IMG/VR virus record: IMGVR_UViG_3300020045_005677
Location: 64,413-128,412 of that record
Length of the DNA stretch: 64,000 nucleotides
Source: a virus
Reading direction: 5' to 3' (one strand)
Shown: piece by piece, positions 1 through 64,000 of the stretch
Layout of the letters: each line of letters begins with the position of its first letter
How positions within the stretch are numbered: position 1 is the stretch's first letter
Position numbers and translations under genes: made by a program
Notes under the pieces: model-generated
What the model was told of the DNA's origin: nothing
Database searches by the model: none
What the model saw: the letters and a program-made list of their open reading frames with translations, nothing else

Positions 1-414
1 TTTAATAGTATTTGTTAGTAGTGGAATAAAACATTGTTTGTTATCCATTAGTAAAGATTTAATTCCATTACTAGCTTTATACATTAACCTAGGGTCCAAT
101 GTGCATCTAATGTATCTATTAATACTTTTTTCTCCTGTATCCATTAAATCAGACATAGCTCTATTGTTTCTAATGTTTTTATCCCTTAAGTCTAATAATG
201 GTCTAGTAAAGAATGTATATCCAGAATTTAATCTTAAGTCTTCTGGTATTATATTTATTTTTTGTTCGTTAAAACCATATAGAGCATTAGTATATTTTCT
301 TCTTACATCCATTACTCCATCGCTAGATAATTCTTCGTATTTAGATAGAGTATCTACTTTTACTTTTTTTAATTTATCTTCGACCTGTTTCCAAATCTCA
401 TCATTTTCTGCCAT
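1..414 (-). CDS. Conserved phiKZ-like virion (tail/baseplate-region) protein, N-terminal part, runs off window
   Basis: Not in the ORF track. ATG at 414 with upstream GGGGAG; 138 open codons MAENDEIWKQ...GYTFFTRPLLDL...RCTLDPRL...FIPLLTN. These motifs are recalled from phiKZ-like structural proteins. Confidence 0.7.
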   Translation of the reverse strand, partial: MAENDEIWKQVEDKLKKVKVDTLSKYEELSSDGVMDVRRKYTNALYGFNEQKINIIPEDLRLNSGYTFFTRPLLDLRDKNIRNNRAMSDLMDTGEKSINRYIRCTLDPRLMYKASNGIKSLLMDNKQCFIPLLTNTIK

Positions 415-526
415 AACTCATATCTCCCCATATCTGGATTTTCATAAGAACCCGACCAATTCAGATGTCAAATACTATATATGAGTCTTTTTTGAAATTT
501 ATATAAAATAAGAAAAGGACTCCAAC

Positions 527-1639
527 ATGATAGCTGAAATAAGTACAGTATTCAATATTGCAGACAAAGCTATAGATTTAATTCTTGGTAATGATGTAGA
601 GGGATTGATTAAAAAAGGTAAATTAGGCCTAGACACTAATGGTTCTATTACTAAACTAATAGCAGAAACAATAATTGATTGTCCTATAATTGTTTCTAAA
701 TCTCTAGAAACAAATGCAGACATAGACAAGATATTAAACTTTAATGTAGATGTACTAGCTGCTACGGTATCTCAAGCATTTATGGTATTAACTAAGTTAA
801 AAGGTATAGACCCAATAACTGCATTTGATGTATTAAAAACTAATAAAACTGTAACTTCTGGATTAAATAATGATATAACTTTAAATATAGATTTATCTAA
901 AAACTTTAAGAGAAGTAAAGGTTTAACATTAGGTAAGATGAATCCTAAACTAGATGCAGGATTAGAAGCAGGAGAAGACTTTAAAAAAGACAAATCTTCA
1001 ATTCCAGTAATTTATTCTAAAGACATTGATTTAAAATTAACTTTTAAAGATGCAGAAGGCAAAGAGAAACATTTAATATTGCCAATTATGTTTAAAGCTA
1101 AAATTAGTTTTGTATCTTATAATAGTATTAAAACATTCTTGATAGATAAAAATTTTGAGAAAGATGCATCTGAAAGATGGCTAGAAGTTGAAGCTGGTTT
1201 GGTATCTATTAAAAACTTCTTTATCCCTATGGATATGATTAAAGCTTATAAAGAGAAAAAGATTAGGGATACTGATGAGCTAATGGCTTATACATCTGAA
1301 AAATCTTCTACTGGATATGGTAAAATATTAACTACTGGAATGACTGGGTTTGGTATGTATTTAGGAGGAGTAGTATTAACTATTGATGAACTAGATGATA
1401 TTGAAACTACAGTATTAAGAGGTAGCATTAATGATGACAAAAGAAAAGATAAATTCTTCGAAGCTGCTAAATCAATTCTATTAACAATAGTAGATGGAGC
1501 TTATGACAGAGTAAGAGTAGTAACAAAAGATATTGGTGGTAGTGGTTCTGTATTTAAGATATCTAATCTTAAAAAGAAAACAGATGGAAGTGATTTAGAT
1601 GCTATCTTTAAAGATATATTACTAGGTAAAAGATTCTAA
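527..1639 (+). CDS. Head/inner-body protein (phiKZ gp89-like)
   Basis: 370 aa, AAGGA RBS, internal AGLE protease motif, first gene of the head cluster; gp number from recalled synteny. Confidence 0.55.
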   Translation: MIAEISTVFNIADKAIDLILGNDVEGLIKKGKLGLDTNGSITKLIAETIIDCPIIVSKSLETNADIDKILNFNVDVLAATVSQAFMVLTKLKGIDPITAFDVLKTNKTVTSGLNNDITLNIDLSKNFKRSKGLTLGKMNPKLDAGLEAGEDFKKDKSSIPVIYSKDIDLKLTFKDAEGKEKHLILPIMFKAKISFVSYNSIKTFLIDKNFEKDASERWLEVEAGLVSIKNFFIPMDMIKAYKEKKIRDTDELMAYTSEKSSTGYGKILTTGMTGFGMYLGGVVLTIDELDDIETTVLRGSINDDKRKDKFFEAAKSILLTIVDGAYDRVRVVTKDIGGSGSVFKISNLKKKTDGSDLDAIFKDILLGKRF

Positions 1640-1652
1640 GGAGAATTAAATA

Positions 1653-2552
1653 ATGATAACAAATATAGAAAACTTAAAAGTAATACTAAATGGTATATTA
1701 CCAGATAGTTTTAGAAAAGATGATTTAGTTAATACTTTTCAAGATACTAGAGATACTCTTAAAACATTACTTAAGCAATATGCTGATGTATTAAAAATAT
1801 TTAAAGATGAAAAGATTGAAGATTATTCTTTCTTATCAGACTTAAATTTATTATTAGGTATTAAATCTAAAAAGACTTCAGACACATTAGCTTTCTTATT
1901 AAATTTATTACAAGTATTAGATTCTAATAAGAATGCAGTAGAGAAGCTAGTATTAGATATTGATGATATAAACATTAAAGATAATATTAATCTAAGAACT
2001 GCTGTAATCTACAAAGTAGTATCTGACTATTATTTCTTTACTAGATTCCTAGCTGATATATTAAACTATGCACTAGATGTATATAGATTTAATAAAACAG
2101 GTAAAGAGTATACTAAGGATATTAAATTAGATATGTCTAATAGCGGATATCTAACTGACAATGTTTATAATTATTCAGATAACTTTGCTAAAGATATAGA
2201 AAAAGATATTCCTGATATTAATATATCTTTATCTAATTCTGAAACGGATAGTTTCCTAGATACTATTATTAAGAAGATTAGAGGTAAAGATAGTGCTATT
2301 AATTTAGTAGGTACTTCTAACTTTAAAAATAATGTAATCTATATTATTGGTAAAATTATTACTGATATCCAGATTAAAAAAGCTAAGTCTTTAAAAGACA
2401 AAGTAGAAATGATTAAATATAAAATTTTAGAAGCTGAAGCACTTAATGAAAAAGGTGAGATTGATAATGAACAATTAGCTAAAGCAATTGCTAAGTATCA
2501 AGAAGAGATAGATGAAGCTGAATATAAAATAGAAAGAATACTTAAGGTGTAA
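1653..2552 (+). CDS. Head/inner-body protein (phiKZ gp90-like)
   Basis: 299 aa helical protein with C-terminal coiled coil, AGGAG RBS, follows the gp89-like gene. Confidence 0.5.
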   Translation: MITNIENLKVILNGILPDSFRKDDLVNTFQDTRDTLKTLLKQYADVLKIFKDEKIEDYSFLSDLNLLLGIKSKKTSDTLAFLLNLLQVLDSNKNAVEKLVLDIDDINIKDNINLRTAVIYKVVSDYYFFTRFLADILNYALDVYRFNKTGKEYTKDIKLDMSNSGYLTDNVYNYSDNFAKDIEKDIPDINISLSNSETDSFLDTIIKKIRGKDSAINLVGTSNFKNNVIYIIGKIITDIQIKKAKSLKDKVEMIKYKILEAEALNEKGEIDNEQLAKAIAKYQEEIDEAEYKIERILKV

Positions 2553-2562
2553 ATTATTAAAT

Positions 2563-2594
2563 ATAGTGTATATAATTGAGTTTATATACACTAT
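2563..2594 (+). terminator. Inverted repeat, 13-bp stem
   Basis: ATAGTGTATATAA/TTATATACACTAT after the 2552 stop. Confidence 0.65.
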
Positions 2595-2684
2595 TATCAA
2601 TATTTTATAATTTGATAATATATGCAATGCAGATATGTAGGGCGTCAAGTATATTAAACAATTTTTTTATAAAAGGATTAGACG

Positions 2685-3947
2685 ATGGTAAATGGATTAG
2701 GAAGATTAGGAAACTTAGTAGCTGGATTAGAAGGTGAAGATGTTGTTGTAACTCAAGATGTTGATGGTACATCATTATTAGAAGAAGTAGCAACAGGTAG
2801 CGAATTAGCTGCACAAACTGAAGAAATCAATGATATCGTTTCTGATGTTACTGAATTAGAAGAAGTTCAAGCTGCTGTTGAAGATGAATTAGAAGCTATT
2901 GAATGTGTTGACCAACCATTATTAGAAACTGGTACTGAATCAGATTTTAAAGTGGCTTTAGCATTTATGCAAGCTAACAACAAAAAATTAGCAAAAAGAT
3001 TAAACTTAGGTGCTAGTGCTTTAAGAACTTCTGGATTAGAATCTAATCACGGTGGATACAAAGATGCATTTAGAGCTGCATTAGAAGAAAAAGAAAGCTT
3101 ACTAAAAAGAATTCAAGCAACTGCTTCTGCAACTTGGGAAAAAATCTTAATGTTCATTAAGAAAAAAATTCAAGAGATTGGTTTATACTTTAATAAACAA
3201 GAAAAAACTGCTGATAAAATTTTAGTTGAATTAGAAAAAAGAACAAATACATTAGCTGAAGGTGCTTTCTTAACTGATGCTGATAAATCTTCAATTGGTT
3301 CTAAATTTGGTGCTTATTTAGTTTTAGGAGAAGGTGCTGCTGTTGAAAAATATGCTGATAACTATTCTAAATTATTTAATTCTCCAGTTGTTCCAGCTGC
3401 AGGTAAAAAATTAGAGGACAACTTCTCTATTAAAGCAAATGCAGCAGTAAATGCTTTCATCTCTTCTCAACTTGGTTCAGATGCAAATGTTAAAGATTTC
3501 AATGTTGCTACTGTTGCTATCAATGGTAAATCAGTTGTATTAGCTTTAGCTTCTAAAAATCTTGAAAAAGCTGATTCAGTTACTGCTGAAGAAAAAGTTA
3601 CATTCAAAACTGTTACTTATAAAGTAGCTGATGTTGATGTTGAAAAAGTTACGTCTGCTTTAAAAGACATTCCATCTATGGATGCATTAACTACTTTTGC
3701 TAAAAGAGCAAAAGAAATGGCTAAAGGTATTGATACTGTAGCTAAAGAAAACTATGCAAATGCTGAGTCTTATGCTAAAGCTATTAAAACTGCTAAAGAA
3801 AGCAACGTTAACTTAGTTAAAGTTTATGGTAACATTTCTGGTGGTGTTCAAACTGCTACGTTACAATCTGTATCTGGTATGACAAATTGTATTGCTAACT
3901 TAAACTGGTTAGCTTCACACTTCTCTGCTAAATACAAAACAAAATAA
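2685..3947 (+). CDS. Inner-body/ejection protein, phiKZ_IP-like family
   Basis: 420 aa; acidic propeptide with AGLE and SGLE sites, then WEKILMFIKK helix; Ala-rich with codon usage like the MCP gene. Confidence 0.7.
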   Translation: MVNGLGRLGNLVAGLEGEDVVVTQDVDGTSLLEEVATGSELAAQTEEINDIVSDVTELEEVQAAVEDELEAIECVDQPLLETGTESDFKVALAFMQANNKKLAKRLNLGASALRTSGLESNHGGYKDAFRAALEEKESLLKRIQATASATWEKILMFIKKKIQEIGLYFNKQEKTADKILVELEKRTNTLAEGAFLTDADKSSIGSKFGAYLVLGEGAAVEKYADNYSKLFNSPVVPAAGKKLEDNFSIKANAAVNAFISSQLGSDANVKDFNVATVAINGKSVVLALASKNLEKADSVTAEEKVTFKTVTYKVADVDVEKVTSALKDIPSMDALTTFAKRAKEMAKGIDTVAKENYANAESYAKAIKTAKESNVNLVKVYGNISGGVQTATLQSVSGMTNCIANLNWLASHFSAKYKTK

Positions 3948-3967
3948 TCTTTAAATAGATAATTTAC

Positions 3968-4002
3968 AAAAAGCTCTATTCTTAACTGGATAGAGCTTTT
4001 TT
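3968..4002 (+). terminator. Intrinsic terminator-like hairpin
   Basis: AAAAAGCTCTAT/ATAGAGCTTTTT with T-tract. Confidence 0.75.
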
Positions 4003-4056
4003 CCTATTTTGCCGTTCTTTTGATTTTAGTAGGACAACATTAAAAGGAAGAAATAA

Positions 4057-5409
4057 ATGAGAACAGGATTAGCCTTAGAATTCGGTAGAGAATTCGGTAA
4101 TAATAAGTTAGTAGGTAGTAATGTTCTATCTCAATCGGGATTAGAAGACGATATGTCTACTAATGATAATAACTTTAAAGTAGAGATAGAAGTAGAGCTA
4201 TCAGAGCTTACTGGAGCTTTAAAAGAAATAGAAGTAGAAATTACTTTTGCTAAAGAGTTATCTAATCATATTGCTTTAGATAATGAGTATCTAGAAAAAG
4301 AAGTTTATAGTAAAGAGCTAATAGATTATTCTAATAAAGCTTTTAATAGTAAAATAGAAGGTAAAGACTTAGACCCTATTACTATGGTAGGTAATGAATC
4401 AGTAATGGGTACAATTGCGGATGGCTTTAAATATGCTATTAATAATAAATTAGAAGTATTAAAGAAAGTATGGGAGAAGATAGTATTCTTATTTAATATA
4501 TTAGTTAAAAAGATGAAAGACTTTTATGGTAAGATTTTAATAGCTATTAAAAAGATGAATAACTATCCTAAGCAAATATTAGAAATGATTTCAGTATTAC
4601 CTAGACATGATAAAGTAAATATTAGTTTATTAACAGATGAAACTAAAGAAGATTTATTATTAGCATTCTCTATATTTGCAATTACAGCTGGTAACAAAAC
4701 ATTCTCTTTTGGAGACACTCAAGACTTAAGAGACTTTTCTGAATTCTTTAGTAGAGATATATTTCCTAAATTAAATCTAGATAGTATATCTCATGAAGAT
4801 TTAGAATCTAATAAAGCATTTGATGTATCTATAATAGATGATAGAGATATTAAAGTATTAAACGAGTTAAAGAAAAAAGAAATCTTAAATAAGAATTTTG
4901 ATTCTAAAAGACCATTTGATAAAGCAATGCCTATTATCTTTATAGCTGATAAATTAACTATGCTAACTGATATTAGTACTGATAGTGTTAAAAATAGTTT
5001 TGCTTTAACTACAGCTACTGTTAAGTCTGAAGTATTAAAAGATATCGTAATAGACTTAGGTGTGTATGATGATTTAAATAGCATGTTATTAGTATTGCAA
5101 AAATACTTAAGAGAAGAGTATGAGGCTGGTGCTAGAGAACAAATATTAACATTAGGTAAAATAGGTGATAAGATTAATGAATATAATAAGAAAGTAGCTG
5201 AAGAGACTAATGCTACTAGATTAGAACAAGTATTAAATACATATACTGGTGGATACAATGTATTAAAATTAGTATTGGATACTAACTTAACTTCAGCACT
5301 AGATTGTTATACTAGATGTATTAATGCTTTAGCTGCTGTAGCTAAAGATTCATTAGCTAACGAACAAGTACAAAAAGAAAAACAAAACTTTCCAAATTTA
5401 GGAGCATGA
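4057..5409 (+). CDS. Inner-body protein paralog, phiKZ_IP-like
   Basis: 450 aa; SGLE in acidic N-terminus, then VWEKIVFLF helix like the 2685 ORF. Confidence 0.6.
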   Translation: MRTGLALEFGREFGNNKLVGSNVLSQSGLEDDMSTNDNNFKVEIEVELSELTGALKEIEVEITFAKELSNHIALDNEYLEKEVYSKELIDYSNKAFNSKIEGKDLDPITMVGNESVMGTIADGFKYAINNKLEVLKKVWEKIVFLFNILVKKMKDFYGKILIAIKKMNNYPKQILEMISVLPRHDKVNISLLTDETKEDLLLAFSIFAITAGNKTFSFGDTQDLRDFSEFFSRDIFPKLNLDSISHEDLESNKAFDVSIIDDRDIKVLNELKKKEILNKNFDSKRPFDKAMPIIFIADKLTMLTDISTDSVKNSFALTTATVKSEVLKDIVIDLGVYDDLNSMLLVLQKYLREEYEAGAREQILTLGKIGDKINEYNKKVAEETNATRLEQVLNTYTGGYNVLKLVLDTNLTSALDCYTRCINALAAVAKDSLANEQVQKEKQNFPNLGA

Positions 5410-5410
5410 T

Positions 5411-5830
5411 ATGCCATCAGAGATTAAAGAAAAATTATTAGAACTGCTAGAAGAGTACAATACTAATAAATCAGAAATGATTGGGTTAAACTTAATTAGA
5501 TTTTATAAGAAGTTATTTAAAGCTTCAGAGAGCTTAATGGACTTACATGGTTTATTTAATTTATTAAATAAAAATCCTAAGACTATGGATAATAGATTTA
5601 TGCAATTAGTAGTAGAGAGATTAAATGGTGAATCTAGATTTCCAATAGCTGCTCTATATGGATATACTAATAGTCCTGGTACTGTTATTACTGCTATAGA
5701 TGGTCAATATGATTTAGTAATGGAGAAAGAACAACTATTCTCTGCTTATATAGCTAATAATGATGTAGAAGATGTAATTAACTTATTTATTTTAATAGAT
5801 GAAGTAAATAGGATTAAAAGTAATTATTAA
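5411..5830 (+). CDS. Hypothetical protein
   Basis: 139 aa, starts 1 nt after the previous stop, followed by a hairpin. Confidence 0.6.
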   Translation: MPSEIKEKLLELLEEYNTNKSEMIGLNLIRFYKKLFKASESLMDLHGLFNLLNKNPKTMDNRFMQLVVERLNGESRFPIAALYGYTNSPGTVITAIDGQYDLVMEKEQLFSAYIANNDVEDVINLFILIDEVNRIKSNY

Positions 5831-5837
5831 TATAAAT

Positions 5838-5868
5838 ACTATAGGCTATCACTAAGATAGCCTATAGT
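5838..5868 (+). terminator. Inverted repeat, perfect 13-bp stem
   Basis: ACTATAGGCTATC-ACTAA-GATAGCCTATAGT. Confidence 0.7.
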
Positions 5869-5919
5869 CTATTATTTGGCACCAAAAAATTATTTGAAGC
5901 TCAGACTTAAGGAGTATTT

Positions 5920-7467
5920 GTGAATAATTATAATATAAATTTATTAGACTCAGGAGAGGATAATTATAAAAGATTTTGTAAATCTATAATGTCAGATTTA
6001 AAAGTCTTTCTAGGTTTACCAAATGACATTAGTGTATATGTTAATAGTGGTTTTGATGCAGACATGGACAAGAGCTATAAAGAGGCTGATTATAGTAATC
6101 AACCTTTTACTAGAAGTATAGAAATAACCTACGAAGAAGACAATGGAGACTTTGGAGAAAACTCTTTAGCTTTCTCTCCGAATGAAGATTACTATGTATT
6201 TAAAGATACAGAATTAGGAGTAGAGTTAGCTCCTATGGTAAAAGCCAATAAACTAATATTAACTATTAGAATAAATGCTAAATCTAAAACAATAGTAAAT
6301 ACTACTCTAAATAGATACAAGTCTAAAGTATCTGTACTAAGAGAAGGAATGAGACACTCTAATGTAGAGTATATATCTTTTGTAGATAATAAGGTATTAT
6401 TTATACTAGGAGAAATACATAAGAAAAGATTATTAGTATATCCTGCTGAGACCCTATCTGATTATATTTTAAAATACAGAACTAAAGATTTAAAGACTGT
6501 AAACTCTGGTGGTAATAATAATAAAAATATATTAGCTATTAAGTCTAATTACTTTAATATTAATGGTAGATTTACTACAGATATAAATGGACTAAAAACA
6601 GAGTACGATAGTAAGAATAAAGAATACTATATAGAATTAAGCTATGAAGTATATTCTAATATTCCATTAGAGCTAAATGTACAATATCCTACTATGGTGT
6701 TTAACCAAATCATCAATAAGAACTTAATAGAGTCTATAGACCCTTATAAACATTATGTAGGTGATACATACTATGTAGACCAGTTTGATAATCTCACTAG
6801 GATTAAAAGACCATTGTATACAGACAAAACTAATCTCTATGTAAATATACCAGAGTATGATACTCATTTATTACCCGACAATAGTAATATCTATAAAAAG
6901 ATATTTAGTGTAATGTTAACAATGATAGATTCTACTGGAGTTATAGTAGATAATAGTATACCTATTTTTAATTTAGGTAATCTAGGAAAGAAAGTATCTA
7001 TTAATCAAGATGTATTAGATTTCTTAGCTAATGGAGAGTTTGAATACTTATGTAAATTATTAATGAGTGCATTCTCTTTAAACATATTCGAAAATGATAG
7101 ATTAGTAGATAATAGTAAATTATCTTTAGATAATAGCTTAAATGTATATTATACTGGTCCTGTTGATATTAAGAATACTTATAGAGTTACTTTTAATATT
7201 TGTATTAAGCCAGAGAACTTACATAGTGATGCTTATAAAAGAGTATCTAATAATACTATTATCATGGATAGAATAAATAATATAATAGTAATTAATGATA
7301 TATACAATTATGACTTATATAGAATGGATAACTACGATATGAACCAAATGTCTGATGACTATAAGAATGCCCATAAAAGAAATGGAATACATAGAACTGT
7401 ACAATCAGTACATATTCAAGCTGCAGGTCTATTAGAGTTAAAAGAAGATATAATAAATAAACAATAA
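5920..7467 (+). CDS. Virion structural protein (phiKZ-like tail/baseplate block)
   Basis: 515 aa, GTG start with AAGGAG RBS, first gene of an operon in the structural cluster. Confidence 0.5.
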   Translation: MNNYNINLLDSGEDNYKRFCKSIMSDLKVFLGLPNDISVYVNSGFDADMDKSYKEADYSNQPFTRSIEITYEEDNGDFGENSLAFSPNEDYYVFKDTELGVELAPMVKANKLILTIRINAKSKTIVNTTLNRYKSKVSVLREGMRHSNVEYISFVDNKVLFILGEIHKKRLLVYPAETLSDYILKYRTKDLKTVNSGGNNNKNILAIKSNYFNINGRFTTDINGLKTEYDSKNKEYYIELSYEVYSNIPLELNVQYPTMVFNQIINKNLIESIDPYKHYVGDTYYVDQFDNLTRIKRPLYTDKTNLYVNIPEYDTHLLPDNSNIYKKIFSVMLTMIDSTGVIVDNSIPIFNLGNLGKKVSINQDVLDFLANGEFEYLCKLLMSAFSLNIFENDRLVDNSKLSLDNSLNVYYTGPVDIKNTYRVTFNICIKPENLHSDAYKRVSNNTIIMDRINNIIVINDIYNYDLYRMDNYDMNQMSDDYKNAHKRNGIHRTVQSVHIQAAGLLELKEDIINKQ

Positions 7468-7480
7468 TAAAGGATAGAAG

Positions 7481-8848
7481 ATGGCATTAGCAGATGAGCT
7501 AGAAGATATACCTGGAGATGAATTACCAGTACAAGAACCAGATGTAGTAGAGCCTTTTAAATATCATATTCCTAAAGATACTTACGATAGTATAATTAGA
7601 GAATATGATACATCTGAAGATTATTCTATATTAGAATATATGGAAGGTAGTAAATGGACTGTTAATTACTATAATCAAAATTTAGGTAAAGATGATAGTG
7701 GTAAGTTATTAGATAGTGCTAATCCTCCAGCATTAAGACCATTAACTAAAATAGAGAATTTAGTATTAATAGTAGATTCTCCAATGAGTGAAAACCTATA
7801 TGAATCTATGGAAGGTACAGCAATCTTTTATGCTGGTAAATTAAGACCTTATGTAGGTGATAACTTTGTAGTACCATTATTAAATAAAAGATTAGCTATA
7901 TTCCAAATTACATCTGTAAAATTAAAGACTTATGTAAATAAAGATATTTATGCTGTAACTTATTCTGTATACTTATTTAACAATAATCAAGCTACTGAAG
8001 ATTTCTTAATTATATTGGAACAATCTGTAAATAGAAAGTTTTATTATAATTCTGATTTTGTTAGAAATAGAAGTTCAGTATTATTAACTAATGAAGAAAA
8101 TAATAAGTATCAAGATGCTATTGGACAAATGGCTTATCTTTCTAGATTATGGTTGCAAACATTTAGAGACTTTAAAACAAATCTATTTTTAATTAACCAA
8201 ACTTATTCTAGTATGGATAGAAACTTAGAAAAGTTTTTCTTATCTATAATAGAACAAGATGATTTAGAATCTTTTCCTAATTTTACTAATACTACTTATT
8301 CTCCATTTGGTGGTAAGCTAGATAGATATACTATATTCGATTTGCTATTGGATAAAAAACATATTAGGCTAGATGATATTTGTCATAAAGCTGTAAAACT
8401 AACTTGTGCTGGCGGACTAGGTATAGATGTTAGGATTGGAGATTTATCTATATTAGGATTTGATTCTATTATATTTCCATATAAAGACCTTAGGCATCTA
8501 GGAGATATAGATAGTGAAGGATGTCATATCTCATTAGACTTCGAAGTGGATACTGAGAGTATATTTAAAGGTGTATTATTACCAGACATAGTAGGACTAT
8601 CATTACAGGTAGGAATGTATTTATTTACTACTAACTTCTATAGTGCTAACAGAGACGGTTTAAGCACTCTAGAACTGTTAGTTTTAGATTACATAGAAGA
8701 TAGAGAGCTAGATACTACAAAACTGCTAGAATTGGCTAATAGCGTTAATAAATTTACATTATTAGAAAAGTTTTATTATTTACCAATAATATATCTATTA
8801 TTAAAATATTATAAGTACTATGCTTATAGTTTTGTTACTAAGGATTAA
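7481..8848 (+). CDS. Virion structural protein (phiKZ-like)
   Basis: 455 aa; LEYMEGSKWTVNYYNQ motif recalled from conserved phiKZ-like structural proteins. Confidence 0.55.
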   Translation: MALADELEDIPGDELPVQEPDVVEPFKYHIPKDTYDSIIREYDTSEDYSILEYMEGSKWTVNYYNQNLGKDDSGKLLDSANPPALRPLTKIENLVLIVDSPMSENLYESMEGTAIFYAGKLRPYVGDNFVVPLLNKRLAIFQITSVKLKTYVNKDIYAVTYSVYLFNNNQATEDFLIILEQSVNRKFYYNSDFVRNRSSVLLTNEENNKYQDAIGQMAYLSRLWLQTFRDFKTNLFLINQTYSSMDRNLEKFFLSIIEQDDLESFPNFTNTTYSPFGGKLDRYTIFDLLLDKKHIRLDDICHKAVKLTCAGGLGIDVRIGDLSILGFDSIIFPYKDLRHLGDIDSEGCHISLDFEVDTESIFKGVLLPDIVGLSLQVGMYLFTTNFYSANRDGLSTLELLVLDYIEDRELDTTKLLELANSVNKFTLLEKFYYLPIIYLLLKYYKYYAYSFVTKD

Positions 8849-8850
8849 AG

Positions 8851-9462
8851 ATGATTAAAAACTATACTAAAGCTACTGGAATTGAAACTAGTAAATTATT
8901 AAGTAAAGATTTATTTAGTATTAAAATAGATATGGTAGCTGCTATGCAACTAAGAAATAATGGTACGGTAATATTAGAATCGGATGAATATGGTAGAACG
9001 ATAGCATTAGATAAAAATAGAAAAGAAGTGCTATATGCTACAATATATCAATTAGTAATCCTATATGAAAATGGACATAGAATTGAAGTAACAACTAGAG
9101 ATGATGTAATTAATATTTATTCTTTAATTACTCAACATTTAACTAATGTAAACTATAGATTAAACGCTACACTAAACGATATAGGTAGTGGAGTGGATAA
9201 TGATTCGTTATTATTATTAGCTAATCTAGCTGATACAATTTGTGATAATAATGCTATTCTATTAACAGATAGAGATTTAGAACATAGACAAGAACAAAGA
9301 AAAAGATTTGCTGGAAACATTGGAGTATCTACAGATGATTTATTCTCTCATTTTGGATATGACTCTCCTAGCTTAAATAGTAGCTATACAAGAAGAGATA
9401 GTGATGATAATCAAGCACATGAAGCAGTATTAAGACAAGCTAAGAAAGCACAAAGATATTAA
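8851..9462 (+). CDS. Conserved phiKZ-like hypothetical protein
   Basis: 203 aa, tightly packed within the structural operon. Confidence 0.55.
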   Translation: MIKNYTKATGIETSKLLSKDLFSIKIDMVAAMQLRNNGTVILESDEYGRTIALDKNRKEVLYATIYQLVILYENGHRIEVTTRDDVINIYSLITQHLTNVNYRLNATLNDIGSGVDNDSLLLLANLADTICDNNAILLTDRDLEHRQEQRKRFAGNIGVSTDDLFSHFGYDSPSLNSSYTRRDSDDNQAHEAVLRQAKKAQRY

Positions 9463-9483
9463 AATTAAATTAAGGATAAGTAG

Positions 9484-10689
9484 ATGAAAAAGAATGTATT
9501 TAAAATAACAAAAGATATTAAAGCTGGAATAGAAAAGATTCAAGAGTTTAAAAGATTAAATGGTGATGAAGTAGATGAGTATTTGGAAATGTTAGCTAAC
9601 TTCTTTAGAAATAATAGTTTATCTATTATGGCTCTAATAGATATAGCTAAAACATATGAAAATACTTCTATTAAAAATACAGAAATGATTACTGAGATAT
9701 TAAGAGACGAATCTATATTAGAAGGATTGATTACAGCTAAAGCCAAAGAAGTATTAAATACAATGCTAAGTGATGTAGAGACTCTAAATAGAGTAGTAAT
9801 GATTAACAATAATGAAAATATTGTATATGCTGGAAAGATAGCTAAATTAGCTGAAGTACATTATAGAAGTGTAATGGATTTTACTCCATCTGTTGAACTA
9901 AAAGATATGCTAAATGGATTTGACTCTACATTATTAGGTTCTATTAATCTAATGGATATCTTTAAAGATAGAATGGCTAAAAATAGTCCTAAAACTATTG
10001 AAGACTTCTATGCTATATTAGGAATAGAAAACACTGTATCTATATTATCTAAATATAGTAATATGTCAGAGAGTGATACTTTAGATTTAGCAAAAGATTA
10101 TGTTAAGAAAACAGGAATGATACTAGCTAGATATTATTTCCCAATATCTGTTTTAAATAGTTCATTTCCAAATGCAAATGCTTCTATTGGTAAATATATA
10201 GATATGTTAATTTCTAATAAGATGGGTATTACTAAAGTAGATGATTCTGATACTATAGAATTTATAGAACCAACTTATCAAAATTCTATAAACATACTAT
10301 CTGGAATTAGTATAAATGAATCAGGTTTAGTATATGAGCCAGATATTGACAGTTTAGATTTAGCAGACTTAGTAGAGTTATTAGCTAAAATGTTTACTCT
10401 AGTGTCATCTGTATTTATATTAAGAAAACAAGAAGATATTTCTAGATTTAATATTTTAAAAGATAATCTATTTAAAGTAGTAAATGAATTGTATACTTCT
10501 CAAGATGGAGAATGGTTAGATTCATTCTTAGATTTAATAGAAGCTGACACAACTAGAAATAAAAAGATAGATATGGAAGTATCTAAATATTTAAGAAGCG
10601 ATTATGATTTAGGTAGCTTTAAAGATTTCCAAGATATATTAGATAAAGCAGCTATCTTTACATCAATGATTTTAACTAATAAAGGATAA
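9484..10689 (+). CDS. Putative virion protein
   Basis: 401 aa helical protein, AAGGA RBS, in the structural operon. Confidence 0.5.
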   Translation: MKKNVFKITKDIKAGIEKIQEFKRLNGDEVDEYLEMLANFFRNNSLSIMALIDIAKTYENTSIKNTEMITEILRDESILEGLITAKAKEVLNTMLSDVETLNRVVMINNNENIVYAGKIAKLAEVHYRSVMDFTPSVELKDMLNGFDSTLLGSINLMDIFKDRMAKNSPKTIEDFYAILGIENTVSILSKYSNMSESDTLDLAKDYVKKTGMILARYYFPISVLNSSFPNANASIGKYIDMLISNKMGITKVDDSDTIEFIEPTYQNSINILSGISINESGLVYEPDIDSLDLADLVELLAKMFTLVSSVFILRKQEDISRFNILKDNLFKVVNELYTSQDGEWLDSFLDLIEADTTRNKKIDMEVSKYLRSDYDLGSFKDFQDILDKAAIFTSMILTNKG

Positions 10690-10692
10690 GAA

Positions 10693-12039
10693 ATGAGAAG
10701 TGATGCAGCTATGAACAATATGTTATTAGATGTTGATATAGATAGAATTAAAAAGAATCATGATGTATCGAAGAATGTATCTACATATAATGCAATACTT
10801 CACTTACCTAATAAAGACATAGAACTAGACTATCTAGTCTATGTCGATACTACTAGCGACTATAATCAATCTGTGACTGATTCTATTACTATTCAATTTG
10901 TAGTAATGAATGGTGTATTTCATAAAGAGATAGTACCAAATATAGATACTCTATTTATTACATTAATTAAGAGAGATGGAATAGATAAGAAAACAAATAG
11001 ATATAAGTTTGTGATAGCTAATCATACTTCTGCTAATGTAGGAAATATGACTACCAACAATAATCAAGAAGAATTAGATAAAGAAGGAATGAAAGTAGTC
11101 TATGGACAAGCTATTAACATATCGTATTATGCTACTAGATTAATTACATCATCTGCTACATTAACTGGTGTATCTATAGAAAAAGCAATTATAGCTTCAT
11201 TTAACGATTTCTTTAATTCTACTAGAGAAATATCTATTAATGGAAAACCTATTAAGCTAGATACTTTAAATCTAGATACTCCAGATAATTCTAATATCTA
11301 TAATGCTATTGTATTTCCTACTAAAACTGGAATATATGATTTAGCTACTCAGCTACAAGATGACTATGGTGTATATAATGGTCATATAGGTACTTATATC
11401 AGTAATGAAAAAGTAGATGATGCTTGGATAGATGTAATCTCTATTTATCCACTGTATAATCCAGAAGCAGTAAAGAATAGAAAAAGAAGATTAAGAATAT
11501 TTGCAGCTAAAGGAATTACTACTCAATTTTTAGATGTATCATTTGTAGATAGTAAAAATACATTAGATATAATCTGTAGCGCAGAGACATCTTCTAAACA
11601 AATCTTTTCTCAACATTCTAGTAATAGTGGAGCTGGTTATAGTATGTTAGACGCTAACTATATTACTAAGGGTAATACTATAGATGATTCTAGAAAAGTA
11701 GGTAATGATAGTAAGTTATATAACAAAGAAGCATATGATAAAAAAGATGGTGTACCTTTTACATACAATGCTGGTATATCTTCTAACACCTATGAACAAA
11801 GAAGTGATGTGCTTAGACAAAAAGGGACCCTTATTTCTATACCTTGGAATTTTAGTAGACCAGAGTTAGTGTATCCTGGAATGACTACAGAATACATATT
11901 TGAAAATGTAGAAAATAATATTCCTAAATTAAAAACTTTAAATGGTATAGTACAAAGAATAGATACTAGAGTGGATATAAATAAAAAAACAAGTTCTTCA
12001 AGTATTTTTATATTTTTGAATAATGAGTTTAGTAAATAA
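10693..12039 (+). CDS. Virion structural protein, possibly baseplate-hub-like
   Basis: 448 aa beta-rich; C-terminal WNFSRPELVYPGM motif recalled from phiKZ-like structural proteins; hub assignment is inference. Confidence 0.45.
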   Translation: MRSDAAMNNMLLDVDIDRIKKNHDVSKNVSTYNAILHLPNKDIELDYLVYVDTTSDYNQSVTDSITIQFVVMNGVFHKEIVPNIDTLFITLIKRDGIDKKTNRYKFVIANHTSANVGNMTTNNNQEELDKEGMKVVYGQAINISYYATRLITSSATLTGVSIEKAIIASFNDFFNSTREISINGKPIKLDTLNLDTPDNSNIYNAIVFPTKTGIYDLATQLQDDYGVYNGHIGTYISNEKVDDAWIDVISIYPLYNPEAVKNRKRRLRIFAAKGITTQFLDVSFVDSKNTLDIICSAETSSKQIFSQHSSNSGAGYSMLDANYITKGNTIDDSRKVGNDSKLYNKEAYDKKDGVPFTYNAGISSNTYEQRSDVLRQKGTLISIPWNFSRPELVYPGMTTEYIFENVENNIPKLKTLNGIVQRIDTRVDINKKTSSSSIFIFLNNEFSK

Positions 12040-12051
12040 TTAGGAGAAACA

Positions 12052-12426
12052 ATGCTACATGAAGTAAGAGATAATTTAAATAGTTTAATTACTATTAATA
12101 AGACAAGTGATAGAACATATACTGCTGAGTATAATGATAAGTTAGTATATCAAGAGATTGATAAGGTAATAAGTATATTTGGAGATGTAAAATTATATTC
12201 AGATAGTGTTAATAATACATTAGCTGATAATATATTAAAAAGAGTAATAGCTGATATCTTTATAAATAAATTTAAAGAAGAAGCCATCTCTGAATCTCAA
12301 GTAGCTACAATAGAACATAAGTATTTAGATAAGCCCAATAAGCTCTTGTTCTCTGTAAATAAAATAGAAGAGAAAGAATGGGGTAAAGGTATAATTTACT
12401 CTATGAAAGATACAGCATTTATTTAA
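12052..12426 (+). CDS. Hypothetical protein
   Basis: 124 aa, AGGAG RBS. Confidence 0.6.
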   Translation: MLHEVRDNLNSLITINKTSDRTYTAEYNDKLVYQEIDKVISIFGDVKLYSDSVNNTLADNILKRVIADIFINKFKEEAISESQVATIEHKYLDKPNKLLFSVNKIEEKEWGKGIIYSMKDTAFI

Positions 12427-12440
12427 TCGACAATAAAGTA

Positions 12441-12478
12441 TAGAATATGTAATAGAAATTAATCTATTACATATTCTA
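12441..12478. terminator. Bidirectional terminator candidate, perfect 16-bp stem
   Basis: TAGAATATGTAATAGA/TCTATTACATATTCTA between convergent genes. Confidence 0.75.
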
Positions 12479-13103
12479 CTGTTGGGCCTGCTACTGGTGC
12501 AGTCTCTAATTTATCTTTAATTTCTTCTGGTGTTAGCTTATTAGAATATTTACTTACAATATCTTTAAAAGCTGCAGCTCTTTCTATATTAGGAGCATGA
12601 TTTATTACTGCATTAGTTAATTTATCTTCTATAGAATTTAAATGTGTTTTTAATTCTTCATCTGTATTATATAGAGGATGTTTTACACCATTAGTTTCAC
12701 CTTCTAAAGCGATTACCATAGTTCTTTCTCTAATAGCATTATTCTCTTCAGTATTTAAGATTGGAATATCATTAAACAAAGCAGGAACTCTATCTACTAC
12801 ATTACCTTCTTCATTAATTAAATCTACAGGCATATGACCACCACCAGCAATCTTTAGCCATTTTCTAGAAGTCTCTTCATCTATTTTATCATTTGTAATC
12901 ATATCTTCAAATTTGGTTACAAAGTCTGATTTAAAATATCCTACTGGTACTTTAGATACTGGTCTGTCTAATTCTAATAGAGGCCCAGTAATTTCATTTA
13001 GTCCTTCTACTATAGCAGCTTCTTCTTGTTTTATTAATTCTTGGAATACGCTATCAGTATTATTCTGTTCTACTCTAACATATTCTTTTTTTACATCATT
13101 CAT
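12459..13103 (-). CDS. Conserved phiKZ-like hypothetical/virion protein
   Basis: 214 aa, GGAG RBS; WLKIAGGGHMPVDL...VDRVPALF motif. Confidence 0.6.
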   Translation of the reverse strand: MNDVKKEYVRVEQNNTDSVFQELIKQEEAAIVEGLNEITGPLLELDRPVSKVPVGYFKSDFVTKFEDMITNDKIDEETSRKWLKIAGGGHMPVDLINEEGNVVDRVPALFNDIPILNTEENNAIRERTMVIALEGETNGVKHPLYNTDEELKTHLNSIEDKLTNAVINHAPNIERAAAFKDIVSKYSNKLTPEEIKDKLETAPVAGPTVEYVID

Positions 13104-13135
13104 CTTGCTCCCCTTGTTGGCTCTAATAATATATT

Positions 13136-13519
13136 TTATTTATAATCAGACATATCTATATCTCCAGTGTAGTTCCCACTAACATTATCACTGTCGATTA
13201 CATCTATTTTAATACCTATTCTCTTTACCAGTATTATCTGGTCTATATCTTCATTGTTATTGAATTCTATGTTTATCTCTGCTGATACAAAATATCTTTT
13301 ATACATACTAGTTAAAGCATTCTTTAGCTCTATAATAAATTCGTTGGGATTGCTACCATACTGAGCTATCAACCACTTCATAGAACAAGTTTGTTTTTGA
13401 AAGTAATTAGATTGGTCTTTATCACTAGCTAAAAAATAATTTAATAATTTCTCTATCTTTAAACTTGGATTAGTAATTAGCTTAGCAGTTGATAAAGATA
13501 ATACATTTCTATTTTCCAT
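13136..13519 (-). CDS. Conserved phiKZ-like small virion protein (possibly baseplate-wedge-like)
   Basis: Start reassigned to the ATG at 13519 (AGGAGAAG RBS), 127 aa; LLNYFLASDKDQSNYF and LIAQYGSNP motifs. Confidence 0.55.
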   Translation of the reverse strand: MENRNVLSLSTAKLITNPSLKIEKLLNYFLASDKDQSNYFQKQTCSMKWLIAQYGSNPNEFIIELKNALTSMYKRYFVSAEINIEFNNNEDIDQIILVKRIGIKIDVIDSDNVSGNYTGDIDMSDYK

Positions 13520-13624
13520 TTTTCTTCTTCTCCTATGTGTAGATAAAAAATCATACAAATATCTATCTGGCAATGATAAAATGAGCATTTTAGAAGATAT
13601 ACTCGGATATAGGAAAATAGTAAA

Positions 13625-14761
13625 ATGAAAACAAAAGAAATAGGTATATTACATATTACAGATATACACTTTGGACACAAGAAAAATAGTGCTAGTGAAA
13701 TAGCTATTAATCTAAAGATGTTAATATCTGATAATTATAACACTATTAAAAATACTGTAAAGATAATAGGATTAGGTGGAGATGAGTTTGATGATGCTTT
13801 ATCTGTAATGGCCGAAGACTCAGCTGTAATATTAGATTTCTTTTTATGGCTATGTAACTTTGCTAGTAGAAATAATATTATAGTTAGATGTATAGAAGGA
13901 ACAAACTCTCATTCGTATAAACAAATGAAAACTATAGCTGATGCTATAGTAGCTAGTGAAATTAAAGTAGACTTTAAATATGTAGATAATATCTCTATAG
14001 AATATATTCCATCTCTAAATATTAATATACTCTATATACCTGATGAGATGAATGGTAATAATGCTAGTAAGACTATTAAACAAGTAAGAACATTATTAAG
14101 AAAATTAAATTTAAAGTATGTAGATATAGCATTTATGCATGGAGCTTTTAATTATCAATTACCAATGGTAAAGCTAGATTCTAACCATATTGAATCTGAT
14201 TATTTAGAAATAGTAAAACATTATATACTAATAGGTCATGTACATACACATAGTGTCTTTGATAGAATAATAGCTACTGGTAGTCCAGATAGATTAAAAC
14301 ATGGAGAAGAAGAAGATAAAGGAATAATACTAGCAATTATTAATCTAGATGATAGAAGTAAAAATAGATATTTGTTTTTAGTAAATAAAAGAGCTAAGAT
14401 ATTCAATACTTATTATTTAAAAGATATGAGCTTAGAAGATATAAATAAAAGATTATCTAAAGAGTTTAAAAAATTAAAAGATGGTAGTTATGTTAGATTA
14501 GCTACTACTTCTAATAATATATTTAGTAGAGATATATTAACTAGCTTAAAGAAGTTATATACTAATATTATTTTTACTAGTGATAAAGTAGATAATAAAA
14601 AAATATCTATATTCGATAATAAGTTATCTGAAAAGAAAGTAGTAGAAGCTTTTGCTATTACTAAGGATAATATAGTACCATTGATACTAGAGGTAGCTAT
14701 AGACAAGTTAAATGGTATAGACATAGAAATACTAAATAAAGAATTAAAAGCTTTATTATAG
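13625..14761 (+). CDS. sbcD: SbcD/Mre11-like calcineurin-type metallophosphoesterase nuclease
   Basis: Motifs TDIHFG, GGDEFD, EGTNSH, FMHG and IGHVH in canonical order. Confidence 0.85.
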   Translation: MKTKEIGILHITDIHFGHKKNSASEIAINLKMLISDNYNTIKNTVKIIGLGGDEFDDALSVMAEDSAVILDFFLWLCNFASRNNIIVRCIEGTNSHSYKQMKTIADAIVASEIKVDFKYVDNISIEYIPSLNINILYIPDEMNGNNASKTIKQVRTLLRKLNLKYVDIAFMHGAFNYQLPMVKLDSNHIESDYLEIVKHYILIGHVHTHSVFDRIIATGSPDRLKHGEEEDKGIILAIINLDDRSKNRYLFLVNKRAKIFNTYYLKDMSLEDINKRLSKEFKKLKDGSYVRLATTSNNIFSRDILTSLKKLYTNIIFTSDKVDNKKISIFDNKLSEKKVVEAFAITKDNIVPLILEVAIDKLNGIDIEILNKELKALL

Positions 14762-14777
14762 CGTTCAAATTGTTTAT

Positions 14778-14800
14778 AAACACATATTATAAGAGTAGTA
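14778..14800 (+). promoter_or_regulatory. Phage promoter motif, subtype B
   Basis: AAACACATATTATAAGAGTAGTA about 40 nt before an ATG; one of 10 copies. Confidence 0.7.
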
Positions 14801-14842
14801 TATCATTATACAAAATTAAACATAAGTAAAGGAAATAGAGAG

Positions 14843-15436
14843 ATGAAAGAGAATGTAAATTATTTTACTATCAGACCTGAAGATTTAGAAGAGATAGCAG
14901 AATTTCCCTTTAAGCCATTTGCAAAAGCAAGATGGACAATAGATGGTGTAAAGAAACAAGCAAATAAATTTGGTACAGAATTTGTATATTTTGTTACAAT
15001 TACACTAGAGCCTATTAGAAGAAAGAACAATGATAGATTTAATCCTGAAAGCCTACAAGTAACTCTACAGTCTAATCAGATACTTAAGATTGATACATTA
15101 GGTATAAATAGATTAAAACTTAAAGTATCTAACTTAGCTAGAGCATTTAGAATTAAAACTAAACATTTAAATGGTGACTTAAGAGAACTATATAAATATA
15201 AAGAGATTTTAAAAATAGATGAAGATAGAGTATCTGTTATTTTAATATCTAAGAAAAATAGATTACTATTAGATAATTCTTTATTATTAGGATATAAAGA
15301 AGATGAAGGTTTTAGATTTTATCTAAATGGAAATATAAAAGTAACTGATGAGCATTTAGCATTAATTCATTCTTTAAAGTTTTTTCCAGCTTCACCTTGG
15401 TATATTAAAAACAGTAGTGAGAATGTAGGAGAGTAA
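14843..15436 (+). CDS. Hypothetical protein
   Basis: 197 aa with RBS, directly after the promoter motif. Confidence 0.65.
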   Translation: MKENVNYFTIRPEDLEEIAEFPFKPFAKARWTIDGVKKQANKFGTEFVYFVTITLEPIRRKNNDRFNPESLQVTLQSNQILKIDTLGINRLKLKVSNLARAFRIKTKHLNGDLRELYKYKEILKIDEDRVSVILISKKNRLLLDNSLLLGYKEDEGFRFYLNGNIKVTDEHLALIHSLKFFPASPWYIKNSSENVGE

Positions 15437-15438
15437 TT

Positions 15439-15687
15439 ATGGAAGCTAATAAGTTTTATTGTAAAGAATGTGGTACAGAAGTTGAGGTATCTAGTTTTAA
15501 AGAAATATTAGATAGAAGTAAATTGTGTAGTGATTGTGGTAGACCTAATCTAGCTAGAGATACTAAGCTCAATCATGGAAACAGAAAGAAAAGATTAGAC
15601 AGAACAAAAGCTAAAAGATTACAACAGGCTAAAGAAGATTATGATAAAAAAAATAATAGAAATTATATAAAAGATGATTCCGATTAG
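15439..15687 (+). CDS. Small zinc-ribbon protein
   Basis: CKEC-x16-CSDC followed by a basic tail. Confidence 0.65.
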   Translation: MEANKFYCKECGTEVEVSSFKEILDRSKLCSDCGRPNLARDTKLNHGNRKKRLDRTKAKRLQQAKEDYDKKNNRNYIKDDSD

Positions 15688-15696
15688 GAGGGACAA

Positions 15697-16125
15697 ATGA
15701 ATAAGATAAAAGCAAATCTAGCTTATCTATTAAATCTTATTAATGTTGATGTAATGATGGGCATAGATAAAGATTTGGAAATAGAAATAGATAAGAAGTT
15801 ACTTAATAGTATTACTACATTATCTAGTCCAGATGGACTAGAAGACAATAAGAGTATTGCTGAGATGGTATTAAATGTAATTAAATTAAATAAGGTATTA
15901 GCTAAATATGATTTAACCATTATAGTAAAGTTTATATCTGATATACCATTAGATGCAGAATATAATAAACCTACTTATTTATTAACAAATGGTGTAGTAA
16001 ATTTAGAGAGTTATATAATGGTAGAAGATATAGCAGCTAGAAAAGAAAAATATTACTATTTCATATCTGGTGAATTATTACTAGATATGTTAAAAAGAAG
16101 AGGATGTAAACAATTGCTTAGATAG
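15697..16125 (+). CDS. Hypothetical protein
   Basis: 142 aa, AGGAGG RBS. Confidence 0.65.
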   Translation: MNKIKANLAYLLNLINVDVMMGIDKDLEIEIDKKLLNSITTLSSPDGLEDNKSIAEMVLNVIKLNKVLAKYDLTIIVKFISDIPLDAEYNKPTYLLTNGVVNLESYIMVEDIAARKEKYYYFISGELLLDMLKRRGCKQLLR

Positions 16126-16135
16126 GAGAAAAATA

Positions 16136-16651
16136 ATGAGAAATGATATAGAAAATATACAAGCAGAATTAAGACTTGAAATAGAGTCTTACTCTTCTGC
16201 TTGTGAGTCTGTAAACAATGATGTTATATTTAATAATATAATTAAAAATATGGCTTATATTAATAAGCAATTAGACAGTGAATTTAAATTAGGTAGATTT
16301 AGAAAGATTATTGGTAATGAATTTACTAGGGTAGTTAGAGGATTAGATGTCCATACACAAATGATGATTAGTGGGTATGAAGAGTATATGCTATATGTGG
16401 ATAACATTAGTATATACATGGAGAATGATATATTTTTTTTAGTCTATAAAGATGGTAGTAAAAGAGAAATTACAAAAAAAGAATTATGTCCCGAGACATT
16501 TGTATCAGATGGAACTGATTTTATATCTGCAATTGATATTAGTTCTACTATTATTCCTGAAGAGAATAAAGTATTAAGAGTATATTTATCTACATATGGT
16601 AAATATTTTGTAATAGAACTTAAGCCGCAAGAAGGGAAAAAGAAAAAATGA
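16136..16651 (+). CDS. Hypothetical protein
   Basis: 171 aa, AGGAG RBS. Confidence 0.65.
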   Translation: MRNDIENIQAELRLEIESYSSACESVNNDVIFNNIIKNMAYINKQLDSEFKLGRFRKIIGNEFTRVVRGLDVHTQMMISGYEEYMLYVDNISIYMENDIFFLVYKDGSKREITKKELCPETFVSDGTDFISAIDISSTIIPEENKVLRVYLSTYGKYFVIELKPQEGKKKK

Positions 16652-17076
16652 TTTTAGAGTTTTTACATAACCACTTAGTAGGACAAAATATACCAGCTTT
16701 AACAATGCTATTATATTTTGTTACAGTATTTTTTAGAATAGATAATTATGGTAAAGCCAATCTGCTATATCCTATACATGAACTTAAATCTCATTTTGAC
16801 AGGAGTGATAGTAGCAAAGATAAAGCAAAAGTATTTACTACATTAACATATGTAGTTCTTATTAGTTTATTAGTGTATGAAACAACAGTTAATACTTCTA
16901 AATCAATAATGGATGTATATTGGATAGCAATAATTATTATTTACAATATAGCCGCATTGGTATCTTGGATAATAACAAATATAAAAACAAATAAAGCAAA
17001 GATATTTCTTTCCTTATTGATTATTGTATTAATAGAAACAGTTTTGTTATTTATATTTAAACACACTTGGCATTAA
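16648..17076 (+). CDS. Integral membrane protein (about 4 TM segments)
   Basis: 142 aa with four hydrophobic stretches; ATGA overlap with the upstream gene. Confidence 0.6.
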   Translation: MILEFLHNHLVGQNIPALTMLLYFVTVFFRIDNYGKANLLYPIHELKSHFDRSDSSKDKAKVFTTLTYVVLISLLVYETTVNTSKSIMDVYWIAIIIIYNIAALVSWIITNIKTNKAKIFLSLLIIVLIETVLLFIFKHTWH

Positions 17077-17094
17077 TAATATTAAGGAAAAAGA

Positions 17095-18030
17095 ATGAAT
17101 GTAATTAAATTTGGAACAGAGCCAATTAACTCTAAGCTAAACCTATTAGGAGATGATATAGGTTTTATAAAGCAATACGATTTTAGTACTGCTAATGTAG
17201 ATGATTCACATAGGATACATGCAGTAACTAGTGTAGCCAGTATATGTTATAACACTGAACATAAATCAATAGGTTCTAAGAGTCTATATGATAGACTAGG
17301 ATTAGAATCTGGTGGCGTGCCATCATCTAGTTTTGAATTTATTCCTGTATTGATTAGTGAATTTGAATTTGAACAAGAGACTAGAAAGTCTACTGTAATT
17401 AGTTTAATAGATTTAAAGATAGCTAAACATTCTATACTTGTTAAAAGTAAAGAAGGCTTAAGATATAGATTAACTAATTATAGAGCTGTAGTTCATGATT
17501 ATGAATTAACAAATGGTGAAGTAGACTTTAGAAAACATTACAATCATAAAGAGTATGAAATTAAAATCATTAGAGAAAACTTCTTTGTATTCTTAGCTAA
17601 GATAGATTTATCTACTAGAGCCCAACTAGTAAGACATAGAATGTTAAATTTTCAAGAGAGAAGTAGAAGATATGTATCTGGTAAGAAATTACCATTTGAT
17701 TTCTATTTAGAAGATAAAGTAAAAGCTACTAAACTTAAATTCTACGATATAGATTTAGAATCTCCATCTGTAGATAAAAACTTAAATACATTAAATGTAG
17801 ATGCAGAGAGATTAGCTAAAATGTCTGTAGACTTATATAATCAAGCATTAGAAGATGGTGTTAAACCTCAAGCTGCTAGAAGATTAATATTACAAGCTAT
17901 GTATACAGATATATGGATTGGATTTAACTCAGAGACATTAGCTGAATTCCTAGAGAGAAGAACTGAAGCAGATGCACAAATAGAGATTAGAAATTTAGCA
18001 TTAGGTATTCAAGAGCTAGTAGCTAGTTAG
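17095..18030 (+). CDS. thyX: FAD-dependent thymidylate synthase
   Basis: RHR-x7-SRR signature (QLVRHRMLNFQERSRRY), PQAARRLILQA, FLERRT..DAQIEIRNLA. Confidence 0.92.
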   Translation: MNVIKFGTEPINSKLNLLGDDIGFIKQYDFSTANVDDSHRIHAVTSVASICYNTEHKSIGSKSLYDRLGLESGGVPSSSFEFIPVLISEFEFEQETRKSTVISLIDLKIAKHSILVKSKEGLRYRLTNYRAVVHDYELTNGEVDFRKHYNHKEYEIKIIRENFFVFLAKIDLSTRAQLVRHRMLNFQERSRRYVSGKKLPFDFYLEDKVKATKLKFYDIDLESPSVDKNLNTLNVDAERLAKMSVDLYNQALEDGVKPQAARRLILQAMYTDIWIGFNSETLAEFLERRTEADAQIEIRNLALGIQELVAS

Positions 18031-18060
18031 TTATATTATGAAACCTTTAAATATTGAATG

Positions 18061-18088
18061 TACTGTTATATAGAAATATATAACAGTA
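18061..18088 (+). terminator. Hairpin, 12-bp stem with GAAA loop
   Basis: After thyX, followed by TGTTTTATTTT. Confidence 0.7.
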
Positions 18089-18127
18089 TGTTTTATTTTG
18101 TCCATCTAAAATTAAATAGGAGTATAA

Positions 18128-18835
18128 ATGTTTAAATTGGATAATTATATTATTAGTCAGTCTATGATATTAATATCTAAAGACTTAGACAATAGCATTA
18201 AGAATATTATAACTTGTCAAGGTAGAAATAATGTTAGAGTATTTGGAGAAGCTAATAAACTATTTACAGTAGACTTAGCTAAGAAAGTAATAATTGAATC
18301 TTATAAAACATCTGATTTTAATAAGTATGTAATATTAGTAGGCACATCATTTAGAGAAGAAGCTCAGAATGCTCTTTTAAAGCTACTAGAAGAACAAACT
18401 AAAAATCATATATTCATTATCTTGGTAAACAATAATAATGTCTTATTGCCTACTGTATGTAGTCGTATGCCAGTATATTATATTTCTGAAATTAAGAAAG
18501 TTAAAAAAGATAAAGAAGTAATAGATTATTTAAATCTAAATGAAAAGATGATGATTAATTTATTATTAAAACATAAGAATATTAAAAAGGATGAAGTAAA
18601 AGAAACTATTAGTAGTATTATAATTGCAGATGGTATAAATAATAGACAGAGCTTTAATAGTAAAGTATTAAATAGTTTTACTACACTAATTAGATTATTA
18701 GATTTAAACTCTAGACCCTTAAATATCTTTACTGTATTTTTAACTAACTTAAATAAAGTAAACAAGAAGAGAAATAGTAATGAAAAAAATAATGATAATG
18801 TTGTTAATAGTATTTGGAATAGTAGTAAGTATTAA
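18128..18835 (+). CDS. holB: DNA polymerase III delta'-like clamp-loader subunit, short Campylobacterota type
   Basis: EAQNALLKLLEE, LLPTVCSRM (SRC/Arg-finger motif) and C-terminal LLDLNSRPLNI; no Zn module, like epsilonproteobacterial delta'. Confidence 0.8.
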   Translation: MFKLDNYIISQSMILISKDLDNSIKNIITCQGRNNVRVFGEANKLFTVDLAKKVIIESYKTSDFNKYVILVGTSFREEAQNALLKLLEEQTKNHIFIILVNNNNVLLPTVCSRMPVYYISEIKKVKKDKEVIDYLNLNEKMMINLLLKHKNIKKDEVKETISSIIIADGINNRQSFNSKVLNSFTTLIRLLDLNSRPLNIFTVFLTNLNKVNKKRNSNEKNNDNVVNSIWNSSKY

Positions 18836-18878
18836 TATAGCTATGACTAGCATTATGCTTATAGATGCAGTAAAGTAA
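18780..18878 (+). CDS. Candidate 32-aa single-pass membrane peptide
   Basis: MKKIMIMLLIVFGIVVSINIAMTSIMLIDAVK; overlaps the 3' end of the holB-like gene; weak RBS. Confidence 0.35.
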   Translation: MKKIMIMLLIVFGIVVSINIAMTSIMLIDAVK

Positions 18879-18897
18879 ATAGACGGCAAAGTTAATG

Positions 18898-18930
18898 TAC
18901 TAGACATAGTGTTAGAAGCTATGTCTAGTA
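18898..18930. terminator. Hairpin, 12-bp stem
   Basis: TACTAGACATAG/CTATGTCTAGTA. Confidence 0.65.
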
Positions 18931-18987
18931 ATACTCTTTGTGCCTCCGTGTCAGAACAGTAGGTCTTTATTGTTTAGAATATAATAA

Positions 18988-19010
18988 AATCACATATTAT
19001 ATTCTAGGAT
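18988..19010 (+). promoter_or_regulatory. Phage promoter motif, variant
   Basis: AATCACATATTATATTCTAGG upstream of the small-ORF cluster. Confidence 0.6.
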
Positions 19011-19099
19011 AGAACATTCTGTTGGTTGCTCTGGTACCCATTCTATTTGTAAACCGTAAAAAACAAATAGAATTTTAAAAAAAATTTAAAAGGAAAAAT

Positions 19100-19363
19100 A
19101 TGAATAGTAATAGTACTATAACTAAACATAATGATAACATACTTCTAATAGCAAGCGGATTAGTAAAAGAAGTATCCATCAAAGGTATAAGACTATATCA
19201 AAATTTTAATTTAGCTATAGCAGAAAAGGAACCAGTAGTGTTGAATTTAAAAGATTCAATTAGATTAGTAAATCAAATATCTGAAACAAGTAATATATCT
19301 GGAGACTTAAAAGATATTGTAGCTTATAACGATATTATTAATAGCTGGAAGTATCAATCATGA
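19100..19363 (+). CDS. Hypothetical protein
   Basis: 87 aa, AAGGA RBS. Confidence 0.6.
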   Translation: MNSNSTITKHNDNILLIASGLVKEVSIKGIRLYQNFNLAIAEKEPVVLNLKDSIRLVNQISETSNISGDLKDIVAYNDIINSWKYQS

Positions 19364-19683
19364 AAAAGTTTAGATTAACAAAGAGTGTTAAATCAGCATT
19401 AAGAATATATATTTTAGAAAATAAAAAATATAAAATGTGTACGATTAATGCTGTAAAAATTATTAATAAAAATGTAGTGGTTAATACTACTGTGCTTATT
19501 AAAGATGGTGACTTTGAAGAAATAGAAGTACCTATTAAAAGAAGAAAAGCTCTTAGAGTAGTAAGAAATTTTTTAGCTATACCAAAAGCGTCTTCTGACT
19601 ACTCTACAAGATATTATCCACCTGCTCCAATGCCAATTAAATCTTATGGCGAAACAGAGACTAGATTTTCTAGAGGGTTATAA
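19360..19683 (+). CDS. Basic small protein, tandem paralog 1 of 3 (MKKxxLT family)
   Basis: MKKFRLTK...IKRRKALRVVR. Confidence 0.65.
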   Translation: MKKFRLTKSVKSALRIYILENKKYKMCTINAVKIINKNVVVNTTVLIKDGDFEEIEVPIKRRKALRVVRNFLAIPKASSDYSTRYYPPAPMPIKSYGETETRFSRGL

Positions 19684-20028
19684 ATGAAAAAACTTAAATT
19701 AACTTTATCTATGCAATTTGCTATTGAAAATTATTTAAAAAATAAAGATGAGATATCTGGAAGAGTATTATGTCGTAGCTTAAAGCTAGCCAGAGGTAAT
19801 ATTATTATGGAAGTTGATATTATTAAAGGTGAAATAATAAATGGTATGCCACGAATAGTTAAAGATTACACTCTCTATATACCAATTAAAAGAAGAAAGC
19901 TATTAAGGCTATCTAGAAAATGGAAAAGAATACTTATGGCTAATAGAGAGAGACTCCGTAACAGTTTACTTGGTGGTGATTTTGATGGAGATTGGAATTG
20001 TGATGGAGACAACTTCTCTTTAGTTTAA
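19684..20028 (+). CDS. Basic small protein, tandem paralog 2 of 3
   Basis: MKKLKLTL...IKRRKLLRLSRKW. Confidence 0.65.
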   Translation: MKKLKLTLSMQFAIENYLKNKDEISGRVLCRSLKLARGNIIMEVDIIKGEIINGMPRIVKDYTLYIPIKRRKLLRLSRKWKRILMANRERLRNSLLGGDFDGDWNCDGDNFSLV

Positions 20029-20042
20029 GATAAAGGAAAAGT

Positions 20043-20282
20043 ATGAAAAAACTTAGATTAACAAAAGATGTTAAATTTGTAATTAAAAACTATCTCTCTA
20101 TTAATTATGCACTTATGATACCACTTGATGACAAAAAGTGTTTTATAATTGTACAAAAAAGAAATAATATAAAAGTATTCAGTAATGATGAATTACAGAT
20201 TGTACTAAATAGAAGAAAAGTATTAAGGCTAGTAAGAAAATGGAATAAGATATTCCATTGGGATAGATATTCTAAAAGATAG
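20043..20282 (+). CDS. Basic small protein, tandem paralog 3 of 3
   Basis: MKKLRLTK...LNRRKVLRLVRKW. Confidence 0.65.
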   Translation: MKKLRLTKDVKFVIKNYLSINYALMIPLDDKKCFIIVQKRNNIKVFSNDELQIVLNRRKVLRLVRKWNKIFHWDRYSKR

Positions 20283-20374
20283 TCTTTAGGTGCTATAATA
20301 AGCTAACAATAAATTAACCAAATTCCAAAGGTTTAATTTTAAAATAACTAAATTTAAAAGGAAGATATAAAAAT

Positions 20375-20656
20375 ATGGAAGAATTAAAAAATAAACCAGC
20401 AAAAACTATTTCTAAGTTTCAAAAAGCTAAGAAAGAAGTAAAAGCATTATACGAAGAGTTGAAGGCTAAAGATAGTTCTGTTAGAATATCTACAGTATAT
20501 AATAACTATGCTGTTGATAAGAAGTTTAAAACTTGGAATTCGTTGGTTGCTATATTAAAGCAAGAAGATTATAATAATGGTGTATGTTGGAATTGTGCAG
20601 ACTTTGTTCCTACTACTAGTAAGTATAGATGTCCAGAATGTGGAAAAGGTAAATAG
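20375..20656 (+). CDS. Small helical protein with C-terminal zinc ribbon
   Basis: KKFKTWNSLVA helical module plus CWNC-x11-CPEC. Confidence 0.6.
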   Translation: MEELKNKPAKTISKFQKAKKEVKALYEELKAKDSSVRISTVYNNYAVDKKFKTWNSLVAILKQEDYNNGVCWNCADFVPTTSKYRCPECGKGK

Positions 20657-20658
20657 TC

Positions 20659-21936
20659 ATGTCAGTACCTAGAAGAGTAAGAAGAGGAATTATTAAATCT
20701 TTAATTAAAGAAAAAGGTGGTGCTGGTTATTTCGATACTATATCGAATTTAGATAAAAAATCTAAGATTGGTACTAATCCTAATTATGCATTGGAGTTAA
20801 CTAATAATAAAATCTTTTCTAAATTTATTTTAGATAAAATAGAGTATGCTAAAAGCTCTGGTATTAAACATAATGAGACTACTTCTAAATTAGCAGAAGT
20901 ATTGTATAGATATAAAACTCATCTATTAAGAAGTAAAGAAGGTTTATCTATTGTTGAACTTAATTCAGATGGACATCTACAAGAGAGATTGGAAGTATTA
21001 TATAAGATATATGCAGATGATTTAGAATCTGAATTTATAGAAGAGAGTGAAAACGATAGAAAAGCAATTACAGCATTCTTATTTTCTTGTTTAGGTCTAT
21101 ATAAAATATGTGAATTTAATTTAGATAAAACACATATAGAATCTGGCAAGATAAAAGGTGGATACACTCAAGAGATTTATGATACTTTTAAAGTAATGAC
21201 AATAAACGATAGTACTGGTGGAGCTAGTATTATTAAAAAGATGTTAAAAGTAAATTGTGATTTTAATTCATTTAGTAACAACAAGGTATTAAAGAAAATT
21301 AATAATAAAATACTAGATGTAATTGTTCAATATGTACCTGAGTTGGAAGACACTATTATTAAGGATAGTTCAAATTGTATATCTAGAGCAATAGAGATAC
21401 TAAACACATTCCAATATACAGATAAACAAAATGTAGATAATGAAGTATTGTTTACATTAATCTATTATTATCATATTGCTAAAGCCATGAAAGATAAAGA
21501 ATGTGGTAAAGAGGAAATATTCTTAGTAGACATGATTGAATCATATGCTGTAGTATTAAATCAATTATTAGATAGTAGCTATAGACATTCTATATTGGTA
21601 GATAATATTACTACTAATCCATACATTAAATTAATTAGTGTATCATTATTAGGAGTACCAACTATTGAGAGAACTATTAGATTAGCTGTTAAGGGAAAAT
21701 TAGATAGAAGAGAGTATGATTCTAAATTATCTGTAAATAACTTTACTGCATTAGTAGATGAAGGAATAAGAGAGATTATTTCATTATTGAATAGTGAAGA
21801 TATAAATATTTTATTTAGAAATACTTATATAGAAGACATAAGTAATATTGTTAATTATCTAAATAGAAATAAAACAGAAAAGATAATAAGACAATACAAG
21901 TTGATTAAAGAGTACAAAGAACATATAGAGTATTAG
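20659..21936 (+). CDS. Hypothetical protein
   Basis: 425 aa helical protein with basic N-terminus PRRVRR. Confidence 0.65.
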   Translation: MSVPRRVRRGIIKSLIKEKGGAGYFDTISNLDKKSKIGTNPNYALELTNNKIFSKFILDKIEYAKSSGIKHNETTSKLAEVLYRYKTHLLRSKEGLSIVELNSDGHLQERLEVLYKIYADDLESEFIEESENDRKAITAFLFSCLGLYKICEFNLDKTHIESGKIKGGYTQEIYDTFKVMTINDSTGGASIIKKMLKVNCDFNSFSNNKVLKKINNKILDVIVQYVPELEDTIIKDSSNCISRAIEILNTFQYTDKQNVDNEVLFTLIYYYHIAKAMKDKECGKEEIFLVDMIESYAVVLNQLLDSSYRHSILVDNITTNPYIKLISVSLLGVPTIERTIRLAVKGKLDRREYDSKLSVNNFTALVDEGIREIISLLNSEDINILFRNTYIEDISNIVNYLNRNKTEKIIRQYKLIKEYKEHIEY

Positions 21937-21959
21937 GAACTATCCTAATACTCTATATG
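21922..21959 (+). terminator. Hairpin, perfect 17-bp stem
   Basis: Overlaps the 21936 stop; long T-tract follows. Confidence 0.75.
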
Positions 21960-22193
21960 GGTATTCTTTTTTTTATTTGTTTTATACAAGTTTCGAAAGC
22001 TTAGGAGAAAACTGTCAACATGAAACATAAAACATTACTTAAAGGGAAAATTGAAATATTATAACGGTGCAATTATAAAATACTTCATAGAAAGATTATA
22101 ATTAATTTATATAACTATTTACATAAAAATTATTTGAACTATGGACTAGGTATCTATATATGGTACTTATAAATAATATTTTTAAATAAGGAA

Positions 22194-23771
22194 ATGAATA
22201 TGGCAAATGGTAACTTTATGCATGGGTTTTTAAACGACATGGAAATGGGTGAAGAAATTGACCCAAGTACTACACCTGATACTATAGTGGAAGAAGTAGT
22301 AGATGCTAATAATGAAGTAATAGAATCTAGTAAAGATTTAAAAGCATTAACTAATGCCAATACTGAATTAACAGAAATCAATAATGAAATGGATGTAGCA
22401 TTAGAATCAAATGCTGGACCTGCTGTAATGAGATTAATATTAAACAGATATGCTAACCTTAAAAGCAAATTAGGTATTCCTGTGTCTGGATTAGAAGCTG
22501 ATAGTAAAAACCTAGATGTAACTGCAGATGATGTAAAAAATGCTAAAGAAGAATCTAAAGGTGTATTTGCTAAGATAGGTGATTTTATTTCTAAAGTATG
22601 GAAGGCTATTAAAGATGGTATTGCTAAAGTATGGTCTAAGATGAAAGAATTCTGGGCATGGTTAACTGGTAAAAATAAAAAAGCTAAAAATCAAATTGTT
22701 AAAAGCGAAATAGCTAAAGCAGTAGTAAACGTAGCTGCTGACACTAAAGTAGATTTAGAAAACAAAGAAGAGTTGTCTCAAGCAGTTAAGAAAGAGTTAG
22801 ACAAAACAGGGATTACTGATTTACCAACTTTTAAAGAGTTTGATGAAATGATGCTTGACCCGACTGTAGTGATTAGTTTAGACACGATGAAGGCAGTAAG
22901 AGCTGAGCCAGCTAAAGCTAAGAAAACCTTAGAAGACTTAATGAACAAAAGAATAGAAGAAAGATTTCAAGAAATATCTGGACAATTTGTTTCATCTGCA
23001 GCATTAACTTATGGTTTAAATATTTTACAAGGTGATGGAGTAGTTAAATTAGGAGATATAAATGCCAATGATTTATTAGATATATTAGCTTCTAATAAAA
23101 ATGAAAATACTAAAGATGCAAAAATTAATGTTGGCAAAGGTATTGAAAAGGTTATTAAAAGAAATCTAAGTATGTTAAACGATGCTGAAGCATATATAAC
23201 AAACTCTGACACACTATGCAACGAAGGTGCTCTTGCTTTTGAAAAAATAGCAGATAGAGAAAAAGAAGAATGCATAATGATTTCTGAATTAATAAACAAT
23301 GAACTTAAAAAACCTGGAGATACTTCTACAAGACCAATCTCTATATCTTTTAATACTGTTGTTTCTGCTAAATATGATAGAGGTTTAAGTGTTAAGCTAT
23401 TAAGTCCTGTTTATACTTATAATAAAGATATTGATTCTGCTATGTATTTATTAAAAGAACTTAAAGTTCCAAAATGGACTCCATTAGGATATAATGTAAC
23501 TTGGGAAGCAGAGGTAAGCAGTAAAACCATTGATTCTGTAAAAAAAATATCTGAAGATACTATAAAAATAGTTGATGCTACTTTAAAGACTGTAGAATCT
23601 AGTAAAGATGTTTCTAGAGCTGCTGCTTTATTAGCTAAGCAAATGGCTAATAATACATCTATCTTAAGTGCTTCGTTTGCTACAGCATTAAATCAACAAT
23701 CTAAACTATTTTCTGATGTGGTAGACATGCTGGATATTACTGATGCTATAGCTGAATTAGCTAAACAATAA
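22194..23771 (+). CDS. Inner-body/ejection protein, phiKZ_IP-like paralog
   Basis: 525 aa; acidic propeptide, SGLE site, then FISKVWKAIK...WSKMKEFW helix. Confidence 0.7.
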   Translation: MNMANGNFMHGFLNDMEMGEEIDPSTTPDTIVEEVVDANNEVIESSKDLKALTNANTELTEINNEMDVALESNAGPAVMRLILNRYANLKSKLGIPVSGLEADSKNLDVTADDVKNAKEESKGVFAKIGDFISKVWKAIKDGIAKVWSKMKEFWAWLTGKNKKAKNQIVKSEIAKAVVNVAADTKVDLENKEELSQAVKKELDKTGITDLPTFKEFDEMMLDPTVVISLDTMKAVRAEPAKAKKTLEDLMNKRIEERFQEISGQFVSSAALTYGLNILQGDGVVKLGDINANDLLDILASNKNENTKDAKINVGKGIEKVIKRNLSMLNDAEAYITNSDTLCNEGALAFEKIADREKEECIMISELINNELKKPGDTSTRPISISFNTVVSAKYDRGLSVKLLSPVYTYNKDIDSAMYLLKELKVPKWTPLGYNVTWEAEVSSKTIDSVKKISEDTIKIVDATLKTVESSKDVSRAAALLAKQMANNTSILSASFATALNQQSKLFSDVVDMLDITDAIAELAKQ

Positions 23772-23788
23772 TTATAAGGAAAGAAATT

Positions 23789-25102
23789 ATGAATGATGAA
23801 TTAACTCTAATGGAAGATAGTGAAGCAGAAAGTGCATACTCTGACCAAATTGATACACTAACAGATGTAATTACTGATACTAGTGAAATTATGTCAGATA
23901 CAGAGACTATGGTAGCTGCTCAAGAAGCTGGACTATTATCTTCAGTAGCATTAACCATGTATACTGGTAGAGTAGAAAACTACTTAACTAGAAACTTTGG
24001 TAGTAAAGAAAATAGAAGTATTAATCTATGTATTAATATAGCTGGTTTAGAATCTGATAATCCTGCTGACTTACAAGCTGGATTAGAAGGTATTAAAGAA
24101 GTATTAAAAGAAACTGGTAAAGTATTATGGGATATGATTAAGAAAGCATTTGCTAACTTTGTAAACTTCTTTGCTAGTATGTACAATAAATGGCAAACTA
24201 GAACTGGTGCTATTGAAAAGCAACTAAATGAACTATTAAAAAGTCAAGCTCTATATGGTACCATTAAAGTAAAAGGTAGTGATTTAAATGCTATCTATGA
24301 TTTATATCCAATTGCAGCTACAGCTACTAATGCATCTAATACTGATGCAAGAGAACCATTAGACTTATTATCTAATTTATTAACAATGGCTAATGAAGTT
24401 AAACTTCCTAATGTATCTTTAGCTGCTAAAGTTGGAGAAAGACTAGATAACTTGCTTTCTAAGCTTAGTTTCTTTTCTTATTCTAATATGGAAAAGCCAG
24501 AAACTTTAGAACAATCTATTCTTGGTCTTTTGGATTCTAAAAAAATAATTACAGATATAGGTGCTCTAAAATCTAGTACTAGAATTATTAGTATGTCTAA
24601 AGCAGCTATAAATACAATTACTTTTGGTAATTCTGGAGAATTAATTCTTTTAGGTAATAACATAGATGAAGTAGCTATGTCTAAAGTAGAATCAACTATT
24701 AAAAGATTTGAAGATGAGAAAGAATATGAGATAGATGGTAAAGCATTTAAAAAATTAATAGATGAAGTAATATTGGCTATTAAAAATTTAAATGGTAAAT
24801 TTAGAAAAGAATCTGAAAATAGAATAGATGGTCTTAAGAAAGCATCTGATGAATTAATGTCAGTGATGAGTAAAGTGTCAAGAGCTACATCAGGAGATAT
24901 TGGTGGAGATGAAGAGTTTAATAAAGAAAAATGGCAAATGGCTAACAAAGAGATAAATGATGTTTGGAAAACATTACCTAGAATTGTAAATCAATCTACT
25001 AAAAATCTTTTTGATACTATTAGTGTTATTTCTAGTACGGTTATGAAATTAACTGGTACAAAAGATGACTCTATTGAAGATAAAGAAGAAGAAACAAAAT
25101 AA
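23789..25102 (+). CDS. Inner-body/ejection protein, phiKZ_IP-like paralog
   Basis: 437 aa; acidic propeptide, two AGLE sites, then LWDMIKKAF helix. Confidence 0.7.
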   Translation: MNDELTLMEDSEAESAYSDQIDTLTDVITDTSEIMSDTETMVAAQEAGLLSSVALTMYTGRVENYLTRNFGSKENRSINLCINIAGLESDNPADLQAGLEGIKEVLKETGKVLWDMIKKAFANFVNFFASMYNKWQTRTGAIEKQLNELLKSQALYGTIKVKGSDLNAIYDLYPIAATATNASNTDAREPLDLLSNLLTMANEVKLPNVSLAAKVGERLDNLLSKLSFFSYSNMEKPETLEQSILGLLDSKKIITDIGALKSSTRIISMSKAAINTITFGNSGELILLGNNIDEVAMSKVESTIKRFEDEKEYEIDGKAFKKLIDEVILAIKNLNGKFRKESENRIDGLKKASDELMSVMSKVSRATSGDIGGDEEFNKEKWQMANKEINDVWKTLPRIVNQSTKNLFDTISVISSTVMKLTGTKDDSIEDKEEETK

Positions 25103-25110
25103 ATATAAAA

Positions 25111-25147
25111 ATATACATCAGTATTCTATTTGGATACTGATGTATAT
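25111..25147 (+). terminator. Hairpin, 14-bp stem
   Basis: ATATACATCAGTAT/ATACTGATGTATAT, then T-tract and promoter motif. Confidence 0.75.
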
Positions 25148-25159
25148 GTATTTTTTTTC

Positions 25160-25182
25160 AATCACATATTATTAAATTAGTA
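25160..25182 (+). promoter_or_regulatory. Phage promoter motif, subtype A
   Basis: AATCACATATTATTAAATTAGTA. Confidence 0.75.
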
Positions 25183-25211
25183 TTAATCTTATAAATTAAA
25201 CGGAGAGCATT

Positions 25212-26201
25212 ATGGACAATAAAGGAGAGGTAATATTATTAGGAAGGACCATTAGCAACTTCCCATTAATATCAATAGGTACTGGATTAGCATTAGAGAC
25301 ACTAACTAAACCAGATGAAGGCTATTACGATGTAGAAAGAAAGATAGAATATATAGTAAAAGAGAATGAGTATAAAACAGTTTGGATTAATGCTTATACT
25401 ATTTTAAGAAACATACTATCATCTATAGCTACAACAGACGAGAGACATGACTTTCTATCTATTAAAGATAGTACAATATCTTTAGTAACTGTATTCTTAG
25501 AAGAGTATACGGAAGTAGAAAGACTATTAAGAAGTAAGAATTATAATCCAGTATTAATTATACCAGATTATAGTAAAAATAAACAATTAATAGAGAGTGA
25601 AAGATGTGTATTTAATATAGACAATGAAACATTGACTAGTGCTACCTTAAAAGCTATTAAAAATGCTATTAAGCTAATCAAGAAAGATTATTATTCTAGT
25701 ATATTAACTGGTGTTAAAAATCATATCTTAGAAGGTACCGATAACTCTAATTCTAAATCTCAATATTTGGATAGTGTAATATCTGAATTAAAATCAACAG
25801 CTAAGCTAAAGATAATTACTACTGGTAGAGATTTAATATTAACACACTTCTATATAGATTTATTAAATATTAAATACTTAACATCATTAACACTATTAGA
25901 ATCACATACTGGTAGATTATATAGTAAAAAAGATTTTAACAGAAAGTATGCTGATTTATCTAGTTTAGATTTTAGTACTGTAATTCCATTTACAGAAAAA
26001 GAGTATTATGTATTTGGAGATAATAATTTAATTAAACCTTATCCTGCTAAGATAAGAAAATTAATACATACTCTATTTATAAAGGAACACATTAATCCTA
26101 CATCTAAAGCTCCCAATACAGATAGAGCTATTAAGAATGGATTAACTACATTAGGTAAGGAGTTTGTAGATGAATACAAAAGTCTAAAAGTCTACTATTA
26201 A
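25212..26201 (+). CDS. Conserved phiKZ-like core protein, possibly PIN/5'-3' nuclease-like
   Basis: 329 aa; ISIGTGLALE, WINAYTILRN and LLESHTG motifs recalled from the phiKZ-like core gene upstream of gp68; nuclease fold is inference. Confidence 0.5.
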   Translation: MDNKGEVILLGRTISNFPLISIGTGLALETLTKPDEGYYDVERKIEYIVKENEYKTVWINAYTILRNILSSIATTDERHDFLSIKDSTISLVTVFLEEYTEVERLLRSKNYNPVLIIPDYSKNKQLIESERCVFNIDNETLTSATLKAIKNAIKLIKKDYYSSILTGVKNHILEGTDNSNSKSQYLDSVISELKSTAKLKIITTGRDLILTHFYIDLLNIKYLTSLTLLESHTGRLYSKKDFNRKYADLSSLDFSTVIPFTEKEYYVFGDNNLIKPYPAKIRKLIHTLFIKEHINPTSKAPNTDRAIKNGLTTLGKEFVDEYKSLKVYY

Positions 26202-26260
26202 ATCGAGGATTTGATATAATAGTATTTGTTAAAATAAATATAAAATTTAAAGGAAAATAT

Positions 26261-27499
26261 ATGAAGTTTGCAAGAGATATAGAAGATATAGATGACGATG
26301 AAGAAGTACGTGCTCCTAGTAATAATGGTAAGCCAATATCTGCCAGTATGGCACTATCTGCTATTTTTAGAAAACAACCAACAGAACCAGGAATCTATGA
26401 AGTAAGTATTAAAAAGACAGCTAATGGTAATCAAGAGTTTTCTTTAAAAAGAACAGATGATTATTTTACTACTCCTGATAAATTATATGGCAGAATGCTA
26501 AAAGACTTTAAAAGAAGTTGGCATACTTTTAAATCGTTTTATGCTAAAGGTAATAACTTTAACCTAGGTGCAGTAGGTTATAAAGGAATGGGTAAAACAG
26601 AATTTCTATCATTACTATCTAACGAAGGTATTAAAGATGGTTTAATAATTGTAATGGTAGTAAATGTTAAAGCTAGTTTAGATTTAATAAAGTATTTAGA
26701 TTCTTTAGATAATCTAATATTAGTTCTAGATGAATATACTAAGAACTTTGATAAAGATTTACAAAAGAGGTCTTTAACTATGTTTAATAACCTATCTAAA
26801 AAAAGAAGAATGATTTGTATCTCTGATAATTACAAAGATGCTCTAAATGAATTCTTTCAAGATAGAACTGGTAGATTACATTATCTATTAGAATTTGAGA
26901 CCATAGATAATGAAGTAATTAAAGAGTATTGTCAAGACCATAATGTAAGAGAGTCTCTAATAGAAGAAATTTTAAAAGCTGCTAGAAAAGTACCTAACTT
27001 TTCATACGACTTTCTCAAGGGATTAGTATTAGAACATGAGCTATATCCAGATGATACATTAGAAGACTTATTATATTACTTAAATCTAAAAATACTTAAA
27101 CCTAGAGTAGCTTGTAAAGTAATTAAAGTAGAAAAAGTATTAGAGTTTGACCATGATAGAAAACCTGTTAAATTACAAGAGTATGATTATACTGTTAGAT
27201 TTAGTTATAGTAAAACCGAATTCGTAGATAAACAAAACTCTATCTGGATTAATATCAATGGTGTTAAGTATACAGAAGCAGAACAAGCAGAAAGAAATAA
27301 ACTGATTGAAGAAGCACAAAAGAAAAAATTACCATATCCATTTCCAGGTAGTACGGATAGAGAAAATACTAGTATAGACATCACTGATAGAATCCTGGAT
27401 AAATATACAGATAATAATGGTGATGAATATATAGAATTTATCAATGATAGAGACTTTTTAATTACAGTGGTGTTTGAAGATGGTATAAGTAAAAAATAA
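26261..27499 (+). CDS. AAA+ family ATPase
   Basis: Walker A GYKGMGKT, Walker B LVLDE, Arg-finger DRTGR. Confidence 0.85.
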   Translation: MKFARDIEDIDDDEEVRAPSNNGKPISASMALSAIFRKQPTEPGIYEVSIKKTANGNQEFSLKRTDDYFTTPDKLYGRMLKDFKRSWHTFKSFYAKGNNFNLGAVGYKGMGKTEFLSLLSNEGIKDGLIIVMVVNVKASLDLIKYLDSLDNLILVLDEYTKNFDKDLQKRSLTMFNNLSKKRRMICISDNYKDALNEFFQDRTGRLHYLLEFETIDNEVIKEYCQDHNVRESLIEEILKAARKVPNFSYDFLKGLVLEHELYPDDTLEDLLYYLNLKILKPRVACKVIKVEKVLEFDHDRKPVKLQEYDYTVRFSYSKTEFVDKQNSIWININGVKYTEAEQAERNKLIEEAQKKKLPYPFPGSTDRENTSIDITDRILDKYTDNNGDEYIEFINDRDFLITVVFEDGISKK

Positions 27500-27519
27500 A
27501 TTAAGTTTAGGAGAAAACA

Positions 27520-28125
27520 ATGGAAACAAATAGAAGTCTTTTACCAATCGAGGTAAAAATAGAAGAAAAGAAAATAACAGTTAAAAAAGAAGCTGATTAT
27601 ATAAATCTAAAATCATTCTCATTGCAGAATGATGAGGATGAAGTATTATCAGTATCTTTTAGAAATGGTAATCCACGATTTACTGTACATTATAAAAATA
27701 GCTTAAGCTATGAAGATAGACAAAAACTTCCATATAAAGATAGAGAAGGTGTAGCTCCATATAACTTTGGAGAGTTTGCTACATTAGTTAGAAAAGCTAA
27801 AGAAGTAATAGCTGGCACATTAGGTAGCTTTAGTTTTATTTCATTATACGACTATAATGCCAATGGTGATAAAGTAGATGAAAAGTTACCTAAAGCAGAA
27901 ATTACTATCTTTAGAGACGAGAATGATGTAATCTGTATTAAGTTTCAAAACTTTATGAATAACAAAGATTCATTATTTAAGATTATGCCATCTAAATGGT
28001 TTAAGATTAAAGTAAATGGTCATGTGGTGCCTAATGAAACATTCTCATTAGCAGAATCAGAAATGTTATTTAAGTACTTAGATAGTGCTATGGATACTCT
28101 TTTTAAATATAATATAGATAGATAA
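27520..28125 (+). CDS. Conserved phiKZ-like core protein
   Basis: 201 aa, AGGAG RBS; SFRNGNPRFTV motif; lies just before the gp68-like gene. Confidence 0.55.
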   Translation: METNRSLLPIEVKIEEKKITVKKEADYINLKSFSLQNDEDEVLSVSFRNGNPRFTVHYKNSLSYEDRQKLPYKDREGVAPYNFGEFATLVRKAKEVIAGTLGSFSFISLYDYNANGDKVDEKLPKAEITIFRDENDVICIKFQNFMNNKDSLFKIMPSKWFKIKVNGHVVPNETFSLAESEMLFKYLDSAMDTLFKYNIDR

Positions 28126-28151
28126 TTATAAATCTTAATCTAAATTATTAC

Positions 28152-28174
28152 AAACACATATTATTAAATTAGTG
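28152..28174 (+). promoter_or_regulatory. Phage promoter motif, subtype A
   Basis: AAACACATATTATTAAATTAGTG. Confidence 0.75.
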
Positions 28175-28229
28175 CATCATATATTTAATAGTATATGGTG
28201 TACTAAATTCTTTTTGCAAAAGGAAAGTT

Positions 28230-29798
28230 ATGGGCAATAACATATTGAGACTAGGATTAGGTAGTGATAAAGTAATTACAATATCATTTACTGATGAAGA
28301 TGGTCAACGAGAGAAAATAGAATTTCCATCAAGAGACGTCTTAGATGGTAAAAAAGAAGAAGAGAAAGTTGGTTTATTATTTTTCGTAGAAGAATATATA
28401 AATTCTAAAGATAATAATTTTAGAGTTAAGTTATTTAAAAAGTACAAAGAAGCAAATGACCAGCTAGATGAATTAATATTAATTAATAGTTTAGAACCTA
28501 TTAATGTTAAAATATTTCATGATATTTTAGATTTAATTAACATTAGAGATTTAACTAATTTCTTAACTACAATTGTAGCTGTACCAAAAGAGTTACAGGA
28601 TAAGTTTACTCCAGATAAAGATGAAATGTTAAACGAGATACAAACATATACAAAGAGAGAGTATTTAGAGTTAATAGTATTAGCTACATTACTTAAGTTT
28701 ACATTACCTGTATTAGGTAAATATATGCACATCAAATCTCATTTAGTTAATAAGCATCTTAAGGTATATTACTTTTTACCAATCTATGAATCATATCTTA
28801 AGATTAGTGAATTAAAGAGTTATGAAAAGTTATATTTGTTTTCTGAAAAAGCATTTATGAAAGAAAATACTGAAGAGAGTGCTGCTGTTAGAACTATGCT
28901 ATATAATATTCCAAAAGATGAGACTGTTAGATGGTTATTCTCTGCAGCTATTATTTCTGGTATTATGGCATTGACTTCTATTAATGATACTTATGACGAA
29001 AATCTTATTAAGAAGTTATTTAATAATATTCTAAAGAATAGAATTAATAAAACTACTGAAAATACTAAGATTAAATCTAAAGCTGAAACAGTATCTAAAG
29101 GAGATGAAAATTCTCAAGAGTCAATGTCAGAGAGTTGTAGAGTTACTACTGAATTATCACCAGGATATGTAGAAGAATTAAATTGGGCAATGGAGACACC
29201 TGACTTTATTATTAAACAATTAAAGAATAAAAACTTTACAGTAGATAGAGATATTGCTAATGCTAGTTTTAACTTTATGATGTCTTATGCTAAAGAGGGG
29301 CCCTTTATTGTATCAGATACTGTATTTGTATTATTAGGATGGATATTCCATACTCATATTGCACATGCTAATTCTTTTAAATATTTAAGAATGCAAGCTC
29401 TGTATTCTGCTATAGCGGTAGCTTATTCTCATTTAGTAGTAAATGGATTTAAAGATTTAGGATTAATGGTATACTCTAAATTAAATACTATAGATAGTGG
29501 TTCTTTTAATAACTCTACTAATAAAGCAAAAATACCTGATATTATTAAAGAAGAGTTAGAAACTTTTTATAATATTAAGAAAAACAAATTAACAAAAGTA
29601 AAAATAGAAGAAATATCTATAGCAGAAACTGCAATAGGATTATTAGCAGATATGATGTATACTGAAGAGTATATTACATTTGCCAAGAAAGAAGATATAC
29701 TAGATGTTAAAGGTGATTCATCTTCTCCTTTAATAGTAGCTGGTAGTGAGTTAAAAATTAGGTTAGCAGAATTATTAATATTTTTAAATAAAAGATAA
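28230..29798 (+). CDS. Putative non-virion RNAP promoter-specificity (sigma-like) subunit, phiKZ gp68-like
   Basis: 522 aa, mostly helical, three core genes upstream of the RNAP beta part; size and synteny match gp68; no direct motif proof. Confidence 0.5.
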   Translation: MGNNILRLGLGSDKVITISFTDEDGQREKIEFPSRDVLDGKKEEEKVGLLFFVEEYINSKDNNFRVKLFKKYKEANDQLDELILINSLEPINVKIFHDILDLINIRDLTNFLTTIVAVPKELQDKFTPDKDEMLNEIQTYTKREYLELIVLATLLKFTLPVLGKYMHIKSHLVNKHLKVYYFLPIYESYLKISELKSYEKLYLFSEKAFMKENTEESAAVRTMLYNIPKDETVRWLFSAAIISGIMALTSINDTYDENLIKKLFNNILKNRINKTTENTKIKSKAETVSKGDENSQESMSESCRVTTELSPGYVEELNWAMETPDFIIKQLKNKNFTVDRDIANASFNFMMSYAKEGPFIVSDTVFVLLGWIFHTHIAHANSFKYLRMQALYSAIAVAYSHLVVNGFKDLGLMVYSKLNTIDSGSFNNSTNKAKIPDIIKEELETFYNIKKNKLTKVKIEEISIAETAIGLLADMMYTEEYITFAKKEDILDVKGDSSSPLIVAGSELKIRLAELLIFLNKR

Positions 29799-29815
29799 TA
29801 TAAAGGAAAAGTATA

Positions 29816-31312
29816 ATGAGTAGAAGAGATAGCAATATAGAAGTAGCCGTAACGAAAATGTATTGGAATAAAGTGTATGGAAATGAGTTTAAACCTGTAC
29901 ATAGAAGAAATATAGAATTAGATTCTAGTTACTCTGCTGTACATGGAATAATTGATGCTTTAGATTATAAGAAAGTAAATAAATTGTCAATTGGAGATTT
30001 AACACATACTCCAGATTTGATTACATTATCAGATGCACCTAATGCTGATGCTGTTAATATTAGAGGTGGTTGGAATACAGATAGATTTGCATTTATGATG
30101 GAAATCACAATGATAGAGAGAGGTAATGTAAATAATATTTACTTATCTGGATATACGGATGCCGATGACCTATTTGGGTTGTGGACATCTAGTGCTAAAG
30201 ATGCTACATTAAATAGTGATATAAAGTTAATCTTTAACGATTGTCTAATTACACAAACAGTAAGACAAGGAAATAGAGATGTAACTAGAATTGTAGACAG
30301 TTATGAGATTATTCCTACTCCAGATAAAGAAGAGAAAAGAATGGGAGCATCTACACTAAGACCTACAGATGTATTTGCTACTATTCAGGGACAAGAAAGA
30401 TTTAGTACTGACAACTTTGATGTAGATGGTGTAACTCTAGTAGATACTAGAACACAAAATCATGGTGGTAAGATATCTAGATATTCAAATTCATCTCTAG
30501 ATAATCATTTAGTATCTGTATCTAATCTATATATGCAAGCTAGTAGTGAAGCATATACAGGAAATGACTTAGAAGTATATGACGATTTAGTATATTCTAC
30601 TAGAGAACCTGATTTAGTAAATGCAGTAAAACTATTCGATTTAATATTTCAAGAGACTGGAGAGATAGTAGAAGACTCTATTAGACTAGGAGATTTATTA
30701 TCTGTATGTCCCGAGAGATGTAAAGCTCAAGAAGACTTTGTAATCAATGATAAACCTAGACAAGATAGAGATACTGAGATTAGAGCATTAGCTAGTCAGC
30801 ATAGAGAGTTTAAAGCATTGACCACTTTAGATTCAGAGGGTACAGATGTAATTGGTGTAGATGTAAAGTTAGCTCAATTAGCATTAGCTGAAACAGTAGC
30901 ATTGATGAATATGTATAAGATTACACAATTAGCATTAACAGCTACTAATCTTAGTAAAGATTATAATAATAGACCATTAATCTTTATAGCAAACAGTAAT
31001 AGTTTAATTAGTAATGAAGATATTACTACTTATCTATTAGGTCAATTTGAAGAGAGATTTTTAAATACAGTATTTAATAAAATTAGTTATGCAGGACAAA
31101 TATCTGTTAACTTATCTTTATATATTGGATTTAATACAGAAAAGATAGAAATATCTATAAATGGAGATGCGCCATTAGTATTAGCATTGCCTAAATTTAT
31201 GAGTAGTAATTTTAGTTGTGTAGTTGGTGGTGATAGTGATTTAAAACAATTAAGTAGGGGATACAAAGACTTATTTAATACAATATCTGAAAATACAGGA
31301 GCAAGTAAATGA
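29816..31312 (+). CDS. Conserved core protein, putative phiKZ gp69 (PicA/Imp1 nuclear import factor) homolog
   Basis: 498 aa; GWNTDRFAFMME motif; position between gp68-like and gp70-like genes. Confidence 0.45.
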   Translation: MSRRDSNIEVAVTKMYWNKVYGNEFKPVHRRNIELDSSYSAVHGIIDALDYKKVNKLSIGDLTHTPDLITLSDAPNADAVNIRGGWNTDRFAFMMEITMIERGNVNNIYLSGYTDADDLFGLWTSSAKDATLNSDIKLIFNDCLITQTVRQGNRDVTRIVDSYEIIPTPDKEEKRMGASTLRPTDVFATIQGQERFSTDNFDVDGVTLVDTRTQNHGGKISRYSNSSLDNHLVSVSNLYMQASSEAYTGNDLEVYDDLVYSTREPDLVNAVKLFDLIFQETGEIVEDSIRLGDLLSVCPERCKAQEDFVINDKPRQDRDTEIRALASQHREFKALTTLDSEGTDVIGVDVKLAQLALAETVALMNMYKITQLALTATNLSKDYNNRPLIFIANSNSLISNEDITTYLLGQFEERFLNTVFNKISYAGQISVNLSLYIGFNTEKIEISINGDAPLVLALPKFMSSNFSCVVGGDSDLKQLSRGYKDLFNTISENTGASK

Positions 31313-32493
31313 AATTAGTAGATTTTTATAATAAAGCTTTAATCTCTGTAGGTATGCAATCTACAGAGGAAGGTAATATTGTATATACAAATGATGAAAG
31401 CAAGCTAGTAACAGCCAGCAAGAAACAAATGGTGATGCCAATTAAACAACAAATCAATATCATTACTGAGGATAAAATATTATTTAATCCATTGCAAGAA
31501 GATATGATTAAAGGTATGAACTTATCTACTGCTAAAGTAAAAGTATCTGCCGATAGAATGTTAGCTAATGCATTTAACTTAGTAATAGAATCATTAGCAT
31601 TGTTAGCTAAGGATATAGAACTACAAAACAAAGCTAACCTAGAGTTAAATAAATTTACTGGTGAATTAAATAAATTAAGAAAACAAAACATGAAAGAGAT
31701 TGTAGATGCTCCATTTGTCACAATGATATCTAAGGTGCATTCAGAATCTATTAAAAAGACTTCAATGTTTGGAAGCATAGCTATTAAGATAGATAAAAAT
31801 AAAGCTATAGAGGGTGAGAAGTTTAGTAAGGTTGGTTCTTTAATATTACCAATTTATGAAGACTTATTATTAGACTCTACTAAGATTTACGATATTGAGT
31901 TAAAGAGAAAGAAAGATGCTGATATTTATAAAACAATGGTAGAGTTTATTATTGGTAAGAATGATAATGATGAAGTAGCATTATCTAATTATACTACTGG
32001 AAGCAACTCTTTATCTTCTCCATCATTTATTGTAATCTATAGAGTATACTTTAAACTAGCTACTAGATTAAATAAGTTAATAGATGGTTTAAAATTTATT
32101 AATGAAGATATAGTAAAAGCTAAAATTAATTTAGCATTATCTCTAGATGATTTATCATTGATTCCAGAGTTTGATTCTGAGTTAAGAATGATTCCAAACT
32201 TAAATAAGATTCAACAGATGAATATGGAGCCTATTAGAGCTAAAGAAACATTATTGCCTGCTAGAGATTCAATATTAAATAGAACAACAGCTACAGCTGA
32301 TTATAGACCATCTAGTGCAGCTGCATTAATGAATAGATTATCTGGTAGCAATAACAATACTGTAGCTCCTAGAGAAACATTAGTAGTAAATAGACCATCT
32401 AATATTTTAGCTAATATTAGAGATATAGATGATGATAGCTATAGACCAATGAGAAGAGAAAGAACTCTAGGTAATATTAGAGACTTAAGATAA
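31309..32493 (+). CDS. Conserved core protein, phiKZ gp70-like
   Basis: 394 aa; ATGA overlap; KILFNPLQE motif; low-complexity C-terminus. Confidence 0.45.
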   Translation: MKLVDFYNKALISVGMQSTEEGNIVYTNDESKLVTASKKQMVMPIKQQINIITEDKILFNPLQEDMIKGMNLSTAKVKVSADRMLANAFNLVIESLALLAKDIELQNKANLELNKFTGELNKLRKQNMKEIVDAPFVTMISKVHSESIKKTSMFGSIAIKIDKNKAIEGEKFSKVGSLILPIYEDLLLDSTKIYDIELKRKKDADIYKTMVEFIIGKNDNDEVALSNYTTGSNSLSSPSFIVIYRVYFKLATRLNKLIDGLKFINEDIVKAKINLALSLDDLSLIPEFDSELRMIPNLNKIQQMNMEPIRAKETLLPARDSILNRTTATADYRPSSAAALMNRLSGSNNNTVAPRETLVVNRPSNILANIRDIDDDSYRPMRRERTLGNIRDLR

Positions 32494-32496
32494 GCC

Positions 32497-32527
32497 ATAC
32501 ACTATAGAGATAATCTCTATAGTGTAT
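32497..32527 (+). terminator. Hairpin, 14-bp stem
   Basis: ATACACTATAGAGA-TAA-TCTCTATAGTGTAT. Confidence 0.65.
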
Positions 32528-32563
32528 ATTATATTTAAAATTTTATTTAAAAGAGGATTTAAG

Positions 32564-33172
32564 ATGGGAATTAAACAAGGTTTTTATTTAGTATTAGAAG
32601 GAATAGATGGATGTGGTAAAACTAGAATGGCCACTGCTATAGTACATGCTTTAAAATTAAGAAGTAATAAAGCGATAATCCATTTAAGAGAACCTACTTA
32701 TTCTAATAATGGTAAAGCAGCTAGAGAAATATTAATGAGTAATCCTGATGGATTAACACCACGACAAGAAGAACAAACTGCAGAGTTAATATTACTAGAT
32801 AGAATGGAAAATATATCTAATGTAGTTGAGCACTTAAGAAATGATTGTATTATAATTCAAGAGAGAAATGCTTTAACTGCTATAGCTTATAATAAGTGTA
32901 GTGATTATCATATTGTTAATAAAATTAATAAGTTAGCATTAAAGCCAGATGTATTAGTATTCCTAGATACTAGTGTAGAAGTAGCTATGAATAGATTAAT
33001 AGCTAGTGGACACAAATTAGATGCTTATGAAAATAAAGAGAGAATGACTGAGAATAGAGATAGATATCTAGACTTAGAAGATGACTATATAGATTTAGTG
33101 TTACCAAATAATGATTTAGGTGATTTTGAATTAGCCTTAGAGACTATAGTAAAAATGATACTATTAAAATAG
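32564..33172 (+). CDS. tmk: Thymidylate kinase
   Basis: LEGIDGCGKT P-loop, REP, DR motif and PDVLVFLD; start reassigned to the ATG at 32564 after AGAGGA. Confidence 0.92.
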   Translation: MGIKQGFYLVLEGIDGCGKTRMATAIVHALKLRSNKAIIHLREPTYSNNGKAAREILMSNPDGLTPRQEEQTAELILLDRMENISNVVEHLRNDCIIIQERNALTAIAYNKCSDYHIVNKINKLALKPDVLVFLDTSVEVAMNRLIASGHKLDAYENKERMTENRDRYLDLEDDYIDLVLPNNDLGDFELALETIVKMILLK

Positions 33173-33184
33173 ACGGCAAACAAG

Positions 33185-33222
33185 TACATACTACTAGTCC
33201 AAGGATAGACTAGTAGTATGTA
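33185..33222. terminator. Bidirectional terminator candidate, 15-bp stem
   Basis: TACATACTACTAGTC/GACTAGTAGTATGTA between convergent tmk and the 33399 ORF. Confidence 0.75.
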
Positions 33223-33398
33223 TAATTCTCGTTCTAAAATAAACATAAAATTCAATATTTAAAATACAAGTTCTCTTCCACAATTATTTCACAAAAACTT
33301 AGAGAAGATGCTTTAAGAATACGATTGGAATAATAAAATAATTTTTCAAAACTCTATTAATCCAATTGCATAATAATACATGCTTAAAATAAATATAT

Positions 33399-33725
33399 TT
33401 ATTCGTTAATTATATATTTATTATATACGCTTTGAAGACTCACTGCTCCATATATCTTTAAGCTTATTTTTTTTCCATTAAAATCGGTAGGACTCTTAAA
33501 TCCATTTAATCTCATTAATGGATACCAATATCTCTCTGGTAATTGATAGTATACAAACACTGCATGTAAATCAAACTCATTAGCACTAGCTATAGCTCCT
33601 GGCACATCTACTAATTCATATTCATATTGTTTTTTTATTTCTTCTAATATTAATTCCCATTTATTATTTATATCTAATGTAATTACTTCAGTTCCTGTTG
33701 AAATAAAATCTAATAAATTACTCAT
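33399..33725 (-). CDS. Small conserved phiKZ-like protein (LysM/tail-X-like helix)
   Basis: 108 aa, AGGAG RBS; YWYPLMRLNG...PTDF motif. Confidence 0.55.
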   Translation of the reverse strand: MSNLLDFISTGTEVITLDINNKWELILEEIKKQYEYELVDVPGAIASANEFDLHAVFVYYQLPERYWYPLMRLNGFKSPTDFNGKKISLKIYGAVSLQSVYNKYIINE

Positions 33726-33766
33726 AATGTTCTCCTGTAAAAATCTTACTAATTCTAACTAAATTC

Positions 33767-33789
33767 AAACACATATTATTAAATTAGTA
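33767..33789 (+). promoter_or_regulatory. Phage promoter motif, subtype A
   Basis: AAACACATATTATTAAATTAGTA before the RNAP gene. Confidence 0.75.
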
Positions 33790-33859
33790 CATCATTCTAA
33801 ACATTTTTCTAAAGCTAGAAATTTAGGTGACTGATAGTAAATTTAAAAGGAAATATTAT

Positions 33860-36100
33860 ATGGCTAAAATTAGTAACATAGATGAAATATTAAAGCAGAT
33901 GAAGTTTCTTCAGATTGATGAAACATTATTATCTACTATGGCAGAAATACCTTTTGTAAAACATAACTCATCTCCTAGACTAGTAATGAGAAATGGAATG
34001 TTTTATCAGGCTCTTAAAATATCTAATCCTGATAGAAAGATTCTTCAAACTGGACATGAGTTCCAAATAGGTCAGTATAGCTTTAAACAAATATTAAAAG
34101 CTAATTCTAAAATTGTTGGAGTAATTCCTAGATATAGAAAAACTAATTCTAATAATAATCAGTATATCGAAATCACTATACTATATATAGACTTAGAGAC
34201 AAAAACATTAAAACATATAGATTTAACTAGAACACAAAAGATTCATGCATATTTTGGCTTTGAATACGAATGGGACCAAGCTGTACTAGATGATTTAAAT
34301 ATTGGAGAAGTAATAGCTGAAGATACATTAGTAGCTAAATCTCCAAATGTAGCTGATGATGATTATTATAAATATGGTGTATTAGCAAATGTAGCTAGAA
34401 TATCTAGAAACCAAGCAGCTGAAGATGGTATGTGTATTAGAAAATCATTTCTAAATAGATTTGGATTCGATATGTATATTAAAGCTAAAATATCTATTGG
34501 ACCAAATGATGTATTAGCTAATCTATATGGAGATGAACATAATTATAAACCAATTCCTGAACCAGGTGATAAGATTCATAAATCAGGAGCACTAGCTGTA
34601 ATTAAAAAATATGATGCATTAACTGCACCAGCTCTAATGTCTAATAAAGCATTAATGGATTTTGACCCATTATTCGATAAAGCTTTATATCTTAAAGGTT
34701 CTCATGGCGAAGTAGTAGATTTAAAAGTATTACATTCTCCAGAAAATAAGAATACGGTATTTAATTCAGATTTATTATTTAAATATAATAACCTATTAAA
34801 ACAATATTATAGGGATTTATGTAAAGTATATAAAGATGAAGAAAAAGAACATTTTAAAAGATTTAATACATCATTGCATGTAGATAAGAAGACTCATAGA
34901 TTATTAGTAGAAGCTAGAACTTTCTTAGCTATGGCTAATGAGGATAATCCAAACTTACCTGGTAACATTAAAGGCTATTATAGAAAGAATGAATTAAATA
35001 TATTAACAGTAGAGTTTACAGTTAGATATAGAGAGATTCCATACTATGGTAGTAAGTTTGCTGACTCATATGCTTCTAAATCTGTAATTGTAGATGTAAT
35101 AGATGATAAGGATATGCCAGAAGGTGTAGATGTAATTATTGAAGCTAAGACTCCTATATCAAGAATGAATGCTGGTGGTCCATATGAACACTACTTTGCT
35201 GATGCAGCTAGACATCATAAAGCTAAGCTAATTGACTTATTTAAAGATGCTATGGGTATTGGTGTAGATAAAGAAGATGCTAGAGGATTAATATTAAAAG
35301 CTATAGCAGATGAGTATAAACTATATGGAGTAAATAATAAAAGTTATTTATCTTATAACCATAGAGAATTAATATCTATGTTACATTCTTTAAATCATGA
35401 TAGTATAGATTATATCTTTAATGCACTATTAGCTTTTATTAAGCTATTTAACGAATCACAATGTAAATACTATAAGGCTAGTACTCATGAAGATAAGATT
35501 AGAATACTATACCAAGTAATTACAGAAGAGGTAATACTATTTGCTAACAATGATGAAGTAAGAGACCCAAATAAAAAACAAACTTGGGAAGCAGCTAGAG
35601 ATATTGAGAATAGTGAATTTAAACCTCCTAAAAAGAGACTAGAGTTTGTAAATGCTGATGGTACTACTAGTTTATCTAAAACTGAAATTAGAGTAGCTCC
35701 TATGTATTTAACACTATTGTGTAAATTACCTCAAGAGATGAATAGTTGTGCCACTACTGACTATAATCATCATGGATTACCAGTTCAACCATCAGTAGAA
35801 AAAAAGACTAGATTACCTGTAGAATCTAGACCTACTAAAAATATAGGTGAAACAGAATCTAGAGCTCACTTAGCATATTTAGAAGATAGTGTAAACTTTA
35901 CTGGAACAATGATTAATAGAGCTAATAATATTAAAAACCATTCTGGTATATATGCACAAATACTAAGAGCAGAACAACCTACTAATATAGAAAAACTAGA
36001 AGAGACATTTGAAGGTAATACTATATTAGAAACTATGCATTCTACATTAAGAACTGCTGGAGTAGAGATTAAATATAAAGAGGACAAGTGGTATGAATAA
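33860..36100 (+). CDS. rpoB: Non-virion RNA polymerase beta subunit, C-terminal part (phiKZ gp71-73-like)
   Basis: HNSSPRLVM, AAEDGM, GSKF...SKSV...DMP, SRMNAG and IGETESR beta motifs; start at ATG 33860 after AAAGGA. Confidence 0.88.
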   Translation: MAKISNIDEILKQMKFLQIDETLLSTMAEIPFVKHNSSPRLVMRNGMFYQALKISNPDRKILQTGHEFQIGQYSFKQILKANSKIVGVIPRYRKTNSNNNQYIEITILYIDLETKTLKHIDLTRTQKIHAYFGFEYEWDQAVLDDLNIGEVIAEDTLVAKSPNVADDDYYKYGVLANVARISRNQAAEDGMCIRKSFLNRFGFDMYIKAKISIGPNDVLANLYGDEHNYKPIPEPGDKIHKSGALAVIKKYDALTAPALMSNKALMDFDPLFDKALYLKGSHGEVVDLKVLHSPENKNTVFNSDLLFKYNNLLKQYYRDLCKVYKDEEKEHFKRFNTSLHVDKKTHRLLVEARTFLAMANEDNPNLPGNIKGYYRKNELNILTVEFTVRYREIPYYGSKFADSYASKSVIVDVIDDKDMPEGVDVIIEAKTPISRMNAGGPYEHYFADAARHHKAKLIDLFKDAMGIGVDKEDARGLILKAIADEYKLYGVNNKSYLSYNHRELISMLHSLNHDSIDYIFNALLAFIKLFNESQCKYYKASTHEDKIRILYQVITEEVILFANNDEVRDPNKKQTWEAARDIENSEFKPPKKRLEFVNADGTTSLSKTEIRVAPMYLTLLCKLPQEMNSCATTDYNHHGLPVQPSVEKKTRLPVESRPTKNIGETESRAHLAYLEDSVNFTGTMINRANNIKNHSGIYAQILRAEQPTNIEKLEETFEGNTILETMHSTLRTAGVEIKYKEDKWYE

Positions 36101-38117
36101 TGTTGTAAATGTAAGAGATTTAGGTAAAAAGAAATGTTTAGATATAGCTAAAAATCTAAAGGGTGGATTAAATATATTATTCGAAGATAATGTAGAGAAA
36201 CACTTAACTTCTAAAGAAGTAATTATGTCTAGATACTACTGGGAGATATTATATAACTATCCTAAACAAAAGATATTATCTACTTATGTAGTATCTAATT
36301 ATTATAAGTCTGGTTTATACTCTAGTAAAACACATATAGATTTTCTATACACCATTACTAGAGATTTAATCTATGGAATATTGCAAGATGTAAAAGACAG
36401 AAAGAAAACTCTATCTAATATATATTCATTAGTATATGATGTAGCTGAAGCATTGTATAACGAACTATCTGAATACTTAAAAGATTATGTAATCTCTATA
36501 GATTTAATAGACCTATTAGATATACAGCTAAAAGAAGAAGTAATGGAATCCATAGCTAGAGTAAAAAGAGAAATGACAAATGAATCTATTAGGTCTGCTC
36601 ATGAGATATTAGATAGGTTATTAAGAGAAGATGAATCTCTTAAAGATAACCCAGCTGTAATAGCATATATTTCAGAAGCTGTATCTGGTGGACAAATGAA
36701 AGCTATGTTATCTAGCAATGGATTTAAAACAGATAGTAATGGAAAGATATTTCCTTATCCTGTTACATCTTCATTTATGCTAGGATTAGATAATATGTAC
36801 GAAGTAATAATAGAGTCTAGAACAGCTATTAAAGCTCTAATATTATCTACTAAAGGAATTCAGTCTACAGAGACTTTTGCTAAAGAGTTACAGCTATTGA
36901 CTATGTATATAGAAAGAATTAGAATAGATGATGATTGTGGTAGTGCAGATTATCTAGAATGGTTTGTATCTGAAGAACAAAAAGATATTAATAATCTATT
37001 AGGTAGCTATTATCTAAACGAAGAGACTAATCAATTAGAGTTAATTACTGAAGATAGTAAACATATAATTGGAACTAAAATTAAATTAAGAAATCCAATC
37101 GGTTGTAAGCATTGGGATAAGCATGGAATATGTGGAATATGTTATGGGGACTTAGGATATCAAATTCCTATTACTGCTAACCTAGGACACTTTAGTGCTG
37201 TAAATCCTACTGGACAAACTACTCAGTTATCTTTTAAAACTAAACATCAACAAGATAGTGCATCAGCTGAGACTGTAATACTAGATGAAGTAGCTAAAAG
37301 ATTTTTTAATATTAGACAGAAATCTAATTTTTGTATTAACAAGATTAACTTAAAAGATGGAGATAAATTATATATAGAAGCTCCTCAGGAATTCTTCTTT
37401 GGTATTAGAGATATTAATGAAGAAAATATAGAGAAGATAGATGTATCTAGAGTAACAAGAATTCCTTTTGTTACAATTAGATATAAGAAAAGAAACTTGG
37501 AGGAAGAGGTATATAGAATAGAAGTTAAAAGAGGAAATAGATTTGGATTTCTATCTACTAAGTTCTTAGCATATACACTAGAGCATTCTCCAGAGATATC
37601 ATCTGCTAATACAAATTATGTAATAGATATTACTAAGTTAAAAGAGAATACTCCAGTAATAATATTACCTGATATGGAATATAGTTATTTATCATTAGCA
37701 TTAGAAATTAAAGGATTATTAAAACAAGTAAATGTTAAAGATAATGCACACACTTTCTTAGCTAAATTATATAACTTGGTTAATAGTAAATTAAAAATTA
37801 ATATAGCTTATCTATCTGTAATCGTAAGAGCATTAATGGTAAAAGATATTAAGAGTAGAAACTATGATTTATCAGATGGTAGTAATGTAGATAGTATAGC
37901 AAAGATGATGCCTGTAATTAAGAAAAGAAGTTTAAGTAATGCATTAATCTTAGGATGGGCTGCTGGTACAATGACTACTCCTAGTAGCTTTGAAGATACT
38001 AATAGACCTAACTCATCTCTAGATGTATTATTTAGACCAGAAGAAGCAATTTATTGGGCACATAGAAGAGATAAAGTATTAGAAACAAGAAAAAATGAAA
38101 TGAGGAGAAAAAGATGA
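36093..38117 (+). CDS. rpoC: Non-virion RNA polymerase beta' subunit, C-terminal part (phiKZ gp74-like)
   Basis: DDCGS, RNPIGC...ICGICYG Zn site, trigger-loop-like TQLSFKTKH; no NADFDGD (expected in a separate gene). Confidence 0.88.
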   Translation: MNNVVNVRDLGKKKCLDIAKNLKGGLNILFEDNVEKHLTSKEVIMSRYYWEILYNYPKQKILSTYVVSNYYKSGLYSSKTHIDFLYTITRDLIYGILQDVKDRKKTLSNIYSLVYDVAEALYNELSEYLKDYVISIDLIDLLDIQLKEEVMESIARVKREMTNESIRSAHEILDRLLREDESLKDNPAVIAYISEAVSGGQMKAMLSSNGFKTDSNGKIFPYPVTSSFMLGLDNMYEVIIESRTAIKALILSTKGIQSTETFAKELQLLTMYIERIRIDDDCGSADYLEWFVSEEQKDINNLLGSYYLNEETNQLELITEDSKHIIGTKIKLRNPIGCKHWDKHGICGICYGDLGYQIPITANLGHFSAVNPTGQTTQLSFKTKHQQDSASAETVILDEVAKRFFNIRQKSNFCINKINLKDGDKLYIEAPQEFFFGIRDINEENIEKIDVSRVTRIPFVTIRYKKRNLEEEVYRIEVKRGNRFGFLSTKFLAYTLEHSPEISSANTNYVIDITKLKENTPVIILPDMEYSYLSLALEIKGLLKQVNVKDNAHTFLAKLYNLVNSKLKINIAYLSVIVRALMVKDIKSRNYDLSDGSNVDSIAKMMPVIKKRSLSNALILGWAAGTMTTPSSFEDTNRPNSSLDVLFRPEEAIYWAHRRDKVLETRKNEMRRKR

Positions 38118-39040
38118 ATAGTGTAGAAGATGCTGTTGAAAATAATGGCTTAAAAGTAGAGGTGGATTTTAAAGGAGGACAAGACGATTTAAAGTCTACT
38201 CCTGCTTCTAATCCTGCATCTGGAGAAATAATAGCTTGGAATTTTGTTAGTCAAGAAACTAATTCTATAGTGTTTGACCATGAGGATGTATCTGATGTAC
38301 AATATTTAACTGGAAAGCCTGAAGTAGTAACCCATGATACAAATGGAGATATAGTTTTAAATCACAGTCCTAGAAAAAGAGGTGAAACTATTCCTATTCA
38401 GATTGTGGATGAATGCGCATGGATTCCTGATTCAAACACAGAAGCTGGAATTGTTCATCATGTTGGAATGTCTGATTGTCATGCAGCTAAAATGGGTATA
38501 GATATGATTAAAGAATCAGATAGAGGCATTCATATAGTATCTCCAGAAGATGGCTTAGGTAGACTGGGACATATAATTAATAGATTTCCTCTTACTGAAG
38601 AAGAAATAGACAATAGTGCTAAAGAACACAATATCCAAAGAAGAATGCCATCTGGTAATGCTGTAGATGTAACCAAATTTGATGGTGCTAGTCAAGTTGA
38701 TTATTTAACTATAGATAGCATTGGTTCTGCATTCGATGAAGAAGAAATAACTATTACTCCTGAAGATGCATTAAAGTTACAAGATGAATTAAATGTATTT
38801 GAATTTATGGCTAAAGCTTCTCCTGGATTTAAAAGAGATATTGATTTTGAAAAGAGAATGGCTCTTAATCAATTAGACTTAACAGACCCTGAAGAAATTG
38901 TTAAATTACAAGCTTATATGCAATTAGTTCAAAAGCCAATGGATATTGAAAATCTAATAAATAAAGCTGCACATGATAAAATGAAAAAGAAATCTAGAGG
39001 TAATAAAACTAGATGGAGAGATATTAAAAAAGGTAGGTAG
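38114..39040 (+). CDS. Acidic hypothetical protein with basic tail
   Basis: 308 aa, ATGA overlap with the beta' gene. Confidence 0.65.
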   Translation: MNSVEDAVENNGLKVEVDFKGGQDDLKSTPASNPASGEIIAWNFVSQETNSIVFDHEDVSDVQYLTGKPEVVTHDTNGDIVLNHSPRKRGETIPIQIVDECAWIPDSNTEAGIVHHVGMSDCHAAKMGIDMIKESDRGIHIVSPEDGLGRLGHIINRFPLTEEEIDNSAKEHNIQRRMPSGNAVDVTKFDGASQVDYLTIDSIGSAFDEEEITITPEDALKLQDELNVFEFMAKASPGFKRDIDFEKRMALNQLDLTDPEEIVKLQAYMQLVQKPMDIENLINKAAHDKMKKKSRGNKTRWRDIKKGR

Positions 39041-39078
39041 AGATTTGTTTCTCTATCTGCTATTTAAAAGGATAAAAT

Positions 39079-39504
39079 ATGAAAGACAACTTGAGTTTAT
39101 TTTTTTCAATACCAGCTGGAGCTGATAGATGTACTATTAGAAATGTGTTAAGAATTAATAGGAAAATTAGAGACTTATTGATAGTAGGTATATTTATATC
39201 TATATTATTAATTATAGGAATAATAGTATCTAACTTTTATTCACCTTTTGATTTCTTTCCACATCTATTAACAGGATATACAATATTCTATGTAGGTTAT
39301 TTTTTTTATTTATTATCTATAATATTTCTTAAAAGACATTGCGATGCTATATGTATGTGCAGCAGTCAATTAGAATTAAACAGTGTACTACATAATCTAA
39401 ATCTTAGAATGTGTAAATATATTAGATTCTTTAATAAGATAAATAAAACATCATTAATTATAGTGGCAGTATGTATAGGACTACAAATATTATTTAGTAG
39501 ATAA
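39079..39504 (+). CDS. Membrane protein (about 3 TM)
   Basis: 141 aa, three hydrophobic segments, AAGGA RBS. Confidence 0.6.
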   Translation: MKDNLSLFFSIPAGADRCTIRNVLRINRKIRDLLIVGIFISILLIIGIIVSNFYSPFDFFPHLLTGYTIFYVGYFFYLLSIIFLKRHCDAICMCSSQLELNSVLHNLNLRMCKYIRFFNKINKTSLIIVAVCIGLQILFSR

Positions 39505-39525
39505 TACTAGAGAAAGGAAAAAGAT

Positions 39526-41835
39526 ATGATTAATATTATAATACGAGAACAATCATTTAGAATAAAGTTAAATAATCAGTTATTGAGTAATAACAACAAT
39601 ATGGATAAGTACTATAATATTATAGAAAACTATACTAGTAAATTCTTGTCTTATACTTATGTATACAATAAACAAAAAGGTAGAAACGTACCTATAGTAG
39701 ATAAAAAATACTTTAGTAAGAAAACAACTGATGATGAAGTAGAATATATCTTTAACATTAGTTCATTTAGAGACTTCTTAATGCATTGTAGATTTAGGGG
39801 TATTGATATACAAGATACTAAAGAATTTAATATTGTTATTAAGCATAATACTCCTCTTAAAGCTAATCTAAAAGTAAGAGGTATGTATAAATTAAGAGAC
39901 TACCAAGATAAGTATGTAAATACTATAGTAGATAACAATATGAATAAAGCATTAATAGTATTACAGACTGGTAGAGGTAAAATGAATCCATTGGATACTA
40001 GAATTAGAATACCTGATGGATGGAAATTAATGGGAGATATTAGAGTAGGTGATAAAGTAATATCTAGAGATGGTACTACTACTATTGTAAATGGAGTATT
40101 TCCTCATGGATTACAAGATATCTATAAGATTACATTTGCTGATGGTAGAACTTCAGAATGTGGATTGGAACATCTATGGAATGTATATCATCCAGATTTT
40201 ATTAATGATAATAGTAAAGGCTTTAGAACTATAGATACTGCTACATTATTAGAAAGAATGAATAGTGATAAACTAGATAGTGATTTACACTTTATAGACC
40301 TAGTAGTATCTGAAAAGAATAGTCCTAAGAAATATGATATGTATCCTTTTAAGTTTGGTAAATCTATGGGTGGATATGATAGAATTCCACAAGAATATCT
40401 AAATGGTTCAACAGAGCAAAGATATAAGTTACTAGAAGGAATATTAGTTAATAGTTTTCCCGATAGAAATAGTGGATTAATTATCTATAGAAGCTTTAGT
40501 AAAGATTTAATATTAGATATACAATTATTAGTTAGGTCATTAGGTGGATTAGCATTAATGTATGAAGTTACTAGATTTAATAATGTAAAAACATTATATG
40601 GTCTAAGAATTGATAAGAGTAGGCTAGAAGGTAAACTTAAATTAAAGATTACTAATATAGAGCATATTGGTAAAAAAGAAGCACAGTGTATCTCTGTAGC
40701 TCATCCTGAGCAATTATATGTAGTAGATGATTATGTAGTAACACATAATACATTAATAGCATTAGCTACAGCTGCTAAAAGAAAATTAAAGACTGCCATA
40801 GTATTGCCAGGATATATAGAAAAATGGCAATCAGATGTGACTACAGTATTAGAATTAGAAGATAAAGATATCTACACTATTCAAGGAGCTGATAGTATAG
40901 ACTTAATTATTCGAAAGATACAATTAAATATACAGATGAAAGAAGTGGTATTTCTAATAGGTACTGCTACGTTTATGAGATATGTTAAAAAATATCAAGA
41001 AGATAGAAGTGGTGATATAATGCATCCAGCTGAAGTATTGGATTATTTAGGAATAGGTACAGTATTAGCAGATGAGATACATGAAAAGTTCTTTGCTACT
41101 TACACTACTATGTTATTTCTTAATCCTAAAACATTTGTAGGAATGACAGCTACATTTACTTCTAGTAATAATTATATTAAGAAATTCCAAGATATGATAT
41201 TTGAAGACAATACTAAATTAAACTTTATAGAAATTAATAAGTATATTAACACTATAGGTATTAACTATAAATTAGAAAATCCTAGGTCAGCTAAATATTT
41301 ATTAAGAGCTATGTATAATCATGACACTTATGAGAATAGTACCATATTGGGAAATAGAAGTAGATTAATTAATTTTATAGAGATGTTAAAATATTATATT
41401 ACTACTGAACATTTTGATGATGAGTTTAAACCTAAAGATAAATTAATTATATTTGTATCATCAATTAGGTTTGCTACATTATTAACTCTTAACTTATCTA
41501 GAGAATATAAACATCTAGATGTGCGTAGATATGTAGCTGATGATAGTTATGAAAATATATTAGAATCAGATATTATTATATCTACATTAGGTAGTGCTGG
41601 TACAGCATTGGACATACCTAATCTTAAAACAGTATTTAATACTGTAGTAGTAAAATCAGAAGTATCTAACAAGCAGAGTCATGGTAGATTAAGAGAAAGA
41701 AGTAATACTGTTAAGTATTTATATTTCTATAGTAAAAACATAGATAAGCATGTAACGTTTGAAAAAGTAAGAGAAGAGCAAATTAGACCATACAGTAAGA
41801 GTTATACATATCTTACATATCACAAGCAGATATAG
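39526..41835 (+). CDS. SF2 (DEAD/DEAH-like) helicase, phiKZ gp75-like, intein-containing
   Basis: Q motif LRDYQ, Walker A QTGRGK/T split by an intein, DEIH, GMTAT, motif VI QSHGRLRE. Confidence 0.9.
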   Translation: MINIIIREQSFRIKLNNQLLSNNNNMDKYYNIIENYTSKFLSYTYVYNKQKGRNVPIVDKKYFSKKTTDDEVEYIFNISSFRDFLMHCRFRGIDIQDTKEFNIVIKHNTPLKANLKVRGMYKLRDYQDKYVNTIVDNNMNKALIVLQTGRGKMNPLDTRIRIPDGWKLMGDIRVGDKVISRDGTTTIVNGVFPHGLQDIYKITFADGRTSECGLEHLWNVYHPDFINDNSKGFRTIDTATLLERMNSDKLDSDLHFIDLVVSEKNSPKKYDMYPFKFGKSMGGYDRIPQEYLNGSTEQRYKLLEGILVNSFPDRNSGLIIYRSFSKDLILDIQLLVRSLGGLALMYEVTRFNNVKTLYGLRIDKSRLEGKLKLKITNIEHIGKKEAQCISVAHPEQLYVVDDYVVTHNTLIALATAAKRKLKTAIVLPGYIEKWQSDVTTVLELEDKDIYTIQGADSIDLIIRKIQLNIQMKEVVFLIGTATFMRYVKKYQEDRSGDIMHPAEVLDYLGIGTVLADEIHEKFFATYTTMLFLNPKTFVGMTATFTSSNNYIKKFQDMIFEDNTKLNFIEINKYINTIGINYKLENPRSAKYLLRAMYNHDTYENSTILGNRSRLINFIEMLKYYITTEHFDDEFKPKDKLIIFVSSIRFATLLTLNLSREYKHLDVRRYVADDSYENILESDIIISTLGSAGTALDIPNLKTVFNTVVVKSEVSNKQSHGRLRERSNTVKYLYFYSKNIDKHVTFEKVREEQIRPYSKSYTYLTYHKQI
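39982..40749 (+). mobile_element. 256-aa class 3 intein with degenerate LAGLIDADG endonuclease remnant
   Basis: Inserted between K and T of the P-loop; starts MNPLDT; block B EHLW, block F EAQCISV, ends VVTHN/T (W-C-T triplet). Confidence 0.9.
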
Positions 41836-41924
41836 CCTTATTTTAGGTTATATCTGTTTAAAATTATTTTCTTTTTTTGACTGGATATAGAAGATATGAT
41901 AATAATAAATAAAAGGAGTAACTA

Positions 41925-43775
41925 ATGGTTACATTAATGATAGAGAATCCAAACTTACCTACTGGCTATATAGTAGAGAATGTATCTTGGTGGTTAGGTA
42001 CTGATGATAAGTTTACAGAAACTTCTACTGTAGCTAGTTCTATAGAAGATACAGTACATCTAACTAATATCCAATTTGATATTACACTAGACATAGGTGT
42101 TCAGTATTATGCTAAATGTAGAATAGTATATAATAAAGGATTTAGTAATGATTCTAATATTCATATATTTGTAGCTAAAGACCTAAATGAAATAGCTTTA
42201 GATTTAGCTATACCTAGTAAGATATCTAGACCTACTATTAGTATATCTCCAGCTGGTGCTTTAAAACCTACTGGACTATTAACATTTAGTGGTGGAGAAT
42301 TTAATACTAGATATAATGTAGCTCAAGAGTCTGCTACTTATATATTAGAAGATATGAATGGTAATGTAAAATGGAGTAGAATTAATGATAGTGTTAATTT
42401 AAATAGCGTTAAGCTTAGCATAGCTCTAGATGAAAATTCTGCATATAGATTATTCGTATCTTATAGAGGTAAAAACAATAATGAATCACAATTTGCTATG
42501 GAGACATTTGTAACTGGTAATAATAATATTACTATGGATGGAGATTTAAATTCTATACCTGCTGGAATGAATTTAGATTTTGTAGTAAATCTAATAGGTA
42601 GTAATATATCTGCTGTATACTATAATCTATATGCTGACCAAGGATTCTTAGTAGATAGTAAAACTATCTTATCTACTGATGGTGTACCAATGAACAAATG
42701 GAGTGTAGATGGTAGTCTAATTGAAAGAGATATTGATTATGTACTATCTGTAAGTTCTATAGATGCATTAGGTAATACAGAACAAGGATACTTCTACTTT
42801 AAACCATATTTCGATTTAAGTATTACTCCTGATACTAATTTTAAATATACAAATACTGTAGAAAACTTTAATCCTAGTTATACAGCTGAGATGTTTAATA
42901 CATCTACAGGATTTAGACCAGAACTACCAAATGGAGAGATTATTCAATCTTCTATAGATGGTGACAATATTTACTTTAATTTTTTTAAGTTTGACCAATC
43001 TAGTAAGAAATTTAATTATACTGGTAGAACTGCTAGCTTTGGAAATATTTTTGGTAGTTTATCTGGATATCAAATGGATGACTTTAGTTATAAGCTATTA
43101 AGAAATGGTAAGTTAGTAATTAAATGTAATAGGGATGGAATGACAATCTCTGCTCCATATAATGTAGTATCTGGTGAACTAAATATGAAGTTAGTTAGAA
43201 TTAGAAAACTAGATACATCTGGTACTGAATCTTATACTAGAAATCAACACATGATTATAGATATAGATGATTCTAAATTTATCACTTTTAGTACTACTAC
43301 AGGTAGATTATTATTAGTAGATAGTAATGACTTATCATATGGTTTCTTAAATGCTAAACTATATAATACTAATCCTACTCAAGTAGGTATCTATAAAATA
43401 TCTTCAGAATTAATGATGATTATATCTATAGCTGCTGATAATACTACTGCTACATATGATATCTATAATTATAAAACAAATACTTATGTGTTTGAAGATA
43501 CTGTATTAGATAATACTGATATAGAATTGACTACATTAGTATCTGGATTAAGATATGGTAATACTAAAATAATTCCATTGTATAATGGTATAGTATTGTG
43601 TATCTTTAATAGTACAATAGTTGGTAGTCAAGTATACAAAACATATAACATTAATGGTAATGTGTTTAATTCATTAATGACTAAAACTAATGGTATTGCA
43701 CTAGGAGTATATTCATTATTGAAAAATGGTAGAGTATTACAATTATCAGATTCAGAAGGTATACTATATAGTTAG
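41925..43775 (+). CDS. Putative virion structural/tail-associated protein
   Basis: 616 aa, beta-rich (FN3/Ig-like N-terminus, propeller-like C-terminus by pattern), AGGAG RBS. Confidence 0.5.
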   Translation: MVTLMIENPNLPTGYIVENVSWWLGTDDKFTETSTVASSIEDTVHLTNIQFDITLDIGVQYYAKCRIVYNKGFSNDSNIHIFVAKDLNEIALDLAIPSKISRPTISISPAGALKPTGLLTFSGGEFNTRYNVAQESATYILEDMNGNVKWSRINDSVNLNSVKLSIALDENSAYRLFVSYRGKNNNESQFAMETFVTGNNNITMDGDLNSIPAGMNLDFVVNLIGSNISAVYYNLYADQGFLVDSKTILSTDGVPMNKWSVDGSLIERDIDYVLSVSSIDALGNTEQGYFYFKPYFDLSITPDTNFKYTNTVENFNPSYTAEMFNTSTGFRPELPNGEIIQSSIDGDNIYFNFFKFDQSSKKFNYTGRTASFGNIFGSLSGYQMDDFSYKLLRNGKLVIKCNRDGMTISAPYNVVSGELNMKLVRIRKLDTSGTESYTRNQHMIIDIDDSKFITFSTTTGRLLLVDSNDLSYGFLNAKLYNTNPTQVGIYKISSELMMIISIAADNTTATYDIYNYKTNTYVFEDTVLDNTDIELTTLVSGLRYGNTKIIPLYNGIVLCIFNSTIVGSQVYKTYNINGNVFNSLMTKTNGIALGVYSLLKNGRVLQLSDSEGILYS

Positions 43776-43800
43776 GATTATTTTCCTAGCTATATAGTAT
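43761..43800 (+). terminator. Hairpin, 17-bp stem (one G-U pair)
   Basis: Overlaps the 43775 stop; T-tract follows. Confidence 0.7.
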
Positions 43801-43827
43801 TTTTTATTTACTAAGGAATTTTAGATT

Positions 43828-44127
43828 ATGAAGAGTATTAAGTTAACTTTAAAACAAAATAGTATTACACCTACTTTTAGTTTAGATACTAGAGATACTA
43901 CAATAAGTGGAAACATAGAAGATTTAATATCTCTATCTGAAGAAGTAAAGAAACAACAAATGTTTTTAGTATGGAATCTATTATCTAAACCTATAGAGTT
44001 AGAGATAAGTCCTAGCAATTGGAATTATGAAGATAGTTTAAAGATAGTATTAAATTTTTATAATTTAAATGGAGAGATAATTAAAATAAAAGATAATGAT
44101 GAAGTATCATTTAGATTATTTGTATAG
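43828..44127 (+). CDS. Hypothetical protein
   Basis: 99 aa, AAGGA RBS, flanked by hairpins. Confidence 0.6.
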   Translation: MKSIKLTLKQNSITPTFSLDTRDTTISGNIEDLISLSEEVKKQQMFLVWNLLSKPIELEISPSNWNYEDSLKIVLNFYNLNGEIIKIKDNDEVSFRLFV

Positions 44128-44165
44128 CTATATACTACATAGATTAGTATCTATGTAGTATATAG
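44128..44165 (+). terminator. Hairpin, perfect 17-bp stem (TATACTACATA family)
   Basis: CTATATACTACATAGAT-TAGT-ATCTATGTAGTATATAG. Confidence 0.7.
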
Positions 44166-44202
44166 TATATTTGTCGTCGATAATGTATTTAAAATTAATT
44201 AG

Positions 44203-44225
44203 AAGCACATATTATAAAGATAGTA
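44203..44225 (+). promoter_or_regulatory. Phage promoter motif, subtype B variant
   Basis: AAGCACATATTATAAAGATAGTA. Confidence 0.65.
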
Positions 44226-44306
44226 ACGTTACTGGTTAATTGCTAAAAGATGGTAATTAAATATTTAGGGATACACTGTACCCCCTATTCCGAGGAGGAA
44301 TTAAAA

Positions 44307-45050
44307 ATGCAAATAGATATTATAAATAAAAAGTATACTACAATTGATGATAGATTTAAAGTTATCTTAAATCAAAATGAAATAGATGATATACTTAATA
44401 ATAATCCTATTGTTGTAAGCAATGGGTATAAGAATAGCTTTACTGGAGATAAAAATACTTATTTTCATGGTCTCCTTTTAGATAAAAGAAACAATAATTA
44501 TATAGTAGAAATGACCTGGGATATAGAAGGCAATCCTGTTATTGCTAGTATTGCTACTGTTGCTAAAACTAAATTAGGAATTAATGAATTTACTTCACTT
44601 CCTGGTCCTGCTTCATTAGGATTAAGATTAATAGAGATTATGCCTATTAGTGCACCATTTGAGGAAATAGTGAAAGAGCTAGATAATAAAATGCTTAATA
44701 CTATTAAAATAATTAATACAAACAGAATCCATATAAGAGAGTATATAGAAAACTATAACGAAAATGTTGGTATAAATATGGATATTGCCTATAAAGAAGC
44801 TAGAGCTAATTTAATTAAAACTAAAATTATTGAGCTAGAAAAAAATACTGACATCATTGCTGACATACATAAACAATATATCAATCTGGCTGAGCAAAAT
44901 GAAGACAAAGAACTATTGTTACCTCTATGTAAAGATAATTTAAATTTATATCTAGAGAACAAAGAAAGGTTTAACAAAGAAGTGCTACACAAAGCAAGAA
45001 CAATGATAGCTTTTGTATTGTATGGAAAATCTTCATTTGGACTAGAGTAA
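44307..45050 (+). CDS. Accessory paralog 1 of the KIDVNK family
   Basis: Start reassigned to the ATG at 44307 (GAGGAGG RBS): MQIDIINKKYTT...FHGLLL...MTWDIEGNPV plus coiled coil. Confidence 0.6.
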   Translation: MQIDIINKKYTTIDDRFKVILNQNEIDDILNNNPIVVSNGYKNSFTGDKNTYFHGLLLDKRNNNYIVEMTWDIEGNPVIASIATVAKTKLGINEFTSLPGPASLGLRLIEIMPISAPFEEIVKELDNKMLNTIKIINTNRIHIREYIENYNENVGINMDIAYKEARANLIKTKIIELEKNTDIIADIHKQYINLAEQNEDKELLLPLCKDNLNLYLENKERFNKEVLHKARTMIAFVLYGKSSFGLE

Positions 45051-45079
45051 AACAAATAAATTTAAATAAAGGAAAAGCT

Positions 45080-45382
45080 ATGGCTATTAAAATAGATGAT
45101 GTAGAATTAAAAGGAGAATCTTATTTAACTATAGATAAGACTGGATGTTGGTTATGGGAAAATGTATTACCAATATTAGATAATACAAATAATAGCTATA
45201 AGCTACCAGTTGTTAAAAAAGACGAAGATTTTGGAATGCGTGATTGGAATACTGTTGGATATCAAGCAGTTAAAATAATGTTGAATTTGAAATCTTTAGA
45301 TTTTAACTTTGGACATAAAGTATTTAATGGAGATACTCCAAGAATATTTAAATTAACAGTATCAGAATTAGAAAATAAATAA
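45080..45382 (+). CDS. Hypothetical protein
   Basis: 100 aa, AAGGA RBS. Confidence 0.6.
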   Translation: MAIKIDDVELKGESYLTIDKTGCWLWENVLPILDNTNNSYKLPVVKKDEDFGMRDWNTVGYQAVKIMLNLKSLDFNFGHKVFNGDTPRIFKLTVSELENK

Positions 45383-45403
45383 ATTTAAAACAAGGAAAAG
45401 AAA

Positions 45404-46249
45404 ATGAAAATAGATGTAAATAAAAAGTATAAAACAGTTAGAGGTGATATCGTAGTATTTAATAGAGAACTAGAAAACGATATTAGAAATAAAAACTCTG
45501 TTGATGTTTCTAATATGCATGACATGAGAACTATGGAATTAAGGAAAAGAAGACCATTTAATGGTTTCGACACTTCTGAAATGTTAGGGGAAGCAAGAAG
45601 TCTGCAAGGCTCATTGTTTTATGGTGTATTAATAAATAATGGAAGGGATTCTGGATGTGTATTATGCTGGGGTAAAGATGGTACGATAGTTCGGGCTTCA
45701 ATACCACACCATTTATTACCTCCTTCTTTTTCAAGAGAAGAAACATATGAAAATACTAAAGCATTTAATTTAGTAGAAAATGAGTATACTAACATAACTC
45801 AATATTTTACAGATAAAAGAGAAAACTTTAATAAGTTAGTATTGGACTACAAAGATGCTCATAACGTTTTATTTAATACTGCTAAAGGTATTTGTACAAA
45901 TGGAACAAGTAAAGACTTAACAGAAAAGATTAATCAATATGATAATTTATCTAGAGAGATTATTTCTATATTAGAAAGAGATATTGATGTTGTAAATGAT
46001 ATGGAGATTGTTGATACAATGTTGTTATATACAGTTGAAAATGAATTAAAGAAATTTACTGAATCTATAGAAAACTTCAATGCAAGTTATCTAAATGCAA
46101 TTAAGTTATCTATAGCTTTTGATGTATATGGATATGTGCCAGTTGAAAATAATAACCATGTTAAAATTATTCCTATGGTAATGACTGATGGTAGTGTAAA
46201 GCTTTTTGGACAAGATGGTAAAGAAATAAAGGCAGATGAAAATGCATAA
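45404..46249 (+). CDS. Accessory paralog 2 of the KIDVNK family
   Basis: MKIDVNKKYKTVRGD...FYGVLI...CWGKDGTIV plus coiled coil. Confidence 0.65.
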   Translation: MKIDVNKKYKTVRGDIVVFNRELENDIRNKNSVDVSNMHDMRTMELRKRRPFNGFDTSEMLGEARSLQGSLFYGVLINNGRDSGCVLCWGKDGTIVRASIPHHLLPPSFSREETYENTKAFNLVENEYTNITQYFTDKRENFNKLVLDYKDAHNVLFNTAKGICTNGTSKDLTEKINQYDNLSREIISILERDIDVVNDMEIVDTMLLYTVENELKKFTESIENFNASYLNAIKLSIAFDVYGYVPVENNNHVKIIPMVMTDGSVKLFGQDGKEIKADENA

Positions 46250-46988
46250 TGAATTTAAAATAGATGTTAATAAAAGATATCAGACATTAAGAGGAGATAC
46301 AGTTGTATTTAGTCTGGAGCAAGAAGAAGTAGTAACTGGGGTAAAAGATAATGTTTACAGAAAGGTATATAATTCTTTTGGTCCAAGTATTAGATTACTT
46401 GGTGGCTTTGAAGGATTGTTAATAGATGGCTTTGAAAATAAATACGAGATGACATGGCATCCAGATGGTACTGTAGTTAAACCTTCCATATCTTCTCGGC
46501 TATTACAAATAAGTGTTAGCTCATCATGCAGAGATGCAGACTTAGATGCTTTTGCTCAAACACTTGCTTTAAAAGAGTATGTATATGTAGATATGGCTCA
46601 ATACTTTAAAGATAGAGAAGATGAGCTTAAGATGTTAACTTACAAAAGACAACAGCTTTGTAATCTACTAGGAAATGTAAATAATAGTATAGATATTCTA
46701 GAAGAAGCAGAAGTAGCAATTCTTAAAATAGCTGAGTATAGAGATTGTTCTAATAAAATATTAGAGCTTATGGAAAAAGATGTTACTGCTATACACAATA
46801 TGGAGAATCCAGATAGTACTTTACTTAAAATAGTAAGTTATAATCTACAAGACTATAAAACAAGAATGGATGATTTTGAATCAGAGCACATAGTTAACAT
46901 TGAAGCAGAAATAGTAAATATTAAGTATGGATATGTTGTACGATATATTATTTCTGGAGAAGATGAAGAAAGATACAAACAGCAATAA
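46236..46988 (+). CDS. Accessory paralog 3 of the KIDVNK family
   Basis: FKIDVNKRYQTLRGD...FEGLLI...MTWHPDGTVV plus coiled coil. Confidence 0.65.
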   Translation: MKMHNEFKIDVNKRYQTLRGDTVVFSLEQEEVVTGVKDNVYRKVYNSFGPSIRLLGGFEGLLIDGFENKYEMTWHPDGTVVKPSISSRLLQISVSSSCRDADLDAFAQTLALKEYVYVDMAQYFKDREDELKMLTYKRQQLCNLLGNVNNSIDILEEAEVAILKIAEYRDCSNKILELMEKDVTAIHNMENPDSTLLKIVSYNLQDYKTRMDDFESEHIVNIEAEIVNIKYGYVVRYIISGEDEERYKQQ

Positions 46989-46990
46989 AC

Positions 46991-47026
46991 TATATACTAC
47001 ATATCAATTACGATATGTAGTATATA
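46991..47026. terminator. Bidirectional hairpin, 15-bp stem (TATACTACATA family)
   Basis: Between the convergent 46988 ORF and dnaB. Confidence 0.75.
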
Positions 47027-47042
47027 ATACTTTTTTATTTTT

Positions 47043-48641
47043 TTAATTAAACTCTAATATTCCTAGTAAGCCTTTAATCTCATTATTTATTTCTTTCTCA
47101 CTATTTGTATCCATACTCTCTTCTTCACCTATATCATCTGGTATAGGTTCTCCATTAGTAGGAAATGGTAATATCATAACTTTATCTTCAGACTTCATTA
47201 CTTTACTACCTTTATGTTTTCCTTTACCTACGGCTAAATAATCTTTACCATTCATACTGTATTTATAGGAGTACATTTCTAAATCCATCTCTTGAATTAG
47301 TTTTTTACTACCATCGTAAAATCCTTTACTCATTACCTTGTTTAAAAATACATCTCCAGTTAAATTTTCTCTAGCTATCGTTTGTGCATCAGGAGATAAT
47401 TGATGAGCACTAATAAATGAACATTTTCTTTTAGCAAAAAAGTTTCTTACTCTTCTAAATAAATCTCTTAAGTCACTACCCATTACTCCATTAGATACAC
47501 AACCTACAGTAGGAATTAATGATAAGTAATCTAGTATTACAGATTGTAATTCATATCCAGCTTTTTCATAAGTCTCTATTAGAGTAAAGAATGATTGAAA
47601 ACTCCAATCACTAGGGTCAACTCTAATAAATTTAACTTTAAATCCAGTAGCTTGTAATCTATCTTTTACATATGCTGCCATCTCTTCTTTAGTTACACTA
47701 TTTAAATCAGCTTTTACTTTATTATCAGTTAGATACATTTGTCTATATAAGAATTCGAATAATATATCTAAATCATCTTCTAAAGATACATATAATAATA
47801 ATGGTATTTTAGTAGGGTCAGTTAGTACTGGTTTATTATATCTAGCTATACCTACTAATGATGTAGCTAACCATCCTGACTTATAACTATGTGCTAAAGC
47901 ATTCCATATTACAAACTCTGGATTTTTATATCCACCAGTAGTTAAAAAGTTAATAGCTTGTATACCTATTTTAAATTTAAAGTTTTCAGCTTCATTAGTT
48001 TCTTTTACAGTTTGAAATATATTAGCTACATTTGTTAGATTGTCTAAGTCTATTTCATTTACAATAGCTAAATCTGTTTTCTGAATACTTTTCTTTAATC
48101 TGGTAGCATCTTCTATTAACTTATCTAATAACTCATCAGCAGTTATTCCATTCTTTAATTTCTTATCTATATCGAACGTATACTCTTGTCCTAGCTTTCT
48201 AATATTAATTAAATGTAATATTCTATTTAACTCAGACTCTAATGCTTTAATTACTAATTCATTTTCATTGTCAGTCATCTCTTTAAATATATCAATAGCT
48301 ATATCTTTTCTTACACTAGTTTTCATTATGTCATTAATGTTTTGTTCTAGCACTTCTTTATTAATAGTTTCTTCATCTAGGTAATTTAAAACTAAATCTC
48401 TAATCTTTTCAGTAGCTTCACTTTCTCCACCTTCTACATTAAAACTATCTAATGGTTTATATACGGCTAATACTTTTTTAATAGTTTTAATAATATTTGT
48501 TTTATCTATATATCTATTATTATTAATCTGTTCATTATTTTTTTGTTGTATATTTAATCTATATAGTATTTGTAGTATCTTTAAAAATGTACTTAGTCTG
48601 CTCTTGTTGCTAGTTGTGCTAGTAGAAAAATCTATTGACAT
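47043..48641 (-). CDS. dnaB: DnaB-like replicative helicase (phiKZ gp118-like)
   Basis: Walker A variant ALAHSYKS, YVSLED, ILDYL, SAHQLS, GKHKG; divergent from gp119-like/MCP as in phiKZ. Confidence 0.85.
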   Translation of the reverse strand: MSIDFSTSTTSNKSRLSTFLKILQILYRLNIQQKNNEQINNNRYIDKTNIIKTIKKVLAVYKPLDSFNVEGGESEATEKIRDLVLNYLDEETINKEVLEQNINDIMKTSVRKDIAIDIFKEMTDNENELVIKALESELNRILHLINIRKLGQEYTFDIDKKLKNGITADELLDKLIEDATRLKKSIQKTDLAIVNEIDLDNLTNVANIFQTVKETNEAENFKFKIGIQAINFLTTGGYKNPEFVIWNALAHSYKSGWLATSLVGIARYNKPVLTDPTKIPLLLYVSLEDDLDILFEFLYRQMYLTDNKVKADLNSVTKEEMAAYVKDRLQATGFKVKFIRVDPSDWSFQSFFTLIETYEKAGYELQSVILDYLSLIPTVGCVSNGVMGSDLRDLFRRVRNFFAKRKCSFISAHQLSPDAQTIARENLTGDVFLNKVMSKGFYDGSKKLIQEMDLEMYSYKYSMNGKDYLAVGKGKHKGSKVMKSEDKVMILPFPTNGEPIPDDIGEEESMDTNSEKEINNEIKGLLGILEFN

Positions 48642-48764
48642 TTATTATCCTTTTATTGTTTTAGCATTTTACTTAATTGTTTAATGCACAAAATAGAGAT
48701 GTGATAAATTCCTATTTTAAAAGGAATCTAAAAAATTTACTATGAAATAAGTGTTTTAAGATTT

Positions 48765-49478
48765 GTGAGGAGTAATTTTATGTTACGATTGGATAAACCC
48801 ATATTAGATTTAAATAAATCTATATTTATTCTGGATGCAGAATCAATAGGTGCTCTTAGAGCTAATCAGATGTCTCTAGATGAATTTGGTAGTATTATTT
48901 TTGCTAGTAGAGCAGAAGTATATAAAGAAGTAAATAGAGATATAAATGAAACAATAGATAGTCATCCTGTAATTAAAAAAGAAGATGACGATTATTTAGC
49001 TTATGAATCGTATATTATGGATAGCAAGACTGAAATCAATGATTCTTATTTAGCTAGTATAGAAAAGTTTAATAACTTATCTTCTCTAGATAAAAAAACA
49101 GTAATGATGAAACATTGTGCTTATCTAAAGCTATTAAAAGTTAATACATTCAGAGATTATATTTCTAATTCTTTTCAAGATTTTGTAGAAGGATTTATTC
49201 CATATACTAAAGAAATATTAGATAAGGGAATATACTATACTGATGAGGACTTTAAAGCTAATGTTATTGTATCTAAAAACAGTACTAATACTAAAGATGA
49301 ATTTATAATAGTTAAAAACAAACTATTAATGATTTTAAGTAAAGAAACGATTGGTGATTTACTAACTGGGAATACCGATATACTAGTAAATTTATATGAA
49401 GAAATGCTCAGCAAGCTGATAAGTACTAATAAAAACGTTTACCAAAACGTTTTATTTTACTCTTATTTAAAGTTGTAG
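48765..49478 (+). CDS. phiKZ gp119-like head-associated protein
   Basis: 237 aa between DnaB and MCP; start codon uncertain. Confidence 0.45.
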   Translation: MRSNFMLRLDKPILDLNKSIFILDAESIGALRANQMSLDEFGSIIFASRAEVYKEVNRDINETIDSHPVIKKEDDDYLAYESYIMDSKTEINDSYLASIEKFNNLSSLDKKTVMMKHCAYLKLLKVNTFRDYISNSFQDFVEGFIPYTKEILDKGIYYTDEDFKANVIVSKNSTNTKDEFIIVKNKLLMILSKETIGDLLTGNTDILVNLYEEMLSKLISTNKNVYQNVLFYSYLKL

Positions 49479-49526
49479 TGTAACTTTAAAATATATATAT
49501 TTTAAAATAAGAAAGAAGGAAAGACT

Positions 49527-51731
49527 ATGTCAAAAAGAATCACACCTCTAGAGTTAGCTGCACTAGCTGCATCATTAATATCTAAAACAAAATTAATTGG
49601 TGCTAATAAAGAGATTGCTCCAAATGGAAATGCTAACCAAATGGTACAATCTGGATTAGAATCTGATTTTGGAGCTGTACCTAGTTGGGATGCAACTGAT
49701 GCTGTTACATTTCAAATGCATGCTCCTGTAGTGAAAGATGCATTAGCTGGATTAGAATCATTTGCTGCTAGTACTGTAATTGCTGCTAAGCTATATGTAG
49801 ATAGAGCTGCTTCTGCTAAAGATTATTCTCCTTTAGAGAGAATGACAAACACTTCAGAAGTTTCAAGAAGAAAAGGTGCTGTTAAATTAAATGCAGGTCA
49901 AGTTCAAGTAGCTGGTTTAGAATCTAGTGCAATTAGCTTAACTGCTGGTTTAGAAAACTTCTCTAATATTGAAGTAGATACATTTACAGCTTATTCAGCT
50001 GCTTATAATATTGCTGCTTCTAAACAATCTGAGTTTGCTGATATTTTCTTTAAACCAATTATGCAAGACCCGTTATCTGCTTCATTCGATTTAGAAGTAA
50101 ATGTTATTTCAACATTTGATAATGTTGTTGCTCCATTAGGTGCAAAACCATATTCTAAAAATATCAAAAGTTTAATTAAACAAATTTCTGATGGTACATC
50201 TCTTGTAAAAGAAGATTTAAGATTATACCCAATTGCTAGAACTGAAAATGCTGCACAATTAAATTTTGATTTAAAAAGAGATGTAACTGTAGCTGGTGGT
50301 GTAGTTGAAGAAGCTGCTCCTATTAAAGCTGGTATTAAAATTGGATTATTATCTGCTTGTGTTACTACTGCATTAGCTGCAACTGGTACTCAAGATTCTT
50401 CAGATTCATTATCTAGAGATATTGAAGTAGAAAAAATTTATATTTCTGTTACTAATGGAACAGATGCTGAATACATTGGATTACCATTAAATGTAAATAA
50501 CTCTAATAAGTTTGTAAGACAAGCTGTTGGTGAAGAATTAGATATGGGAATCAATACTGAGTTTGAATTTGCTAGAAGTATTAAAGATTTAAAAACTTTA
50601 GTTGCTACTCTTGTTCCAACTAATATCTTAGCTACGCTTAATGATAACTACACTATTGTATTTAATACAAGATTAAGTGGTTTAATTAATATTGGTACAG
50701 GTAATGGTTATTTATCTCCTGTAGTTGAATTAGCTAGAATCTATGATAACTTAGGTGCAGATGTAACTTCAGCTGTTATAACTGCTGTAACTGACATTAA
50801 AGCTATCTTCGGTGCTATCACTGTTGACAGTTATGATTTAAAATGTTTCAGACTTGATGACAACTTAAGACAAAAAGGTATGAGAGTTACTAGAACTTCT
50901 TATTATGTATCATACCCAATTGGTTATAACCAACCAATCCAAATTGATTCTCCTACAATCGAATATCCAGGTAGAGCTGGTGATTCAGGTCTAATTGAAG
51001 CTGTAAATATTTCTGGTATCCAAATGGACCAAACTGCAATCAGAAGTCTATTAGATTTTGCTGATATGTTATCATCTGTTGTTAATACTTCTGTTGTATT
51101 ACCTGATGAGCAATTGTATAAAATCTTAGGACCTGCTGCATGGTATGTAAGACCATCTATGAAAACTAAAGATGTAGCTGTTAAAGAAGTTACTTCTAAT
51201 GTTTCTAGTAAAGACTTTGTAGAAGATGTATCTTCTTCAATTTGTTCTGAAATTAGACAAATGATTGTAGATTTAGTTGCTGAATCTAAAATCAATGATG
51301 CATTAAAAATCCAATTAGGTAATGACACTGTAGGTGTATCTATTGGTATTCCAACAAGATTATCTGCATTTGTAGACAGAGAGTTAATTAAACTTCCTGA
51401 ATCTAAATACGATATCAAAATTGCTGCAGTAGATAACGATATGATGGATGATACTATCATCATTGGTATTTCTAAGAAAAATGATGGTGGAGATAAACCT
51501 TCTGTACTAGATAGAGGATTTATGGTATACTACCCAGATGTAGCTGGTAAAGCTAGCATCTATGAAAATGGAGCTACTAAAAATATCTTTATTTGTAGAC
51601 CAGGATTCCAACATATTAACAATATGCCTATCTTAGGTAAAATTGTAATAACTGGATTAACTACTGCTACTAAAGATATTATGGCTAGAGTTAGAAGATA
51701 TAATGCTGCTGGTGAAGTAGTTGCTTCATAA
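49527..51731 (+). CDS. Major capsid protein precursor (phiKZ gp120-like)
   Basis: 734 aa; propeptide with four GLE sites; AYNIAASKQSEFADIFF, size, biased codon usage and synteny. Confidence 0.88.
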   Translation: MSKRITPLELAALAASLISKTKLIGANKEIAPNGNANQMVQSGLESDFGAVPSWDATDAVTFQMHAPVVKDALAGLESFAASTVIAAKLYVDRAASAKDYSPLERMTNTSEVSRRKGAVKLNAGQVQVAGLESSAISLTAGLENFSNIEVDTFTAYSAAYNIAASKQSEFADIFFKPIMQDPLSASFDLEVNVISTFDNVVAPLGAKPYSKNIKSLIKQISDGTSLVKEDLRLYPIARTENAAQLNFDLKRDVTVAGGVVEEAAPIKAGIKIGLLSACVTTALAATGTQDSSDSLSRDIEVEKIYISVTNGTDAEYIGLPLNVNNSNKFVRQAVGEELDMGINTEFEFARSIKDLKTLVATLVPTNILATLNDNYTIVFNTRLSGLINIGTGNGYLSPVVELARIYDNLGADVTSAVITAVTDIKAIFGAITVDSYDLKCFRLDDNLRQKGMRVTRTSYYVSYPIGYNQPIQIDSPTIEYPGRAGDSGLIEAVNISGIQMDQTAIRSLLDFADMLSSVVNTSVVLPDEQLYKILGPAAWYVRPSMKTKDVAVKEVTSNVSSKDFVEDVSSSICSEIRQMIVDLVAESKINDALKIQLGNDTVGVSIGIPTRLSAFVDRELIKLPESKYDIKIAAVDNDMMDDTIIIGISKKNDGGDKPSVLDRGFMVYYPDVAGKASIYENGATKNIFICRPGFQHINNMPILGKIVITGLTTATKDIMARVRRYNAAGEVVAS

Positions 51732-51753
51732 TCAGTATGATTAAATAGAGTAT

Positions 51754-51787
51754 ATATACTACATAGATTTTTATCTATGTAGTATAT
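51754..51787 (+). terminator. Hairpin, 15-bp stem after MCP (TATACTACATA family)
   Basis: ATATACTACATAGAT-TTTT-ATCTATGTAGTATAT. Confidence 0.75.
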
Positions 51788-51825
51788 TCTATTCTGCCGT
51801 CTATTTTTAATTTAGAATTGTTTAT

Positions 51826-51848
51826 AAACACATATTATAAAAGTAGTA
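51826..51848 (+). promoter_or_regulatory. Phage promoter motif, subtype B
   Basis: AAACACATATTATAAAAGTAGTA; upstream AATTGTTTATAAA identical to the 14778 copy. Confidence 0.75.
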
Positions 51849-51915
51849 TAATAAACAATAAAAGGATATGATATGTCAGTAATGATAGAAGATAAAGAGT
51901 ATAGAGGAATTTAAA

Positions 51916-52353
51916 ATGGACAAGACGAACTTAATTACTATAATAGGTTCCAAACAAACTGATTATAGTAAAATGATTAGAGAGTCTATTAGACTCTCAG
52001 GATTTGATATCTGTATTCAAAACTTATTATATTCCAATAAGCTAGACTTGGATAACAAATTGTTTAAAAATGTAATAGTAGTTATTTTCTCTAAAGATGA
52101 TAATATTGAAGATAAAACAATTAAAGATATGTTATTAGAATTAAGCTTAACTAAAGTTCCAATATTTGTTTTATTGGAAGAAGATAATAATACTAATACA
52201 GAAGATGATATTAAGATACACTTTGCCAAGAATAGTTTAGTGCCAAAAGAATGGGGAGGATATACTCTTTTTGTAAATAACTATAATACGGATGCTCTTA
52301 ATCTTAATTTAGAAGACTATCTGTATATAGAATTATATTATTATGGATGCTAA
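51916..52353 (+). CDS. Hypothetical alpha/beta protein, possibly flavodoxin-like/TIR-like fold
   Basis: 145 aa; alternating hydrophobic strands ITIIG, VIVVIFS, PIFVLL. Confidence 0.5.
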   Translation: MDKTNLITIIGSKQTDYSKMIRESIRLSGFDICIQNLLYSNKLDLDNKLFKNVIVVIFSKDDNIEDKTIKDMLLELSLTKVPIFVLLEEDNNTNTEDDIKIHFAKNSLVPKEWGGYTLFVNNYNTDALNLNLEDYLYIELYYYGC

Positions 52354-52402
52354 TTAGCAACAAGCAGGGAATACATACCCATACAACATACAAGGAAATA
52401 AA

Positions 52403-52825
52403 ATGAAAAGTATATTAATTATTGAAATTAATGATTATAAGCTAGAAGCAGTAGTAGATGATATTACATATATAGTAGATAGAGTATTTGATATTGATAC
52501 TATAGATAGATTTAATTATAAGATTACATCCAATACTACACTGTTTGGTAGTAAGTTGCTGCATAAGTTATTTGGAGTTAAAAGACCATTGGAAAACTTT
52601 ATTACAGAAGAGATATTATTAAACTTTGCTAAAGAAGACAAGTATCCTTTTACAGATATCGCTGTAAACATGATTAGAATGCTCTATATAGAGCTAGGAG
52701 TATTAAAGACAGGTGATTGTCTATTGTCAGTAATAAATCATTCAGACTTCAAGTATGCATTGGTATTTAGAGGTCCAAAAGAATGGCATGACAGAATGAT
52801 AAAAGAAATTAGAGAAGGTGAATAA
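52403..52825 (+). CDS. Accessory paralog (YPFTD family) 1
   Basis: YPFTD..MIRMLY..FRGPKEWHDR. Confidence 0.65.
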   Translation: MKSILIIEINDYKLEAVVDDITYIVDRVFDIDTIDRFNYKITSNTTLFGSKLLHKLFGVKRPLENFITEEILLNFAKEDKYPFTDIAVNMIRMLYIELGVLKTGDCLLSVINHSDFKYALVFRGPKEWHDRMIKEIREGE

Positions 52826-53239
52826 ATGGAAAGAGTAAAAGTATTAAAGTTAACAGATACTGAAATTGAAGTATTAATGAATAATAAGATATTTACTGTA
52901 ACTAAAAAAGATAAAAAAGAAGGTAACTATGGTTTTTATAGCGTTACTATAGATACTTCAAGGTTTAAAGGTATCCTTCTTAACTGGTTCGGAATGTATA
53001 AAATAAACAAGTATATTACTCCAGAACAGATACAGTTAGATTTCTTCGATGCAACTCCTAGTCGTTATCCATTTACGGATGAGAAGTTAATGATGATTAG
53101 AGCTTTATACTCTACTATAGGTGTAGATATGCCTCCAGTAATGACTAAAGAGTGGTTGTTAAAGAGAATTACATTTGGTGGTCCTAGAGAGTGGCTAGAT
53201 AGAATAAATGAAGAATTAGGTATTAAGAGTAAAGCATAA
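52826..53239 (+). CDS. Accessory paralog (YPFTD family) 2
   Basis: YPFTD..MIRALY..FGGPREWLDR. Confidence 0.65.
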   Translation: MERVKVLKLTDTEIEVLMNNKIFTVTKKDKKEGNYGFYSVTIDTSRFKGILLNWFGMYKINKYITPEQIQLDFFDATPSRYPFTDEKLMMIRALYSTIGVDMPPVMTKEWLLKRITFGGPREWLDRINEELGIKSKA

Positions 53240-53244
53240 TTAAA

Positions 53245-53276
53245 TAACAGTGGTATCCAATAGGGTACTGCTGTTA
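53245..53276 (+). terminator. Hairpin with G-U pairs
   Basis: TAACAGTGGTATCC/GGGTACTGCTGTTA; T-tract downstream. Confidence 0.6.
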
Positions 53277-53311
53277 ATATCTATTTTTTTCTTTTGTTTT
53301 AAACTAATCTC

Positions 53312-53334
53312 AAACACATATTATTAAATTAGTA
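53312..53334 (+). promoter_or_regulatory. Phage promoter motif, subtype A
   Basis: AAACACATATTATTAAATTAGTA. Confidence 0.75.
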
Positions 53335-53379
53335 TAACAAAACAAGAAGATAATTTAATTCAACCTGAGGAAAGATAAG

Positions 53380-54543
53380 ATGGAAAATGTGGTTCCTTAT
53401 AATCATAAAGATTCTATAATGTGGTTAGATAAATTTAAAGATGATGCAACTAGAAAAACTATGTATTCAGAAATATCAGATTTAAATCATTCTAGTCCAC
53501 AATATTCTATAGAAGCATATTCTACAGACAATAGAGCTAACTACTCTATCCAATTACAAAACAATATGTTACTACCAATTTATAGCAATGCTATGGCTAG
53601 TAAGTATTTAAGAAAATATTTAGACACTAAGGAGAGAAATAAAGAAAAAGTACATGATGGTAAATATTTAATTATAATAGAGAAACATTTAATTAAAGAT
53701 AATATCATTTATGATATATATAAAAACTATTACCATAGCATAATGAGTAAGTGTACTGCTAACACTAAAGAAAATTGTGATATCAATGCTGATGTAAAAG
53801 ATAGAATATCTAAAAATAGATTTCCTATAGAAATTAAGATATTACATTTAGTAGATATAGATATAGCATTCAAGAATAGTAAAGCTACTTATTTACCAGA
53901 CTTAAACATGATGGTATATAATAGTAATTTTGAAATTAATAATGAACATCCAATTGGTAGAGAATTTAATGTAGGTGATAGGCTACCTGCTTTTATATCT
54001 AAAGATAGAGGTGTGACACAATTCAATATCTCAGTAGTAGATAAAACAAATAGAAATAAAACATATTATACTAAAATCCTAGGAGAGACTGTAGATTTAA
54101 AATCTACTGATAGTATACACAAAGAAGAAGGAATAATTTTAGAGGAGTATTCAGAAGGATTAGAAAAAAGAAGATTAAAAATTAATATTGAAGATATTAG
54201 AGAGTATGGTATTTATCCTACTAGAACAGAATGCAATAATTCTGAATCTATAGATAAAGTAATAGAGTTAAAGAAAACAGAATTAGAATTAGATAAACTT
54301 AGATTTGGTAGTAAAAAGATGTCTATAGAATTTAATATGTTTTCTAAGAAATGTAATCTAGATGTAACTAGAAATAATATAGATATTTCTAAGATGAATA
54401 TAGATATAGTAAAGATGAGAAAAGATTTAGTAACTGATGATAAATTAGCAGATAAAAAGGGGAAGAGAGATGGTATAGATACAAGCAAAGGACTAATAGA
54501 TATTACTACTAGTATATTAAAGCTGACTGGTATGTTTTTCTAG
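53380..54543 (+). CDS. Hypothetical protein with C-terminal coiled coil
   Basis: 387 aa, immediately upstream of the RNAP beta N-terminal part. Confidence 0.6.
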   Translation: MENVVPYNHKDSIMWLDKFKDDATRKTMYSEISDLNHSSPQYSIEAYSTDNRANYSIQLQNNMLLPIYSNAMASKYLRKYLDTKERNKEKVHDGKYLIIIEKHLIKDNIIYDIYKNYYHSIMSKCTANTKENCDINADVKDRISKNRFPIEIKILHLVDIDIAFKNSKATYLPDLNMMVYNSNFEINNEHPIGREFNVGDRLPAFISKDRGVTQFNISVVDKTNRNKTYYTKILGETVDLKSTDSIHKEEGIILEEYSEGLEKRRLKINIEDIREYGIYPTRTECNNSESIDKVIELKKTELELDKLRFGSKKMSIEFNMFSKKCNLDVTRNNIDISKMNIDIVKMRKDLVTDDKLADKKGKRDGIDTSKGLIDITTSILKLTGMFF

Positions 54544-54598
54544 TCTATGGATGTTAAATGATAAGTGTGTGAATTTTAAACTAAGAGGTTGAATAATA

Positions 54599-56320
54599 AT
54601 GCAGAATAATATATTCAAATCTATGGTGTTTGATACTATAGAAAAGTGGAATCCAGATGTAATGGGTGTACTGTCTACTAAAATGGTACCTGGTGTATTA
54701 CCATATTTAGATAAGATAATAACAAGTGCAATGTTATCCTTAAATAAAGGAATAGACTTAAGATATGAGGGTTATAAAGCATTAACTCCTGACGAGGAAT
54801 ATAATGTAGTTAGTGCTGGTGGTAAAAAGAGAATGGCTTTTGACTTTGGTAGAAGTGATGTGGCTATGACTAAGTTAATGTTTAGTTTCGAAGGAGAGAC
54901 TGTACCAGCTAGAAATCTATATATCCCATTTGTAGATGAAAATGGTATAATGCATATATCTGATACTAAATACCAATGTATTCCAGTATTATCAGATACA
55001 ATTGTATCTCCTACTTCTAAAGATATTTTTACTAGATTGCTTAGAGATAAAGTAACTTTTAAAAGAGAAGCTAGAAACATAATGTTTAATGGTAGAATAT
55101 TAAATAGTGAATTAATATATAAAGACCTATATAGAACAAACAATAGAGTAATTACAGATAATCTAGGTAAGATAGTAACTTCATCTCCTTTATATCTATT
55201 TGCTAGATATGGCTTTATAGAAACATTTACTACATATGCTGAAACTAAACCAATCATTAAGATAGGAGACTATAATAAAAATGATTATTTAGAGTATGAT
55301 GAATATACTACTAAAGGAGAAAAACCATGGTCTCTTAAAAATGATAACTATAAGCCTCATGATGTTAAAGTATTAATCCATAAAGATTTTTCTACAAATT
55401 ATGTAATACAAACATTTGTTACTGGATTTATATATACTCTAGATGTATTTCCAGAATATGCTAATGAACTAGTAGATATTATTGAATCTGATAATGTAGC
55501 TGATGAGATTAATTACTGGCGAATATTAATGGGAAAAATAATATTTAAAAATAGTTATAGTACAGAGAGAGGACTAGCTGATGTTAATAACCACTTTAAT
55601 TCATTAGAGTCGTATATTGACCCAATAGTAAAAGAGAAGCTACAAGAGAATGAATTATACATTAATACATTCTTCGACTTAATAGCATATGTATGTAAAG
55701 TATTTAAAGATATGACTACTAACTATAAGATAATATCTGCAGATGTTAGAAATAGATATGTAGATATACTCTATTATATTTTATACGATATATTCGAAGC
55801 ATTAATTAGAAGTCTATTTGAATTAAACAAAAAGAAAGATAGAAAGATTACTATTACTAAAGAAGTAGTAACCAAAGTGTTTGACTTAAAGTTTAGTAGT
55901 AGAAAGATATTTAATTTAAATAGTAAAGGTAGTTTAAATATTGCTTTAGTATTAGCAGAGAATGTATCTGATAACAAAATGAAGTTAGCTCAGAATTGTG
56001 AACTACAAGAAAATGGTAAAGGTGTAAATAGAGCCCCTAGAGTAAAGCATGGCGGTAATAATACTCATGCTACTGCTACTGGTGCAGTATTGGGTAGTAT
56101 TTATGGAGTAACTAAATCTACTCTAGATGAGAGGATGAAGATTAATCCATTCGTAAAACTATCTAGAACAGGTAGAATTCAATTAGACCCTAGAAAAGTA
56201 GAATATGTAAAGATAATGGATGGATTATTAAATGGTAATAACTTATTTAATGCTAAAGATATTAATCAATTATTTATAGCTGCTGCAGAAGAAGAGAAGA
56301 TTGAATTTAAAGATATTTAA
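54599..56320 (+). CDS. rpoB: Non-virion RNA polymerase beta subunit, N-terminal part (phiKZ gp123-like)
   Basis: LYIPFVDENGIMHISDTKYQCIPVLSD, FTRLLRDKVTF, SLESYID; 573 aa downstream of MCP as in phiKZ. Confidence 0.8.
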   Translation: MQNNIFKSMVFDTIEKWNPDVMGVLSTKMVPGVLPYLDKIITSAMLSLNKGIDLRYEGYKALTPDEEYNVVSAGGKKRMAFDFGRSDVAMTKLMFSFEGETVPARNLYIPFVDENGIMHISDTKYQCIPVLSDTIVSPTSKDIFTRLLRDKVTFKREARNIMFNGRILNSELIYKDLYRTNNRVITDNLGKIVTSSPLYLFARYGFIETFTTYAETKPIIKIGDYNKNDYLEYDEYTTKGEKPWSLKNDNYKPHDVKVLIHKDFSTNYVIQTFVTGFIYTLDVFPEYANELVDIIESDNVADEINYWRILMGKIIFKNSYSTERGLADVNNHFNSLESYIDPIVKEKLQENELYINTFFDLIAYVCKVFKDMTTNYKIISADVRNRYVDILYYILYDIFEALIRSLFELNKKKDRKITITKEVVTKVFDLKFSSRKIFNLNSKGSLNIALVLAENVSDNKMKLAQNCELQENGKGVNRAPRVKHGGNNTHATATGAVLGSIYGVTKSTLDERMKINPFVKLSRTGRIQLDPRKVEYVKIMDGLLNGNNLFNAKDINQLFIAAAEEEKIEFKDI

Positions 56321-56343
56321 AATATCTATTTAGAAAATAGTTT

Positions 56344-56366
56344 AACCACATATTATTAAATTAGTG
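56344..56366 (+). promoter_or_regulatory. Phage promoter motif, subtype A
   Basis: AACCACATATTATTAAATTAGTG, immediately followed by a hairpin at 56367-56395. Confidence 0.7.
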
Positions 56367-56431
56367 TACTAGATGTTCTTATTGAGCATCTAGTATTGTT
56401 ATTTAACCAGTCAAGGAATTAAGGAAGAATA

Positions 56432-57973
56432 ATGTATATAAATGAAAATAGAAACAGTAGGTATCGTGATGATGATAGAGGTTACGATAGACATAGAGGT
56501 GAAGATAGATATAGTCGTGAACCAGAATTAATAAGAGATAGAAAGACTGGTTTATTAATAGATGAAGATGGTAATGTACCTGATATTCCAGAGAATAGAG
56601 AAATACTAGCAGAGATTGAAGAAGAAGAGTATCAGAGAAGACAAGGTAGTAGAAGCAAATATAGAAGTGGTAGTAATAGTAGAAACTCTAGATATAGAGA
56701 CGATGAAGATGAATATGAAGAAAGACCTAGGGCATCTAGAAGTAAATATAGTGCTGTAGGTAAAGATAGAGAAGAAGAGTATAGACCTCCTGCTAGAAGT
56801 AGTAGCAAATATCATACTGCAGCGGAAGAAGAAGACAGAAAGCCTTCCAGAAGCAAATATGATAATGACTCTAAAGAGAATAGTTCTTCAAGGATTGAAA
56901 AAGTACAATCTGTAAATAAAGAAATCTTTATGATAGATAAACCTGTAGATGATAAATACCATAAAGTATTATTGCCAATGGGTTATAATCAAAAACGAGT
57001 ACAGGTGTCAATAAGTGAGTTAGATAGCATTACTAGTATTAGATATTATAAAAATGAAATTACACAAGAGGAAAAGAGTATGGACGATAGAACAAGTGAA
57101 AGATTTGGAGAAGCATTATTCAAAAGCAATGATGGAGATAGAGCAACCGTAGCAATTCCAACTATTAAATCATTTGGAGAAAGCAATGAAGATGTGGCAA
57201 TGCTATATGCAGGCAATGCTAGTTCTATTATTAATAGTATTCATCAGGCAGTAAAAAACCAAACTAGCTTTGATGCTAAAAAAGAAGTGTTAGCATTTAG
57301 TACTTATGTCTTGGATGAATATTTTACTAATCTAGGTAAAAATACATTACTAGACCTGCCTGCTGCTCTGAATGATTTAAACTTAATGCAAATGCCTACT
57401 AAGCTAAAAGAAATCTATGATGGACTATATAACAATGTAGTGACTAGAAATGGTATTGTACAAATAGATAAGAAACTAGTGGAATTGTTAAACTTTTATA
57501 TTCAAGGATATTCTGCAAATCCTAGTTTATATTTAAAATCATTCTTCTTATCAATTGGTTCATTATTAGAACAATTAAAAGCTGTAAAAGATGAAGGTCT
57601 TAAAAGAAATCTAATGGATGGATTAGAAACTTGTTTATTATCTGTAATGAGTAGCTTGTTATCTTATAGAACTGAAGTTAGTAAAAAAGATGATGAGCCT
57701 TGTCTGTCTGCTCCAATTAAAGAGTTAATAGCTATTACTGTGGATGCAAATGTATTAGCAGATATAGTTAAATTAAAAAATGATAACAGTAAAGAGTTTT
57801 TCTATATAGATAGAGTATATACTCCAATTATTCACGATACAATAGAAGAACTAGATAGACTATATACTATTCAATCTTATGGTAGATTATTATTATATAC
57901 ATACGATGCAATGTATATGATTATTAAAACAAAAAATAAAGGTTATTGTATTTCTAATATTAATATTTATTAG
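56432..57973 (+). CDS. Protein with N-terminal R/S/D/E-rich disordered region and folded C-terminal domain
   Basis: 513 aa; repeated S(R/S)SKY units within about aa 70-145. Confidence 0.7.
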   Translation: MYINENRNSRYRDDDRGYDRHRGEDRYSREPELIRDRKTGLLIDEDGNVPDIPENREILAEIEEEEYQRRQGSRSKYRSGSNSRNSRYRDDEDEYEERPRASRSKYSAVGKDREEEYRPPARSSSKYHTAAEEEDRKPSRSKYDNDSKENSSSRIEKVQSVNKEIFMIDKPVDDKYHKVLLPMGYNQKRVQVSISELDSITSIRYYKNEITQEEKSMDDRTSERFGEALFKSNDGDRATVAIPTIKSFGESNEDVAMLYAGNASSIINSIHQAVKNQTSFDAKKEVLAFSTYVLDEYFTNLGKNTLLDLPAALNDLNLMQMPTKLKEIYDGLYNNVVTRNGIVQIDKKLVELLNFYIQGYSANPSLYLKSFFLSIGSLLEQLKAVKDEGLKRNLMDGLETCLLSVMSSLLSYRTEVSKKDDEPCLSAPIKELIAITVDANVLADIVKLKNDNSKEFFYIDRVYTPIIHDTIEELDRLYTIQSYGRLLLYTYDAMYMIIKTKNKGYCISNINIY

Positions 57974-58055
57974 TATTATTAAGTAGGTGCATGGATGTCA
58001 TCTCTATATTATTTATAGAGATGAGAATAATATTTAAAATCTTAGGAGAAACAAA

Positions 58056-58295
58056 ATGGCAAAAAGAAAAAATATTTCAGAGTGCGATTCAGAGTGTGGT
58101 AAAAAAACACCTTCAGTAATAGTAACAATGAATTGGGATGAAGATAAATGGGAAGAAGCAGAAGATAGAAAACTTTATGGTGAAAATATTGATGTTGAAC
58201 ATGGAGTTGGATTTATTATAATTAAATACTACGATAAAAATCCTAGTGTAAAAGAAAGAGAAAGTGATTGTATAGAGATTGAAGACTTTAGATAA
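58056..58295 (+). CDS. Hypothetical protein
   Basis: 79 aa, AGGAG RBS. Confidence 0.6.
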   Translation: MAKRKNISECDSECGKKTPSVIVTMNWDEDKWEEAEDRKLYGENIDVEHGVGFIIIKYYDKNPSVKERESDCIEIEDFR

Positions 58296-58306
58296 GCTGC
58301 TACTAC

Positions 58307-58338
58307 TATTAGATAGGATAATATTATCCTATCTAATA
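58307..58338. repeat. Perfect 32-bp palindrome
   Basis: TATTAGATAGGATAATATTATCCTATCTAATA. Confidence 0.8.
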
Positions 58339-58396
58339 TATATTATTTTTTTTCTTTTAATGATTTTATAATCTTAAATTAAATTAAGGAGTTAAG

Positions 58397-59131
58397 ATGG
58401 CTAGAATAATATTGTTATTATTATTTAGTATTAGTATAATGTTATCTAATAATGAATTACCTAAAAACTTCTATCCTAATAAGATAGAATTAAGGGATAC
58501 TGTTTCTCTATATGTAAAAGATATTACTAGTGATATATTTGGTAATATTAATTATGTAACTTATTTTGGAGGAATGATAGAGCATGAGAGTTGTGTTACT
58601 ATTAGACATCCTAAGTGTTGGTCTCCTAGTTCAGAGTTATTGACTAGATGGTCTAATGGATTAGTAAGAGAGCAAGGAGTAGGGTTTGGACAAATTACTA
58701 GAGCCTATAGTCAGAATGGTAGTATTAGATTAGATGTACTCACTGATTTAAGAAAGAGATATCCTAGGGACCTAAGTGAATTAACTTGGAATAATATCAA
58801 GAGTAGACCTGACTTACAGATTAGAGCTATTAGTTTGTTATGGCTATCCAATTATACTAGACTATCAGATAGTATTCCAGAGTTTGATAAATTAGCTATG
58901 GCTGATTCTGCTTATAATGGTGGGTATGGATATATAATTAAAGATAGAAAGAGTTGTGGATTAAAAGCTAAGTGTAATCCAGATATATGGTTTAATAATG
59001 TAGAGAATATTAATAATAGAGGTAATACTATACTCTATGGTAATAGGACTGCAAATATGATTAATAGAGACCATGTAAGAGATGTACTATTAGAAAAGTG
59101 GACTAAATATTATACAGTAGATTGGGATTGA
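58397..59131 (+). CDS. Lytic transglycosylase (SLT-like) with N-terminal signal/anchor
   Basis: Catalytic IEHES, GFGQIT and SAYNGG motifs; N-terminus MARIILLLLFSISIMLS. Confidence 0.82.
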   Translation: MARIILLLLFSISIMLSNNELPKNFYPNKIELRDTVSLYVKDITSDIFGNINYVTYFGGMIEHESCVTIRHPKCWSPSSELLTRWSNGLVREQGVGFGQITRAYSQNGSIRLDVLTDLRKRYPRDLSELTWNNIKSRPDLQIRAISLLWLSNYTRLSDSIPEFDKLAMADSAYNGGYGYIIKDRKSCGLKAKCNPDIWFNNVENINNRGNTILYGNRTANMINRDHVRDVLLEKWTKYYTVDWD

Positions 59132-59175
59132 TTTCCTAGTCTACTGTATAATATTTTTGACCTCTATATTATTAT

Positions 59176-59198
59176 AATCACATATTATAAAAGTAGTA
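59176..59198 (+). promoter_or_regulatory. Phage promoter motif, subtype B
   Basis: AATCACATATTATAAAAGTAGTA. Confidence 0.75.
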
Positions 59199-59225
59199 TA
59201 ATAAAATAATAAAAAGGAATTAGAA

Positions 59226-59771
59226 ATGAAAAATGAAAAAATATCTGAAGCTGATGAGTTTCTTAAAAAGAATAATAAAGATTATGATATTATAGAAATT
59301 AAGTTAATAGGTATGGAGCCAGTATTAAAGCTTCCTAATTATTCTTTTCTTGCTACACCATCAATAGTTGGTATCCAAATAGGATGTTTGGAAAAGTTTC
59401 ATATCTATGTTTGTAGCTATGGATACTATATGTTCTTTAATCCGGAAGATATAACTAAAAGCTTACCAACGATTAGAGAAAAGACTGATAAGCTAAATAG
59501 ATTATGTCATGAAAATGCTGTAGAGAAAGCAATAGAAGTAGTGAGAGTGATTGAAGGTAGATTGTTTCTATTAATGAACTACAGAAATAAAGATACTAGA
59601 GGTAATAATTATCTAGATTGGAAAAAATATACCAAACATCGGAATGATGATATATCTGGTAATGTAGTATGGCTAAATCCAATAAATGAACAAAGATATG
59701 AGTTTAGCTTTACTAGATATATGGTAGAGTTTATAGATAGAAATAGTTTAACTAAAAAGGTAAAGAAATGA
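59226..59771 (+). CDS. Hypothetical protein
   Basis: 181 aa, AAGGA RBS after the promoter motif. Confidence 0.65.
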   Translation: MKNEKISEADEFLKKNNKDYDIIEIKLIGMEPVLKLPNYSFLATPSIVGIQIGCLEKFHIYVCSYGYYMFFNPEDITKSLPTIREKTDKLNRLCHENAVEKAIEVVRVIEGRLFLLMNYRNKDTRGNNYLDWKKYTKHRNDDISGNVVWLNPINEQRYEFSFTRYMVEFIDRNSLTKKVKK

Positions 59772-59915
59772 GAGTATTAAAAAATATAGTATCTATTTAC
59801 ATTAATGATACAATAGGTATTCTAGATTGCAAACATAAAACTGAACTAACTTTTAGATATCTAAAGAGAGCTAAAAGAAAAACTAGGTGGAGACTTTAAT
59901 ATTCATATTGCACTA

Positions 59916-60284
59916 ATGAAACATAAAGAAGATAGTGTAAGTGGAATAAGAGAAGTATTTAAAGTAGCAGGATATGAAGACTTAGATACTGGTAAACTTA
60001 AAACTAATATTCCTAATCTAATACAAGCTAGATTAAAAGATAGAGACCAGAGTGAGGTAAAACATCATTTAGTATTCTTTTCTATTAGCAAAGATGAATT
60101 ATTAGTAAATGAAAATAATTTAAGTTATTTCTATAATATAGATAGCTTATTATCTGGTAGCTATTTAGATAGTTTAATTAGTAGAATTGAATGGTTTAAG
60201 GTAAAGATAAATGATTTTAGTTCTGAAGCATGTAGAGAAGCGGAACGATTATATTTCAATAATGAGAAAGAAGGTAGAAAATGA
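59916..60284 (+). CDS. Hypothetical protein (possibly 5'-truncated)
   Basis: 122 aa; frame stays open upstream to 59865; no clear RBS. Confidence 0.45.
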   Translation: MKHKEDSVSGIREVFKVAGYEDLDTGKLKTNIPNLIQARLKDRDQSEVKHHLVFFSISKDELLVNENNLSYFYNIDSLLSGSYLDSLISRIEWFKVKINDFSSEACREAERLYFNNEKEGRK

Positions 60285-60517
60285 TAGCAATTGATTTTGA
60301 TGGCAATACTGCTTATCCTAAAAAGAGAAGACAAAAAGTAGTATTAACTAAACAACAGATTAAAGATGCTTTTAAAAGAAGTATATATGCTAAAAGAACA
60401 TCTAAGCTAGATAGAATTAGAAATAGATGGAATCTGGATACAGAGATACTTAACAATGCATTAACGGAAGACTTAATATATAAGAGTAGAAGAAGATGGA
60501 ACTTTTTCTTTAATTAA
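60281..60517 (+). CDS. Basic hypothetical protein
   Basis: 78 aa, ATGA overlap. Confidence 0.55.
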   Translation: MIAIDFDGNTAYPKKRRQKVVLTKQQIKDAFKRSIYAKRTSKLDRIRNRWNLDTEILNNALTEDLIYKSRRRWNFFFN

Positions 60518-60534
60518 AAATAGGAGAAAATAAA

Positions 60535-60606
60535 ATGGATATAGAATGCTTGTTAACAAGAGAATTGTTAAGAGAAATTAATGAATATCTCAATGAGGCA
60601 GAATGA
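60535..60606 (+). CDS. 23-aa mini-ORF
   Basis: AGGAG RBS; MDIECLLTRELLREINEYLNEAE; stop overlaps the next ATG (ATGA). Confidence 0.45.
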   Translation: MDIECLLTRELLREINEYLNEAE

Positions 60607-61295
60607 TGACTACAATGGATTTTAATTTAAAAAAAGAAATTTTCGAAGAAATTGCGAGATTGGATTTTTCTTATCGGACATGGTTAGAGAGCAGAGGAAG
60701 TCGTCACGCAGATGTACTTCTTAAGCATATCAGCGAGGACTTATATGTTGGTCTTGAAGCTGATGAAGATGGATATGTATTACTTACTGATGAGAATAAT
60801 GCAGTAGTAATTCCTAGATTGGTTAGAAAAATTAAAGAGGATGGCTCAGATATTATTATTAGTGCTGAAATCCTACAGGCGTATTCTAGTTGCCGTATTA
60901 CTGTTAGAAAAAATGATTTTACTATTTATCATGGCGATATGTACAATATGCTAACAAGTATGATGAAAGAGACTACAGTATTGGATGGTTTTAATATACC
61001 AATGGATAAATCAGGATTAGTAGAATTAAGATGCTCTTTAATTTCTACTCCAGTAGCTTTAACATTAACTATTAAAAAAGAAGTGTTAAATTCTATAGAA
61101 GAAAAAATATTAAACAATATATTAAAAAAGATAAAACAATTTTGTAAATTGTATTCTTTTAAAATGGTAAAGAGTGATGTTGATAATGTAATTAATATTA
61201 TTTACGATAGTGAAGATATTAATATAATATCTAAAAATATAATAGATGAGTTTTTAAATAAACCAATTGAAGATATAGCACCAGGAGATGAATAA
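60603..61295 (+). CDS. Accessory protein, paralog of the 61551 ORF
   Basis: 230 aa; C-terminal LTLTIKKEVL...IKQFCK similar to LELTVLKETL...ISKFAE. Confidence 0.6.
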   Translation: MMTTMDFNLKKEIFEEIARLDFSYRTWLESRGSRHADVLLKHISEDLYVGLEADEDGYVLLTDENNAVVIPRLVRKIKEDGSDIIISAEILQAYSSCRITVRKNDFTIYHGDMYNMLTSMMKETTVLDGFNIPMDKSGLVELRCSLISTPVALTLTIKKEVLNSIEEKILNNILKKIKQFCKLYSFKMVKSDVDNVINIIYDSEDINIISKNIIDEFLNKPIEDIAPGDE

Positions 61296-61333
61296 TGACT
61301 ACAATTAATTTTAATTTAAAAGGAAAAAAATAA
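61295..61333 (+). CDS. 12-aa mini-ORF duplicating the start of the 60603 gene
   Basis: MTTINFNLKGKK versus MTTMDFNLKKE; AGGAG RBS; TAATG overlaps at both ends. Confidence 0.4.
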   Translation: MTTINFNLKGKK

Positions 61334-61545
61334 TGTATGATAATAGTTTTAGAGCGGAATTAAAGAATTTACCTCTTCGTCCTCCAAGAAAGAGAAAAAG
61401 AAAGAAAGTTGAATTAATGATTTCTCCAGAAGGTGAAAATAAAGGTTGTGGATGTGGGTCTGATAATTTTATGTCAGTAGTTTTTTTAATATTGCTTTTA
61501 GCAGTATCTATAACTGCAATATTAATAGTAATATTTAAAGGGTAA
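61333..61545 (+). CDS. Small tail-anchored membrane protein
   Basis: 70 aa; basic PPRKRKRKK, GCGCG, C-terminal hydrophobic helix. Confidence 0.6.
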   Translation: MYDNSFRAELKNLPLRPPRKRKRKKVELMISPEGENKGCGCGSDNFMSVVFLILLLAVSITAILIVIFKG

Positions 61546-61550
61546 AGGAA

Positions 61551-62273
61551 ATGTTAAACGAAACAGCAATAGATTTAATTATAGATGATACTATAAAAAA
61601 AATTAAAGAAATATTGCCAAGTGAAGTAGTATTTAAAAGTAGAACAGAAAAAGGATTTATGGCATTATACGATTCTATAGACAGCTTAATTTTTGAGTTC
61701 TTATTTATCAAGATAGTAGAAAATAAAATAGAAATGGATTTTAATATTAGTTTATTGTTTACAATGGAAAATCAAGATAAAAAATTCATTAATAAAAAAC
61801 TATTTAGAGAATCTATAGAAAAAAATAGTAATAATGATTTTTTATCTATCGACTATAAAGAATCTACTAATAAAAATATATATTATACTATTACACAAAA
61901 TCTAAATGATTACACAATATATCATTTAGATTTTTATAATAGGTTAAATAAATCTTTTAGTACTGCTACAGCCATGCAGCCATTTTCTTTTCTTATAGAT
62001 GAAACTAAATTAATTACATTAAGTTTTGATTTAATTAACAGAAAACACTGTTTAGAGCTAACGGTATTAAAAGAGACACTAACTGATTTTGAAAGCAAAA
62101 CTCTGTCATCAATCCTTTGTCATATATCTAAATTTGCTGAAGAGAGTAATTTAAAATTAGTTCAAAAACGAGATAGTTTAATAATATATATTCTTAGCAA
62201 AAAAGAACAATTAGTAACTATAGACTCTACTGGTGTAATAGTTAAGACACTAGCTAAAATAAATAAAGGATAA
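61551..62273 (+). CDS. Accessory protein, paralog of the 60603 ORF
   Basis: 240 aa; shared C-terminal segment. Confidence 0.6.
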   Translation: MLNETAIDLIIDDTIKKIKEILPSEVVFKSRTEKGFMALYDSIDSLIFEFLFIKIVENKIEMDFNISLLFTMENQDKKFINKKLFRESIEKNSNNDFLSIDYKESTNKNIYYTITQNLNDYTIYHLDFYNRLNKSFSTATAMQPFSFLIDETKLITLSFDLINRKHCLELTVLKETLTDFESKTLSSILCHISKFAEESNLKLVQKRDSLIIYILSKKEQLVTIDSTGVIVKTLAKINKG

Positions 62274-62278
62274 AAGAA

Positions 62279-62842
62279 ATGAGTAATGCTAAACAAAATA
62301 TGACTGGTAAGATTATATATATACATGATGATATTGTAGATATAAAGTTTTATGGATATATACCAAGTTCTAACGAAACTATTGATATATTATTAGCTAA
62401 TGGACACACTGAAAGAGCAAAGGTGGTAGTAACTGTACGGAATGTATGTAGGGTTAAAACTACTAATGCTAAAGATTTAATTATTGGACAAGAGTGTGTT
62501 GCTACTGGTAAAACTATTATAGAAGAGAAAGATATGGATGATGAGGATGATACTACTATAATTACAATTAAATGTGTAATTGAAAATATGAGAAATCAAG
62601 TAGATAGTCTAAATAAAAGCATAGATAGTTTAGAAAACATATTAAGAAGGAAAAGTAGTAAAGTAGAGAAAGAATTTACTATGGGTATGTTTAGAAAGAT
62701 GGGTGCTGAAAGAGGATTCGAGCATGCTAAACCATTTCCTTCTTTTGGTACAACGTATGCTGAAAAAATAGATGATGATAATCCTACTCTTAATTTAAAC
62801 CTTGGTCCAGATACTACAAAAGATGAAACAGGTAATAATTAA
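62279..62842 (+). CDS. Protein with F1 ATP synthase beta-subunit-like N-terminal beta-barrel fused to acidic linker and coiled coil
   Basis: aa 8-81 MTGKII..IVDIKFYGYIP..NETIDILLA..RVKT..L..GQECVATG match the recalled AtpD N-terminal pattern; no P-loop. Confidence 0.7.
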   Translation: MSNAKQNMTGKIIYIHDDIVDIKFYGYIPSSNETIDILLANGHTERAKVVVTVRNVCRVKTTNAKDLIIGQECVATGKTIIEEKDMDDEDDTTIITIKCVIENMRNQVDSLNKSIDSLENILRRKSSKVEKEFTMGMFRKMGAERGFEHAKPFPSFGTTYAEKIDDDNPTLNLNLGPDTTKDETGNN

Positions 62843-63288
62843 TGAGTAATGAATTTAATACAAATTATGATGGTGTATTTGCCAAGGCTACTACTGGGAG
62901 CATTAAAGTAAATACTATTATTAAAAGAAGAGAATCAGATGTCGATTATGATAACTGTACAAAAAAGTTAAATAAATTTATTACTAATGAACTAAATGGA
63001 CTTAATTATAAATGCTTATTATTAATTCCAAAAGATAATATAGCTCCTCATCCAGACTTACCTAATGAAGCAGAAATAGAAACAGTATCTACGGTTGAGC
63101 AAGTAGCTGAAATAATTGCTAGTAAATTCTTGCTTGAAATATATATTAGAAATATTGAAAAGTTAGAATATGATAAAACTAAGTATGTATCTGTAGAGGA
63201 AAATATATACGACTTAGTAAAAGAACAAATATTATATGGAGAGAATCGTACATTTTGTTTTAGTAAAGTGGTAAAAGAAACTATATAG
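62842..63288 (+). CDS. Hypothetical protein
   Basis: 148 aa, TAATG overlap. Confidence 0.6.
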   Translation: MSNEFNTNYDGVFAKATTGSIKVNTIIKRRESDVDYDNCTKKLNKFITNELNGLNYKCLLLIPKDNIAPHPDLPNEAEIETVSTVEQVAEIIASKFLLEIYIRNIEKLEYDKTKYVSVEENIYDLVKEQILYGENRTFCFSKVVKETI

Positions 63289-63315
63289 TATATACCAATT
63301 GGTATATACTATATA
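63282..63315. repeat. Perfect 34-bp palindrome between convergent genes
   Basis: TATATAGTATATACCAATTGGTATATACTATATA. Confidence 0.8.
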
Positions 63316-63326
63316 TATTGCTTTTT

Positions 63327-64000
63327 TTATTTTTCTTCGTTATCTTCTTCTGTTTTGGGCTTAGTAGCATCTTCTGCTTCATTACCTTTATCCTCTTCTA
63401 TATTGTCTTCCACTATTTCTTCTTTAGTTTCAGGCACCTCTTCTTCATTTTCTTTAGGAGTTTCTTGTGTAGGTTCTGCTTCTTCATTAGTAGGTGTTTC
63501 TATTTCAGTAGGTTCTGCTTCTCCAAATGGATTAGCTTCTTCTTCTGTCGTATCAGTAGGATTGTTATTATTTCCAAGTCCATTATCTCCACCAGTATTA
63601 TCCTCTTCACTACCACTATTATTAATAATCTCTTCTACTTTAGCATTCTCTTTATTAATCTCTATATTATCTTTAGCCATTTCTTTTCTAGATTGTAATA
63701 GACTATTAGCAATTGCTTTCATAAAGATAGAATAATCTTTAAATGGATTACTGATAGCATCACCATCATTATTTAAAGTAAACATATCTACTATGTTAGA
63801 CATGTAGTTATTATTTCTTAAATAATCCATAGTAGCTGAAAACTTCATCATTTTGATTACATCATCTTTACTAGCATTTAATTCTCCTAGTCCTAGTTCT
63901 ATAATTGTTTCATCAGATACTATTGAATCTAATACGTTAGCTAAGTTAGTTTTAAAGTTATCAAACTGAGTAGCTTGATTAGTATCTTCAGTTACATCAG
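63327..64000 (-). CDS. C-terminal part of a large protein entering from the right edge, probable portal (phiKZ gp129-like)
   Basis: Frame open from 63998 (49 codons upstream of the track's ATG); DYLRNNNYM then a long acidic tail; minus-strand position after the gp123-like gene fits the phiKZ portal. Confidence 0.5.
   Translation of the reverse strand, partial: DVTEDTNQATQFDNFKTNLANVLDSIVSDETIIELGLGELNASKDDVIKMMKFSATMDYLRNNNYMSNIVDMFTLNNDGDAISNPFKDYSIFMKAIANSLLQSRKEMAKDNIEINKENAKVEEIINNSGSEEDNTGGDNGLGNNNNPTDTTEEEANPFGEAEPTEIETPTNEEAEPTQETPKENEEEVPETKEEIVEDNIEEDKGNEAEDATKPKTEEDNEEK

Follow-up and report, generated by a model that had tools for sequence, protein, structure and literature searches.

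Host-type dTTP genes and single subunits of host machines in the partial genome of a divergent phiKZ-like phage, with Campylobacterota as the likely host group

The locus studied here raises two linked questions: what use would a phage have for single parts of essential multi-subunit host machines, and which host group do such parts point to? The window, by which we mean the whole stretch of 64,000 nucleotides analysed, forms the second half of a 128,412 bp IMG/VR contig (IMGVR_UViG_3300020045_005677; GC 27.5%). Within it lie a thyX gene, a holB-like gene and an ORF beginning with a copy of the AtpD crown barrel, all three present and correctly located in the preliminary description, which had also remarked on the very low GC (Table 1). 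The reading that we favour, with moderate confidence, is that the contig is half the genome of a divergent phiKZ-like phage of Campylobacterota, most likely of Arcobacteraceae, which carries host-type enzymes for dTTP supply together with interface-forming pieces of host machines that would work via inherited contacts.

Table 1 Principal features of the window, with positions numbered from its first nucleotide
Feature	Position	Strand	Evidence
Long-form flavin-dependent thymidylate synthase ThyX, 311 aa	17095..18030	+	Pfam Thy1 (PF02511) 2.7e-23
Short delta' (HolB) of Pol III clamp loader, 235 aa	18128..18835	+	PF13177 2.5e-11
P-loop/AAA+-like ATPase	26261..27499	+	phrog_2376 1.1e-45; weak phrog_168 'clamp loader' 1.5e-6
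Thymidylate kinase	32522..33172	+	Pfam Thymidylate_kin 5.3e-24
Two split RNA polymerase beta-type subunits	33827..38117	+	phrog_3295 1e-127, phrog_3015 6.7e-118
DnaB-like replicative helicase	47043..48641	-	phrog_3213 5.3e-103
phiKZ-type major head protein	49527..51731	+	phrog_3231 9.4e-68
Phage polymerase	54599..56320	+	phrog_2943 'polymerase' 1.2e-82
Crown-barrel fusion protein P0001, 187 aa	62279..62842	+	phmmer match to AtpD fragment
AtpD N-terminal crown beta-barrel copy, aa 8-80	62300..62518	+	AtpD alignment; stops exactly at barrel boundary
Acidic linker, predicted long helix/coiled coil (about aa 95-143), C-terminal tail (aa 146-187)	62519..62839	+	sequence, AF2, alignment A3
Downstream ORF, 148 aa	62842..63288	+	1-base overlap with crown ORF (TAATG)

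Type of phage

CheckV puts the completeness of the contig at about 48%, which for a length of 128,412 bp would imply a genome of ~265 kb (the phiKZ-like criterion being over 200 kb). Genes for a split multisubunit RNA polymerase are present (phrog_3295, phrog_3015, phrog_2962; E values between 1e-127 and 5e-82), and split beta-type subunits are a hallmark of phiKZ-like phages. A tail sheath (phrog_3242 at 1e-150), a tail tube and SbcCD are also encoded on the contig. Together with the phiKZ-type head, the DnaB-like helicase and the polymerase, these genes bear out the phiKZ-like assignment of the preliminary description, and resemble the complement of the nucleus-forming jumbo phages (Chimalliviridae). 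However, the head protein, while giving tblastn matches in 207 jumbo-phage records, is at most 25% identical to that of any isolate, and the candidate chimallin (genome 43105-45078) matches no PHROG and has no tblastn match among GenBank phages. Moreover, most of the isolates matched by the head protein infect Gammaproteobacteria or Betaproteobacteria, one being a Bacillus phage, whereas the host signal here is from Campylobacterota. The contig is best explained as roughly half of a jumbo phage genome that is phiKZ-like but very divergent.

Genes for dTTP supply

The phage ThyX is apparently active, given that its RHR...S..SRRY motif is invariant (alignment A2). Full-length alignment with the chromosomal long-form ThyX found in a subset of Arcobacteraceae gives 44-51% identity, and the same long form occurs in 22 IMG/VR viral contigs (37-44% identity) whose GC ranges from 22 to 43%. 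In the ThyX tree the phage copy lies within a sister clade, outside the Arcobacteraceae clade. Since the same long form is also carried by many unrelated large phage contigs, thyX is a weak host marker, and it is best explained as a member of a gene pool common to large phages and some Arcobacteraceae, in which transfer may have run either way.

A thymidylate kinase (27% identical to the copy in genome G052) and a Campylobacterota-type dimeric dUTPase (PF08761 match) are also encoded. Matches to the dUTPase rank an Arcobacteraceae metagenome-assembled genome (G001, 42%) above Arcobacter LC1, followed by Sulfurimonas and then Campylobacter, and extend at the DNA level across dozens of Arcobacteraceae, while no counterpart was found in the single Oscillospiraceae genome compared, nor in any of the 50,697 GenBank phages searched. 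ThyX, the kinase and the dUTPase are best explained as a dTTP supply set of ordinary enzymes with relatives in the host lineage.

The delta' subunit

On sequence criteria, the holB-like gene copies the short delta' of Campylobacterota in its entirety. It scores 44.3 bits against PF13177 (curated cut-off 27), aligns end to end with delta' proteins of 200-206 aa, and has no match to the P-loop motif GxxGxGK[ST]. With the cellular short HolB it has in common the length class, the PF13177 core without a P-loop, the motifs QNALLK.LEE and LLPTV.SR, and the predicted C-terminal helices. It differs in its neighbourhood (adjoining thyX, whereas the cellular gene lies in a lysC-hobA-holB-folP operon), in its 31-42% identity to cellular copies, in changes to EEQT and TVCSR, and in an additional C-terminal tail of 25 residues rich in Asn and Lys. 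The best bacterial match itself sits in the lysC-hobA-holB-folP operon, and is therefore truly chromosomal.

Among all 18 aligned delta' sequences S112 and R113 (the SR arginine finger) are invariant, and none of the 25 invariant columns, these two residues among them, has changed in the five phage copies, which come from three lineages (92% and 46% identity). Two near-invariant sites are nevertheless altered in every phage copy, EEPP having become EEQT or EESP, and TVRSR having become TVCSR or TVISR. No similar gene was found in 50,697 GenBank phages or in an IMG/VR search. An AF2 model (pLDDT 72) is confident for the core and less so for the C-terminal helices, and its best Foldseek matches are all clamp-loader subunits (2gno, 1a5t, 8val_E, RFC), albeit at TM values of only 0.35-0.42.

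In a genome scan, the top 64 of the 80 matches listed are from Campylobacterota, with Arcobacteraceae first at 42% and 38% identity, and 120 of 121 Arcobacteraceae genomes match the phage protein (31-40% identity, E 1e-21 to 1e-34). Phylogenetically, phage and Campylobacterota sequences form a clade apart from Clostridia with support of 100/100. A larger, quick tree unites phage and Arcobacteraceae sequences (SH-aLRT 96), and this clade is not rejected by the AU test (p 0.44). The careful tree places the phage clade outside Arcobacteraceae, as sister to all cellular Campylobacterota, at the weak support of 47/42. Phage rows were flagged for odd composition in the holB trees, and shared AT-richness could draw phage and Arcobacteraceae together.

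The F1 crown barrels

P0001 lies below Pfam detection, with no match to the PF02874 profile even at E 10 and no other Pfam match. A phmmer search of 1.84e9 representative proteins returned only a homologous protein, P0030 (62% identity), and an AtpD fragment, P0031 (E 1.1e-4; aa 8-78 aligned at 41% identity), the latter being 82% identical to the AtpD of an Arcobacteraceae metagenome-assembled genome. By tblastn P0001 matches the AtpD N-terminus at E 2e-11, and in the 2.58-Mb genome G052 the match falls at the start of atpD. All Campylobacterota genomes tested show a match of P0030 to the opening 80 codons of atpD (E 1.4e-16 to 1.3e-8), the value for G001 being 1.4e-16. Phage barrel and Arcobacteraceae AtpD can be aligned end to end across ~73 residues (the AtpD of G001 is 37.7% identical to the P0001 barrel and 49% to P0030), the signature GQEC.ATG is common to P0001, G001 and G052, and in genome G130 the stretch has a 67% DNA-level match of ~190 nt.

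In contrast to cellular AtpD, the phage ORF has no nucleotide-binding or C-terminal domain, and its barrel runs on into an acidic linker, a predicted coiled coil and a conserved tail. The single-sequence AF2 model of P0001 is poor (pLDDT 45), with strands predicted in the right region and a helix at aa 105-143. Between P0001 and P0030 the C-terminal tail is almost invariant, and tail and coiled coil are more conserved than the barrel itself (alignment A3). In P0030 the crown protein is joined to a pair of domains of the kind that the downstream ORF encodes (BLASTP of P0030 aa 340-476 against that ORF: 27% identity, E 2e-6), an ORF for which an Atlas search gave no match.

A second barrel, from AtpA and without taxonomic signal, is encoded in the other half of the contig (genome 4405-5181). 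The preliminary description had held that the phage carries single machine parts without their partners, and for the window this stands: the 128-kb contig as a whole has no further member of PF13177 (a family that covers DnaX-type subunits), no beta clamp and no F1 nucleotide-binding domain. The statement is restricted to the window, however, because the AtpA barrel lies outside it and because the contig is only about 48% complete.

Possible roles of the captured subunits

The Pol III clamp-loader stator delta' and the alpha and beta crown barrels of F1 appear best explained as non-catalytic interface pieces of two essential host machines. Sequence comparisons demonstrate their homologies, the taxonomic ranking of their relatives, the fact that diverged phage relatives have kept them, and the lack of catalytic partners in 128 kb; binding and effect are what we infer. 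Under the explanation that we prefer, the phage delta' would occupy the delta' seat beside host DnaX3 and delta, so that a hybrid clamp loader results, while the two barrels would serve as docking modules through alpha-beta pairing, be it between themselves or with host F1, bringing along the conserved coiled coil, the conserved tail peptide and the downstream domain. Precedents for lone phage-borne parts of essential host machines are the cyanophage PsbA (D1) and the phage ribosomal protein bS21, which are thought to slot into the host complex and to sustain or bias its function, not to poison it. To our knowledge, neither the clamp loader nor the F1 crown has been described as the target of phage-borne single subunits.

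Alternatively, the captured pieces may serve the phage only, delta' being the stator of a phage clamp-loader-like complex and the barrels joining two phage proteins, so that no host machine is touched. Phage clamp loaders do exist (e.g. T4 gp44/gp62), and a Foldseek search with the delta' model also finds 3u60 and 3u61, consistent with a clamp-loader subunit fold such as T4 encodes. A P-loop ATPase (Walker A GYKGMGKT, Walker B LVLDE), weakly similar to clamp loaders, is encoded 7.4 kb downstream of the delta' gene and is a conceivable phage partner for its product; others may lie in the half of the genome not covered by the contig, which could carry DnaX, HolA or a clamp. Likewise, alpha and beta barrels are both present, and the fusion of P0030 to two downstream-ORF domain copies implies that the barrel protein is part of a larger phage protein. 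However, T4 has a full loader and its own clamp, whereas here a delta'-type stator of cellular ancestry stands alone in 128 kb, with neither a clamp nor a second clamp-loader subunit. The ATPase lacks an SRC motif and matches no PDB sequence, and the delta' copy still resembles a complete host delta' and not a remodelled protein. We consider this purely internal role rather improbable.

The preliminary description had proposed a general strategy of dominant-negative mimicry; on this reading, the delta' copy and the AtpD barrel would enter the host clamp loader and nascent F1 and disable them as a means of takeover. Both pieces are indeed single, non-catalytic and rich in interfaces, and the 128 kb seen contain no catalytic partner for either; two near-invariant delta' sites are altered in all phage copies, and the barrel is cut exactly at a domain boundary and continues into unrelated sequence. 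The phage also encodes its own polymerase and helicase, such that host Pol III may be dispensable to it. Staphylococcal phages make proteins that block host replication by binding DnaN or DnaI, yet these are small unrelated binders and not captured host subunits, and the common aim would be replisome shutoff. Against poisoning, the arginine finger is kept along with every other family-invariant delta' residue across three diverged phage lineages. A pure poison is not expected to need the finger, and the retention of these residues fits substitution of the subunit at least as well. The matching AtpA barrel in the same genome also fits alpha-beta pairing of two phage proteins, tail and coiled coil are the more conserved parts of the crown protein, and a phage that stopped ATP synthase would lose energy by it. 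As a general strategy, this seems unlikely; taken separately, inhibition of the host clamp loader by the phage delta' appears doubtful, and inhibition of host F1 by the barrel rather improbable.

The host

A Campylobacterota host is very probable, and one within Arcobacteraceae probable. The preliminary description had drawn such a host from thyX, holB and the AtpD barrel, of which thyX proved nonspecific, whereas the other two hold and are joined by the dUTPase and ORF110: holB, the barrel and the dUTPase each rank Arcobacteraceae above other Campylobacterota, and these above other phyla. That description had also suggested checking the host by best-match taxonomy and CRISPR spacers; the gene rankings favour Arcobacteraceae, and spacers gave no match in 184 Arcobacteraceae species genomes (two candidates per genome scored).

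The lack of a spacer match in those genomes, the circulation of thyX among phages of varied GC, the moderate identities to Arcobacteraceae (32-50%) and the composition warnings from the trees would suit a host outside Campylobacterota, with similarities arising from old or indirect gene transfer or from common AT-rich composition, but we regard this as highly unlikely, given that five independent genes give the same ranking, that the best global phmmer match to AtpD is so close to an Arcobacteraceae protein, that the short delta' has the architecture seen in Campylobacterota genomes, and that Campylobacter, which is similarly AT-rich, scores below Arcobacteraceae.

In the literature searched, no paper ties phiKZ-like phages to Arcobacter or Campylobacterota, and the phage points to a host group without a described phage of this kind. 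Eight of the 141 phage ORFs match a complete Arcobacteraceae genome, the host-type genes among them, and ORF110, a small membrane protein, is 55% identical to the product of a gene in the tail module of a P2-like prophage in an Arcobacteraceae genome.

A clamp-loader subunit of Campylobacterota type

The phage delta' (HolB-like) protein, a copy of the short stator subunit of the Pol III clamp loader, comprises 235 aa, matches the clamp-loader core family PF13177, and aligns end to end with delta' proteins of 200-206 aa. It has no P-loop; the QNALLK.LEE and LLPTV.SR motifs are both present and the arginine finger is retained, and the top structural matches to its AF2 model (pLDDT 72) are clamp-loader subunits only. 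Four further phage-type copies occur in metagenomes, one 92% and three 46% identical; all five keep the 25 family-invariant columns, and all five depart from the cellular proteins at the same two spots (EEPP to EEQT or EESP, and TVRSR to TVCSR or TVISR). No comparable gene was detected in 50,697 GenBank phages or in IMG/VR.

When one genome per prokaryote species was scanned, the first 64 of the best 80 matches were from Campylobacterota, the top ones among these 80 being two Arcobacteraceae MAGs (42% and 38%). The best cellular locus has the order lysC-hobA-holB-folP-tyrA, a genuine chromosomal context, and no other phage protein matched the fetched holB loci, among which tblastn ranked Arcobacteraceae and other Campylobacterales MAGs highest and Campylobacter and Helicobacter lower. 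Matches were present in 120 of 121 sampled Arcobacteraceae genomes (31-40% identity, E 1e-21 to 1e-34). A quick tree of 82 rows joined the phage clade and Arcobacteraceae (SH-aLRT 96). A more careful tree of 43 rows gave full support (100/100) to a split between Clostridia on one side and phage with Campylobacterota on the other, and placed the phage clade as sister of all cellular Campylobacterota with weak support (47/42); constraining the phage copies to group with Arcobacteraceae cost only 0.5 log-likelihood units (AU p 0.44). On the basis of these scans and trees, the phage gene can be assigned securely to the Campylobacterota type, and by distance its nearest relatives are those of Arcobacteraceae; the two trees differ in its exact branch point.

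Features of the phage contig discussed in the text (genome coordinates refer to the whole contig; locus coordinates in brackets)
Feature	Window	Genome	Strand	Remarks
Tail tube		7227-8087		PHROG/Pfam profiles
Sheath		8102-10243		PHROG/Pfam profiles
AtpA-barrel protein		4405-5181		258 aa
Membrane protein		13927-14259 (L001:13927-14259)	-	110 aa; N-terminal hydrophobic helix
Dimeric all-alpha dUTPase		31086-32198 (L002:12086-13198)	+	PF08761, Campylobacterota type
Gene-free stretch		33555-35470 (L347:13555-15470)		about 1.9 kb
Multi-genome blastn matches		34731-34817		within gene-free stretch
Candidate chimallin		43105-45078 (L003:5105-7078)
Split RNA polymerase beta-type subunits	33827-36100 and 36093-38117	52739-54049		PHROG/Pfam profiles
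Long-form ThyX	17095-18030
delta' (HolB-like)	18128-18835			PF13177
P-loop ATPase	26261-27499			phrog_2376
phiKZ-type head protein	49527-51731			PHROG/Pfam profiles
Polymerase	54599-56320			PHROG/Pfam profiles
Crown protein (P0001)	62279-62842
Crown C-terminal tail	62714-62839
ORF downstream of crown	62842-63288
DnaB-like helicase, SbcC/SbcD, UvsX-like recombinase, RNase H				PHROG/Pfam profiles

Both crown barrels of F1

In the crown protein, a copy of the AtpD N-terminal barrel is followed by a linker rich in acidic residues, a predicted long helix and a C-terminal tail. It had no Pfam match, no homologue in a word-indexed search and nothing relevant in a PDB sequence search, and its single-sequence AF2 fold was poor; the only informative search was an exhaustive phmmer run against 1.84 billion representatives, which matched two proteins. 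One of these (P0031; E 1.1e-4, 41% identity at residues 8-78) comes from a genuine AtpD, of which it is a fragment, and is 82% identical to the AtpD of the Arcobacteraceae MAG G001, so that no cellular protein in the library matches better than an Arcobacteraceae-like one. The other, the protein P0030 (494 aa) of a related phage, is 62% identical across the entire crown protein and itself matches codons 1-80 of atpD in every genome tested: G001 (E 1.4e-16, 50% identity), Arcobacter sp. LC1 (E 1.8e-15), Sulfurimonas (E 5e-13), Sulfurospirillum (E 1e-10), Helicobacter (E 5e-9), Campylobacter (E 1e-8), Oscillospiraceae (E 4.5e-7) and a Clostridia MAG (E 0.003). In alignment, the AtpD homology of the phage copies ends exactly at the barrel boundary, and GQEC.ATG is common to the phage crown copies, G001 and G052, a second genome of the same genus.

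The preliminary description regarded these subunits as present without partners. This is right only in part: no second PF13177 protein, beta clamp or F1 nucleotide-binding domain was found in the 128 kb of a contig that is 48% complete, but an AtpA crown barrel forms the C-terminal end of a protein in the other half of the contig (crown-barrel family PF02874, E 0.001 in a six-frame search), and the phage therefore has both halves of the alpha-beta barrel contact. In G052 this barrel has its best match where atpA begins, 2 kb upstream of the match to AtpD, and its similarity to AtpA of four genomes (E 3e-8 to 3e-6) is without taxonomic gradient. A 412-aa ATPase with Walker A and Walker B motifs is weakly similar to a phage clamp-loader family and had no PDB relative by sequence; it is at most a conceivable clamp-loader partner.

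Host assignment

When all 141 phage ORFs were compared with the complete 2.58-Mb genome G052, only eight matched: thyX, delta', both barrel proteins, the dimeric dUTPase, RuvC, thymidylate kinase and an RNA polymerase subunit. The dUTPase, absent from the Oscillospiraceae genome and from 50,697 GenBank phages, is closest to G001 (42%), followed by Arcobacter LC1, then Sulfurimonas, then Campylobacter; the matched parts are residues 11-161 and 285-355, and it seems to carry an insertion of about 120-150 residues relative to the bacterial copies. Because five independent genes rank alike, the host proposed in the preliminary description gains support: it is very probably a member of the Campylobacterota and likely one of the Arcobacteraceae. 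The MAG G001 is top or near the top for the AtpD barrel, dUTPase and thyX, but the whole family is alike for holB, and we do not retain it as the specific host.

At the DNA level, blastn of the whole contig against 184 Arcobacteraceae species genomes recovered exactly the genes that match G052 and one more, encoding a 110-aa membrane protein. The short high-identity matches inspected in this search lay inside long ORFs without flanking repeats, and no CRISPR spacers were found among these genomes. A 39-nt match to a G001 contig (C55) is attributed to chance, and matches to several genomes within a gene-free stretch are short and fall in AT-rich low-complexity DNA; an Rfam search of that stretch at E 0.1 returned nothing.

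The gene for the 110-aa protein is the strongest DNA-level link of the phage to any of the 184 genomes (69% over 288 nt and 55% protein identity to a gene of G071, with a 51% identical copy in G173). In G071 the homologue belongs to the tail module of a P2-like prophage, where it is flanked by the gene of a DUF4376 protein on one side and those of the sheath and tube on the other.

The evidence from thyX, which had been counted among the Campylobacterota-like genes, is more equivocal. The phage gene encodes a long-form ThyX with intact catalytic motif. Some Arcobacteraceae have a chromosomal ThyX that aligns with it over the full length at 44-51% identity; protein search detected this in 19 of 121 sampled genomes and DNA-level matching in 42 of 184. 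This form (273-316 aa) is the ThyX of about a quarter of Arcobacteraceae species genomes (loci L152, L153 and L157-L173), where its neighbours purN, a transporter and a histidine kinase indicate a bacterial context, and similarity to three other tested genomes (Arcobacter LC1, Campylobacter infans and a Clostridia MAG) is weak (22-26% identity). However, it also occurs in 22 IMG/VR contigs (37-44% identity; GC 22 to 43%; some exceeding 180 kb), two of which have DnaB and the head protein in common with the present phage, and in the ThyX tree the phage copy falls within a clade of metagenome proteins (support 98) whose sister clade contains every Arcobacteraceae copy. Consequently, transfer may have gone in either direction and thyX, being weak host evidence, was dropped as a host marker; large phages and Arcobacteraceae seem to have exchanged this gene. 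A close relative has thyX 83% and delta' 92% identical, and for each the longest contig on record measures 48,990 bp; the two genes are probably on one contig, in which case the pair travels together.

Phage lineage

The window occupies bases 64413-128412 of a single contig of 128,412 bp, an IMG/VR virus record without terminal repeats and with a CheckV completeness of 48%. GC is 27.5% across the contig, and the window contains no tRNA genes. PHROG and Pfam profiles identify the phage as phiKZ-like. Identity of its head protein to those of 207 matching jumbo phages does not exceed 25%, and megablast found no related phage record, which together indicate a distant lineage; IMG/VR scans likewise yielded no close relatives of delta', the head protein or the crown protein. 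Neither PHROG profiles nor tblastn against GenBank phages (E 1e-3) gave a match for a candidate chimallin gene, which would, if chimallin, be extremely divergent.

Captured machine parts and their possible roles

The idea of captured host-machine parts is upheld in a sharper form: the pieces number three, belong to two machines, are non-catalytic and form interfaces, and each persists, where a check was possible, in two or more diverged phage lineages. A dominant-negative role, as first suggested for two of them, is only one candidate: with its arginine finger and all invariant residues kept, delta' is at least as compatible with substitution, as part of a hybrid clamp loader, and the alpha and beta barrels together would also fit pairing of phage proteins. 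A more ambitious reading, which we consider rather unlikely, is that matched alpha and beta crown barrels dock on the host F1 ATP synthase or block its assembly while the delta' copy takes over or disables the host clamp loader. This would be a viral strategy of copying the interfaces by which essential rotary and ring-loading machines assemble, and the phage would be the first of the nucleus-forming jumbo phages to belong to Campylobacterota hosts.

Single subunits of host machines are carried by other phages, examples being D1 in cyanophages and the ribosomal protein bS21, and the idea is therefore not new; the clamp loader and F1, however, are not known in this role. The captured parts are unusual in being not enzymes but a clamp-loader stator and ring-forming F1 barrels. 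We found no paper on phage-borne crown barrels, and none that connects jumbo phages, or phages encoding chimallin, with Arcobacter or Campylobacterota, a group that includes food-borne and emerging pathogens. If the host assignment is true, phiKZ-like, probably nucleus-forming, phages extend to Campylobacterota, where we found no described phage of this type. The case offers a concrete and testable example of how a virus may copy the interfaces by which host machines assemble. Whichever of substitution, tethering and poisoning is the outcome, these small proteins are easily tested, and could serve as probes of clamp-loader and F1 assembly in Campylobacterota.

The ORF downstream of the crown gene overlaps it by one base, and is apparently translationally coupled to it since stop and start overlap (TAATG). 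An Atlas search with this ORF gave nothing usable; its product shares homology with a domain of which P0030 has two copies towards its C terminus. In the related phage, the crown and two copies of this domain form one 494-aa chain. The crown tail (KPFPSFGT.YAEKIDDD.PT...) is near-invariant between P0001 and P0030, exceeding the conservation of the barrel, and looks like a short binding motif.

Follow-up and report, generated by a model that had tools for sequence, protein, structure and literature searches.

The locus described here raises the question of why a phage related to phiKZ should carry a lone, host-type subunit of the bacterial clamp loader. Chimalliviruses replicate inside a protein shell, using a split B-family DNA polymerase together with the monomeric, clamp-derived Rhc, and a ring clamp is unneeded (PMC13648687). 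No sliding clamp or clamp loader has been identified in these phages (PMC13648687, PMC7824862), and the same holds for their primase (PMC13648687). Rhc (phiKZ gp155), the chimallivirus solution to processivity, is a DNA polymerase subunit that works without a loader, as it forms no ring around DNA (PMC13648687), and a δ′ subunit in such a phage is therefore unexpected. Nucleus-forming phages are thought to be self-contained and clamp-loader-free in replication, and a conserved host-type δ′ in one lineage would leave two options. Either these phages may still engage the host replisome, with δ′ as a tool for takeover or shut-off or as the supply of a limiting or unstable subunit, or the loader subunit would have acquired a different function.

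The gene, a holB homologue encoding a short δ′, is located in a window of 64,000 nucleotides (the whole stretch of DNA that was analysed; coordinates refer to it unless stated otherwise). This window covers the second half of a linear IMG/VR record of 128,412 bp, which CheckV estimates to be about 48% complete. A sequence-only reading had described the protein as a captured, host-type δ′ and had proposed, as its main idea, a decoy directed against the host replisome.

The carrier phage and the surroundings of holB

Judged by its genes, the record is a fragment of a very divergent, uncultured phiKZ-like phage. It encodes a tail sheath protein (phrog_3242, E = 1e-150), a major head protein (phrog_3231) that is 20–25% identical to those of 122 phiKZ-like phages, and at least five split RNA-polymerase subunits, including a homologue of phiKZ gp123. 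Genes for a DnaB-like replicative helicase of the phiKZ-like type (Table 1), for a homologue of Rhc (positions 19309–20886 of the genome record), and for UvsX and SbcCD are also present. The product of phiKZ gp123, which we take to be a subunit of the non-virion RNA polymerase, is annotated merely as 'polymerase', and its counterpart in the window was rejected as a candidate DNA polymerase because it is the gp123 homologue. A proposed chimallin gene has no phmmer match in the PDB and no tblastn match, and aligns weakly but colinearly with PF25677 (E = 0.05). Formation of a nucleus by the carrier phage is suggested by its phiKZ-like core, namely the RNA-polymerase subunits, capsid, sheath, Rhc and DnaB-like helicase. 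The window also encodes a large P-loop protein with mixed PHROG matches (DnaC-like loader, DNA helicase, primase and terminase), which could be a replication protein of the helicase–primase type, in a family without a known primase.

Table 1 Features of the window discussed in the text
Feature	Position	Strand	Details
thyX (FAD-dependent thymidylate synthase, ThyX)	17095..18030	+	311 aa, long form; directly upstream of holB
Hairpin	18062..18087	+	ACTGTTATATA-GAAA-TATATAACAGT; perfect 11-bp AT-rich stem; direct sequence reading
Shine-Dalgarno AGGAG	18118..18122	+	5 nt upstream of the holB ATG; direct sequence reading
Phage holB-like gene (short δ′)	18128..18835	+	235 aa; intact ORF
Hairpin	18898..18930	+	13-bp stem; 63 nt past the holB stop codon
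Three tandem small ORFs	19360..20282	+	107, 114 and 79 aa; 3′ of holB
AAA ATPase	26261..27499	+	412 aa; Walker A and B; phrog_2376, E = 1e-45; weak phrog_168
P-loop protein	39526..41835	+	769 aa
DnaB-like replicative helicase, phiKZ-like type	47043..48641	-	phrog_3213, E = 5e-103
phiKZ gp123 homologue ('polymerase')	54599..56320		phrog_2943

The neighbouring ThyX is the second host-like gene product of the locus, sharing 46% identity with ThyX of Aliarcobacter cryaerophilus across 96% of its length. Capture of thyX and holB as one host block was ruled out, as thyX adjoins holB in none of 35 bacterial loci. On the other side of holB, the three tandem small ORFs are paralogous (28–33% identical), with a common MKK(F/L)(R/K)LT start and a PIKRRKxLRLxRKW motif.

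The ribosome-binding site of holB is strong. The hairpin between thyX and holB is followed by a T-rich run and is possibly a terminator or attenuator; it was missing from the consensus terminator scan because its stem has few G–C pairs. A scan for terminator-like sites, which returned two sites against 0.3 expected, is the basis for the hairpin downstream of holB, which likely marks the end of the thyX-holB transcription unit. The composition of holB is that of its phage at third codon positions (GC3 16.1%, phage mean 15.6 ± 2.7). Its total GC content of 22.3% is about 2 SD under the phage gene mean of 27.9%, because the protein is unusually rich in Asn, Lys and Ile (FYMINK residues 46%).

Family, motifs and fold of the phage δ′

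The phage δ′ aligns colinearly and in full length with the NCBIfam model of short δ′ (NF006296, PRK08485, 206 positions; E = 8e-34), residues 12–212 corresponding to model positions 5–203. The score of 117.3 bits is below the curated equivalog cutoff of 140 bits, and by this NCBI threshold the sequence is classed as a homologue, not an equivalog. In addition, residues 49–121 match Pfam PF13177 (DNA_pol3_delta2; E = 2.5e-11) with 44.3 bits, above the gathering cutoff of 27, and in this alignment the N-terminal 48 residues stand for profile positions 1–87. The match to PHROG 5846, 'clamp loader of DNA polymerase' (380 positions), is partial, with residues 48–163 on positions 77–183 (E = 2.6e-11). 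A tblastn search with the phage δ′ against 50,697 phage records gave no match.

The translation contains no Walker A motif (GxxxxGK[ST]), as in a non-catalytic stator, and two Cys only, hence no Zn module. In an alignment of 52 bacterial short δ′ and seven representatives of the phage δ′ clade described below, 14 positions with a conservation of at least 90% among the bacterial proteins are retained in all seven representatives (F46, E57, K66, N81, L83, L84, K85, E88, T109, S112, R113, L181, L190 and N194). The Ser–Arg finger (SRC-type) and the preceding LLPT sensor strand are found in the segment LLPTVCSRM, of which T109, S112 and R113 are invariant in the 52 bacterial and 7 clade sequences. 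Close to the C-terminus, the segment LLDLNSRPLNI (residues 190–200) fits the bacterial helix consensus LLxLNSRPxNV, and L190 and N194 are retained throughout the clade.

Residues 81–91 read NALLKLLEEQT, so that the bacterial EEPP is changed to EEQT. Position 91 is Pro in 52/52 bacterial short δ′ and position 90 in 96% of them, and the two-proline form NALLKxLEEPP is absent from the phage protein. Q-T at positions 90–91 is limited to the phage δ′ and its 92% relative, the loss of both prolines being private to a sub-lineage; the clade member P0030 retains EEPP, and three other members retain the second Pro. Moreover, the phage δ′ has a C-terminal extension of about 25 residues that is missing from bacterial homologues. 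The EEPP-to-EEQT change, the kept SR Arg finger and the LLDLNSRPLNI segment, pointed out earlier from the sequence, are all seen in these alignments.

The AlphaFold2 model of the phage δ′, built with 103 homologues (pLDDT 90.9), is composed of a five-stranded RecA-like domain (residues 1–120) followed by four lid/collar-like helices (residues 139–232). The model is intact around residues 88–100 (pLDDT 94–98), showing no structural disruption at the EEQT region. Using Foldseek and VIA-align, clamp-loader subunits alone were found among the matches listed (best 50 of 98, E ≤ 0.001), with Z scores of 12–14.7. Among them are TM0771 (2GNO, Z 14.7), RFC small subunits (Z 13–14) and E. coli δ′ (1A5T, Z 12.8), the last aligning model residues 3–212 with chain residues 10–323; the rmsd of these matches is high (8–10 Å), as expected because the domain orientations differ. 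We are confident from the model that the phage δ′ has the fold of a clamp-loader subunit, with RecA-like domain, lid and collar helices, and the predicted structure is that of an intact, ATPase-dead protein.

The short δ′ of Campylobacterota (for example Halarcobacter ebronensis WP_424686969.1 and Arcobacter sp. FWKO B WP_200414866.1) belong to the same length class and have the same architecture, at 33–39% identity. They share with the phage protein the lack of P-loop and Zn module, the NALLKxLEE helix, the LLPTxxSR Arg finger and the C-terminal LLxLNSRP. In contrast to them, the phage copy is phage-encoded, reads EEQT, bears the ~25 extra C-terminal residues, belongs to a long-stemmed clade and scores under the equivalog cutoff. 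The same clamp-loader fold is found in E. coli δ′ (1A5T; γ complex 1JR3, 3GLI and 8VAL) and Thermotoga TM0771 (2GNO), to which the region of the SRC-type Arg finger aligns with profile E values of 1.6e-7 to 1.6e-8. Compared with these two, however, the phage protein is ~100 residues shorter, lacks the N-terminal P-loop/Zn region and has its lid and collar compressed into four helices.

Phage-borne DnaX/δ′-like genes are already known in other jumbo phages. They occur in 157 INPHARED records, most of them from Erwinia, Dickeya and Pseudomonas jumbo phages outside the chimallivirus group. PHROG 5846 comprises such homologues of loader small subunits from jumbo phages (Erwinia Y3-type, Dickeya JA29/JA11 and P. 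putida SKa-4), and likewise from Nodularia phages and Clostridium phiCTP1, often without a recognisable clamp (PMC7824862). Iyer et al. had already pointed to jumbo phages that possess a loader yet lack a clamp (PMC7824862). Most of the PHROG 5846 genes are longer (profile of 380 positions; Dickeya JA29 model of 406 aa) and several are annotated as DnaX (γ/τ), whereas the protein of the carrier phage is an ATPase-dead short δ′ in a phiKZ-like phage. BFVD also includes models of phage proteins named 'DNA polymerase III delta', with 236–280 aa. Judged from these sequence comparisons, what is new is the minimal ATPase-dead Campylobacterota type of δ′, its phiKZ-like carrier, and its distinct, apparently viral clade. 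With its EEQT and its extra tail, the phage δ′ is a naturally occurring variant of the minimal Campylobacterota δ′, which has been little studied; its practical value is at present modest.

Origin and relatives of the phage δ′

An exhaustive HMMER search of 1.84 billion representatives returned one relative of the phage δ′ at 92% identity, next three clusters at 41–45% (216–219 aa), and then bacterial short δ′ at ≤40%. Short δ′ is present in 201/201 sampled Campylobacterota genomes, and a matching host machine therefore exists. All but one of these genomes have a single match, the best being 37–39% identical, and identity to any bacterial δ′ in this sample is ≤39%. The sole genome with two matches to the phage δ′ is G148, in which the second match could be DnaX or a second δ′-like gene.

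In an IQ-TREE phylogeny of 59 rows, with Halarcobacter ebronensis, Arcobacter sp. FWKO B, Campylobacter, Sulfurimonas and Helicobacter as named anchors, the phage δ′ and six metagenomic representatives form one separate clade (100/100) with a long stem of 0.87. This clade lies within a weakly supported group (80/91) together with a low-GC Arcobacteraceae clade. In AU tests, for which the groups were named after seeing the tree, union of the phage clade with Arcobacteraceae was not rejected (p = 0.16), whereas union with the Sulfurimonadaceae group was rejected (p = 0.017). By these sequences, the nearest named kin of the phage δ′ are Arcobacteraceae, which, together with the NF006296 match and the two Cys, agrees with the earlier assignment of the protein to the host-type, short, Zn-less δ′ of the Arcobacter-like kind. 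Through this gene, a phage group that has no cultured member gains a specific link to a host, namely Arcobacteraceae-like Campylobacterota, which can be put to the test.

Members of the phage δ′ clade are found on contigs of ≤50 kb only (P0030, 15.7 kb; P0202, 20.6 kb; P0207, 10.4 kb) and bacterial δ′ on megabase contigs, which suggests that the whole clade is viral; P0029, P0030, P0031 and P0003–5 are presumed to be phage-borne. IMG/VR was searched with the phage δ′, the clade alignment, the major capsid protein, P0031 and P0005, and gave no relatives. Metagenome and genome scans retrieved ordinary bacterial δ′/DnaX only, the generic NALLKxLEE pattern having swamped the matches. The 92% HolB relatives (P0002/P0179) lie on contigs of the same size as those carrying the 83% ThyX (48,990 bp) and the 86% AAA ATPase (50,124 bp), which indicates that the same related phages carry holB. 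In the comparison of the two related phages, conservation is highest for HolB, with 92% identity versus 83% for ThyX and 86% for the AAA ATPase.

An assembly chimera or a recent capture was ruled out by the phage-typical GC3 and the ≤39% identity to any bacterium. The gene lies in a phiKZ-like phage record and is not a single-copy chromosomal gene of a bacterium. The notion of a captured subunit holds as far as the host-type origin is concerned, but the capture was not a fresh one: the tree, the GC3 and the 92% relative point to an old, ameliorated and constrained acquisition.

Partners and role of the phage δ′

PF13177 was searched over the whole 128,412-bp record and matched the holB gene alone, and there is therefore no dnaX in the record. 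PF00712 (dnaN), PF06144 (holA), PF07733 (dnaE) and an Arcobacter HolA query had no match in this ~48% complete record; applied to Arcobacter-like genomes, the holA profile recovers their ~329-aa HolA with a weak score. The absence of dnaX, holA and dnaN, observed earlier for the window, thus extends to all 128 kb of the genome contained in the record. Homologues of phiKZ gp50 and gp82 (split DNA polymerase, DNAP-N/DNAP-C) and PF00136 likewise gave no match in the record. The DNA polymerase genes of the carrier phage probably sit in the missing half, which therefore holds replication genes and maybe a partner of δ′. The earlier statement that the phage replicates with its own family-B polymerase agrees with the literature on chimalliviruses and has its basis there, not in this DNA, since the polymerase genes are outside the record. 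In ten complete phiKZ-like genomes (phiKZ, RAY, Noxifer, RP12, AgentSmith, Eowyn, Xoo-sp14, EC001, Psa21 and RSF1), PF13177 had no match at E ≤ 0.1, and δ′ is not a shared chimallivirus core gene.

The AAA ATPase encoded in the window was considered as a DnaX-like partner and ruled out, as it falls into a generic AAA family of phages and lacks a PF13177 match. It is 23% identical to the 'ATPase' of phAPEC8-like phages and of phages infecting the Gram-positive Enterococcus, Bacillus and Staphylococcus, not of phiKZ-like ones, and its Atlas neighbours all belong to PF00004. Its metagenomic relatives, at 86% and ~40% identity, are on contigs of 50,124 and 78,505 bp, respectively.

Within the clamp loader, δ′ has no ATPase of its own and acts as the rigid stator of the pentamer, as the donor of an Arg finger to the DnaX ATP site and as a modulator of δ, roles that are established for the E. 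coli γ complex (PDB 1JR3, 3GLI and 8VAL). As the functional elements of δ′ and its C-terminal motif are kept and no DnaX-type ATPase of the phage was found, the simplest partner is the host DnaX3–δ, and the phage δ′ probably plugs into the host machine. We tentatively propose, with a probability of about 0.4, that it is a working replacement stator docking into the host DnaX–δ complex. We favour this over a pure poison because the clade as a whole retains every family position that is relevant to catalysis.

As a replacement stator, the δ′ would have been taken long ago by an ancestor of the phage lineage from an Arcobacteraceae-like host and retained since under purifying selection. It would most likely replace the host δ′ in the host DnaX3–δ clamp loader, docking via its conserved C-terminal LLxLNS helices and offering its Ser–Arg finger to the adjacent DnaX ATP site. 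The outcome would be a hybrid, still ATP-competent loader under phage control, which may sustain the loading of host β clamps, or direct loading to phage DNA or repair, during the shutdown of host expression. Given the homology and fold, the retained motifs, the location in a phage, the early acquisition and the constraint on the gene established above, we infer that the protein binds host DnaX/HolA and that its effect is help, not harm.

The full-length colinear NF006296 match, the confident clamp-loader fold, the 14 positions kept in 7/7 clade representatives and the well-supported old clade all argue for such a stator, as do the phage-like GC3 and the better conservation of HolB than of ThyX and the AAA ATPase in related phages. 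It is also consistent with the lack of dnaX, holA, dnaN and dnaE in the record, with 0/10 complete phiKZ-like genomes having PF13177, and with the short δ′ of 201/201 Campylobacterota, hence a matching host machine. It fits less well with the split PolB and Rhc of chimalliviruses, which need no ring clamp (PMC13648687), and with the Rhc homologue present here. The loss of the bacterially invariant P91 and the score under the equivalog cutoff also weigh against it; moreover, ~52% of the genome is unseen, and the other clade members are placed in phages by presumption.

The decoy, which was the main idea of the sequence-only reading, is one of several readings, possible but doubtful. The phage δ′ would out-compete host δ′ or sequester host δ/DnaX, leaving the loader stalled or mis-regulated, host chromosome replication halted and dNTPs freed for the phage. 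That the gene encodes one isolated subunit of an essential machine of five parts, in phages that do without a ring clamp (PMC13648687), would suit such a poison, and so would its position beside thyX, a dNTP-supply gene. The replaced PP of EEPP, invariant in bacteria, the ~25-residue tail missing in hosts and the loader-free replication style of the family speak for interference. As the sequence-only reading noted, gp8 of coliphage N4 acts against the clamp loader of its host and is a precedent for the loader as a target (Yano & Rothman-Denes 2011, cited in PMC7576135). N4 gp8 is a small, unrelated inhibitor that binds δ and, unlike the phage δ′, is not a homologue of a loader subunit. However, the Arg finger and the sensor Thr are present in every clade member over deep divergence, though a simple blocker would not need them, and together with the collar motif kept in 7/7 this is mildly against a mere poison. 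The loss of PP is confined to one sub-lineage, with EEPP kept in P0030 and the second Pro in three others, and the model is undisturbed around residues 88–100.

It is unlikely that the phage δ′ has a job internal to the phage, acting not in the cytoplasmic host loader but with Rhc, the DnaB-like helicase or the polymerase, or carrying parts of the host replisome into the phage nucleus. The long stem (0.87) and the ≤39% identity to bacterial δ′ would suit a change of partners, the carrier phage has Rhc and DnaB-like genes, and chimalliviruses are without an identified loader and primase (PMC13648687). On the other hand, the ten complete phiKZ-like genomes without δ′ belong to phages that replicate without it, the kept collar motif and Arg finger make sense only beside a DnaX-type ATPase, and no phage DnaX-like ATPase was found in the record. 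Slightly less likely still is the recruitment of δ′ into chimallivirus replication itself, either as an adaptor that takes the DnaX complex and β clamp of the host across the chimallin shell, or as a partner of Rhc or the DNA polymerase inside the nucleus. In that case, δ′ would be the first component of clamp-loader type in the replication of nucleus-forming phages.

Improbable to much the same degree as that recruitment is a complete phage-encoded clamp loader and clamp, whose other genes would lie in the unsequenced half. The record is ~48% complete and lacks even the DNA polymerase genes that would be expected, and other jumbo phages encode DnaX-like clamp-loader genes (the 157 INPHARED records). 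Such a gene is, however, absent from every chimallivirus examined (ten genomes; PMC13648687; PMC7824862), the replication genes that are present (Rhc, DnaB-like, UvsX and SbcCD) include no partner, and holB lies beside thyX, not in a replisome operon. Far less likely than any of these is a neutral passenger, or what is left of a host gene in decay, without any role: the score under the equivalog cutoff and the lost invariant Pro would agree with it, but the ORF is uninterrupted and preceded by a strong ribosome-binding site, the 92% identity to the relative is above that of two neighbouring genes, the fold is confident, and the clade is deep and diversified with its core motifs conserved.

Follow-up and report, generated by a model that had tools for sequence, protein, structure and literature searches.

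The window analyzed here is a stretch of 64,000 nucleotides that forms the 3' half (G000:C1:64413-128412) of an IMG/VR virus record of 128,412 bp, for which CheckV gave a completeness of approximately 48%. The record is that of an uncultured, deep-branching phiKZ-like jumbo phage. It carries multisubunit RNA polymerase beta genes in split form (phrog_3295, E 1e-127, and phrog_3015, E 7e-118), together with a major head protein of the phiKZ type (phrog_3231) that shows 22-25% identity to those of Noxifer, RP12, Eowyn and similar phages. The GC content of the phage is 27.5%, and the likely host family is the Arcobacteraceae, that is, Arcobacter-like bacteria.

The gene under study encodes a protein of 187 amino acids, referred to as P0001, whose parts are listed in Table 1 together with those of the related loci. 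An earlier note, made from the sequence alone, had described this open reading frame as a phage protein built on the N-terminal barrel of the ATP synthase beta subunit (AtpD). The reading frame was present on the plus strand, and its translation was exactly as quoted there. A Shine-Dalgarno sequence, AAGGA, lies 8 nt upstream of the first ATG, while the alignment with AtpD begins at M8 of P0001. Because of this Shine-Dalgarno sequence, and because the leader ahead of M8 is identical across all three members of the family, translation probably starts from M1.

Table 1. Features of the barrel gene, its downstream neighbor and the second barrel gene; positions are those of the window, except in the last row
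Feature	Position	Strand	Basis
Whole barrel gene, P0001, 187 aa: leader, beta-type crown barrel, acidic linker, heptad helix, conserved tail	62279..62842	+	ORF list, translation
Seven-residue leader MSNAKQN, ahead of the Met equivalent to AtpD Met1	62279..62299	+	7/7 identical in three family members
Beta-type F1 crown barrel (ATP-synt_ab_N), aa 8-81	62300..62521	+	phmmer, PF02874, PDB matches, tree, AF2/Foldseek
Acidic linker EEKDMDDEDDT, aa 82-92	62522..62554	+	translation; low pLDDT; 33-50% identity among relatives
Long helix, probable coiled coil, aa ~93-140	62555..62698	+	AF2 helix; heptad pattern read from sequence
Conserved C-terminal tail, aa 149-187	62723..62839	+	three-sequence alignment; low pLDDT
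Downstream gene, 148 aa; its ATG overlaps the barrel-gene stop (TAATG)	62842..63288	+	sequence; BLASTP
P0005, 258 aa, with C-terminal alpha-type crown barrel	G000:C1:4405-5181 (= L083:976-1752)	+	PF02874 search, PDB phmmer, BLASTP

The acidic linker and the coiled coil that the note had read behind the barrel were both there, the latter as a heptad helix that spans residues 93-135 in the AF2 model of the relative P0002 (pLDDT 69-88). In P0001, about four clean heptads could be assigned, with I94, I101, V108, I115 and L122 at position a and I97, M104, L111 and L118 at position d, and the core of the helix shows 76-84% identity among the relatives. The description of the C-terminus as a low-complexity tail turned out to be wrong. 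Residues 149-187 are strongly conserved, with 76-95% identity among the relatives; P0001 is identical to either relative at 29 of the 38 positions compared (76%), and the motif KPFPSFGT...KIDDD..PT..LN..PD.TKDET.NN is invariant in the three members. The low pLDDT of this tail in the AF2 model suggests that it is probably not a folded domain; it is probably a docking motif.

The nucleotide-binding domain is missing, as the note had stated: only AtpD residues 1-77 align, and the remainder of P0001 consists of the linker, the helix and the tail, to which no Pfam family could be assigned. Compared with AtpD, the phage protein has neither the P-loop domain nor the C-terminal helical (DELSEED) domain that a functional F1 beta subunit possesses, and it carries the seven-residue leader before the barrel and the linker, coiled coil and tail after it. 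P0001 is thus no ATPase subunit and is non-enzymatic. Among the PHROGs, P0001 had weak coiled-coil-type matches only. A single-sequence AF2 prediction of P0001 gave a poor model (pLDDT 45), and a fold search against BFVD returned only matches of high rmsd and low TM score that were driven by unstructured parts, with no comparable structure among them.

Upstream of the barrel gene lie two genes of 230 and 240 amino acids (60603-61295 and 61551-62273, both on the plus strand) that form a paralogous pair (34% identity over 108 aa, E 2e-14) and could be assigned to no Pfam or PHROG family; the end of the second gene is 6 nt ahead of the barrel gene. On the other side, a minus-strand gene at 63327-63998 runs off the end of the record, convergent with the barrel gene cluster. 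Of its product, a virion structural protein (phrog_3004, E 3e-8), the record contains the C-terminal part, which bears a long low-complexity tail of acidic character, rich in Glu, Asn and Thr. Elsewhere in the window, the plus-strand gene at 39526-41835 encodes a helicase-like protein of 769 amino acids with split PHROG matches to helicase loader, DNA helicase and terminase/primase P-loop regions, which fits an insertion in the P-loop region.

A beta-type crown barrel and its donor

A phmmer search with P0001 against 1.84 billion representative proteins found three sequences: P0001 itself, P0002 and P0003. The match to P0003 (E 1.1e-4) aligned residues 8-78 of the query with residues 1-75 of the target. 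P0003 is a partial sequence of a true Arcobacteraceae AtpD, with a PF02874 score of 66.6 bits and 84% identity to a protein of an Arcobacteraceae MAG. In pairwise BLASTP comparisons with P0003, P0001 showed 38% identity (E 4e-13) and P0002 showed 47% (E 5e-20), and both alignments started from AtpD Met1. Conversely, a tblastn search of the phage record with Arcobacteraceae AtpD recovered residues 1-77 (E 9e-10). A word-indexed protein search with P0001 returned only the query. In the Pfam comparison, P0001 gave no match even at E<=10, whether taken whole or as residues 8-81 alone, whereas its relative P0002 scored 25.5 bits against PF02874 (cut-off 20.9) over profile positions 1-69 of 69.

Searches of the PDB with a profile of P0001 and P0002 and with P0002 alone retrieved 30 and 46 sequences, respectively, up to E 1. 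All of the matches at E<=0.1 were F1 beta subunits aligned in their N-terminal region, the best for the two-sequence profile being 2qe7_D (E 1.2e-5). No alpha, V-type, FliI or Rho chain was among the PDB matches of either search. The N-terminal barrel of FliI, the type III secretion ATPase, belongs to the same Pfam clan, in which this type of barrel is a ring-forming, partner-binding module; unlike a FliI barrel, the phage domain thus matched F1 beta chains exclusively. In the AF2 model of P0002, residues 9-80 had pLDDT values of 86-95. Foldseek returned 247 matches at E<=0.001, and the top PDB matches were all F1 beta N-terminal barrels (rmsd 2.2-3.8 over 73-81 columns); the input alignment for this model consisted of the phage proteins and Campylobacterota AtpD barrels, and the model confirms the homology but not independently of it. 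Residues 8-81 are a beta-type and not an alpha-type crown barrel.

To place the barrel among its cellular counterparts, we compared it with 80 atpD loci from many phyla. All three phage barrels (P0001, P0002 and P0004) had their highest scores with the AtpD of Arcobacteraceae, followed by other Campylobacterota, and their lowest with other phyla. In the maximum likelihood tree, they formed a single clade with high support (100/99) that was nested within the AtpD of Arcobacteraceae (100/94 and 99/88); the stem leading to it measured 1.17 substitutions per site. The phage barrels also share two characters specific to Arcobacteraceae, namely a loop that is one residue shorter and the motif GQEC, in place of which other Campylobacterota AtpD have GQEV or GMDA. 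Judged from these sequence comparisons, the beta barrel is shown to stem from one capture from an Arcobacteraceae atpD, beginning at its exact start codon, followed by fast evolution.

These results bear on several points of the earlier note. Its assignment of residues 8-81 to the AtpD barrel was borne out by phmmer, BLASTP, tblastn and the profile search of the PDB, and Campylobacterota AtpD, predicted there as the top BLAST hits, were indeed found in the form of Arcobacteraceae AtpD (phmmer E 1.1e-4; BLASTP E 4e-13). The GQEC motif quoted there is real and specific to Arcobacteraceae AtpD. The proposal of a captured domain of Arcobacter type agrees with the nested position of the phage clade and with the shared loop and motif. 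The suggested Pfam check succeeded in part, since it failed for P0001 alone at E<=10 and passed the cut-off for P0002.

The homology between the phage barrel and that of Arcobacteraceae AtpD extends across the entire domain, from Met1 to the ...TG.PI boundary, and both form a six-strand barrel (AF2, Foldseek). The two have diverged strongly in sequence: the identity of the phage beta barrels to those of Arcobacteraceae is 34-45%, whereas Arcobacteraceae beta barrels are 83-88% identical among themselves. When host-invariant positions were defined as those conserved at >=90% in Campylobacterota, the phage beta barrels were found to keep 14-21 of 40 (19-26 altered). In addition, the phage lacks 3 residues of the conserved H(I/L)GD hairpin, and the segment IAMDMTEGL has been lost.

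Mosaic relatives and an alpha-type barrel in the same record

The family is tiny and known from metagenomes only. Our sample comprised three beta-type sequences (P0001, P0002 and P0004) and two alpha-type sequences (P0005 and P0006). P0002, from the Logan assemblies, has 494 amino acids and is 62% identical to P0001 over the whole query (E 7e-55); the third member, P0004 (497 aa), was found in the same assemblies with the N-terminal region of P0002. Both of these proteins continue in frame into two further modules of approximately 155 amino acids each. In the window, the 148-aa product of the downstream gene showed 27% identity over 139 aa to residues 340-476 of P0002, that is, to its second module (BLASTP, E 2e-6), and had no Pfam or PHROG family. 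The barrel protein and the downstream module, fused in the relatives, are here split but probably translationally coupled, and the split in the window as against the fusion in the relatives ties the barrel protein to this module. Searches of the ESM Atlas with the C-terminal modules and with the N-terminal domain of P0005 gave nothing usable.

The three beta-type members also revealed mosaicism. P0004 combines a barrel of the P0001 type (86.5% identity) with a C-terminal part of the P0002 type (95%), while the barrel of P0002 is only 51-54% identical to those of P0001 and P0004 despite a leader identical at 7 of 7 positions. Between P0001 and P0002, the barrel is the most variable folded part (54% identity vs. 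76% for the coil and tail). This mosaic of barrel types shows that recombination has exchanged barrels between otherwise nearly identical phages. Viral contigs were searched for relatives with P0002, family alignment A2, alignment A6 and the major head protein, and none were found; among metagenome contigs, the sole yield was an ordinary high-GC atpG-atpD operon (L082). In two sequencing runs, short contigs cover the upstream gene at 61551-62273, and none of them cover the barrel gene; no RNA run among the sequencing runs listed carries the locus.

A PF02874 search of the whole record gave a sub-threshold match (16.8 bits, E 0.001) outside the window, at G000:C1:4930-5130. This match lies in the gene for P0005 (Table 1), whose PF02874 scores of 14-17 bits are under the cut-off. 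A phmmer search of the PDB with residues ~173-253 of P0005 gave approximately 50 matches, all of them alpha subunits aligned over alpha residues ~26-101 (best E 2.3e-6), and BLASTP aligned P0005 with residues 18-103 of Arcobacteraceae AtpA (34% identity, E 2e-9). On these alignments, the C-terminal ~80 residues of P0005 are shown to represent an alpha-type F1 crown barrel. The alignment leaves out most of the N-terminal helix by which alpha binds delta (residues 1-17), and no family could be assigned to the N-terminal 150 amino acids of P0005. Five proteins of an Arcobacteraceae operon (delta, alpha, gamma, beta and epsilon) were also used as tblastn queries against the 128-kb record. Only AtpA residues 18-103 and AtpD residues 1-77 were recovered, and no further F1 piece was found with these five proteins.

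The divergence of the alpha barrel resembles that of its counterpart. The phage alpha barrels are 29-32% identical to those of Arcobacteraceae, vs. 72-84% for Arcobacteraceae alpha barrels among themselves; they keep 14-16 of 35 host-invariant positions and have two 2-residue insertions. In the alpha-barrel tree, the phage clade sits on a branch of 2.0 substitutions per site and is drawn towards other long branches, a position that points to no particular donor. By score, Arcobacteraceae ranked first by a slight margin, and the phage shares an S-C-K signature specific to that family. P0006, a Logan relative of P0005, is 61% identical to it, a distance similar to that between P0001 and P0002 (62%), and few stretches are better conserved between the two than the second half of the alpha barrel. 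The two barrel genes are approximately 122 kb apart in the record and have unrelated neighbors. The P0005 gene likewise follows two paralogs (L083:140-976 and G000:C1:2664-3572; 35% identity), and these are unrelated to the pair upstream of the barrel gene in the window.

Possible roles of the two barrels

In rotary ATPases, alpha-type and beta-type N-terminal barrels alternate, bind side by side and hold the hexamer together. The crown barrels of V1 A3B3 form a strong, self-contained interface that holds the ring, and a single mutation at a barrel contact loosens it (PMC6353620). Like the alpha3beta3 or A3B3 crown, the phage has both kinds of barrel, in one beta-type and one alpha-type gene; in contrast to the crown, its barrels, known here from sequence, are detached from the ATPase domains and joined to phage-specific domains. 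Since the phage keeps just two domains that bind each other, their simplest use would be on each other. We infer that the beta barrel of P0001 and the alpha barrel of P0005 pair as a phage-owned hetero-oligomerization clip and not as a decoy for the host enzyme, a reading to which we give a probability of approximately 0.4; P0005 is the likely partner of P0001. Under this scenario, the beta barrel would bind the alpha barrel and thereby join the phage-specific N-terminal domain of P0005 to the coiled coil, the tail and the downstream (in the relatives, fused) module of P0001, and the assembled form might be a dimer of heterodimers or a crown-like ring. Such a complex is incapable of ATP hydrolysis.

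Two further observations fit the pairing of the barrels. First, both have lost approximately half of the host-invariant residues, as would be allowed to partners that need to fit only each other and are free to drift. Second, both genes have Logan relatives at equal divergence (62% and 61%), in agreement with one kin lineage that keeps both. Against the pairing, the distance of ~122 kb and the unrelated neighbors provide no operon-level link between the two genes. In addition, the heptads, with I or V at a and L or M at d, would seem to suit a dimer better than a three-fold crown ring, and the strong divergence would fit just as well if the barrels had ceased to bind any F1-like partner. A complex prediction with two Arcobacteraceae AtpA crown domains and the phage beta barrel, run without controls, scored 0.00, which speaks neither for nor against binding.

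An alternative is that the fold was co-opted without any F1-like partnership, which we regard as doubtful, although it ranks slightly ahead of the other alternatives. The barrels would then serve as stable small beta-barrels, for instance as part of the virion, the inner body or another phage assembly or as binders of an unrelated target, and they would derive from a single capture that took in part of the atp operon or from two neutral captures. The very strong divergence from the donors argues for this possibility, as do the position of the genes, far apart among unrelated clusters of lineage-specific paralogs, and the virion structural gene (phrog_3004) that adjoins the beta-barrel locus. 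That the beta barrel is the most variable folded part of its protein (54% vs. 76%) and is swapped by recombination points in the same direction. Nevertheless, this scenario requires a coincidence, namely that the only two host-derived F1 pieces found in the record happen to be binding partners in the donor complex. Moreover, both barrels have been kept in the relatives at ~61-62% identity, and few parts of P0005 are better conserved than its alpha barrel.

The earlier note had proposed that the captured domain is a decoy for the host F1. In an extended form of this hypothesis, the beta barrel attaches to host alpha subunits that are not yet assembled and the alpha barrel of the phage attaches to host beta, so that assembly of alpha3beta3 is poisoned or rewired, or phage domains are tethered to it, and the ATP level, the proton motive force or the timing of lysis is altered. 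We consider this unlikely. In its favor, the beta barrel derives from the AtpD of the likely host family, the GC content of 27.5% fits the Arcobacteraceae, and crown contacts matter for the integrity of the ring (PMC6353620). However, the barrels of the host are highly conserved, and a mimic of a conserved host surface should stay close to its model, whereas the phage copies have lost approximately half of the host-invariant positions. With a 3-residue deletion in beta, two 2-residue insertions in alpha and stems of 1.2 and 2.0 substitutions per site, this divergence makes a decoy less likely. The presence of an alpha barrel of the phage's own, the natural partner of its beta barrel, also makes a decoy less likely than the earlier note had assumed. 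In addition, a lone barrel is a small part of the alpha/beta interface and, as deduced from the textbook structure, should compete poorly with full-length beta, and most of the delta-binding helix of alpha (residues 1-17) is unaligned in P0005.

Natural protein inhibitors of F1 also allow a comparison with the proposed decoy. IF1, the C-terminal helices of epsilon and the zeta protein of Paracoccus act at catalytic interfaces or on the gamma subunit and not at the crown, and we know of none among them that is derived from an alpha or beta subunit. P0001 is likewise a small protein with a long helix, and no similarity between it and IF1, epsilon or zeta was found (no Pfam family at E<=10).

A variant in which the matched pair acts as a two-sided dominant negative appears less probable still. 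In that case, the beta barrel would cap free host alpha and the alpha barrel free host beta, which would block new F1 heads or drag phage domains onto them. The capture of exactly the two assembly domains, and nothing else, would suit this as well, but two barrels made together would tend to neutralize one another. Finally, a fortuitous similarity or a non-functional, decaying remnant of host DNA, to which the lack of a Pfam match for P0001 alone and the tiny, metagenome-only family might point, is highly improbable given the E value of 1.1e-4 in a search of 1.84 billion proteins, a relative over the Pfam cut-off, PDB matches that are all beta subunits with end-to-end alignment, an open frame in which the hydrophobic pattern of the barrel is kept in three sequences down to 51% identity, the conserved leader, coil and tail, and the AF2 barrel pLDDT of 86-95.

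If the barrels still bind each other, a virus reuses a hetero-oligomerization interface of its host as a portable protein clip, and an orthogonal alpha/beta barrel pair of this kind would be of interest to protein engineers. If they bind host subunits instead, P0001 and P0005 would represent the first phage factor aimed at the assembly of ATP synthase, by mimicry of subunit domains, and would bear on how jumbo phages control the energy supply of their hosts. Under either reading, the two proteins form a small, directly testable system. The fast divergence of the beta barrel and its recombinational swapping between nearly identical phages need explaining in any case.

Crown barrels in other phage records

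To our knowledge, F1 crown barrels have been described in no other context than that of rotary ATPase subunits. The domain belongs to a known Pfam family; orphan alpha and beta crown barrels in a virus are new. Both types have been excised from a host enzyme precisely at the domain borders and now form part of phage proteins that are otherwise unrelated. The earlier note knew of no described phage protein of this design and suggested a search of other phages for the fusion. In agreement with it, we found no description of a phage protein with an ATP synthase crown domain in the literature, and tblastn searches with P0001, P0002 and P0005 gave no match among 50,697 phage genomes. In addition, no PHROG family matched a native alpha or beta crown barrel.

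Native barrels used as queries against the phage genomes gave matches in 14 and 18 'phage' records, in nearly all of which atpA and atpD are ~2.4 kb apart. These records were rejected as a source of orphan barrels because the operon spacing indicates whole host operons in contaminated or mislabeled records. The genomes of Campylobacter phages A11a (MG065691) and A18a (MG065686), each of 174 kb, contain atpA-like and atpD-like stretches at operon spacing; their scores equal those of Escherichia and Salmonella records, which suggests that these stretches are enterobacterial DNA within the assemblies and not genes of the phages.

A separate case was observed in a high-GC record (L084, IMGVR_UViG_3300049728_000110), which a search of viral contigs with alignment A5 had returned. 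In a reading frame of 220 amino acids at 3373-4035 of this record, a nearly native AtpD barrel (PF02874, 64 bits, aa 6-72) runs in frame into the latter half of an AAA_22 ATPase domain (53 bits). This gene is unrelated to the P0001 family and may represent a capture, an insertion junction or an assembly chimera.
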